Assembly (NCBI GenBank): GCA_022013205.1
Contig: JAKLQT010000244.1
Location: 1 to 36,843, forward strand
Direction of reading: 5' to 3'
DNA length: 36,843 bases
Source: Candidatus Omnitrophota bacterium
Lineage (GTDB): Bacteria > Omnitrophota > Gorgyraeia > B26-G9
The notes beneath the pieces are model-generated. The model was not told the DNA's origin. It saw only the letters and a program-made list of their open reading frames with translations, and made no database searches. A program made the position numbers and the translations under genes. Below are positions 1-36,843 of this stretch, piece after piece (position 1 is the stretch's first letter; each line of letters starts with the position of its first letter).

Positions 1-1
1 A

Positions 2-1218
2 GCTTGTATTGTAAATTCTTCAAAAGATATTTATCACAAAAAATTTAGATTTTCAAATCATTCAGAAGGAATAACTTCAATGTTAGCAACCTGTGGCGAG
101 ATAAAACAAAAAGATAATTATAAAGAGCTTGTTTTTGCCCTTGAACCAACCGGCAATTACCACAAGCCATTGGCTAATTATTTATACAATCCGGGTCATA
201 TGGTCTGTTACGTATCTTCTGTCGCGGCTAAAGAAAATAGAAAAACAATTAACGGCCGTTGGCGGAAAAATGATCCTGATGACGCGTATAATATTGCTGA
301 TTTATTGAATCAAGGTAAAATTATGTTTTATGATTTAGAGCATCAAAAACAATTTAAACAATTAAAGCCTTTAATTATTTTACGTAAAAAAACTTCAGAA
401 AAGACTGTGTTCTATAAAAGCTAAAATCAGAAATAATGTTTTCGCGCAATGTTTTCCGGAAATTGATTCTCTATATGAGCAGATTGATAATCCTGAAGTT
501 GTTGAAATATTAAAAAGCTTCCCTGCGGCAGAACAAATAAGAAATACTTCTTTTAAGGAATTCTATGCCAAATTAGCTAAAACCGGACGGATAACGACTC
601 AAAAGAAGCAAAGAATTTATAATGTTTGGCATAAAGCAGCAAATTCGATTGGCTGTTCATTAAACGCAACCATGGAACTAGAATCAAAATTTATACTTCA
701 AGACCTTGAATTAATTAAACAGCAACTCAGGAAAATTGATAGTGAAATAAATTCTATTTGTGGTGCTTCTGAAGATTACAAATTACTTCTTCAAATTCCC
801 GGCTTTGGGCCAATATATACAAGTATATTTTTAGCTGTTGTTAAAGACATTAAGAAATTTAATCATTCAGACCAAATAATAAAGTTGGCTGGACTAGACT
901 TAGAATATAGTCAATCCGGAAAGTATCACAGCAAAAGCCGCATTTCCAAGAAAGGTAACGCGTTATTAAGATATGCCTTATGTGGCGCTGTCAATGGTGC
1001 TCTTAAACATAAAGATTTTAAAATGCTATTTGAAAAACAACTTCAAAGAAAAGGAGATAATAAAGATACTCCCGACTCGACGAATATTAAAAGTAAAATT
1101 AGCGGTAAAAATGATCCGGATTGCCTATGCGGTATTATCAAAAAAAGAACCTTTTGATATCGAGAAGATAAAACTGAATTCGGTGAAGGAGCCTGTTCTT
1201 ATCGAACGTGAGGGCTGA
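2..1218 (+). pseudogene. IS110-family DEDD recombinase/transposase, 5'-partial, with two frameshifts
   Basis: Frame open from base 2. Motifs FALEPTGNYHKPL, KNDPDDAYNIA, IPGFGP, AGLD..QSGK..RISKKGNALLRYAL and C-terminal KLAVKMIRIAYAVL. Frameshift 1 is in the A7 run at 386-392 (continues RKKLQKRLCSIKAKIRNNVFAQCFPE). Frameshift 2 is near 1070-1080. Confidence 0.88.
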
Positions 1219-1440
1219 AATACGACCCTGTGGGGGACAATTAAGGCGCTTCACCGAATTCTTTACAAAGTATAAAGTATACTTTGCGCATAGCTAATCT
1301 ATGACGCCGTATCACAACGATTTCTTGGAAGAATTATTAAACAGTGAAGCTCATTGAATGTTTTATCTTTATGGTAATTCCTTTTGAAGGAAAGACAAAA
1401 TTAAGAAATTTTGTCTAACGGGGAACTCTTTTCTTGACAA
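1176..1440 (+). ncRNA. Candidate IS110/IS1111-type bridge (seek) RNA region
   Basis: Perfect 13-bp inverted repeat 1176-1188/1249-1261 enclosing an inner AGGG/CCCT stem, further stems at ~1330-1380 and 1393-1416. GGGGACA (1233-1239) is complementary to flanking TGTCCCC (1452-1458). Confidence 0.45.
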
Positions 1441-1499
1441 ACTTTATAGTATGTCCCCTATTCACCCAATCAATTAAAGCATTTTAGCAGTTGAAAATT

Positions 1500-1628
1500 T
1501 TATCGGAGAGTTCTTCCCAGAGCTGAACTATTACTAAAATAACAATATTCTTCAGCCCCTCCAAGTGAAGGATGCTCCCCCCACGTAGATGACAAATGAT
1601 CTGGAGCAATACTTACCTCGTATGTGCC
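1500..1628 (-). pseudogene. Orphan fragment paralogous to the catalytic region of the 609-aa protein
   Basis: Translates GTYEVSIAPDHLSSTWGEHPSLGGAEEYCYFSNSSALGRTLR*, which aligns with TYDVCIVPDPNSVTWGNHPDL...IEEYCYYIEKPAMGGS of 2518..4347. No start codon of its own. Confidence 0.75.
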
Positions 1629-1636
1629 AAGATCAT

Positions 1637-2500
1637 TTAATTCCCCAATCCTTCCATTACCATTTTTAATTTCTGTTCCATCTCTTCTTTTTCTCTTTTT
1701 CCTTCAAGCTTGATCAATCTTTTTTCAATCAAATATTTCGCTTTTTCAAATTCTTTAAGTCTAATTCGACAATCTATTAATACCCTCTCTGCTGAATCCA
1801 TGTCTCGATAATTCCCATATTTTAATATTTCTTCCGCTGTTTCAGCAGCTATTTTATAATCGCCATTTTTCTTATAAATTCCCACTAACATCATTAACGC
1901 TTTTTGCTGCGGCCATTGTGTAAACTCCATCGATTTAAAATCTTCATCTGTTTTTAATTCTGATTTTATTCCTTTAAGTATTTCCTTGTCTCCAATTAAC
2001 AGCTTGAGTCGGTGAACAGCTTTATCTTTTTTACCACTTTTAATATAAATCTCCGCGAGTAAAATCATAGCTGATTGTTCTAATGTTATAGGGTAGTTTT
2101 CTATCAACTTAATTGTATTTTTTTGAGTTTCTGAAGAAACCCACCCTCTTGGGGGGGAAAAGAGAACGGGGCCAAGAGGATCTTTAAATTTACCATAATC
2201 ATTTAAAACCCTCATGGCTATTTGCTCTGCTTCAACATAGTTACCTAACCCTTTGTAAATCCAACCTTTCCATAATAAAGCCTCTCCAGACCATTTGGAT
2301 ATAGGTTTTATCGCAATTATTGTATCTAATTTTGACAGCAACTCTTTTTTATCTCCATTAAAGTTGACTGGAAACTGAAGATATTGCTTTTCCTCTAATT
2401 CATCCGCTTCTCTTCCATAAGTTAATAATGGTAATAAACAAAAATTTATCAATAAAATAAAAAATATAACTTTAGCACTTTTAAAAATGAACATTTTCAC
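1637..2500 (-). CDS. Exported/membrane-anchored TPR-repeat protein
   Basis: GTG start with AGGAGA RBS, hydrophobic N-terminus, TPR-like helices (EALLWKGWIYKGLGNYVEAE; AMILLAEIYIKSGKKDKA). Confidence 0.75.
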   Translation of the reverse strand: MKMFIFKSAKVIFFILLINFCLLPLLTYGREADELEEKQYLQFPVNFNGDKKELLSKLDTIIAIKPISKWSGEALLWKGWIYKGLGNYVEAEQIAMRVLNDYGKFKDPLGPVLFSPPRGWVSSETQKNTIKLIENYPITLEQSAMILLAEIYIKSGKKDKAVHRLKLLIGDKEILKGIKSELKTDEDFKSMEFTQWPQQKALMMLVGIYKKNGDYKIAAETAEEILKYGNYRDMDSAERVLIDCRIRLKEFEKAKYLIEKRLIKLEGKREKEEMEQKLKMVMEGLGN

Positions 2501-2517
2501 GTTCTCCTTTCAATAAT

Positions 2518-4347
2518 TCATGGTCTTATCCCGTAAACTCTTGAATTATTTCCAGCAGGATTATCCCAGATGTCCTCTCCAACCCCAGCGGGAAAGCCAT
2601 CTGGCATTTCAAAGATAGATATAGTAAACTTACTTACCACTTGATCTTCGTATGATCCAAATCCTGAAGAATTACTCAAATAATAAGTTGGGTCATAAAC
2701 GGTTCCAGTTCCTTGACCAGTCATAATAAAGGCATGGTCGGAAAAAATCCAGGGGCCAGTCGAGCCGCCCATTGCCGGTTTTTCTATATAATAACAATAT
2801 TCTTCTATCGGATTGCCAGATTCATCTCTTTCTAAATCCGGATGATTTCCCCATGTAACCGAATTAGGATCGGGGACAATACAAACATCATAGGTATTGA
2901 CACCTTGAAATGCTATCGCTTCATGAAGCAAACCAGCCCACTCACCACAAGCACCTTTTTTTTCATCAAGAAAGTAGTTTAAATCTCTATAGAATACAAC
3001 TAACGGAAATAAATATTCGTAACCATTTAATCCCCCACACCCATCAAAACAAGCCTGGATTATTCCCGTAGGGGTTGTAGCATTTGCAGCTTGCACCCAT
3101 TCACACGACCATTTCGCGATTGTTTCGAACATATATGAACATCTTTCGTTATTCCCTATCTGCACATACTCGGCATGCGGCGCGTTTGTAATATATATTT
3201 CATGTTCTGAACTTGCTAAATCTATAATTTGTGAGGTGCATTCTCCGTTTGCGGATTCTATTCCCTTGCCTTTCCAGTCCCAATCAATATTATACACCCC
3301 TGCCTTATCCGGGGGAGTATTTATTGTAAATTCTTGTTCACCTTCTCCATTGGTGAAATATACGGTCACAGGACTTTCTTCGCTGTTTAATCCCCCAAAA
3401 CTCCCTTCCGCCCAAATCTTTGCGCTGGTAATCTCAGCCGGTTCTACGGTAAATTTTGCCTTTACAGAAAATTGTGTGTTTTTTATATACGCTGCAGGTT
3501 CATTCTCTGTTTCACTTCTTCCTTTTACCCATTCAGGAAATTTTAACCGCTGATCGGTGACATGGTCCATCATTCTTATCGCTTGTGAATTGTCGCAGTC
3601 AAATGTAATATTTGATAAACTTATCTCTCCTACGATTATCTCCCCGCTCTCCACAGTATAACTCGCTGTAGCCCCATCCGCAAGAAATTCGCACTTCACC
3701 TTATACACTCCCGGCGTGTCCGCGGAAAAATCGGTAGTCGCGCTATTGGGAGCGGAAAAAGTAACGTTTCCCTGCCCGCTTACTTTCGACCAAGTAAACG
3801 TTCCATTCAATGGATATTGAACATTTAAATAAAAGTCATATATATAGTCAGGGCCTTCTTTAGCTGTAAGCATAATCTCTCCATTAACTGCAAGATAGAC
3901 TGGAAAAGTTTCAGGAACAATGATCTTCACATTAAAAACTGCGACTATTACATAATCACCTGTTCCTCCGTCTACTGAGCCATCACCTGCAGTCCCATTT
4001 ATAATTATCCAGCCATTAGTCATCCATGCGGGAGGAAGAAGTGTGCCTGTCAAGCCACCAATCCCAAACTCCTTGCTATACAAGTGAGGAGTTCCGCTTT
4101 CCAAGAAAATACCGTTCCAGCAATGCATGGCTATCCCTAACCAACCAGTTGATCCTTGATCATCATATACCAGTTCTCCACCCTCTGTATTAATAGCTTC
4201 AAGTTGAATTGTTGATGTTGAGTAGCCATTAGCAGGTATCGCTTCCGGCGTTGCGGTTACATCTACCACTATCCATGCGAAAACTGGATTCACAAATATA
4301 ACAAAAAATAAAATGAGAATAAATATTAAAATAATTTTATTTTTCAT
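2518..4347 (-). CDS. Secreted Ig-like/PKD-like beta-sandwich protein with C-terminal transglutaminase/papain-like domain
   Basis: Signal peptide ending VFA. Invasin/Big-like start VTATPEAIPANGYSTSTI, PKD-like FTWSKVSGQGNVTFSAPNSATT. Putative Cys-His-Asp triad GACGEWA...DHAF...VYDPTY. Confidence 0.65.
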   Translation of the reverse strand: MKNKIILIFILILFFVIFVNPVFAWIVVDVTATPEAIPANGYSTSTIQLEAINTEGGELVYDDQGSTGWLGIAMHCWNGIFLESGTPHLYSKEFGIGGLTGTLLPPAWMTNGWIIINGTAGDGSVDGGTGDYVIVAVFNVKIIVPETFPVYLAVNGEIMLTAKEGPDYIYDFYLNVQYPLNGTFTWSKVSGQGNVTFSAPNSATTDFSADTPGVYKVKCEFLADGATASYTVESGEIIVGEISLSNITFDCDNSQAIRMMDHVTDQRLKFPEWVKGRSETENEPAAYIKNTQFSVKAKFTVEPAEITSAKIWAEGSFGGLNSEESPVTVYFTNGEGEQEFTINTPPDKAGVYNIDWDWKGKGIESANGECTSQIIDLASSEHEIYITNAPHAEYVQIGNNERCSYMFETIAKWSCEWVQAANATTPTGIIQACFDGCGGLNGYEYLFPLVVFYRDLNYFLDEKKGACGEWAGLLHEAIAFQGVNTYDVCIVPDPNSVTWGNHPDLERDESGNPIEEYCYYIEKPAMGGSTGPWIFSDHAFIMTGQGTGTVYDPTYYLSNSSGFGSYEDQVVSKFTISIFEMPDGFPAGVGEDIWDNPAGNNSRVYGIRP

Positions 4348-4996
4348 AGCTTATTTTTTTCAGTCTTTCTTCCGCACGATCTTTCCAGCCCAATTCAGGA
4401 ACCTTTTCAATCATTTCACGATAATGTATAGTCGCGTTTTCCATCTCTCCTTTTTTCTCATAAATTCGACCAATAAAGTAGTTAGCAAAAGCGCTTAACC
4501 CGTCGGGAATAGGATATTCTAAAATTTTCTCATATTCCGCTATTGCTAAATTGTATTTTTTTTCTCTTTCTAGTCTATTCGCTTTTTGACGCAAACACAA
4601 TGCCAATACCGTTGAGGCTCTCTGGTCCTTGGGATATTCCTTCAATGTTTCTTCCGCTTTAATCAGTGCTTCTTTGTAATTACCTGCCTTGTAATTTAAA
4701 CTCGCAATCTCTTCCATTGCCTTCTGTCTATATTTAGGATTGTGTTTTATCCCCTCATATTCCTGAATCATATTGTTAAAAATTACTTTTGCTTTTTCCT
4801 TATCTTCTGCTTCCTCGGATAATAACAGTACCTTTGCCTCAGCAAAATTGCCTGCGGTAAGCTTTGCCTCAATCCTTTCCACCTTTTCCACATATTTATC
4901 ATAATTAAACGGCGGTTTTGCAGCCAGGCTCAATACCTGCCAGGAGATTATCACCACAAACGCCGTGATTATCAGCAGTTTTATGATCAGCTTCAT
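4337..4996 (-). CDS. Secreted TPR-repeat protein
   Basis: Signal peptide ending SLA, TPR motifs (ANYFIGRIYEKKGEMENATIHYREMIEKVP), overlaps the start of the next gene. Confidence 0.8.
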   Translation of the reverse strand: MKLIIKLLIITAFVVIISWQVLSLAAKPPFNYDKYVEKVERIEAKLTAGNFAEAKVLLLSEEAEDKEKAKVIFNNMIQEYEGIKHNPKYRQKAMEEIASLNYKAGNYKEALIKAEETLKEYPKDQRASTVLALCLRQKANRLEREKKYNLAIAEYEKILEYPIPDGLSAFANYFIGRIYEKKGEMENATIHYREMIEKVPELGWKDRAEERLKKISYEK

Positions 4997-5053
4997 TTAA
5001 GCTCCATTCCCAATATTCAAACAAATAAAATATTTACCTTTTCCCATTTTATT

Positions 5054-5145
5054 CCTCTCGCAGAGCCACTGAGTGCACGAAGTTTTTTCAGCAAGCAGCT
5101 TTTTTATTTATTTTCTTCCTCTGCGTTCTTTGCGGCTTTGCGCGA
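5054..5145. repeat. Degenerate ~9-nt-period intergenic repeats (CTCTGCGTT/CTTTGCGGC type); related copy at 6166-6193
   Basis: ctctgcgttctttgcggctttgcgcg at ~5119-5144 and cctccgtgcgctcggtgggctcagtgtg at 6166-6193. Confidence 0.5.
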
Positions 5146-5192
5146 TTATTTTATTGTTTTTTATTCTCACAGAATCCAATATCCAATTTCTT

Positions 5193-6059
5193 TTATTCTA
5201 TTTCCTCCAGCGGGTCGCTCAGATCATCTTCCGTTCCCTCTACCCCGTCCAATCCCGCCCTGCCGTATTTCTGGAATTTTATGAATTGATTTGCCCTGGT
5301 AAGGTTCATGTCCAGGCAGCGGAATGTCCGGCATATCCCGTCCAATGACCTTTCCATAAACTCAACATTATCCAACGGACAAATCTGGTACGCGTTTCGG
5401 AATGACTTTAGCGCCTTAGTTAAATGCTCTTTCTTTACGCTTTCGTCTATATCTTTGACGAATGCCTGTTCAATACGCATCTCTCCGGTATCCAGGTAGG
5501 TTTCCGTTGTTTCCATGCGATAATTCGGATATGTTTCTATGACCTTTTCGTATGCGTTAAGCGCGTTATCATATTGCTGCTGCCGACGGTATGCCCTGGC
5601 AATCATCATCTGCGCCAGTGCCTTCAGGTGGCTGTCCTGGTAGTTATCGATTACCTTCTGATATTCATAGATTGCCGTCTCCGGCTCGTTTAAACGGTAT
5701 AAGTGTATCTGACCGATCTCAAACTGCGCCTTCTGGCATTCCAGCCAGGCTTTGGGATAGTCATTTATAAGTTTTCGGTATTCCTGAAGGGCTCTTTGGT
5801 GGTCGCGGTTGGCGTAATGTTGGCCGGCGATGTAATACTGCGCCTGGGCCTTCTGATTTTTGTTTGCCTGTTTATCGGTAAGGATGCTTTGGAGGTCCTG
5901 TTCTTCGTCCCATCCGCCATACCACCATTGATTCGGGATCTTTTGCTTGATGGTTTCTATCTTCTGCTGCATGAGCACCTCTCCGGCGATAAAGCCGAAG
6001 CTGAAGACGGCCAGGGTAAACACCAATACCCCCATCGCGAAGCGGGACAGAGTTTTCAT
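5193..6059 (-). CDS. Exported TPR-repeat protein (BamD/YfiO-like repeats)
   Basis: N-terminal TM/signal, repeated AQ(Y/F)xI(A/G)xx(Y/H)...A..EY.KVI..YP motifs, C-terminal GLDGVEGTEDDL loop, GGAGG RBS. Confidence 0.8.
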   Translation of the reverse strand: MKTLSRFAMGVLVFTLAVFSFGFIAGEVLMQQKIETIKQKIPNQWWYGGWDEEQDLQSILTDKQANKNQKAQAQYYIAGQHYANRDHQRALQEYRKLINDYPKAWLECQKAQFEIGQIHLYRLNEPETAIYEYQKVIDNYQDSHLKALAQMMIARAYRRQQQYDNALNAYEKVIETYPNYRMETTETYLDTGEMRIEQAFVKDIDESVKKEHLTKALKSFRNAYQICPLDNVEFMERSLDGICRTFRCLDMNLTRANQFIKFQKYGRAGLDGVEGTEDDLSDPLEEIE

Positions 6060-6111
6060 ATCTTCCTCCGTTGTTTTGATTGTCTCGATAAAAGAACCAG
6101 CTATTAAATAG

Positions 6112-6142
6112 ATTTTATCATTTTTTTTTTTTGTTTTGTCAA
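6112..6142 (-). promoter_or_regulatory. Sigma70-type promoter with poly-A12 tract in spacer, upstream of TPR cluster
   Basis: TTGACA (6142-6137), 19-nt spacer containing A12 (6132-6121), then TGA-TAAAAT (extended -10; hexamer 6117-6112). Confidence 0.6.
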
Positions 6143-6263
6143 TGTTTTTTTATACCGAGGATTTTCCTCCGTGCGCTCGGTGGGCTCAGTGTGATAAACA
6201 TTAAACCAACCGCTGTTTCACCGCGTAGGTGGAATTTGGGTCGATTTTTAGAGGGGAAATAGC

Positions 6264-7946
6264 TCATACCAGCAAAACGGCAATCATAAGAACTATCGCC
6301 AATATAAGAATAAACGGCAGATAGATTGCCGCGCTTAAAACCGGGTCATCCCATTTTGCCTTGTAAACAAAGGGATTGAGCAGCACGCTAATCGCTACGG
6401 TTATCAGCCAGAGATTTCCCGTCGTAAAGGTAGAAAAAATCAGAAACGCGCATAATGTTATTTCGAAACAATAGATTATCTTATGTTCCATGGTATCTTT
6501 TTTTTCTTTCACACCGGTTACTAAAAACCGGCTTTTACCGGTAATGATGATCGTTAAAATATTCACAAACGAGGCCATGCTTGAAGACAGGCACAAAAAA
6601 AGAAAACTCCCCATATACCGGGTTACCTTAATCGGGTCTTTAATTATGCTCCACATCAGCGCGCTGAACTGGGCAAAGGCGCTGACAAGCATGATTAGAA
6701 AGAAATCCATTGTCCAGCTGGTATGTATATACATCCCGGATAAGTAAGCGGCAACGACTTCCGCAAGCGGCGCGAATGTGGCTACCAGAGGAATATGCAA
6801 ACCGAAGAATTTTGCCGTTAGCGGCAAGATTATACTGACCAGCAGCAAGAACAATACGAAGACAAACGGCTGCAGTAAGACTCCCGCGGAAATCAATACA
6901 TCGAGCTTTTCAAACCAGGACACTTTATTCGAACAAAGCAGGCCGGGATACCATTTATAGAGGTATTCCGTTGTGCCTTTGAGCCAACGCTCATTTCTAA
7001 TCCGGAAAGATTTATAGTCCTGCGGAAAATCCTCCAGACAGACCACATCGGAAATAAAAATCCCGTAATATCCTTTTTCCCGCAATAACGAAGAAAAAAC
7101 AATGTCTTCGGTAATGGAATGCGGAAATCCACCGGCTTCTTTCCAGGCTTCACTGCGGATAACCGCGCCATGGCCGTAAAACATGAGAAACCCGTATTTA
7201 TCCTTTGCCGGGACATAGTATTTCCAATGCACATCGGTATTCATGCCCAGGTCCTTGGCAAACTCGGAATCCTGTTTGAGATTCCAGCGCTGATTGGCCT
7301 GGACAAAACCAATCTTTTTATCCAAGGCAAAAAAGGGTATGAGTTTTTTAAGAAAATCTTCCGGCAATATTCCGTCCGAATCGGAAACGGCAAAATACTC
7401 ATATCCCGCATGAATCCGTTCCAAGGCGTGATTCAAATTACCCGCCTTAAAATGTTCCCTCTTCTGCCGGCGAATCAGCTTTGCCTGTTTATGCATGGAA
7501 ATAAATTTATCAACCTTAGATTGCCATTCTTTATCCGTACTGTCATCAAGGATATAAACGTCAAAAGCGCTATAATCCTGATTCAGGCAGGAAAGAGCCG
7601 CTTCTTCCTTAAAATCATTCATGGTCAAATAAAGAACCGCGGCACGCGGAGATTGATCAACCGGTATCTGCGGCAGTGCGTTTCGCGGACGGTATATAAA
7701 CGCGGAAAAGAAGGCAATCACCAGGTGATAAATTCCGAAAAGCCAGAAGACATTCACGCAGACAATAAAAGCACCAACAGAAACGCGGCTGATAACAGAG
7801 GTGTTCCGATGCAAATACGTCAAAATCTTCGGGTCAAAATACAATAAACTGATAATCCACAACCCGATGATGATAATAAACATGAGGTTGTCTTTTTCGA
7901 GGGCAGTAAAACCGGCTGATGATTGTTTGTTCTTTGTTAACATCAT
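6264..7946 (-). CDS. GT2 cellulose-synthase-like processive glycosyltransferase
   Basis: DDS, KAGNLN, DSD (DxD), TED and RNERW (QxxRW-like) motifs with N- and C-terminal TM helices. Confidence 0.9.
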   Translation of the reverse strand: MMLTKNKQSSAGFTALEKDNLMFIIIIGLWIISLLYFDPKILTYLHRNTSVISRVSVGAFIVCVNVFWLFGIYHLVIAFFSAFIYRPRNALPQIPVDQSPRAAVLYLTMNDFKEEAALSCLNQDYSAFDVYILDDSTDKEWQSKVDKFISMHKQAKLIRRQKREHFKAGNLNHALERIHAGYEYFAVSDSDGILPEDFLKKLIPFFALDKKIGFVQANQRWNLKQDSEFAKDLGMNTDVHWKYYVPAKDKYGFLMFYGHGAVIRSEAWKEAGGFPHSITEDIVFSSLLREKGYYGIFISDVVCLEDFPQDYKSFRIRNERWLKGTTEYLYKWYPGLLCSNKVSWFEKLDVLISAGVLLQPFVFVLFLLLVSIILPLTAKFFGLHIPLVATFAPLAEVVAAYLSGMYIHTSWTMDFFLIMLVSAFAQFSALMWSIIKDPIKVTRYMGSFLFLCLSSSMASFVNILTIIITGKSRFLVTGVKEKKDTMEHKIIYCFEITLCAFLIFSTFTTGNLWLITVAISVLLNPFVYKAKWDDPVLSAAIYLPFILILAIVLMIAVLLV

Positions 7947-8008
7947 GGATAGTTTGTTAAAAAGGTAATTTTGTATTATAATTTTAACATAAAATAAGGC
8001 GGATTTAT

Positions 8009-8164
8009 ATGAAGAAATTTTTTCTAAAAATTAAAGGTGCGCTGCCTAACACGCTGTTTCTGATGATTTGCGCGTTTTTGATTTCAGCCTATACGTTCTA
8101 TCATCGGCAGATGATTGATTATCACTGGCAGGGGTTACTACGTATTTTCTTTCAATTAAGATGA
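8009..8164 (+). CDS. Small single-TM protein (51 aa), not in ORF track
   Basis: MKKFFLKIKGALPNTLFLMICAFLISAYTFYHRQMIDYHWQGLLRIFFQLR*, AAGGCGGA upstream, ATGA stop/start overlap with 8161 gene. Confidence 0.6.
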   Translation: MKKFFLKIKGALPNTLFLMICAFLISAYTFYHRQMIDYHWQGLLRIFFQLR

Positions 8165-10026
8165 GCTCAATATTATTATCCATTTTATGTTCATTTTTTA
8201 TTTTTGCCGCTTACCTGGTCGTTTGCTCTCCTTTGCAAGAAAAAGACGATATTGTAACCGCCGGTTTTACGCTGGCGGTTTTCCAAATCATAATATCCGA
8301 AATATTGCTCGGCATATTCGGTTTACTTACCCCTTCTCTTGTCCTTTCCGCTAACATGATAATCCCCTGCCTTATTATCCGGCTAAGAAGAAAGCACCTC
8401 AATTTAAAAAAACTGCGGTTAACGGTTCCTCAGCATTATTTTAAAAACACAAATACAATCTTCATCTGTCAAATGATTTTCGTAAGCTACGGGCTTATTA
8501 TCTTTTTCGGGCTCTTGATTCCTCCCTATGCCTGGGACAGCATCTCTTATCACCTGCTTAGCGTATTCACCTGGCTAAAGGCAGGAAAATTAATCATGGT
8601 TCAGCCGTTGTATGATACCTCGTTTTTTCCGATGAACGGAGCGCTTATGATGTTCTGGGTGTATCTCACCAGCCAAAACCTCCATCTTATCAACCTCGTA
8701 CAACTGCCCTTTGCCTTTATGCTCGCTTTCGCGACTTACAGCCTGGCCCGCAAATGCAATATCGCCGGCGCCTCTAAAGTTATTCCTATTGTCCTGTTAA
8801 CACCGGTAATAATGCTGTTATCCTCCGTTGAATATGTAGACATCATCTTTGCCTGTTTCGTAATTATCGGTTTAAATTTTATTATTGGTTACCTGCGCAC
8901 GAAAACACCTGTTTTTATCCCGCTGGCCTGTATTGCCTTAAGTCTCGCCGGCGGCACAAAGCCCGGCGGTTTCTGGCTAATAATCGGGGCTTTATTGTTT
9001 TTATGCTTTCTCAGGACAAAGAAAGCACCTATCAAATACATCTTAAGCGGGCTTATGCTTGTATGTATCAGCGGCGGCTGGTGGTTTATCAGAAATATTA
9101 TCTTGACCGGCAACCCCATATTTCCTTATTCTCTCACCATCTTTGGGATTAAGCTGTTAAAAGGCACTACCGCGCTGGATAAAGTATCTCCATACAGCCA
9201 ATGGTTTGTCGATGCTAAATGGCAATGGATTCTTTATCCCCTTCAGGAAAAAATCCGCGGTAATTTTACTTATTCCATTGAAAACGGATTCGGGATGCAA
9301 TTTGTTTTAGGCTTGGCCGCCTTATGCTACGCCATATATCTATCAATAATAAAAAAAGACAGGCTATCATGTCTTGTTTTCTTGATTTTCCCCGTAACGA
9401 TATGTTTCTGGACTACGGCGGTTACCTGTTCCGTGCCCAGATATATTATATTTTTATGTTCCATAACCGCGATTGCCTTCACCTATGTGTATGATCATCT
9501 GAATAACCGACAGCAAAAAATCATGGACATTATGATAACCTACGCCTTATTTTTTTCTTTTCTGGCCTGTCTGCCCATATTAATTCCACACGAGGCAAAC
9601 GTCTTGAATGCTTATTTTAAAAACCATAAATTATCCGCTTATGAGTATTATAGATGGGAATACGGTTCCATAGCAAAGGCATGGGAATGGCTGGATAAAA
9701 ACATTCCTCCGGGAAGCGTTATTGCTTACAATCATCCGGAGTTGATAACCCCTCTCTACGGAGAGAAACTGCAGAATAATATTATTCATATCGCTCCTTA
9801 TGATTTTCCCAACGCCGGGAAGAACGCGCCAAGAACCTATAGCCGTTGGAAAAAACTATTAGAAAAAAATAATGTTGCATATTTTCTCGCGTATATCCCA
9901 TACTGGAATATTAATACCGGTTATGCGGATTTCTCATGGCCGCAAAAGCACCCGGAGGATTTCGCGGTGTTAAGAAAATGGGATTTTGACACTAAACATC
10001 CGGTCATCATTTATAAGGTACGTTAA
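8161..10026 (+). CDS. Polytopic GT-C (ArnT/PMT-like) glycosyltransferase
   Basis: Many TM helices, first-loop WDSISYHL motif, YVD, GTK, W..RN...TGNP.FP, RY motifs and extracytoplasmic C-terminal domain. Confidence 0.7.
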   Translation: MSSILLSILCSFFIFAAYLVVCSPLQEKDDIVTAGFTLAVFQIIISEILLGIFGLLTPSLVLSANMIIPCLIIRLRRKHLNLKKLRLTVPQHYFKNTNTIFICQMIFVSYGLIIFFGLLIPPYAWDSISYHLLSVFTWLKAGKLIMVQPLYDTSFFPMNGALMMFWVYLTSQNLHLINLVQLPFAFMLAFATYSLARKCNIAGASKVIPIVLLTPVIMLLSSVEYVDIIFACFVIIGLNFIIGYLRTKTPVFIPLACIALSLAGGTKPGGFWLIIGALLFLCFLRTKKAPIKYILSGLMLVCISGGWWFIRNIILTGNPIFPYSLTIFGIKLLKGTTALDKVSPYSQWFVDAKWQWILYPLQEKIRGNFTYSIENGFGMQFVLGLAALCYAIYLSIIKKDRLSCLVFLIFPVTICFWTTAVTCSVPRYIIFLCSITAIAFTYVYDHLNNRQQKIMDIMITYALFFSFLACLPILIPHEANVLNAYFKNHKLSAYEYYRWEYGSIAKAWEWLDKNIPPGSVIAYNHPELITPLYGEKLQNNIIHIAPYDFPNAGKNAPRTYSRWKKLLEKNNVAYFLAYIPYWNINTGYADFSWPQKHPEDFAVLRKWDFDTKHPVIIYKVR

Positions 10027-10031
10027 ACGCC

Positions 10032-11900
10032 ATGTTCCGAACATTAAAATTTTATCCGCAGCAGACTATAGACCCGGAAAAGATATTCGCGCAGCTGGTT
10101 GAATTCGGCTACAAACGCAGCGAGCAGGTCGCGGAAAAAGGCGATTTTGCCTATCGCGGCTCGATACTCGATATTTACGCGGTGAATTACGAAAGCCCGG
10201 CACGCATCGAACTCGCCTTTGACAGCATCGAAAAGATTTTTACCTTCTCGCGGCAGACGGGAAAAATCATCAGCGAGCAGAATCCGCTCCTCGTCATGCC
10301 GGCAAGGATACTTTCCGCCCGGCAGCAGACGGAGCGCCTATCCATAAATAAATTCGAAGAACTGGAAGAGAACGATTTCCTCGTGCATATCGAACACGGC
10401 ATCGGCCGATACTGCGGCATCAGCGTGCTTAAAGGCAAGCGCCATATTAAAATTGAATACGCGGATAGCGCCTTTTTGTATGTTCCCTTTTCGCAAAAAC
10501 ATCTCCTGCAAAAATACATCGGCTTTAGCGGCCACGCGCCGCGGCTGCACAAGCTCGGCGGCAAGCTCTGGCAAAACACAAAAAATAAGGCGCAAAGAGG
10601 CGTCACCAGTTTTGCCATTGACCTTTTGAAAATCCAGGCAAAACGCAGCGCGCTTTCCGGGTTTTCCTTTTCCGCGGATACCGACTGGCAGCGCGAATTC
10701 GAAAGCCGCTTCCCGTTCCGCGAAACCGCGGACCAGAAAAAGGCCGCGGAAGACGTAAAAAAAGATATGGAGTCCGCGAAACCCATGGACCGGCTGCTCT
10801 GCGGCGATGTCGGCTACGGCAAGACCGAGCTCGCCTTCCGCGCCGCGTTCAAGGCGGTAATGGACAATAAACAGGTGGCCATGCTCGTGCCCACGACCAT
10901 TCTTGCCGAACAACACCACCACAACCTTTCCGAACGCGTTAAAGATTTTCCCGTAAACGTACAGATGCTCAGCCGATTCAAGAACAGCTCCGAACAGGAG
11001 CAAATCATCAAAGGCCTGCATCAAGGCACGGTGGATATCGTTATCGGCACGCACCGGCTTCTTTCCGATGATCTAAGCTTTAAAAAACTCGGGCTGATAA
11101 TCATCGACGAGGAACAGCGCTTCGGCGTCAAGGCAAAGGAAAAACTAAAACACCTGCGCGAGCTTGTCGACGTGCTCACGCTCACCGCCACGCCTATACC
11201 CCGCACATTGTACATGTCGCTTTTAGGCGTAAAAGACATGTCCACGATAAATACGCCTCCGGAAAACCGCCGGCCGATTGAAACTTTCGTAAGCGTTTAT
11301 GACGAGGAACTGGTAAAAAACGCCCTTGCCAACGAACTCGAACGCCACGGCCAGGTCTATTTCATCCATAACCGCATTGAAGACATCGAACAGATTTACG
11401 AACGCATTAAAATTATGCTGCCGCAGGCGCGTATTGCCGTGGGCCACGGCCGCATGCACGAAAAAGACCTGGAAAAGGTCATGCTTGATTTTATCGAACA
11501 TAAAATAGACATCCTTGTATCCACAACCATCGTCGAATCCGGCCTGGATATTCCCAATGCCAATACGCTGATCGTGAACAACGCGCATAATTTCGGCCTG
11601 GCAGACCTCTATCAGTTGCGCGGACGTGTCGGCAGGTTTGACCGCAAGGCTTACGCCTATTTCCTCATCCCCAAACACGCCTCCTTTAACCCGGACGCGA
11701 AAAGAAGGCTAAAATCAATACAAAAATTCACGGAACTCGGTTCCGGATTCAGAATCGCCATGGAAGACCTGGAAATCCGCGGCGCCGGAAACCTGCTCGG
11801 CGAGGAACAGCACGGCTACATCATGTCCATAGGCTTTGACCTTTACTGCCGGCTTCTGAAACAGGCGGTTGAAGCGCTCAAAAAACACGAACATCACTGA
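10032..11900 (+). CDS. mfd: Transcription-repair coupling factor, short form (622 aa)
   Basis: UvrB-homology D2 (LVEFGYKR..V.EKGDFAYRGSILDIY), RID (VHIEHGIGRY), GDVGYGKT, DEEQRFGV, TATPIPRT, QLRGRVGR, DLEIRGAGNLLGEEQHG. Confidence 0.92.
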   Translation: MFRTLKFYPQQTIDPEKIFAQLVEFGYKRSEQVAEKGDFAYRGSILDIYAVNYESPARIELAFDSIEKIFTFSRQTGKIISEQNPLLVMPARILSARQQTERLSINKFEELEENDFLVHIEHGIGRYCGISVLKGKRHIKIEYADSAFLYVPFSQKHLLQKYIGFSGHAPRLHKLGGKLWQNTKNKAQRGVTSFAIDLLKIQAKRSALSGFSFSADTDWQREFESRFPFRETADQKKAAEDVKKDMESAKPMDRLLCGDVGYGKTELAFRAAFKAVMDNKQVAMLVPTTILAEQHHHNLSERVKDFPVNVQMLSRFKNSSEQEQIIKGLHQGTVDIVIGTHRLLSDDLSFKKLGLIIIDEEQRFGVKAKEKLKHLRELVDVLTLTATPIPRTLYMSLLGVKDMSTINTPPENRRPIETFVSVYDEELVKNALANELERHGQVYFIHNRIEDIEQIYERIKIMLPQARIAVGHGRMHEKDLEKVMLDFIEHKIDILVSTTIVESGLDIPNANTLIVNNAHNFGLADLYQLRGRVGRFDRKAYAYFLIPKHASFNPDAKRRLKSIQKFTELGSGFRIAMEDLEIRGAGNLLGEEQHGYIMSIGFDLYCRLLKQAVEALKKHEHH

Positions 11901-12016
11901 TATCCACATATCTATCGCTAAAAAAAAGCAAAACACGGCCTTGTGTTCAGCTGAATTTTATGTTATAGTATAATGTAAAATTACAACGCGCTAGACAATA
12001 TCCACAAGAGAGAAAA

Positions 12017-13000
12017 ATGAATTACCGTTCAATATTTTCACTATTAATCCTATTCGTAATAAGCATTCTGCTTGTTACTTGCGCCGTCGCGCAGCAGACG
12101 GAATTTACGCAAAAAATTCTCGCCGTAGTCGGCGGTCAAGCAATCACGCAAACCGACGTTGACGAGCTTCTTGCCCCGATCTACCTGCAGTATAAAAACA
12201 CCTATAAAGGCAATGACTTGAAACAAAAACTCGATATCGCCAGGGCAGACATACTCGAACAAATCATTGAGGATAAGCTTATCCTGCATGAGGCAAAACG
12301 CCGGGAGCTGACCGTTGACGAAAAAGAAGTCGATAAGCTTATCGAAGATTTAAAACAGGACTTTTCCTCATGGGAAGAATTCGAACAGGTATTAAAGAAC
12401 CAGAATACCAGCCTCACGGAACTGCGGAAACGTTATCGCGAACAACTGCTCATAAAGAAAGCCGTGGGCAAAGCGATAATCAGCAAAATCATCATTTCAC
12501 CCGGAGAAGTTGCCGATTATTACGAAGCACACAAAAACGATTTCAAAATACCCGAACAAATACATCTGCGCAGTATTTTTCTTAACGTAAATAACAACGA
12601 GGAAGAAATTCAAAAGAAAGCGGACGACATATACGCGCAATTAGAAAAAGGCACGCCTTTCGTAGAACTGGTGGAAAAATATTCCGAAGCGCCCAATGTG
12701 GTCGATGCCGGGGATATGGGCTTTATTAAACGCGGCTCCCTGCGCGCGGAGATTGAAAACACCGTCTTTACGCTTAAAACAGGCGCATACTCCAAACCGC
12801 TCAAAACTCCCGCCGGTTATTATATTTTTAAAATCGAAGGAAAAAAAGAAGCAACAACCTCTCCGCTGGAAAATGTCCAGGAAAACATACGGCGTTATTT
12901 ATTTGAGGAAAAGATTAAAGTAAGATTAAAAGAATGGATTGATAAACTAAAAACAACAACATTGATCGAGGTGAAAACGTATGGCAAAGAAAAAAGCTAA
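12017..13000 (+). CDS. surA: SurA/PrsA-type peptidyl-prolyl isomerase chaperone
   Basis: Signal peptide, SurA N-domain (ILAVVGGQAITQTDV), one parvulin domain (F.ELVEKYSE...AGDMGF...GYYIFK), position before pdxA-rsmA. Confidence 0.8.
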   Translation: MNYRSIFSLLILFVISILLVTCAVAQQTEFTQKILAVVGGQAITQTDVDELLAPIYLQYKNTYKGNDLKQKLDIARADILEQIIEDKLILHEAKRRELTVDEKEVDKLIEDLKQDFSSWEEFEQVLKNQNTSLTELRKRYREQLLIKKAVGKAIISKIIISPGEVADYYEAHKNDFKIPEQIHLRSIFLNVNNNEEEIQKKADDIYAQLEKGTPFVELVEKYSEAPNVVDAGDMGFIKRGSLRAEIENTVFTLKTGAYSKPLKTPAGYYIFKIEGKKEATTSPLENVQENIRRYLFEEKIKVRLKEWIDKLKTTTLIEVKTYGKEKS

Positions 13001-14039
13001 AATCGGTATTACCCTGGGCGACCCTGCCGGCATCGGTATGGAAATAACTCTTAAAGCGCTCCAGGACAAAAAAATCCGCGAATCCGCCACTTTTCTGCTT
13101 ATCGGGGATTACGGAGCTCTCACTCATCTGCAGCGTGACCTGAGAATTAAAGCCGTCAACTACCACATTATCTCCGATATCGGGCGGCTGCGTTTAAGCG
13201 AAGAACTCATAAATTTTGTCAACCTGGGAAATATCACCTTCAACATTCCGTACGGGAAAATCGACGGCCGCTGCGGCAAGGCCGCCTATGAATACATAAA
13301 TATGGCCTGCCTGCTCCTGCGTTCTCACGACAACCTTGACGCCTTAGTCACCGCCCCGATCAATAAGGAAGCCCTGCATTTAGCCGGGCACACATTCCAT
13401 GGCCATACCCAGATACTCGCGCAGCGGTTCAAGTCCCGCTACGTACGCATGATGTTCTGCGCGGAAAAACTGCGCGTGGTGCTCGTAACCATCCATGTGC
13501 CGCTGAAGAATGTTCCCGCTCTCGTAACGAAAAAAGAAGTGCAGGACACCATCTTTGCCGTGCAGCGCGTGATGAACACCAATTTCAAGATAAAAAGGCC
13601 GCGCATTGCCGTCTGCGGCCTAAACCCGCACGCCTCGGAAGACGGCTTATTCGGCACGGAAGAAGCGGAACATATTATTCCCGCGATAAAAAAAGCCAAA
13701 GCGCAGCACATAAGGGTTGAAGGCCCCTTCCCCAGCGACACTTTGTTCTGGAAGGCAAAAGAAGGGCAATACGACGCAGTTATCGCCATGTACCATGACC
13801 AGGCCTGCATTCCGTTTAAGACGCTCTATTTCGACAAAGGCGTCAACGTTACGCTCGGGCTTCCGTTCATCCGTACCTCTCCCGACCATGGCACGGCCTT
13901 TGACATCGCCGGGAAAAACATGGCCGACCCGCACGCGATGAAAGAAGCCATCCGTGTAGCGGTGGAAATGACTTCGAACATGCCGCGCAAACGAAAGAAA
14001 AAGAAAATTTATGTCCCGCACATCGAACATTCCGGTTGA
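12981..14039 (+). CDS. pdxA: 4-hydroxythreonine-4-phosphate dehydrogenase
   Basis: ITLGDPAGIG, TAPINKE, GHT, GLNPHA, AMYHDQ, RTSPDHGTAFDIAGK. Confidence 0.96.
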   Translation: MAKKKAKIGITLGDPAGIGMEITLKALQDKKIRESATFLLIGDYGALTHLQRDLRIKAVNYHIISDIGRLRLSEELINFVNLGNITFNIPYGKIDGRCGKAAYEYINMACLLLRSHDNLDALVTAPINKEALHLAGHTFHGHTQILAQRFKSRYVRMMFCAEKLRVVLVTIHVPLKNVPALVTKKEVQDTIFAVQRVMNTNFKIKRPRIAVCGLNPHASEDGLFGTEEAEHIIPAIKKAKAQHIRVEGPFPSDTLFWKAKEGQYDAVIAMYHDQACIPFKTLYFDKGVNVTLGLPFIRTSPDHGTAFDIAGKNMADPHAMKEAIRVAVEMTSNMPRKRKKKKIYVPHIEHSG

Positions 14040-14856
14040 TTACAAACCGCGGCCGAAAAAAAGGCTCGGGCAGCATTTCCTTATCGATAAAGCGGCGCTG
14101 GGAAACATCCTGGACGCCGCTCGGCTTTCTTCCGAGGACTACGTCCTGGAAATCGGCAGCGGGAGCGGCAACCTCAGCGTACTGCTGGCGAAACAAGCCG
14201 GAAGATTCTACGCCCTGGAAAAGGATACGGCCTTTAACGCGGTTCTTAAAAGCCGGCTCAAACCTTTCCCCTGCAGCAAAATCATCTTCACCGACATACT
14301 CGCGTTTGATATAAAAGAAATATTCGAAGGCAGAAAATATAAAGTGATCGGCAACATCCCCTATTACATCACCTCGCCGATTATCACGCGGCTCATCGAA
14401 CAGCGTGAATACATCGACACGATACTCATAACCATCCAGAAAGAAGTCGCGCAGCGCATCGTTGCCTGCCCGGGGACGAAAAACTACGGACGGCTTTCCA
14501 TACTTGCGCAATTCTACACCAGTCCGGAACTCATAACCATCTTTCCCAAAAAATTATTTTCTCCGGCTCCGGAAGTTGACTCCGCGCTGATACGCCTAAA
14601 AATACTCTCTTCCCCATCCATATCCGTTGCCTCGGAAAAGACGTTTTTTAGGGTGGTAAAGGCGATCTTCGCGCAGCGCAGAAAAACACTGTTAAACGGG
14701 TTGCTCGCCGCCGGCTTCGCGATTAATAAAGAAACAATGCTGGAGATACTGAAGAAAACGGATATTACGCCTTCATGCCGCGGGGAACAGCTAAAACTCT
14801 GCGAAATAGGCAGGCTCAGCGACGCGATCGAGGGATATTCACCGCAAAAGATTTAA
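14011..14856 (+). CDS. rsmA: 16S rRNA m6,2A1518/1519 dimethyltransferase (KsgA)
   Basis: KKRLGQHFL, VLEIGSGSG, NIPYYIT, QKEVAQR, FAQRRKTL. Confidence 0.96.
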   Translation: MSRTSNIPVDYKPRPKKRLGQHFLIDKAALGNILDAARLSSEDYVLEIGSGSGNLSVLLAKQAGRFYALEKDTAFNAVLKSRLKPFPCSKIIFTDILAFDIKEIFEGRKYKVIGNIPYYITSPIITRLIEQREYIDTILITIQKEVAQRIVACPGTKNYGRLSILAQFYTSPELITIFPKKLFSPAPEVDSALIRLKILSSPSISVASEKTFFRVVKAIFAQRRKTLLNGLLAAGFAINKETMLEILKKTDITPSCRGEQLKLCEIGRLSDAIEGYSPQKI

Positions 14857-15161
14857 ATCGCCGAACGCAAAACACGGTCAACTTCAATGGCCTTACGGTC
14901 AAAATCAATGCTGTTCAATTCTATCGGCTCAAGCTCATAAACGGAAGCATCATTGCCCTCTTCTATGATCTGCGCCTTAAATGTACTTACCTCACCTGCG
15001 CTAATGATGTTGTGCATCTCCGTACTTACCAATGCCTTCGGCAACTGCACGGATAAGGGGCATATTGATTCAACAGGCAGCATACAAAAAGCAAAACGGC
15101 TGGACATAACCACAATACTCAGAACTGTTATCGCGGAAATTTTCATATTAATTCTTTTCAT
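14853..15161 (-). CDS. Small secreted protein (102 aa), probable divergent member of the IEQAI-tail family
   Basis: ATG at 15161 with AGGAG RBS, signal peptide, SICPLSVQL box, ends VLRSAI*, preceded by the family leader. Stop overlaps the rsmA stop (TTAA). Confidence 0.6.
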   Translation of the reverse strand: MKRINMKISAITVLSIVVMSSRFAFCMLPVESICPLSVQLPKALVSTEMHNIISAGEVSTFKAQIIEEGNDASVYELEPIELNSIDFDRKAIEVDRVLRSAI

Positions 15162-15235
15162 CTTTCTCACTCTCCTGCTTTCGTTACTCACTTCTCTGTT
15201 TAAAAAAATTAACCGTCTTTTCTAAAAGGTAATTA

Positions 15236-15376
15236 ATTATACCATATATTTTTCTTCTTTGCAACTCAGTCACGCCAAATATTTTATTACTGCAACATAT
15301 TGCAAAACAATGTGTTATATAAATTTATCCGCAGAAAGATTATTCTTCTCTGCAGAAAAAACAAAAACTTGCGGCG
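15236..15376 (-). promoter_or_regulatory. Family leader copy 1: promoter + palindrome + GCAG-N13-YTGC box
   Basis: TTGCAA-17-TATAAT with TG extension (15264-15236), TGCAAC-N17-GTTATA (15291-15319), GCAG-N13-TTGC (15352-15372). Confidence 0.7.
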
Positions 15377-15384
15377 TTTTATCC

Positions 15385-15404
15385 GCTATGAGCTATGAGC
15401 TATG
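15385..15404. repeat. AGCTATG heptamer tandem directly after an IEQAI stop codon
   Basis: gctatg-agctatg-agctatg abutting TTA at 15405. Confidence 0.75.
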
Positions 15405-15814
15405 TTATATCGCCTGTTCGATAAGCTCTAGGCGCTTCTTGTTAAACACTGTATTTTCTCTTTTGCCCCCCCATATCCATCATCTCCACACTTGTAGCCT
15501 TAATCCAATAGTCTTTTATAACCAAGAGGAATCCATATTCTTTCAGCTCTTTTCTCATAGCCAAAGAAAATCATATCCCAGTATTTACTCAAAGTTACTA
15601 AATTTTTGCTATTCCCATTTATCTTTTTTAAAAGGTTTGCCATCCACCTTTCAAAAACATTAATATCCTTCTTAATTCTCCCATGGCTATTTACAACAAC
15701 CTCGCCTGCCCCGCCCCAGGTAATATCTAATACCAAAAACGCCTGAATCAGCGCCAAAGCAATTATTTTAAATATTCTTTTGTTTTTTGGTTTTTCGTAT
15801 TTCCCAATTTCCAT
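15405..15814 (-). pseudogene. Degenerate IEQAI-tail family member
   Basis: Signal NKRIFKIIALALIQAFLVLDITWG, ORF stops at 15500. An out-of-frame tail KRENTVFNKKRLELIEQAI* is encoded at 15464-15405, next to a G7 run (15466-15472). Confidence 0.7.
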
Positions 15815-15903
15815 AAATTTCCATAAATTTCTTATTTCTTCGTTCTCGTCCCAGTGAGCGCAGCGAATGGTTTTAATTTTATTCATCCGGCAAATTTTTA
15901 TTT

Positions 15904-18813
15904 TCAAATCGATTGGGCAATAAAAAATTCGTTATTTTTAATTTTAAATGCGGTTACGGCACAAGGCATAACATCCGAAACGGGAATATCTCTCAAAAGA
16001 TGCCCGGCCATTTCTTCAACTTCCAGATTGGTAATATTAAGAGCCTCTCTAACGCGTTCTAAAGAAATACCACTTGTCATACACGCTCGGATATAAGTAT
16101 CTATTTCCTTTCCCAGATTAAATCGCTCAGCAATATATTCCCAGGCAGAAGCTTTCCCGTCAATTATCTGTCTTACCCGCAATAGCTCTTTAGCAAAAAA
16201 AATCCTCATTTGCCTACTGCCGCAATCAGAAATCACTTTAATTAACCTGCTAATATCCAAATTGCTTTTGGCTAAAAATTTTTCTATTTTTGCTATTTCA
16301 CGTTTTAATTCATCATCAGATGATTTACCGGCAACTGTTTTTAATATCTCTCGCATTAATAACAAACTCTCCAAAGAAAACATAAAAAGGCCAATGTTTT
16401 TCTCCGCTTCGGCGACATCTGATGTCAGTTCTGCCTGAAACGCTATTTTATTTTTTATTCTCTCCAGATAAACATTCACATCCTTTATCTGTGTATCTAT
16501 AAAATTACCATAAAGTTGTATAATCTTATCTCTGTCTTCACGGTTTTTGTTGAACCCAAAATTATCAGAATCATTATAAACAAGCATGTAAACCAACGCT
16601 TCATTAATAACCGCCTCTATTGGAAAACGTTCCTCATTTATTAATGAGGAAAATCTTCCTCCTATCTTCTGAGTCGACACCCTGCTCAGATTCTGCCTAT
16701 ACCATACCGGAACCACAATATTTGATTCAGGGAAACCATCAATAAAACTCATTTTAAATATTAAGCCTTCTTCTTTAAAATCAGGCCGTGAGATTAAATT
16801 ACGAAAACTCGGAGTATGGACATAATATTCCAAGAAATTATTTCCCCATGCCCCAAAGAATCTGTAACTCTTGGCCAAAGAATAAATTCTAAAAAAAGAA
16901 TCCCAAAAATCGGCCCATGTGGTATCAGAATTGATTAGTATAAAAAAATTTGTATTTTTAATTTTGTATTTCTCGCATAATTCGATAACCCGTTCTACAT
17001 CATTCATGGAATAACCAAGTTTTCCCCCTTTACCCAAACGACGGATTTCCCTGTCAGTAAAACCATCTACTCCAATTGCGATTCTTCCCAATCCGTTAAT
17101 CTTTGCCAATGACTCGAACAGTGATTCATCAATAATCTTTTTCCCATCTCTTTTTTTGAAAAAGCTATTCACCGAAACCGCTAATGAACCGCAGGTAAGC
17201 CCCAATCCCTGGGTGATTTTCAAAATCTCCATCCCACGGGATTTCTGGATAAACATATCGTCATCAACAAACCAGACAGTCAGGGCTTGTTTAAATTCCG
17301 CAGACAATTCATTTCCTTCATAAAGAGCAGACACCCTTTCTTTATATGCCGTTAAAAATTCCTTCACGCTGTCCACGGAAAATGTCCTGTATACCGGCCC
17401 CATAATCTGAGCGCAAAAACTACACCGGTAAGGGCATCCCCGGCTGGTAATCAATGTTAACCCATACTGAACATCCGATTTATTCAGAAAACCAAAATCA
17501 ATTTTAAACTCTTTCATCGCCTCATCAAGATTATAAAAATAATTCAGATAATCAAGATTTGCAGCAAGGCTAGTTTTACCGAACCGCAAATAGGCGCCAA
17601 ATAACGGTGTTAATTTAAAAGCTGTCTGCCGGGATAAATCCTGAGAGGCTTTCTGTCCTGCCAAAGAAACAAGCGCCTTTTTAAACACACCTTCTGCTTC
17701 TCCGGCAATAATCACATTTGCCTCTGGGATATGCTGAGCAAGCAAATCCGGAGCCAGCGTAACCGAAGGCCCTCCCAGAGCTATAACTACGTCTTTATTT
17801 ACCGCGCGGATAGCACGCACAAAATCCTGAACTGCCTTAATTTCATTGAGGGAAGGCGTAATCATTGATATAGCCATCACATCAATCTTCTCCAGATTAA
17901 TACATTCAATAATCCGGCTATTTTCCGCGTCAGTCGTGCCTTTTACGAATGAAATATTCATCCCTTCTTTTCTTAAACTCATTGCTAAAAACATATTCCC
18001 CAAAGAAGGCCCGGCAAGTGTCTCCGTCCGCGCATCGCGGGCATCAAAAAAATCGACAAAAAGCACGGAAGGTGATTTTTTGTTTTTCTTCAAAGGCATT
18101 TCAATATTTTTTCTAACCATTGTTTCTGTTTTTATACCGGCCATACCGTTAAATGCTTCCGCAATCAATGCCTGGATACGCTCTTTCTCCGCAAAGATAA
18201 GATTAATTCCAATATTTATCTGTAAAAAACAAGAATCTCTGCTTGATTTTATGGTAATTCCCTGCACATCATCACGAATCGTAATCTCGCCAAATACATC
18301 TTGCACTCTAAAACGCCTAAAAAATTCTTCCGCAATAAGCGACTGTATTCTCATCTTAGCCGCTTCCTTTTGCTGAGATGATTTTTCCGCTTCATAATCC
18401 TTACTCTCTTCCCTGACAAACCACGTCCCGGGAAAACCAATTGTTTGTTCCACCGGCAGATTATCTTTAGCACGAATAATCCTGCCTCCCGCGTCGAACT
18501 GAACCCTTGTTCTCTGGGGATAAATATTATATTTCTTTTGTTTAAGCTTTGATAATCGCAACTGCGGCAAATTGGTTATTTCATGGCCAATTTGTAACCC
18601 GCTACCCGGATTATAGCTGATGCCAAACTGGCCATAATCACTGTATGCTTTCTGAAATAATTCCTTATTTATTTCAAGCTGAGGGCTTAAACTGGTTACA
18701 ATCTTTCCGCACCTATCATTATCAGTGAAAGATAAATCACTAAATCCAAAATCCAGCATCATAAAAGCATGGATAAGCGCTAATGAAATTATTTTAAATA
18801 ACCTTTTATTCAT
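15904..18813 (-). CDS. IEQAI-family protein carrying a B12-binding radical SAM domain
   Basis: Family signal + SLSPQLEI box, cobalamin-binding-like (PSLG..LA..L, LGGPSVT, GEAE), TSRGCPYRCSFC CxxxCxxC, FVDDDM, ends FIAQSI*. Confidence 0.85.
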   Translation of the reverse strand: MNKRLFKIISLALIHAFMMLDFGFSDLSFTDNDRCGKIVTSLSPQLEINKELFQKAYSDYGQFGISYNPGSGLQIGHEITNLPQLRLSKLKQKKYNIYPQRTRVQFDAGGRIIRAKDNLPVEQTIGFPGTWFVREESKDYEAEKSSQQKEAAKMRIQSLIAEEFFRRFRVQDVFGEITIRDDVQGITIKSSRDSCFLQINIGINLIFAEKERIQALIAEAFNGMAGIKTETMVRKNIEMPLKKNKKSPSVLFVDFFDARDARTETLAGPSLGNMFLAMSLRKEGMNISFVKGTTDAENSRIIECINLEKIDVMAISMITPSLNEIKAVQDFVRAIRAVNKDVVIALGGPSVTLAPDLLAQHIPEANVIIAGEAEGVFKKALVSLAGQKASQDLSRQTAFKLTPLFGAYLRFGKTSLAANLDYLNYFYNLDEAMKEFKIDFGFLNKSDVQYGLTLITSRGCPYRCSFCAQIMGPVYRTFSVDSVKEFLTAYKERVSALYEGNELSAEFKQALTVWFVDDDMFIQKSRGMEILKITQGLGLTCGSLAVSVNSFFKKRDGKKIIDESLFESLAKINGLGRIAIGVDGFTDREIRRLGKGGKLGYSMNDVERVIELCEKYKIKNTNFFILINSDTTWADFWDSFFRIYSLAKSYRFFGAWGNNFLEYYVHTPSFRNLISRPDFKEEGLIFKMSFIDGFPESNIVVPVWYRQNLSRVSTQKIGGRFSSLINEERFPIEAVINEALVYMLVYNDSDNFGFNKNREDRDKIIQLYGNFIDTQIKDVNVYLERIKNKIAFQAELTSDVAEAEKNIGLFMFSLESLLLMREILKTVAGKSSDDELKREIAKIEKFLAKSNLDISRLIKVISDCGSRQMRIFFAKELLRVRQIIDGKASAWEYIAERFNLGKEIDTYIRACMTSGISLERVREALNITNLEVEEMAGHLLRDIPVSDVMPCAVTAFKIKNNEFFIAQSI

Positions 18814-18950
18814 ACTTCAGCCCTCTGCCATCATCCTTCAAGAAATCCCTCCCAGTTTCCATAAATTTCAATAAATTTCCAACAATTCCTTATTTCTCAG
18901 TTTTAATTTAATTTCAATCAATTTCCACGAGTTTCTAATAATTTCTAATT
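18803..18950. repeat. Duplicated 5' leader + first codons (second copy 21201-21352) with AATTTCnAT-type ~10-mer repeats
   Basis: cttttattcatacttcagccc..ctgccatcatccttcaagaaatc...aatttccaacaattccttatttctcagttttaatttaatttcaatcaatttccac shared by both copies. Similar 10-mers at 15805-15838. Confidence 0.85.
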
Positions 18951-19021
18951 TCTCTCTCTGTCCCAGCGAACGCAGAGAGCGATCGTCCATCGGACTTCGG
19001 CTTGCAGCCTGCAGCAGCGTG

Positions 19022-19070
19022 TCAGCCATCAGCTATCAGCTATCAGCCATGAGCTATGAGCTATGAGCCA
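19022..19070. repeat. Seven-copy T(C/G)AGC(C/T)A heptamer array
   Basis: TCAGCCA TCAGCTA TCAGCTA TCAGCCA TGAGCTA TGAGCTA TGAGCCA, 10 nt downstream of an LELIGQAI stop. Confidence 0.9.
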
Positions 19071-19080
19071 ACGAAGCCAT

Positions 19081-20200
19081 TTATATCGCCTGCCCTATCA
19101 ATTCCAAGGCTAAAATTTCAGGACACAGCGCCGGCAATTCGGGAGCTGCCAGCAACTGCATTTTTTTCTCCGCCACGCCAAGCTGTTCCTCCAGCTTAGG
19201 CAAGGCGTTTTTCGGATCGCCAGTACGGATTTCCGTCTTCCACTCGCCGGCTAAATAAGGTTGCCGGCTCTTCTTCCGTAATTTTTACGGCAAAAACGCG
19301 CTTCTCCGGCACAGTCACCAATGCCGGACGCGGAAATAATTCCGAGAGATGCTGCCACCATTCTTTGAGCTTGTCTTTCAGCTTGTTCCTAAGCGAAATG
19401 TAATTTTTCAGCGGCCAAATTACGTAAGAATACGGCCAAATTAGCGGCATGATCGCCAGGGATAAATGCGGCTCATAAAAGTAAAGATGCAGATCGCCTT
19501 TCCAGTCTACGGCAAAGGCTTTGGGCCGGCTGAATTCCCGTTTCAGCGTCTTGTTTTCGTTTTGCGGATCATCCGCGAAAAGCTCAAGGTCACCTTGATA
19601 AAACACCAGCAGCCCGCGGCCATCCTCATAATTTTCATTAATATGTTTAGCTAAGAGCTCAACATAAAAAGCAACAACAAACACACCAGCGAGAGAAGAA
19701 ACTAAATACGTCAGAGCATTGAAGTTAAACCCTTTGATAGTAGAGACAAAATAAACGACAATTTTAGCCACCAGAGACGCCCAACATCCGGCCCGAATTT
19801 CCATCAGATGCTCTCGAATATCTTCCGGCAAATCCTCAAAAGCAATAATAATTTTGCCTTTCGGCTGGTTATTATCCCCGCGCTTGCCGCTAGTTGCCTT
19901 CTGCGCATTCTGCGGGTTCTTCCTGCCGGAAACACCAGGAGATTCCGCCGGCAGAGCCATCCTCATCGCCCCGCTTACACCGCCGGATGCCGCAGCGAAA
20001 AATTCCAAGCCGCCGGACGAAAACTGCGAGCCACGGTCTGCCAGCCGCGAATAAGCCGTTTGAAACTGCTCCGCTCCGATTTGCACCTGCGGATTCAAAG
20101 TCTTTGGCTCAGCGACCCGGCCTGTGCCGCACCACGCGCAATCCATCACCAAAAATGCCTGGATTAATACAAACGCAATCAATCTGAATAATTTATTCAT
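19081..20200 (-). pseudogene. IEQAI-family membrane protein with one frameshift before its tail
   Basis: Family signal + TLNPQVQI box, TM segments. ORF stops at 19196, but the adjacent frame is open 19284-19081 and ends PEILALELIGQAI*. Removing one A from the A5 run (19282-19286) restores it. Confidence 0.78.
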
Positions 20201-20291
20201 TTTATTTTATTTTTTCCATTTTCAAAATACTTAATTCATTAAAATAAATAAAGTTATGATTATATCCCGCCATTTTTTAAAATGGCATAAA

Positions 20292-20430
20292 AGTATACCA
20301 CATCTTTTCTCCCTTTGCAAAAAAAAGAATAAACATTTCATTACTGTAACACCTTATAATACAATGCGTTACACAAGCGTATCCGAGAGGTTAACCATTC
20401 TTTTGGCAGAAAAAACAAAAACCTGCGGCG
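20292..20430 (-). promoter_or_regulatory. Family leader copy 2
   Basis: TTGCAA-17-TATACT (20320-20292), TGTAAC-N17-GTTACA (20345-20373), GCAG-N13-CTGC (20406-20426). Confidence 0.72.
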
Positions 20431-20535
20431 AATAAATTGGTATTTACGATTAGTTTTGCGGCTCTCGCAATTTATTATGATTGTTGTTGCCCAAAAACCT
20501 TTACAGCGGAAAATCCTCTAATGATTCTTATCTAC

Positions 20536-20577
20536 TTGACTTATCTTAAAAAATATAGTATTCTTTTTTATAGGAGA
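20536..20577 (+). promoter_or_regulatory. Putative hicBA promoter and RBS
   Basis: TTGACT-17-TATTCT (20536-20564), AGGAGA at 20572-20577. Confidence 0.55.
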
Positions 20578-20584
20578 ATTACAT

Positions 20585-20812
20585 ATGTTAAAACGATTTA
20601 AAGTAATAATCGAGCCGGAATCTGGAGGCGGGTATTCCGTGCATGTACCTGCACTCCCGGGGTGTGCTTCACAAGGCGAAACTATAGAAGAAACGATTTC
20701 TAATATCAAAGAAGCTATTGAATTATATATCTGGTCCCTTAAGGAAGATAAACTGCCCATTCCTGATTCTGATATAGAGGTAGAGTTAAGAGAAGTAGAA
20801 GTTTCAGTATGA
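20585..20812 (+). CDS. hicB: HicB-family antitoxin (short form, no DNA-binding domain)
   Basis: GGYSVHVPALPGCASQGETIEETISNIKEAIELY motif, ATGA overlap with hicA. Confidence 0.9.
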   Translation: MLKRFKVIIEPESGGGYSVHVPALPGCASQGETIEETISNIKEAIELYIWSLKEDKLPIPDSDIEVELREVEVSV

Positions 20813-21039
20813 GTAAACTGCCGCATGTCCGCGGAAAAGAAGTTATTCGTGTTTTGCAAAAGCACGGATTTTTTATTAAACGCCAAAGCGGTTCTCATGT
20901 AATCATGCGCCACCAAACCGATCTTAACCGCAGATGCATCATTCCCTTGCATAGCTCTCAAACCATAAAACCCGGCACATTATATTCTATCCTCAAAGGC
21001 GCCGGGATTTCTATAGAAGAATTTGTTAAACTTCTCTAA
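20809..21039 (+). CDS. hicA: HicA-family mRNA interferase toxin
   Basis: L.KHGF...RQSGSHVIM, IPLH, IKPGTLYSILK.AGI. Confidence 0.92.
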   Translation: MSKLPHVRGKEVIRVLQKHGFFIKRQSGSHVIMRHQTDLNRRCIIPLHSSQTIKPGTLYSILKGAGISIEEFVKLL

Positions 21040-21157
21040 TAGAGATATTTTTTCCATTTAAGACCATCTCCTGCCACTGCCACCTCTTTCCTTACTTAGG
21101 GTCTGCTGAAAAACTCATCAGACCCTGATTACAAAGATTAAAAACAAGATTACATGA

Positions 21158-21211
21158 TTAAATATAGACGGAAAAATCAAATGCAATTATTTTAAATATC
21201 CTTTTATTCAT
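21158..21211 (-). pseudogene. 17-codon stub of an IEQAI-family gene
   Basis: MNKRIFKIIAFDFSVYI* behind the same leader as the radical SAM member. The first 11 residues match the family signal. Confidence 0.7.
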
Positions 21212-21385
21212 ACTTCAGCCCTTCTGCCATCATCCTTCAAGAAATCTCTCCCTGTTTCTATAAAATTTCAATGAATTTCTATCAATTTCCAACAATTCCT
21301 TATTTCTCAGTTTTAATTTAATTTCAATCAATTTCCACTAATTTCTTATTTCTTGTTTTTCAGTTTTCTTCTAAGCCAAGAACCA

Positions 21386-21407
21386 TCAGCCATGAGCTAA
21401 TGAGCTA
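21386..21407. repeat. Heptamer repeats after LELIEQAI stop
   Basis: TCAGCCA TGAGCTA a TGAGCTA, 2 nt from the stop at 21410. Confidence 0.7.
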
Positions 21408-21409
21408 AG

Positions 21410-24400
21410 TTATATCGCCTGCTCGATAAGTTCCAAATTAATGGTTAAATTTTCTTCAAGTTTTACGCTTACGCTCTCTAATAACATTTTCACTTGAATC
21501 TCTGATGGATCATCCACTTTTACCATATGTACATCCGGCAGTGATTCGGCGGAGATTACTGCCTGCGATGGGTCGTTTTTACCAAATATAGCTGTACGCA
21601 AATCAAAATTACTCTCAATATCCGCCCTAAGAATTTCTTCTTCTGCAGCATCCTCGGTTTTATAAACCTTCTCCAGAGCATACTGTTCTTCAATTTCCTG
21701 TTCAGTTTTAGTATTCATCGGCTTTAGCAATAAATCAAAAAGCCCTGTTGAAACCACCGGCTGGGTTTGCTGATACAATCCCGCAGTAATAGTACCCGGC
21801 ACAGAATGTCCGTAACAATCAGAGTAGTCGAATTCAGAACGGCCGCGGAAGAGCTGGAACACATACTGTTCAATTGCCCCTTCTTTAACTTTATCATTTA
21901 CCGCCGGCCTGTATTGAGAACCCGCAACAGGCAAGCCGGTTTTTTGCGACAATATATCCAGCGCCGCATAGAGTTTGTCGATTTCTCTTACACCAAACTG
22001 CGTACTCTCTTCCACAAAGATATCCGCTTGTTTATTGCCATCCTTGTCCTCCAATATTCTCAGCCTGACTATCCTTCTGGTAATAACGTTTCTATTCTCA
22101 TCCAATAATACCACTGCCTTGTTTGTCCCGTTAACCACATAACCCGTAAGCCCCCTGCTTAAATTAGTGCCATAGGTACAGCTCTGGCATGCCGTTGAGC
22201 CGCGATAGTTTCCTATGTTAAATAGAATATAGAAGTCATCGGTAAACTCAATAGCCGCCTTATCTCCTTTTTCCGTTGTTATTACATACTGAAGAAGCTT
22301 TTCCCAATTTTTAATTTTTTCAATCCGCGATTTTAAACCAGCGAACCCATCAAGATTATGCAATTTTTCATAAAGAGTCTCTCCTTGAGCTTGTTCAAAT
22401 GCTTTTTTAAGCGCTGTTTGTTCTTTTACAGAAAGCTTATTAATCTCTATATCTATAATTTCATCTATAGTCTTTTTATAATCTTCGCTTTCATATTTCC
22501 ATTGCTTAAAACGACCGTCAATTTCCGCCTCAAGGGCAGCTAAAATATTTTCATAGATTTCCTTATCGGTAATGGACCTTAGATAAATATCTATCAGATT
22601 ATAAATGTTTCTTCCTTGATGATCTCTCCATTTAAATCTTGGATTATTTGCCGCGTAATTTCTTAATTTTTCAAGGAAGACAGATTCATTCCCTATAGAT
22701 ATAAATTTTTTAAATCGAGCTAACAAAACTTCGGCATCAATCATTGCTAATCGCTCTGATAGATCTTTTATTTTTGCGTCATTAATGTCTTTTCCGGATA
22801 AGAGATCATTCAAAATAGCTTCACTATTGCTCTCAAAGATTTCGTTGATAAGTTCTGGAAACAGTTTATCTTTAGATTTTTTATAAGTATCAATGACTTT
22901 TAAATACTGTTCCAGGTAATACATCAGTTCATCATAAAATCTCTCTGAATTCTCCGGAGAAGGAAAACCTTCTCTTTGCTCAATAGCTTCCAGAAGTTTT
23001 GCCAAAAGCTCACCGCTGCGATCATAATTCAATGTCAATAACAAAACCATCTGTTCATATAATTTGTTTTTAACCGTAGCTAACTGGTCATGTATATTTT
23101 TATTGGTGTTTAACGATCTAATCAATTGCCTGAAGGTATTCAGGGTTTTTGTATCTGAGTTTATCCGTAACAGTATTCCATAAAATATATGCGGGATTTG
23201 TGTTGTTATTTTCGACAATGTAATCTGTTGAAATAAGTTATTGATGTCTTCTTTAAAACATTTCAATTCTTCACCGGACAGTTTCGTAGCCGCATATTTT
23301 CTTTCCTGGTATAAATTTCGCAGCTGTTTAAATACCTCTTTCTGCTGTTTCTTATCTTGCAATCGAACGGCATTTTCTAAGTAATCATAAAAAACAGTAT
23401 TCTCAGCCAATAAATAACGGTTCTCCTCAAGAAAATATCTTATAAAAAGTGCCTTTCCACCAAGTGTTGTTAAATTGCCTCCATTTTTGAGTTCATCAAT
23501 TATCTTTAGAATTATTGTATTATCTGTCGTGATACCAAATAAAACTTTTAAACAAATCCTTAATTGACTCCCGGCTGGCTGCCCCAAAAACTGAGTTTGC
23601 AACTCGGAAAATAATTCATCTTTTTTTTCAATTGATAAAGCGTCAATGGCCTGAAATCCATCAGCGAGCATATCTTCTTTGGCTTCTTGCGAAATACTTT
23701 CCAGCTTAAATCTTAAGATATCCAATAAACTAAGATTGCTGCCTTCCGCAATAAGATTTAACCCAGGAAATTTCTGCGCCTTATCAATTTCTTCCAATAC
23801 GCTGATTAAATCTTCCACCGTCTTACCCTGCCTGCTCAACCCTTGAGAAACCGGCTCAAGCTGTTCGATCTTGGCTTGTAAAACAAATAAGTTAGACAAA
23901 ATCCAGCCTGCCTGTCTTATGATAAAGTCTGCGTTAGGCATGCCCTGCAACTGCTGTTTTACAGCATTCGTTATTTCTTCTAATGACTGCTTTGGGTCTT
24001 CTATAATTGTTCTGATGATTTTCTTAATATCTTCTATCGAAAGATATTTTAGCAGTTCGTTTATCGAAGAAATCTCGATTTTATATCGTTCCGGGTTATT
24101 TCTAAAAAACCGATCAAAAATCTCCTTGGCTTGCGAAATATTTTCCAAAGAGAATAAATATTCGAATAAGCTGTTTTTTTGATCCTCGCCGATCCTCATT
24201 TCAGCCGGATGAAGCGTCACTTCCCGGTTCAGGTTATAGGCAATCTCATTTAGTTGCGTTTTAAAAGCAGGCTCAGACAATCTTCCAAGAATGTTTTCAA
24301 TATCCTTTCTCTGGTCTTTTATAAACCTCGCAAGCTTTATATTGATTTTTAATGCCTTGGCAATTATTGCTTCCGGTGCAGCGTTAAGAATTTGTATTTT

Positions 24401-26968
24401 AAAATCTTTGGGTATTAAATTGCTCCACAAAACCTGCTCTATAAATCCATATACTTTTCCATTTGCTTCTTTAAAATGCCTATTAAAAACACCATTTAAA
24501 ACAGGCTCTATGAGAAAATCCGACTTATCCAGGGCAATAAACACGTTTTTGATAATTTTAACATGAGAAATAAGTTCAGGATTAAATATTTCAAGGATAC
24601 TTTTAAAATCGGAATTATCCCCGTAAACTATTTTATATAGTAATACAGCTAGTACCGCATCTTTTAATTTTTTATTAGTAGAGTTAACCAAAATATCTTT
24701 TATTGTAGGATAGGCATCATTTAAGTCTAAAGTATGCTTCCATTTCTCGAAGTAATCCATGCCAAAAACCTGTTTATTTTCATCCTTATCATCCTTGAGC
24801 ATCTCCAAAAACAACTTTTGCACCCCCTGGTTTATCCTTTGACGCGCCGGATTTAGCAACCGCTCATTTTCAGGGTTTTTAATAAAATCTAACTCGAAAC
24901 CAAGTTCTTGGCATGTTTTCTCAATAGCCTCCTTCAAGTCTAATATGTCGTTTTCTTTGCTGTATATTTTTGTTCCTTTTGCCTTATTTTCATCCTCTCT
25001 ATAAATTCTCAAATATTCTCTAAATAGATTTCTATAATAATAAGAACTGCCCGTAAGATAATTCTCAAAAAGATAATTTTTGTCTTCGTGACTTATACCC
25101 AAATAGTCATTTTTTACAAAAGCCTCTTCAAATTTTCGAAATAAAGGATTATCAATGTGTGTTTGGAGAAAACTTGCGGGATTATCCCGGATAGTCTCCA
25201 CAACTTCCATTAAACCATCAACATTATTTTCTCTTAATTGATCCATTTGATCCGGGGTTAAGGAAGATAAAAATTTACCCAAAGAACGCAATAGAGGATT
25301 TTCTCCTGAAATTCCTTTCTCCCGCCAGGCGTTCATAATAATCAGCGGCGTTAATTCTACCCTTAACTCAGGATTTTCCTCCACTAATCTGAGTAGTAAT
25401 TTACCTAAATTAACACTTTCTTTCGTGCCTGAAGAAGATGCAATCAGCAGCGCGGAAATTTTGGTTTTTAACCACTGCCAATTTTCCGGCGTGAGTTTTA
25501 ACTCCTCAAGAGAACTGCATATCTCTATAAATGAATTCGATAAAACATATCCCACGTTCTGGTTGAAATACCTGCTTTGAGAGGCCTTGGCTAATAAGGT
25601 AGTTAAGGTATTGATTTCAGTTTTATATTGTTCGACAATCACAGACGTCCCAAAAGCCGTTAAAAGATGGTAAAATTTACCTTCCTCGGATTGGGCGATT
25701 TTCCCCAGCTCTCTGATTACAAAATTATAAATTTCAGGATCAAAATCATGGAATAGGGCTTCCTTAAGGATATCTTCCAGAGATAAATCGCTCCTGTCAT
25801 TTAGCGGGATAATTTTCCAGATAATCACCGCTAAAGATACCCGGTTATCCTGACTAAGTTCACTAATTAACGCTAAAAACTTTTTTTGCTTGGCTTTGCC
25901 GGATAACTGTTTGGAAAGAGCGGTTAATAATTTGTCCGCTAAAAAATTATATTCTCCGGCGCTATCATCTTTTTTATACACCTCATATACTATATTCCCG
26001 TTTCTCTTGATCTGAACACCGTCAATGCCAAATTTGTGCGTTAGTCCTATGTCATAATCTTTGGTTTTAATTAAAATACCGCCTTTAAACTTTACGCCTT
26101 TTAACGCGGCCATGGCCGAATCTATCGCCTTATTTGCCTGATAAAATCCGATGCGCTTTCTGATGTCCTTCTTATATCTATTCCATAACCAGGCTCCGCC
26201 GCCTAACAATAATGCCGAGCCAAGCGTACCTCCTACTACTTTTCCCAGAAAAGACAAATCTTTTTGCCAACCTTCCCTTTTCCTTTGCTTTTCCCTGTCA
26301 ATTGCCTCCGCGATTATTTTTTTATCGTCTTTAAATTTCTCGTCTACGAAGACCACCTTATGCTCCCTGTCCCCAATGAGAAACTGAAGCCTGGCGTCTG
26401 CTTTCATTCCCCATTCAGACAAGTTTTTTATCGCAACCAGATAATATTTTTTCGCGTCATCCTCATAAACCGGATATTTCGCGAGCAAGGCAATGCTTTC
26501 CTTTCGCCATTTTTCGTATTCATCCTGATGTTTCTTTTCTTCGTTATTCTGAAATATCGCCCATAAGCCTCCTATTTTTTTTCTATGCTTATCTTCTGCC
26601 TCTACCGCTTGTTTTAAATCCTGAGGAAGATTGCCGCGCAGGAAGCTAATATATTTTCTATGCTCTGCATCTTCATCTGCTCCTTCTAGATTTTGGGTTG
26701 TTGCCGCCGCTGATTTTTTTTCTGATTTCCCCAAACCGGCCACCCCAAAGGCCCCAAGCAAAAAATCACGGCGGCTGATTTTGGTACCCTTTTCCTGAGA
26801 TTCAGTAAAAATATTTTGCAGCGGGGCCTCTACCATATTTACCTTAGGCGCTAATAAACTTGCTCGTGTCGTATTGTCAGTAAATAAATTAACCCCGCAC
26901 CACGCGCAATCCATAACCAAAAACGCCTGGATTAATACAAACGCAATCAATCTGAATAATTTTTTCAT
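21410..26968 (-). CDS. Giant (1852 aa) IEQAI-family protein, mostly alpha-helical, one TM, C-terminal alpha/beta domain
   Basis: Family signal + LLAPKVNM box, internal SRRDFL, TM VVGGTLGSALLLGGGAWLW, ends INLELIEQAI*. Confidence 0.85.
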   Translation of the reverse strand: MKKLFRLIAFVLIQAFLVMDCAWCGVNLFTDNTTRASLLAPKVNMVEAPLQNIFTESQEKGTKISRRDFLLGAFGVAGLGKSEKKSAAATTQNLEGADEDAEHRKYISFLRGNLPQDLKQAVEAEDKHRKKIGGLWAIFQNNEEKKHQDEYEKWRKESIALLAKYPVYEDDAKKYYLVAIKNLSEWGMKADARLQFLIGDREHKVVFVDEKFKDDKKIIAEAIDREKQRKREGWQKDLSFLGKVVGGTLGSALLLGGGAWLWNRYKKDIRKRIGFYQANKAIDSAMAALKGVKFKGGILIKTKDYDIGLTHKFGIDGVQIKRNGNIVYEVYKKDDSAGEYNFLADKLLTALSKQLSGKAKQKKFLALISELSQDNRVSLAVIIWKIIPLNDRSDLSLEDILKEALFHDFDPEIYNFVIRELGKIAQSEEGKFYHLLTAFGTSVIVEQYKTEINTLTTLLAKASQSRYFNQNVGYVLSNSFIEICSSLEELKLTPENWQWLKTKISALLIASSSGTKESVNLGKLLLRLVEENPELRVELTPLIIMNAWREKGISGENPLLRSLGKFLSSLTPDQMDQLRENNVDGLMEVVETIRDNPASFLQTHIDNPLFRKFEEAFVKNDYLGISHEDKNYLFENYLTGSSYYYRNLFREYLRIYREDENKAKGTKIYSKENDILDLKEAIEKTCQELGFELDFIKNPENERLLNPARQRINQGVQKLFLEMLKDDKDENKQVFGMDYFEKWKHTLDLNDAYPTIKDILVNSTNKKLKDAVLAVLLYKIVYGDNSDFKSILEIFNPELISHVKIIKNVFIALDKSDFLIEPVLNGVFNRHFKEANGKVYGFIEQVLWSNLIPKDFKIQILNAAPEAIIAKALKINIKLARFIKDQRKDIENILGRLSEPAFKTQLNEIAYNLNREVTLHPAEMRIGEDQKNSLFEYLFSLENISQAKEIFDRFFRNNPERYKIEISSINELLKYLSIEDIKKIIRTIIEDPKQSLEEITNAVKQQLQGMPNADFIIRQAGWILSNLFVLQAKIEQLEPVSQGLSRQGKTVEDLISVLEEIDKAQKFPGLNLIAEGSNLSLLDILRFKLESISQEAKEDMLADGFQAIDALSIEKKDELFSELQTQFLGQPAGSQLRICLKVLFGITTDNTIILKIIDELKNGGNLTTLGGKALFIRYFLEENRYLLAENTVFYDYLENAVRLQDKKQQKEVFKQLRNLYQERKYAATKLSGEELKCFKEDINNLFQQITLSKITTQIPHIFYGILLRINSDTKTLNTFRQLIRSLNTNKNIHDQLATVKNKLYEQMVLLLTLNYDRSGELLAKLLEAIEQREGFPSPENSERFYDELMYYLEQYLKVIDTYKKSKDKLFPELINEIFESNSEAILNDLLSGKDINDAKIKDLSERLAMIDAEVLLARFKKFISIGNESVFLEKLRNYAANNPRFKWRDHQGRNIYNLIDIYLRSITDKEIYENILAALEAEIDGRFKQWKYESEDYKKTIDEIIDIEINKLSVKEQTALKKAFEQAQGETLYEKLHNLDGFAGLKSRIEKIKNWEKLLQYVITTEKGDKAAIEFTDDFYILFNIGNYRGSTACQSCTYGTNLSRGLTGYVVNGTNKAVVLLDENRNVITRRIVRLRILEDKDGNKQADIFVEESTQFGVREIDKLYAALDILSQKTGLPVAGSQYRPAVNDKVKEGAIEQYVFQLFRGRSEFDYSDCYGHSVPGTITAGLYQQTQPVVSTGLFDLLLKPMNTKTEQEIEEQYALEKVYKTEDAAEEEILRADIESNFDLRTAIFGKNDPSQAVISAESLPDVHMVKVDDPSEIQVKMLLESVSVKLEENLTINLELIEQAI

Positions 26969-27058
26969 TTTATTTTATTTTTCCCATTTTCAAAATACTT
27001 AATTCATTAAAACAAATAAAGTTATGATTATATTCTGTCATTTTAAAAAAGGCATTTA

Positions 27059-27196
27059 AGTATACCATATCTTTTCTGCCTTTACAAGGGAGGCGGTAAA
27101 TATTTTATTGATGTAACATCTTAAAATACAATGTGTTATGTAAATATACCCGAAAAGAAAACCATTCTTTTGGCAGGAAAAACAAAAACTTGCGGT
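27059..27196 (-). promoter_or_regulatory. Family leader copy 3
   Basis: TTGTAA-17-TATACT (27087-27059), TGTAAC-N17-GTTATG (27112-27140), GCAG-N13-TTGC (27173-27193). Confidence 0.72.
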
Positions 27197-27267
27197 GAAT
27201 TGTTTGCAGCCTAAATGATAAACAATGATATTTGAGAACATCCTTCTAATGCAAATTTCGGGATGAT

Positions 27268-30200
27268 TTATACGGCTGATTCTATGGTAGAGTGCGGCGA
27301 TAACGGTTGTATTGTGTGCCGCAGAGTGAGAGTAGGTACTTTTACATTTTGAACCTTCCCCTTGGAGTTAGGAACTACCCTTTTATCCTTTCCGCCTGGA
27401 GCCTGATTGATTTTAGAGATAGTCTCATGGGGAACATAAGGAACTATAATTTCTCCCAAATCCAGGATGTTTAACCGCGGCTTCTCCGGATTTCGCTTAT
27501 CAACATAATAAAAATCCACATTGTAACGCATTTTTGCCGTATCCATTACTCCGTTTTTTACCGGATGTCCTAACCGTGTAATAACCGTATCACTAATTTC
27601 AAACCTATTGACAACCCTGATATCTCCGCCTGTATACAGGGAACCGCTGGGGCCGGAATCTTTTGTCATCGCTTCCGCACTTTGCTTATATAATGTCATC
27701 AATGCTTTTTCTTCCAGCAAAGATAACCTCTCTTCCTTTACTGCTTGCTGAACACGGTTTAAAAAATCCGGCCGACAAAAATATGACCCGTAAGATTCCA
27801 CAAAAAAACTTTCCACCAGTTGCTTGCTTAAGTTACGCGCTTTAAGCTCCTTTTGCAAAAATACTTCGGGTAAAGCATGAAAATGAAAAGAGAAAACTCC
27901 GTTTATAAAACGCCGATCATCCAAGTTTTCGTAACTGTCGTCTTTTTCCGAATAAGACTGCACACTGTTCGGCCATAAAGTTCCGTCTTGTCTTAAATCC
28001 CAGATTCCTCCGTATTCGGTGGTGTGATCAAACATATCCTTAGCGCCGATTTCGCTCAATCTTGCGGCTAGTTGCGGATTATGCAAGGCCTTCTCTACGA
28101 GTACGAGGCGTAAAAGAGCCAGATTGGAAAATCTTTCAAATGCCGGACGTTCGGTGTAATCAGAAGACGGCTTTATTTTCTTTGGGCCATCTTCTGTCCA
28201 AATGGTTATCGGCAAATCATCCCTTTTCTGTCGTGGGAAAGCCTTACGGGTTAATATATCCTTAATTTCACGGATCATTGCCTGACGGTCAAACAGCATC
28301 TTTTCAAGCTCTGGCGAAATCTCATTTAAAAGCAGCACATCGCTGATAGTCACCCGTTCTCCCAGAGTTTCCAATCTGTTGATAATTCCTTCCATTCTTT
28401 CCCGGTTAAATTTTTCGGCTATTCTTATCACTGTTAAAAAAGAGGAGCTGTGCAATTGCCTGATATAAAAACGCGTCTTAATAAATGAAACTACATCCTT
28501 AAATCGCAAAGAAAAAAGCAGGCTCATTTTTTCGCGGTCCTTTGCAACCGAATCGTAGAGTTCGGATAATTTCATAAGATCACGGATATCTTTTGCCCCC
28601 CCGTAAAATTGTTTGATGATTTTCTCGCTGAACCTTAAGAAATTATTGTCCTTCAAGTTATGAACAAACCGTTTGTCCGAATACGCGGCCATGGCCGCTA
28701 TTTTCAGCGGCTTATAGTCACGATAATTCGTCTTTAAATCAAAACCAAGCCGCGCCAGTTTATCCAGCACAAAAACCGTCTCAGGAGTGTAGTTATCTGA
28801 AATGTCCAAGGCTTTCAACAATATTTTTTCCTTCGTCCCTTTCCCCGGATACATGCGGGAAAAGAAGGCATTGAGCTCATCATATATCGGCCGCATTGAC
28901 GGTTTTTCCAGATCTTCCAACAGATAATCTATTGTAAAAATGGAAATATTATTTGAAAATTCCACAATTTCAATTTTACTGAATCCATATTTTTTTTGTA
29001 AAATATTCGCGGCTTTGAGAAATTTCTCAACATCTATCAACTTATAACATAAAAACCACTGTAACCATGCCAGGGGAACTTTTCCCTCAACAAGTTCTCC
29101 TTTTTTCTGGAAATACTCAACAAAATATTCTTTCCATAGTTTACCCTTCTTTTGCGCCTCGAGGTCATATGCTTCTATCAGCAAACGCGCATTATTTAAG
29201 AAACCAACTTTGTCATAAAAATCATTCAGGGCCGTAAGCACAACAGGTTTGCCGTCCTCAATCCGGCTTATTAAGCGATATTGTTTCTTCAGCTTTACAA
29301 ATTTTTCGGCATTCTTTTTATCCAAATAAAAATCGCGTTCTTCCGGGTTGAGCAATATCTCAATAAACCGGTCAAATCCCAGGCTGCTTAACTGCCAATT
29401 TTTTATCAAAACATCATAGAGAGTAGCGGTAACAGGCGATTGCAACTGCTCATAAATTTGTTTGAAATTCAAATCATATTCCGCCGCTTTACCAAATATG
29501 TTCTCTTGCGGCAATACTACTGCCTTGAAATTTTTTTTCTCTAAAAGATTTATGATTTTGATCCTGGTTTTAACATCTTCCAATTTGAATTCCGGCATGC
29601 CTCTTGTCCTTAAACGCTGTATACTGTCATTCAACCGCCAAAAATCCTGCTGCGAACCATAAGCCTTAATAATATGGGTCATCACCCCCAGAGACATCCG
29701 GTTTTTTAATTCAGGATAGCGCGCAGTTAATTTATCAACGAATCTCCGGAAGTTACGGTTATCGGCAGAAGGAAAGACATAGCTTCCGGCATAGTCTGAG
29801 GTGAAATCAAGCTTACCGAGATTAGTATTAAAAAGGCTTAACAGGGAATCATAACGCATTAAAAAATCCTTAAACTCAGCGGGGCTCATCTCATCCGTCG
29901 CCCAAACCTCCAGATACTTATCTACAAGCTCAAGCTTTCTTAGATTAAAAGCGCCGGCTATCTTATATAACAATTTCCAGAATAAACTATCTTTCTGCCT
30001 ATAAAAACTACTTCTCAGTGACAAAACATCACTGTGACCGAGAAACTCGCTTACTGTCTCATATGCAACTCTCTGCGGATATTTATCCTTAAAATAGGAC
30101 CAGATCGTTAATGACAAGGGATGACTTAAAGATTCCATTTTATCCTTATCCACTTCAACCAGACTTTTAAAATCAGATACATCTTCGATTTTAACTCCAT

Positions 30201-31323
30201 ATGTTGAGCGGAGAAATACATATTGCCGCGCCCATTTTTTAACGGTTTTTTCGTAATCAATTTTCTCTCGCAATGGGCTTTCAGCAAGAGCAGTCAAAAT
30301 CCTTATATTCAGAAGGTAACTGATATCAAATTCTACGCCCAACGGTTTAAAATACTGTTTAAGAACAGAAAAAGACTGCGTTATCCGGCCGGACACAAAC
30401 TGCTCCAAATGGGGAGGCGATAAATATATATCCAGCGCTTGGGACAGATAATTGTTTGGAGTTATGTTATACATTTTTTCCAAAAAATCACAAAATACCC
30501 TAAACTCCGGACTTTTTAAAGTATGTAAATATATCTTTTTTTCTTTTTCCTCTTTCGTGATAATGGTAAAGATTTCTAAAAAAGGGACATCAGCGGTTTG
30601 CAAATCCAGATTTTCCGCCGCCCATAACAATGTTTCTTTAAACTCGCGCGAGGAGATAATTACCTTAATTTCAGCAAGAGTTTTTTTCAGGAGACTCCTA
30701 TCAAATTCAATCAATTCGAATGAAAATTGTTCGTTGAATTCCCGTAAGATTGAAAGCATTTGCGCATTTTCCAGGGTAAAAAATTTTCGTTTTGTAATAC
30801 CGGGATTCCTGCCCTTGTGCCAGTCGAAAACTAAATCCCATCTGTACCATCCCTGCGCCCTCAATATTAATAAGAGATCTTTCGCGGGAATGGATTCCAG
30901 TGTTACATCCCCGGCTATTAACTGCTCTCTGGTTGCCTGAAGTTCGGAAATATTTCTTGAGATGCCGGGAGGAAACAGCTGATGTCCGCTGAACCCAGGT
31001 ATTAGTCGGTCACCGGGTTGCATAAGCATTAAAAGAGCAGACATTGTTAATATGGCTTTTTTTATTTTACTCAGTCTTTTTGCTTCCAGAACAAAATCGG
31101 CATTGCCCTTTTCCGGAAGAACAATGTTTTCTGCTTGAAAAATCTGTTTTACATGTTCTTGCGAAATTTGGACGGCAGGAGCAAGCGTATCATAAGCTTT
31201 TTCTCCGCTAATGACCATGTCATTGCCGGCCATTCCCGTGGAAAAACAAAAAATTGGCGGAAAAATAAGTAAACTAATTAATTTTATTAATCTCGGGCTT
31301 AACTTTATTTTGTCTATCTTCAT
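27268..31323 (-). CDS. Large (1351 aa) IEQAI-family protein with C-terminal JAB/MPN-like motif
   Basis: Signal + DTLAPAVQI box, helical core, TTEYGG...FHFH...GPS...GGD, ends TIESAV*. Confidence 0.8.
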   Translation of the reverse strand: MKIDKIKLSPRLIKLISLLIFPPIFCFSTGMAGNDMVISGEKAYDTLAPAVQISQEHVKQIFQAENIVLPEKGNADFVLEAKRLSKIKKAILTMSALLMLMQPGDRLIPGFSGHQLFPPGISRNISELQATREQLIAGDVTLESIPAKDLLLILRAQGWYRWDLVFDWHKGRNPGITKRKFFTLENAQMLSILREFNEQFSFELIEFDRSLLKKTLAEIKVIISSREFKETLLWAAENLDLQTADVPFLEIFTIITKEEKEKKIYLHTLKSPEFRVFCDFLEKMYNITPNNYLSQALDIYLSPPHLEQFVSGRITQSFSVLKQYFKPLGVEFDISYLLNIRILTALAESPLREKIDYEKTVKKWARQYVFLRSTYGVKIEDVSDFKSLVEVDKDKMESLSHPLSLTIWSYFKDKYPQRVAYETVSEFLGHSDVLSLRSSFYRQKDSLFWKLLYKIAGAFNLRKLELVDKYLEVWATDEMSPAEFKDFLMRYDSLLSLFNTNLGKLDFTSDYAGSYVFPSADNRNFRRFVDKLTARYPELKNRMSLGVMTHIIKAYGSQQDFWRLNDSIQRLRTRGMPEFKLEDVKTRIKIINLLEKKNFKAVVLPQENIFGKAAEYDLNFKQIYEQLQSPVTATLYDVLIKNWQLSSLGFDRFIEILLNPEERDFYLDKKNAEKFVKLKKQYRLISRIEDGKPVVLTALNDFYDKVGFLNNARLLIEAYDLEAQKKGKLWKEYFVEYFQKKGELVEGKVPLAWLQWFLCYKLIDVEKFLKAANILQKKYGFSKIEIVEFSNNISIFTIDYLLEDLEKPSMRPIYDELNAFFSRMYPGKGTKEKILLKALDISDNYTPETVFVLDKLARLGFDLKTNYRDYKPLKIAAMAAYSDKRFVHNLKDNNFLRFSEKIIKQFYGGAKDIRDLMKLSELYDSVAKDREKMSLLFSLRFKDVVSFIKTRFYIRQLHSSSFLTVIRIAEKFNRERMEGIINRLETLGERVTISDVLLLNEISPELEKMLFDRQAMIREIKDILTRKAFPRQKRDDLPITIWTEDGPKKIKPSSDYTERPAFERFSNLALLRLVLVEKALHNPQLAARLSEIGAKDMFDHTTEYGGIWDLRQDGTLWPNSVQSYSEKDDSYENLDDRRFINGVFSFHFHALPEVFLQKELKARNLSKQLVESFFVESYGSYFCRPDFLNRVQQAVKEERLSLLEEKALMTLYKQSAEAMTKDSGPSGSLYTGGDIRVVNRFEISDTVITRLGHPVKNGVMDTAKMRYNVDFYYVDKRNPEKPRLNILDLGEIIVPYVPHETISKINQAPGGKDKRVVPNSKGKVQNVKVPTLTLRHTIQPLSPHSTIESAV

Positions 31324-31398
31324 ATGTCTGTTGAATTCGTTATATTCGTTTATCCCGTTTTTTTAGTTTTTCCGTTCTTAGGTCTTTTTGTTCTTTTA

Positions 31399-31457
31399 AG
31401 CTTGCGGCTTGTAGCTTGTGTAATGTAGCCTGTAGCATGAGTTCTATCAGCTATCAG
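31399..31457. repeat. Degenerate heptamer arrays (AGCTTGT/AGCCTGT and CTATCAG)
   Basis: agcttgc ggcttgt agcttgt...agcctgt agcatg, then ctatcag ctatcag. Confidence 0.6.
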
Positions 31458-31506
31458 TTCTTTTAAATAGTTATGCTCTATAATCAAGGTTAAAAATAAT
31501 CGTTAA

Positions 31507-31593
31507 AGTATACACTATTTTTGAAAATTTCGCAAAATAATCAAGCGGTAAATATAATTTGTGCTGCAACATATTGATATAATTAAAGTTAAA
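31507..31593 (-). promoter_or_regulatory. Family leader copy 4 (more diverged)
   Basis: TTGCGA-17-TATACT (31535-31507), TGCAAC-N17-GTTAAA (31565-31593) containing CAAcataTTGATA, a match to the IHF consensus YAANNNNTTGATW. Confidence 0.6.
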
Positions 31594-31619
31594 GAAAAGG
31601 CTAAGTTAACGCGGCAAAT

Positions 31620-32555
31620 TTATTTATTCTTAGCGGATAAATGCACACAAATTTGGCAGGCAATCTCTTTAGGCTGGTCCTCTTTTCTTGTCCGGATCCA
31701 GACAATATCCTTATCCTGCCTGAACCAGGTCAACTGGCGTTTGGCAAACCGGCGCGTATCGCGTTTAAGTATCTCCACAGCCTCCGCGAATGAACAGTCC
31801 CCGTCTATATAAGCAAACAATTGCTTTATACCTAATACCTGGCACGCGGTCTTACTCAGCTTCATAACCTTAAGCCGCCTTGCCTCTTCCAGGGCTCCCT
31901 GCCGCAGCATGGCATCAACTCGGCCTTCAATCCGCTGATAAAGCTCTCCGCGTTCCCTTTCCAGGCCGAACATCATCACCCGATATGACGCGTCCAGGCC
32001 GCTGATTTGCGTTTTGAGTTGAGAGATCGGCTTTTTATTCAGTTCATAGGCCTCAAGGCTGCGGATAACCCTGCGCAGATTATTCGGATGAATCTTTTTC
32101 GCCGCCTCCGGGTCCACCTTTTGCAGCCGTTCATAGAGGTAATCATTTCCCTTTTCTTCCGCCAGCTTCTGCAATTTTACACGCAGCTGCTTATCTTTGC
32201 CTTTATCTTCAAATAACCCTTTGGTTAATACCCGCACATACAATCCCGTGCCGCCGGCAATAAGCGGGATGTGATTACGCGAATGAATCTCCGGAATCAG
32301 CTTTAACGCCTTCTCGCGGAAAAGCGCCGCGCTGTATTCTTCATCAAGCTCCAGGCAATCAATAAGATGATGCACTGCCCGCGAACGCAGTGCCGCGGAA
32401 GGCTTCGCGTTGAGAATATCCATGCCGCGGTAAACCTGCATGGAATCCGCGGAGATAATCTCCGCGTTTATAAGGCAGGCAAGCTCTACGGCAACTTCCG
32501 ACTTTCCACTTGCCGTCGGACCAATTAAAAAGATAACTAATGGTTTTTTTAACAC
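31620..32555 (-). CDS. miaA: tRNA dimethylallyltransferase
   Basis: GPTASGKS, DSMQVYRGMDI, HHLID, GGTGLY, TRRFAKRQLTWFR. Confidence 0.97.
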   Translation of the reverse strand: MLKKPLVIFLIGPTASGKSEVAVELACLINAEIISADSMQVYRGMDILNAKPSAALRSRAVHHLIDCLELDEEYSAALFREKALKLIPEIHSRNHIPLIAGGTGLYVRVLTKGLFEDKGKDKQLRVKLQKLAEEKGNDYLYERLQKVDPEAAKKIHPNNLRRVIRSLEAYELNKKPISQLKTQISGLDASYRVMMFGLERERGELYQRIEGRVDAMLRQGALEEARRLKVMKLSKTACQVLGIKQLFAYIDGDCSFAEAVEILKRDTRRFAKRQLTWFRQDKDIVWIRTRKEDQPKEIACQICVHLSAKNK

Positions 32556-32604
32556 AATCTACGTCCTTACTTCGAAACTGAGACAATTATAACATACTTG
32601 AAGT

Positions 32605-32671
32605 CAGAAGTCAGACATCAGAAGACAGAAAAAATCAAAATCTGTATTCTGTTTTCTGTCGTCTGTCTTCT
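32605..32671. repeat. Inverted pair of heptamer arrays (CAGAnnn x4 / TCTGnnn x4) forming an imperfect hairpin
   Basis: cagaagt cagacat cagaaga cagaaaa (32605-32632) and tctgtat tctgttt tctgtcg tctgtct (32641-32668). Confidence 0.75.
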
Positions 32672-32673
32672 CC

Positions 32674-33450
32674 CTACGGGAAGATATGCGTCGGCAGGTT
32701 TTCTTTGTCTTTGAGCTGGTTTTCCATGTATTCCGCGGCAAGGCGGGAGGCAAACTCTCCGACGCGCACACGGTAGAGCTTTCCCTTGCGGGATTCCAAC
32801 GGCGTAATATACGCCTCATAACCTTTAGACTTCAGGTCATCATACAAACTCTGCGCGTTCTCCATAGAGGTAAAACAGCCGACCTGTATGGTAAAGAAAT
32901 TACCGCCCACGGTAGTGGCCTTTGCCAGTTGCGCCTCAAAGCTTTCCGGAAATTTCTTATGCAATTGGCTGAAATAATACTCCGATTTTGCCAATTCGCT
33001 TTTTCCCTGATAAGCCCTGCCTAACTTATAAAAAAGCATCGCCTGGTAATCGGTATCACTGCCCTTTGTCAGCAACTGGTCGTATATGCTCACCGCGTCA
33101 TCGTAATTATGCTGCATGAAATAGGTATCGGCAATCCCGATATATAATTCCGTGGAAAGCGGCTTCTGTATATAAGGAATCGCCTTACGGAACGCATCGC
33201 GCGCCTTTTCATAGTATTCCATATTAAACAGGCAAACGCCCTCGACATAAAAAATTTCGCCTTTTGCCGCTTTATCAGCAGCGCCGCGTTCAAGCCGGGA
33301 GCACTCGTTCAGGGCTTCCCCAAATTCGCCTCTAAGCATCTTCGCGAACACAGGGTCCAGGCTTTTTGTATACCCGTAGGCAAACAAATTGCCGGCCAAA
33401 ATGCTCATTAACCCAAAACAAATAATTATAACTATCAGTCTTTTACGCAT
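32674..33450 (-). CDS. Secreted TPR + SPOR peptidoglycan-binding protein
   Basis: Signal peptide, TPRs, SPOR domain FTIQVGCF...NAQSL...L...GYEAYI...LYRVRVGEF. Confidence 0.88.
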   Translation of the reverse strand: MRKRLIVIIICFGLMSILAGNLFAYGYTKSLDPVFAKMLRGEFGEALNECSRLERGAADKAAKGEIFYVEGVCLFNMEYYEKARDAFRKAIPYIQKPLSTELYIGIADTYFMQHNYDDAVSIYDQLLTKGSDTDYQAMLFYKLGRAYQGKSELAKSEYYFSQLHKKFPESFEAQLAKATTVGGNFFTIQVGCFTSMENAQSLYDDLKSKGYEAYITPLESRKGKLYRVRVGEFASRLAAEYMENQLKDKENLPTHIFP

Positions 33451-33709
33451 TGGATAACTTTCACCGGATATCGGCCGTTGGCCATAGACTACCTTTTCCC
33501 GTATTTTATCATATCCGGTGAATGTTAAAAAGAAATTATTACAAAGCGGATTCTGCAGGTCATTCGTAAATAATACGGCAGGGAGACATCAAGCCCTGCC
33601 TCCATCATCTCCCGCTCATCCAAAACAGCGTTATGCCGGTCTTCCAGCCATGGTGTGATCTTTTCCGCGCCGCCCTGATCTCCGAAAAATAAGATATCTA
33701 TGACCGGTC

Positions 33710-33738
33710 TTGCAGTTTTCGGAAATTTATGGTATATT
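33710..33738 (+). promoter_or_regulatory. Promoter of the 469-aa family member
   Basis: TTGCAG-17-TATATT with TG extension, same TTGCA/ATGGTATA style as the other family promoters. Confidence 0.55.
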
Positions 33739-33823
33739 TAATAACCTTTTGTAATAAATGATTAAATAAATAAGCAAATTTTAATACACAGAACACTTAT
33801 AAACCCCAAAAGTAAAATAAAAA

Positions 33824-35233
33824 ATGAACAAAAGAATATTCTTTAAAACAGTATCGTTCGTCCTTATTATATCATTTTTGTCGCTGGATATGTCTTGGGC
33901 GGGGGGAAGAATAATCCCTCCCTCTAAAAACAAAAACACACTCAGTCCATCTCTGCAAATAGATAGCCAAGAAATAAAAAATTCCCTGAAAACTCATTAT
34001 TTTAAATTATCAGCTCCTACTAAAATCAAAATAAACTCGGGACATATTAACCTTCAAAATTATAAGCGTCCTAAAGTACTTAATATATCAGAATTTATTA
34101 AGGGAATAAGCTTTTTATTAATATCTATTGGTATACTTAGTTTTATCTTACAAAAATTTATGGGCAGATTCACGGCAGAGTATATATCTATTAGTCTAAT
34201 CGTAGGCATTAGCGGTGCAATGATGACTATTCTCAATGAAGTGAGTATAGCAATTTTCGGCAGAGAATTCACAATAAATCTTACTTCGCTGCCTGAACTC
34301 GATATTGAAGGAGTTTCAAATTTAGCGCCAAAGATAAAAGATCGATTTTTAAACATGCTATATCGGCTTGGATTAAGAAATGAACTAAACTTTAAAAACC
34401 CAAGCCCCAGCGGAGATTTCGTAATTTTAGGGAGCAAAACGTTAAACATGGATGATGAAACGGTAAAAGTATATTTTGTCAATTCTCTTAATCCTATGAA
34501 ATCCTCTTTTGAAAATGGCCATGCTTTTATAACCAACCCCAAAGAACGAAAAATCCATGTCGTCCTTAATGTTATTGCGCAGGAAATTAATTGCGAAATT
34601 ATGCCTTATTTGGAAAAAGGTGAAATTAGACTGCCGCATAACGACCGATTAGCCTTAGAATTTAAAAACAATCCTGCACTTTTAAACAATCACAAAGAAA
34701 CAATAGCCTTGATTTATTCATTATTAGGAAGGGAATTTGAAGGCATGTCCAGGGAACAGGTAACCCAAAAAATCGTTAATGCTGCCATCAAGCACAAATT
34801 AACCCAGCTCTCTTTTAACTTAACCGGGCAAAAGATTGAAGACAAAAACCTTGACCTTTTACTAAAAATTAAAGACGGGACAACACCGTTTTTAGCGCTT
34901 AAAGCTCTATTATCTAACGCTATATTAGGAGAAGAGAGTAATGAAATCATAAAAATGCTCGGCAAGGAATTATCATATCCGCATTCATCCGCAACAACCT
35001 ACCAGGATTGGCTTGAAACCTCCGGGATACTCAAAATAGAACATTCAGAACTCAAAAAAATAGCGAAAGAAATTTATTATCAAATCAGGCAAAAAACAGA
35101 AGCACAAAATTCAATACCTTCTGAAACTTTAGGAGTGAAAACTTTGAGCAGTATTCCCCCTCTGCCCCCCAGCCTATCGATGCTCGCCGGCAATCCGCAG
35201 CACTCTATGTTACCTTTCGAACAAGCGATTTAA
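33824..35233 (+). CDS. IEQAI-family membrane-anchored protein (469 aa)
   Basis: Signal MNKRIFFKTVSFVLIISFLSLDMSWA + TLSPSLQI box, two TM segments, Pro/Ser-rich linker, ends PFEQAI*. Confidence 0.82.
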   Translation: MNKRIFFKTVSFVLIISFLSLDMSWAGGRIIPPSKNKNTLSPSLQIDSQEIKNSLKTHYFKLSAPTKIKINSGHINLQNYKRPKVLNISEFIKGISFLLISIGILSFILQKFMGRFTAEYISISLIVGISGAMMTILNEVSIAIFGREFTINLTSLPELDIEGVSNLAPKIKDRFLNMLYRLGLRNELNFKNPSPSGDFVILGSKTLNMDDETVKVYFVNSLNPMKSSFENGHAFITNPKERKIHVVLNVIAQEINCEIMPYLEKGEIRLPHNDRLALEFKNNPALLNNHKETIALIYSLLGREFEGMSREQVTQKIVNAAIKHKLTQLSFNLTGQKIEDKNLDLLLKIKDGTTPFLALKALLSNAILGEESNEIIKMLGKELSYPHSSATTYQDWLETSGILKIEHSELKKIAKEIYYQIRQKTEAQNSIPSETLGVKTLSSIPPLPPSLSMLAGNPQHSMLPFEQAI

Positions 35234-35275
35234 TCGGGAATCTGGAATTTTAAATCAACTATTATATAGCATCAA

Positions 35276-36598
35276 TCATCTGCCGTCCTGACAAATATAC
35301 ATAGATTTTTTCTTGTGCAAACTCTTCTGAAACTCTAATAACTTTTGATTCCGCTCTTTTTTTACAGGCTGCGGAACGTCATCCGCCAATCCCGCGGCCT
35401 TTGTGCGCGGCCGCGGCGAGTATTTGAAGATATAGGCGGCGCTAAACTCCACCTCTTTCATCAAATCAAACGTATCCTGAAAATCCGCTTCCGTCTCTCC
35501 CGGAAACCCGACCAGCACATCCGTGGTCAGCCTCAAGCCCGGGATAATCTCCTTTGCCTTTTTCACCAGCTTTATATAATGCTCCCGCGTATAGCCGCGG
35601 TTCATCAACTTCAATATCCTATCCGAACCTGACTGTACCGGCAGGTGCAAAAACTTCTTACACCTCGGCAATTCCCGCATCACCCGGAACAGCTCTTCCG
35701 AGGCGTCCTTTGGATGCGAAGTAACAAAATCAAACTTCTCCAATCCTTCAACCTCATTCACCATCTTTAACAAATCAATAAAATCTATTTTTTTTCTACC
35801 ATGAGCCATGAGCCATGAGCTATGAGCTGTATAGCTATTTACATTCTGCCCCAACAGCGTAACCTCTTTTACTCCCTTTCTCACCAACCCCTCTATCTCC
35901 CTGATTATCTCATGCGCCGGACGGCTTCTTTCCCTGCCCCTGACATAAGGCACTATGCAGTAAGAGCAGAAATTATCGCACCCCTCCATAATAATCACAT
36001 TCGCGTGATTTTTATCTGCAACATAATCGGTATCATACACCGCGTCTATACGCTGCTTCCTGCCTACAGCCATCTGCGGGATATGCCGCTTAAAAAACTC
36101 ATCCAGCACATCCGCGATACTCCCGATATCATTCGGCCCCACGACAACATCCACCAGCGCTGACTTCGCGAACGCCGCCTTTTTGTAATTCTCCGCCATA
36201 CAGCCCAGAAGTCCAATAACCGGACTTCTGGCTACAGGCTCCAGGCTGCAAGCTCCATGCTTTTTCCTGCGGCCTGCGGCCTGCGGCTTGAAGCATCGGC
36301 CGTAGCAGCCGATCTCGCTCCACACCTTATCCTCCGCATGCTGCCGCACCGAACAGGTATTAAACAGCACGATATCCGCGGACTCAATATTCTCCGCCAA
36401 CTGATAACCGGCCTTCAGCAAAACCCCAGCCACCAGCTCGCTGTCGCGGGTATTCATCTGACAACCGAAAGTCTTAATAAAGACTTTCGGTTGTCGTGTC
36501 CGCGGCGCGTTGAGGACAATCCCGCAGGGATTTTCATCAACATGCTCGCGCAAGGACCTGACACTATTTTTATTATGCTTACTGTTATCTTCTTCCAT
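35276..36598 (-). CDS. miaB: tRNA-2-methylthio-i6A37 methylthiotransferase, lacking TRAM domain, with repeat-derived inserts
   Basis: FGCQMN, NTCSVRQHAE, GCMA, GCDNFCSYCIVPYVRGRERSR, LLGQNVNSY, TSHP, HLPVQSGS, VGFPGETE, YSPRPRT. Start uncertain (36598 or 36619). Confidence 0.9.
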   Translation of the reverse strand: MEEDNSKHNKNSVRSLREHVDENPCGIVLNAPRTRQPKVFIKTFGCQMNTRDSELVAGVLLKAGYQLAENIESADIVLFNTCSVRQHAEDKVWSEIGCYGRCFKPQAAGRRKKHGACSLEPVARSPVIGLLGCMAENYKKAAFAKSALVDVVVGPNDIGSIADVLDEFFKRHIPQMAVGRKQRIDAVYDTDYVADKNHANVIIMEGCDNFCSYCIVPYVRGRERSRPAHEIIREIEGLVRKGVKEVTLLGQNVNSYTAHSSWLMAHGRKKIDFIDLLKMVNEVEGLEKFDFVTSHPKDASEELFRVMRELPRCKKFLHLPVQSGSDRILKLMNRGYTREHYIKLVKKAKEIIPGLRLTTDVLVGFPGETEADFQDTFDLMKEVEFSAAYIFKYSPRPRTKAAGLADDVPQPVKKERNQKLLEFQKSLHKKKSMYICQDGR

Positions 36599-36703
36599 TT
36601 TTCTTAATGAACACATCATTTATGGAGCAAAACGACATAAATGATGTGTGTGAATTAACTATACCTTCACAAAATATTATCTAAATACATACATCACTTA
36701 GAG

Positions 36704-36843
36704 GTAAGCGTCCTTAGAATACAGGTAACTTTTATTTGACTTTGGCACGTAATTGCTGCCAGTTATCCGGCAGCAGGCTTTCCAGTTGACTCATCCTGCA
36801 ATCATTTATACGTTCCAGCACATCAGTCAAATATTCCCACGTA
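36704..36843 (-). mobile_element. Right end of an IS66-family element, including the TnpC C-terminus (36842-36732)
   Basis: Minus frame TWEYLTDVLERINDCRMSQLESLLPDNWQQLRAKVK* matches the IS66 TnpC C-terminal element. Terminal IR GTAAGCGTCC at 36704-36713. Confidence 0.88.

What the first reader, a model, noticed from the sequence alone, without database searches (positions are those of the whole stretch)
14853..35233. Candidate new export/effector system: unrelated cargo proteins sharing an N-terminal signal + LxP box and a C-terminal IEQAI-like tail
Seen in sequence: eight loci share termini but not cores. N-termini are MNKRLFKIISLALIHAFMMLDFGFS..SLSPQLEI (969 aa), MNKLFRLIAFVLIQAFLVMDCAWC..TLNPQVQI (334), MKKLFRLIAFVLIQAFLVMDCAWC..LLAPKVNM (1852), ..RLIKLISLLIFPPIFCFSTGMA..TLAPAVQI (1351), MNKRIFFKTVSFVLIISFLSLDMSWA..TLSPSLQI (469), NKRIFKIIALALIQAFLVLDITWG (relic, no box), a divergent 102-aa gene and a stub. 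C-termini are IAQSI, IGQAI, IEQAI, IESAV, FEQAI, IEQAI and LRSAI, often after a Pro-rich linker. Cores range from 102 to 1852 aa and include a radical SAM and a JAB-like domain. Established: Sec peptides are not normally conserved in sequence, and I do not recognise this tail as a T1SS, T9SS, BAM, sortase or ssrA signal. Inference: a two-part address (Sec step, then recognition of the mature-N LxP box and the free C-terminal pentapeptide by a dedicated translocator, chaperone or PDZ/TPR adaptor) marks a polymorphic arsenal, possibly used against host or prey cells. The machinery itself is not identifiable in this window.
Basis: partly seen in the sequence, partly recalled or inferred. Interest (0 to 1): 0.92.

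Follow-up and report, generated by a model that had tools for sequence, protein, structure and literature searches.

The report
Shared protein-end address tags in Omnitrophota
Dozens of otherwise unrelated proteins in this ultra-small groundwater bacterium, including a giant one with a built-in export motor, carry the same start and the same six-letter end, which looks like an undescribed delivery address.

Summary
The organism is an Omnitrophota MAG. All eight loci are as described; only the JAB-like domain is unsupported. In the whole assembly about 47 ORFs (4% of the bases) share the address. It has three parts: a signal peptide with a fixed core (KIIAxxLIQAFLxxDxAWA|GG), a box 12-16 residues later (T/C-L-S/A-P-x-Φ-x-I...Φ-Q-x-x-F), and a free C-terminal Φ-Φ-E-Q-A/S-I. 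The two ends co-occur (15 of 25 non-seed N-hits against 36 of 2007 other ORFs, p=3e-19). In relatives, 35 of 38 ORFs picked by N-terminus alone carry the tail. The cores are not alignable: 0 of 1081 pairs. Those with Pfam hits are mostly ATP-, SAM- or cofactor-dependent enzymes, and two checked (PGK, Nnr) duplicate housekeeping copies. A 7,000-9,000-aa protein with a SecA motor (an M23 peptidase in the G000 fragment) has the same address. Other families of the class use a second dialect in which box and tail (…AA) change together. No Pfam or NCBIfam model or paper searched describes it. Best reading: a new sorting address for a delivered enzyme arsenal. The route and the receptor are unknown.

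The parts
14853..15191 (-). Small divergent member (112-aa ORF from GTG; about 102 aa from MKRINMK). It has a hydrophobic N-terminus, a degenerate box (ICPLSVQLP) and the tail VLRSAI at 14856-14873.
   Evidence: No Pfam or NCBIfam hit.
15405..15476 (-). Tail stub: a 24-codon open frame ending KKRLELIEQAI-stop. Probably the C-terminal remnant of the decayed member whose N-module is the next part.
15500..15907 (-). Relic ORF (135 aa) holding an N-module signal peptide (NKRIFKIIALALIQAFLVLDITWGG, about 15698-15784), with no box and no tail.
   Evidence: (E=2.6e-7)
15904..18813 (-). 969-aa member. It has the signal peptide, box LSPQLEI (18646-18690 with the following helix), a B12-binding plus radical-SAM core (CPYRCSFC at residue 460) and the tail FIAQSI (15907-15924).
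19081..19203 (-). Out-of-frame C-terminal piece of the 334-aa gene, ending LELIGQAI. The open frame here is 67 codons.
   Evidence: Contigs of two groundwater runs from different studies are identical to the window across the frame break (X1 19033-20186, X3 19162-19312). X1 may be the sample the window was assembled from.
19196..20200 (-). 334-aa member with a frame break before its tail. It has the signal peptide, box LNPQVQI (20054-20098) and two adjacent hydrophobic segments (aa 137-178).
20201..20450 (-). Upstream region shared with the 1852-aa gene. Together with the first 47 coding bases it forms a duplicated 5' cassette (promoter/leader plus signal peptide).
   Evidence: 70-96% DNA identity from -250 to +47, and 62% or less after that.
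21410..26968 (-). 1852-aa member. It has the signal peptide MKKLFRLIAFVLIQAFLVMDCAWC|G, box LAPKVNM (26810-26854), no Pfam domain and the tail LIEQAI (21413-21430).
   Evidence: A same-length protein with a related core exists in the global library (P0126; BLAST core component).
26969..27218 (-). Upstream region of the 1852-aa gene, the partner of the duplicated 5' cassette.
27268..31323 (-). 1351-aa member. It has a divergent signal peptide, box LAPAVQI (31141-31185), an orphan core and the tail TIESAV (27271-27288).
   Evidence: No relative of residues 1000-1351 was found in the 743-2365 aa length range.
33824..35233 (+). 469-aa member. It has the signal peptide, box LSPSLQI (33941-33985), two adjacent hydrophobic segments (aa 91-137), a Pro-rich linker and the tail PFEQAI (35213-35230).

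Best explanation
The window holds seven copies (five intact, one frame-shifted, one decayed) of a lineage-wide protein address in an Omnitrophota bacterium.

The address has three parts:
1. A Sec-type, signal-peptidase-I-type signal peptide whose hydrophobic core is unusually fixed (K-I-I-A-x-x-L-I-Q-A-F-L-x-x-D-x-A-W-A|G-G).
2. A box 12-16 residues into the mature protein (T/C-L-S/A-P-x-Φ-x-I, then Φ-Q-x-x-F).
3. A free C-terminal hexapeptide, Φ-Φ-E-Q-A/S-I.

It is attached to about 47 non-homologous proteins per genome. Those with recognisable domains are mostly extra copies of nucleotide- or cofactor-dependent enzymes. It is also attached to a 7,000-9,000-aa protein that has a SecA motor (plus an M23 cell-wall peptidase in the G000 fragment).

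Shown: the address exists; its ends co-occur; it is conserved while the cores are not; its two ends change together between lineages.

Inferred:
- The signal peptide takes the proteins through the Sec channel, and its fixed core selects a special route or partner.
- After cleavage, the N-box and the free C-terminus are read together by a still unidentified receptor.
- That receptor sends or docks the whole set to one destination: the giant-protein complex at the envelope and, from there, a host or prey cell whose cytoplasm supplies the ATP, SAM and cofactors these enzymes need.
For: Organism: the best MiaB relatives are Candidatus Omnitrophota MAGs at 52-56% identity.

Co-occurrence of the two ends:
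- Own genome: 28 of 38 against 36 of 2007; without the seeds, 15 of 25.
- Relatives: of 40 ORFs from 17 genomes chosen on the N-match only, 35 of the 38 with a closed 3' end finish in Φ-x-x-[AS][IV], and 37 of 38 end in [AS]I.
- Global library of 1.84 billion representatives: 486 clusters at E<=1e-3, with every listed match within the first ~90 residues, mostly from residue 1. Among the top 150 the tail is present in 45 of 49 proteins >=1000 aa, 36 of 46 of 500-1000 aa, 20 of 30 of 250-500 aa and 4 of 25 under 250 aa.

Distribution: 17 of 17 genomes of the family (8-53 matches each) and 1 of 1 of the sister family (39 matches).

Cores are unrelated: 0 of 1081 pairs at BLASTP E<=1e-3, with one marginal pair. 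The 131 global cores fall into 73 components.

Signal-peptide anatomy: basic n-region, 13-residue h-region, small -1 residue in 213 of 224 and small -3 residue in 205 of 224. All but two of the 47 members have an N-terminal hydrophobic segment, and about 36 have no other.

Core domains found: B12-radical SAM, FAD oxidoreductase, methyltransferases, NAD(P)HX dehydratase plus kinase plus cytidylyltransferase, HD plus deaminase, UDPGP, GDE plus GH77, PGK-like, GGDEF, AAA, GT1/GT4, HAD, ATP-grasp.

Housekeeping copies: canonical PGK and NAD(P)HX dehydratase exist elsewhere in the genome, so for these two checked domains the addressed ones are additional copies.

Giant proteins: in G001, G004, G007 and G018 they start with the N-module. 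They carry SecA_DEAD (PPXD and NBD2 confirmed in G000 and G001). In G001, G004 and G018 they end in LIGNSI, LIGNAI and LVQEAI. The G000 fragment also has Peptidase_M23.

Dialects: a second N-module (A5) occurs 4-11 times per genome in five genomes of other families. 14 of 17 of the closed ORFs sampled there end in ...AA.

No curated model: the 24 N-modules give only singleton hits at E>0.02 in Pfam and NCBIfam.
Against: - A SecA ATPase, GGDEF, kinases, methyltransferases and a B12/FeS radical SAM enzyme have no ATP, SAM or cofactor-loading system in a periplasm, and Sec exports unfolded chains. In the G000 giant fragment no hydrophobic segment separates the SecA motor from the M23 peptidase, so one of the two is on the 'wrong' side under any simple topology.
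- No receptor or translocator was identified.
- No VirB4 (T4SS) or FHIPEP (T3SS) marker was found in this 90%-complete assembly.
- Signal peptidase I is single-copy in most of the 31 genomes, and the few with two matches include a non-carrier. Secretins are numerous in both carriers and non-carriers.
- Cleavage, export and expression are all unmeasured.
- The tail (…AI, …AA) also resembles C-terminal degrons (passages of PMC12723719), so it need not be an export signal.
Confidence: 0.5

Rival explanations
1. Docking tags rather than an export route. The N-box and the C-tail are short docking peptides that fasten many enzymes to one scaffold, the giant protein or another envelope structure, in the way dockerins fasten cellulosome enzymes to a scaffoldin. 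The signal peptide is only the ordinary way out of the cytoplasm, and nothing is injected into another cell.
For: - The giant protein shares the address and sits next to members (G000 C76: three members, then the giant).
- Box and tail change together between lineages, as expected for a co-evolving binding pair.
- Members cluster in the genome, 6 on the window's contig and 4 on C76.
Against: - Envelope-docked ATP- or SAM-dependent enzymes would lack substrates.
- No binding site on the giant is known.
- The giant carrying the same tags as its supposed clients is not what a scaffold/client pair predicts.
Confidence: 0.2
2. Membrane tether plus degradation tag. The N-terminal helix is an uncleaved anchor (or a ClpX-type N-degron), and the C-terminal …AI/…AA is a degron read by ClpXP, FtsH or a tail-specific protease. 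On this reading the family is a set of enzymes kept at the membrane and/or rapidly turned over, or destroyed if they fail to be exported.
For: - In E. coli, ClpX reads C-terminal ssrA (…LAA) and MuA (…KKAI) tags and also the OmpA signal-peptide start as an N-motif (passages of PMC12723719).
- The dialect-B tails are …ALAAA, …LEAA, …LIAA.
- The enzyme cores need a cytoplasm.
Against: - The positive charges precede the helix (column 7 is K/R in 200 of 224). The AXA site is conserved. Both point to N-in insertion and cleavage, which puts the cores outside.
- The conserved LSP box has no role in this model.
- ARAGORN's tmRNA tag predictions in five genomes of the carrier order end …VLL, …ALR or …VLR, not …QAI, so the tail does not copy the organism's own ssrA tag.
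- A degron on about 2% of genes, conserved for the whole depth of a family, is unusual.
Confidence: 0.15
3. An already described signal (T1SS tail, T9SS CTD, sortase/exosortase tag, Tat, lipoprotein, pilin leader, TPS domain), or ordinary paralog divergence or chance.
For: - An acidic residue followed by small and hydrophobic residues at the extreme C-terminus recalls the T1SS protease/lipase tails (recalled, not from a call).
- Giant proteins are typical T1SS cargo (recalled).
Against: - No Pfam or NCBIfam model hits either end.
- There is no twin arginine, no lipobox and no G|FTLIE.
- There is no C-terminal hydrophobic segment.
- No RTX, TPS or CTD domains appear in 26 scanned members.
- T1SS cargo has no Sec signal peptide (established knowledge).
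- The cores are not alignable.
- Co-occurrence p=3e-19.
Confidence: 0.04

Closest known systems
Specialised Sec signal peptides (YSIRK-G/S, KxYKxGKxW of accessory-Sec cargo, ESPR of autotransporters); recalled from general knowledge
   Same: A subset of exported proteins is marked by a conserved sequence inside an otherwise ordinary signal peptide, which implies a special route or site.
   Different: The sequence (LIQAFL…D-x-AWA|GG) and the phylum differ. Here the signal peptide is coupled to a mature-N box and a C-terminal hexapeptide. No second SecA/SecY pair of the accessory-Sec kind was seen; the only extra SecA domain lies inside the giant protein.
C-terminal sorting tags with dedicated enzymes (LPXTG/sortase, PEP-CTERM/exosortase, GlyGly-CTERM/rhombosortase); recalled
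   Same: A short lineage-specific tag on dozens of unrelated proteins per genome, with lineage dialects.
   Different: Those tags are motif plus transmembrane helix plus basic tail. Here the tag is a free hexapeptide with no C-terminal hydrophobic segment, it is paired with an N-terminal box, and no sorting enzyme is known.
Type I secretion tails and giant adhesins with N-terminal retention modules (LapA type); recalled
   Same: An uncleaved extreme C-terminal signal, very large cargo, and a functional element at the N-terminus.
   Different: T1SS cargo has no Sec signal peptide. No RTX repeats were found. The TolC-like genes near two members sit beside ORFs of 1046 and 1102 aa, which is RND-pump size; those ORFs were not scanned.
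C-terminal degrons read by ClpX or tail-specific proteases (ssrA …LAA, MuA …KKAI); passages of PMC12723719
   Same: Recognition of a free C-terminus ending in small-hydrophobic residues (AA, AI).
   Different: The tail is genome-encoded on one protein family, it co-varies with an N-terminal box, and it differs from the carriers' predicted tmRNA tags.
Omnitrophota giant proteins with SecA DEAD/preprotein-binding domains followed by PilZ genes (West-Roberts et al. 2023 preprint, 10.1101/2023.11.21.568195; passages seen)
   Same: The giant member here has SecA_DEAD, SecA_PP_bind and P-loop_SecA domains and is followed by a PilZ-like ORF (by eye).
   Different: The passages I saw in that preprint and in 10.64898/2026.06.07.730766 ('motif' and 'sorting' occur 0 times) report signal peptides and TM helices. 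They do not report a shared N-box/C-tail address, or that about 40 ordinary-sized enzymes carry the giant's termini.
Peroxisomal PTS1/PTS2 and effector markers such as MIX; recalled, analogy only
   Same: Very short terminal motifs address many unrelated, cofactor-bearing enzymes to one destination.
   Different: They belong to eukaryotic or T6SS systems, use either end rather than both, and have no signal peptide.

Membership tests
Sec / signal peptidase I signal peptide | Basic n-region, 10-15-residue hydrophobic h-region, small residues at -3 and -1 | tested here: met
   224 sequences: K/R at column 7 in 200; h-region columns 8-20; -1 is A/C/S/G in 213; -3 is A/S/C/V/G/T in 205.
Sec / signal peptidase I signal peptide | Actual Sec-dependent export and cleavage | not testable with these tools
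   This needs reporter fusions or N-terminomics.
Tat signal peptide | Twin-arginine S-R-R-x-F-L-K motif in the n-region | tested here: not met
   The profile has a single K/R before the h-region. One internal RRDFL motif lies after the box of the 1852-aa protein only.
Lipoprotein (SPase II) signal | Lipobox L-[AS]-[GA]-C at the cleavage site | tested here: not met
   Trp or Phe precedes the site, and Cys is at the -1 column in only 28 of 224.
Type IV pilin / class III signal | Short leader ending in G, followed by F/M-T-L-I-E | tested here: not met
   The profile has no such motif.
Type I secretion cargo | No N-terminal signal peptide; RTX or other C-terminal 50-aa signal; adjacent ABC/MFP/TolC genes | tested here: not met
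   A signal peptide is present. No RTX Pfam hit appears in 26 members. The window neighbours are Mfd-like, SurA-like, PdxA and RsmA genes.
T9SS C-terminal domain | An ~80-aa beta-sandwich CTD recognised by Pfam/NCBIfam models | tested here: not met
   No such hit. Conservation is limited to the last 6 residues.
Sortase/exosortase-type C-terminal tags | Motif followed by a transmembrane helix and a basic cluster | tested here: not met
   No hydrophobic segment at the C-termini. The tail is the free end.
Two-partner secretion (TpsA) | An ~250-aa TPS domain after the signal peptide | tested here: not met
   No Haemagg_act/TPS hit. The conserved N-part ends about 55 residues in.
ssrA-like degron | C-terminus matching the organism's own tmRNA tag end | tested here: not met
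   ARAGORN tags in five genomes of the carrier order end VLL, ALR or VLR, whereas the family tail is E-Q-A-I. These tag predictions are uncertain, because ARAGORN found no tmRNA gene in 6 of the 20 loci.
B12-binding radical SAM (969-aa core) | B12-binding domain plus radical SAM domain with CxxxCxxC | tested here: met
   both domains are over the Pfam cut-offs. CPYRCSFC at residue 460.
   No Pfam hit at E<=1. The fold test was inconclusive (pLDDT 35.9).

The most novel reading that the evidence does not exclude
A previously unknown protein-delivery pathway of predatory or parasitic Omnitrophota. The giant SecA/M23 protein is the hub or conduit. Forty or more enzymes that need ATP, SAM or cofactors are its cargo. 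All of them are marked by one co-evolving two-ended address. The fixed signal peptide would be read by Sec or by the giant's own SecA preprotein-binding domain. The N-box plus free C-terminus would be read at a second step. The enzymes would work inside the victim's cytoplasm.
Probability: 0.3. Interest if true: 0.95.

Novelty: categorically new. Interest (0 to 1): 0.85.

Why it matters
Omnitrophota are abundant, uncultured, ultra-small bacteria thought to live on other cells. Their giant proteins are a standing puzzle. A simple sequence rule (fixed signal peptide, LSP box, free …EQAI end) now does three things:
- It picks out a candidate 'second proteome' of about 40 proteins per genome.
- It ties those proteins to the giant SecA-bearing protein.
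- It gives handles for experiments: peptides for pull-downs, tags for reporters, and a profile for mining metagenomes.

If it is a delivery address, it defines a new secretion logic and an effector catalogue. If it is a degron or docking tag, it is still an unusual case of two protein ends co-evolving across unrelated cores.

Tried and rejected

With the radical SAM protein it found no relative.
- The protein Atlas gave no usable hit for the 469-aa protein.
- The search for homologous proteins with the N-profile was swamped, with only 8000 candidates scored. For residues 1000-1351 of the 1351-aa protein it found only the protein itself.
- Complex prediction with the mature N-box region against the C-terminal 35 aa returned 'no answer' (score 0.01). 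I draw nothing from it.
- AlphaFold on the last 352 aa of the 1351-aa protein had no alignment and reached pLDDT 35.9, which is unusable; no fold search was run.
- No RNA holder is listed among the public runs, so nothing can be said on expression.

**Ideas tested and dropped**
- The tail copies the tmRNA tag: not supported. My offline ARAGORN run found no tmRNA in G000, but Rfam finds one at C82.
- A dedicated second signal peptidase: single copy in most of the 31 genomes.
- Carrier-specific secretins: there are 5-11 matches in the order and 2-6 in the other families, so this is not discriminating.
- TolC-like genes near two members belong to loci with ORFs of 1046 and 1102 aa. That is RND size; it is an inference from size, as the ORFs were not scanned.
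- Carrier/non-carrier comparisons lose force because other families use another dialect.

**Not seen**
- The supplements of the two Omnitrophota preprints were not seen and may bear on whether the address was noticed.
- I read only the passages returned by 'find', not the whole texts.

Full report
**Check of the observation**

A scan of all six frames for stop-preceded tails gave two results. The 'IGQAI' tail of the 334-aa gene is in another frame (19081-19203, minus strand). The extra 'IEQAI' belongs to a 24-codon stub at 15405-15476, just downstream of the relic N-module ORF. The locus therefore holds five intact members, one frame-shifted member and one decayed member. Contigs of two groundwater runs from different studies are identical to the window across the frame break. 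The break is thus probably not a one-off assembly error, although contigs hide rare variants and X1 may be the window's source sample. The radical SAM core is confirmed. The JAB-like domain is not.

**Organism**

The best relatives of the window's MiaB are Candidatus Omnitrophota MAGs at 52-56% identity. The runs that hold the sequence are groundwater metagenomes.

**Extent in the own genome**

- I built a profile from 13 N-termini. These seeds had been chosen because the ORFs also carried the tail, which is a circularity I correct for below.
- The profile finds 39 ORFs at E<=1e-3 in the 2.7-Mb assembly.
- 28 of the 38 that are >=150 aa end in [AS][IV], against 36 of 2007 other ORFs >=150 aa.
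- Leaving out the 13 seeds gives 15 of 25 (p=3e-19).
- Only 3 of 412 other ORFs with a crude signal-peptide-like start have the tail.
- Several N-hits without a tail are split genes whose next ORF carries it.
- With weaker hits (E<=1e-2) and six weak N-hits with tails that I added by hand, the set is 47 ORFs. That is 36,080 aa, or 4.0% of the assembled bases.

**Extent elsewhere**

- The N-profile (A1, 24 sequences) matches 17 of 17 genomes of the same family (8-53 matches each) and the one genome of the sister family (39 matches). Among 12 other families of the class it matches 3, with 1-6 matches each.
- I fetched 40 ORFs from 17 of these genomes, chosen only by N-match and length. Of the 38 with a closed 3' end, 35 finish in Φ-x-x-[AS][IV] and 37 in [AS]I.
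- Against 1.84 billion representative proteins the profile finds 486 clusters at E<=1e-3. Every listed match lies within the first ~90 residues, mostly starting at residue 1.
- Among the best 150, tail frequency rises with length: 4 of 25 under 250 aa (plausibly fragments), 20 of 30, 36 of 46, and 45 of 49 at >=1000 aa.
- In a phylum-wide sample of 301 genomes, multi-copy matches at E<=1e-6 are confined to the own family.

**Anatomy of the address**

This comes from 224 aligned N-termini and 71 tails.
- N-terminus: M-(K/N)-K…F-K-I-I-A/S-Φ-Φ-L-I-Q-A-F-L-Φ-Φ-D/N-Φ-A-W-A-G-G.
- The glutamine is present in 176 of 224 sequences. The -1 residue is small in 213 and the -3 residue in 205. This is a textbook signal peptidase I site after a 13-residue h-region.
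- Twelve to sixteen variable residues follow.
- Then comes the box: T/C-L(220)-S/A-P(212)-x-L/I/V-x-I/L/M, four polar residues, then F/L-Q/K-x-x-F/Y.
- The C-terminus is [LIF]-[IVL]-[E/G]-Q-[A/S]-I, with conservation confined to the last six residues.
- All but two of the 47 members have an N-terminal hydrophobic segment, and about 36 have no other. A few, including the window's 469- and 334-aa proteins, have a pair of hydrophobic segments 100-200 residues in.

**Cores**

- After removing the N-module and the last ten residues, 0 of 1081 pairs among the 47 own-genome members match at BLASTP E<=1e-3. One pair is marginal by phmmer.
- 131 global cores fall into 73 BLAST components. This excludes simple paralog divergence.
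- Where Pfam sees anything, the domains are mostly enzymes that use nucleotides or cofactors: B12-radical SAM, FAD oxidoreductase, several SAM methyltransferases, NAD(P)HX dehydratase with a kinase and a cytidylyltransferase, HD plus cytidine deaminase, UDP-glucose pyrophosphorylase-like with CBM48, glycogen debranching plus GH77, a PGK-like domain, GGDEF, AAA ATPases, GT1/GT4, HAD and ATP-grasp.
- By eye, one small member has a low-molecular-weight phosphatase motif and one a Nudix box (neither was scanned).
- The genome also has a canonical PGK and a canonical NAD(P)HX dehydratase. For these two checked domains the addressed versions are extra copies, not the housekeeping ones.

**The giant member**

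- A search for SecA_DEAD shows, besides the normal SecA, a second strong copy inside ORFs of 7,288-9,133 aa in G001, G004, G007, G016 and G018. There is also one in G014 (a 1,621-aa frame) and one in a contig-truncated frame of G000 (C76).
- Weaker copies occur in 9,200-11,900-aa ORFs of G005, G006, G014 and G017. They also occur in two genomes without A1 matches (G021, G026).
- The fetched ends show that the giants of G001, G004, G007 and G018 begin with the N-module. Those of G001, G004 and G018 end in …LIGNSI, …LIGNAI and …LVQEAI. Two other giant N-module ORFs (7,423 and 4,956 aa) end in …LVEQAI and …GVESAI.
- Pfam on the pieces gives SecA_DEAD, the preprotein cross-linking domain and the second P-loop domain. 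In G000 it also gives Peptidase_M23 about 1,000 residues further on.
- There is no hydrophobic segment between the SecA and M23 domains. The last 1,454 residues of the G018 giant hold 15 hydrophobic segments.
- In G000 the giant follows three ordinary members on contig C76. Its N-module lies in a separate frame just upstream.

**Dialects**

- The weak hits in other families turned out to be a related but distinct N-module: …F-K-x-I-S-x-x-L-I-x-T-F-x-S-L-D-I-x-Y-A-Y-P…S-T-L-A-T-P-S-V-F-Q.
- A profile of seven of them finds 4-11 copies per genome in five genomes, in ORFs of up to 11,305 aa.
- Of 17 closed ORFs sampled there, 14 end in …A-A, after a conserved stretch of about 25 residues.
- Of the 10 found earlier, 3 end in …AA and the rest vary.
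- Box and tail therefore change together between lineages. This is the strongest indication that the two ends serve one function.
- With the two profiles, 7 of the 12 other family representatives in the first sample still show nothing (f3, f4, f6, f7, f9, f10 and f13).

**How the address spreads**

The 1852- and 334-aa genes share 70-96% DNA identity from 250 bases upstream to base +47, and 62% or less after that. A promoter-plus-signal-peptide cassette has therefore been copied in front of a different core at least once.

**Interpretation**

The N-terminus has every sequence feature of a cleaved Sec signal peptide. Its fixed core is the kind of feature that marks special routes in other bacteria. 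The box and the free C-terminus are then the parts left on the mature protein, so I read them as a two-ended address for a later step. The enzyme repertoire and the extra-copy status fit proteins meant to work in a cytoplasm other than the producer's. This suits the predatory or parasitic lifestyle proposed for Omnitrophota (abstract and passages of 10.1101/2023.11.21.568195).

The same facts are also the main difficulty:
- Sec export is incompatible with pre-loaded FeS, B12 or FAD cofactors.
- A periplasmic SecA ATPase makes no sense.
- I found no receptor.
- G000 has nine secretin genes but no VirB4 or FHIPEP marker.

I therefore hold the delivery reading at about 0.5. A docking-tag reading stands at about 0.2, and an anchor/degron reading at about 0.15. 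The degron reading is suggested by the likeness of …AI/…AA to ClpX C-motifs. It is weakened by the conserved AXA site and by ARAGORN's tmRNA tag predictions that end differently in the carriers.

**Comparison with what is known**

- None of the tested signals fits: Tat, lipoprotein, pilin, T1SS, T9SS, sortase-like, TPS (see the membership table).
- Neither Pfam nor NCBIfam has a model for the N-module. The 24 N-termini give only singleton hits at E>0.02.
- A full-text search for the tail string returned 10 papers, none of which, by title, concerns bacterial protein sorting.
- Searches combining Omnitrophota with giant genes, signal peptide and effector returned two preprints on giant proteins. 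The passages I saw report signal peptides, TM helices and SecA domains, but not a shared two-ended address.
- I did not read those papers in full or see their supplements.

**Verdict**

The interpretation as a sorting address is the best available, but its route and reader are unknown. It lies outside every sorting signal I could test.

Noticed in passing
L210-L220 (tmRNA loci of G005, G013, G015, G017, G018); G000:C82:4570-5010: In the carrier order the tmRNA tags predicted by ARAGORN are long (12-31 aa). Four of them share a motif (…LLEKIGSGIAHP.F.GFVPA…), and the tags end in VLL, ALR or VLR. Other families of the class have ordinary …LALAA, …AIAA or …PLAA ends. ARAGORN found no tmRNA gene in 6 of the 20 loci, although Rfam scored a tmRNA in each.
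   Followed up: partly
window 18987-19073: A short tandem of 8-9-base units (AGCTATCAG / AGCTATGAG type) lies between two family genes. Its contig depth in four groundwater runs is 210-603, against about 0-34 beside it. Similar runs lie on at least 15 other contigs of the genome. It is a dispersed intergenic repeat of unknown role.
   Followed up: partly
window 26725-26775 (aa ~66-81 of the 1852-aa protein): A Tat-like SRRDFLLGAFGVAGLG motif sits after the N-box, inside the mature part of the protein.
   Followed up: no
L156 and L158 (G001:C10 and G004:C98, downstream of the giant genes): Each giant gene is followed by a small PilZ-like ORF and then a 218-aa ORF that looks like a Y1 (IS200/REP-type) transposase. 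Both calls are by eye and were not scanned.
   Followed up: no
window 672-1157; 1637-6059; 10032-14856: An IS110-family transposase piece; three TPR proteins around a 609-aa ORF with no Pfam hit, beside a GT2 glycosyltransferase; then Mfd-like, SurA-like PPIase, PdxA and RsmA genes. The last three keep the E. coli surA-pdxA-rsmA order. The family genes sit between rsmA and miaA.
   Followed up: partly
G000, nine contigs: There are nine secretin genes in a 2.7-Mb genome. The order has 5-11 matches per genome and other families of the class have 2-6.
   Followed up: partly
G000:C76:10413-18886 (L168): The giant gene's N-module ORF (333 aa) and its SecA-bearing frame are in different frames and overlap by a few codons. 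This is either a frameshift or two genes. In G007 the two parts are one ORF.
   Followed up: partly
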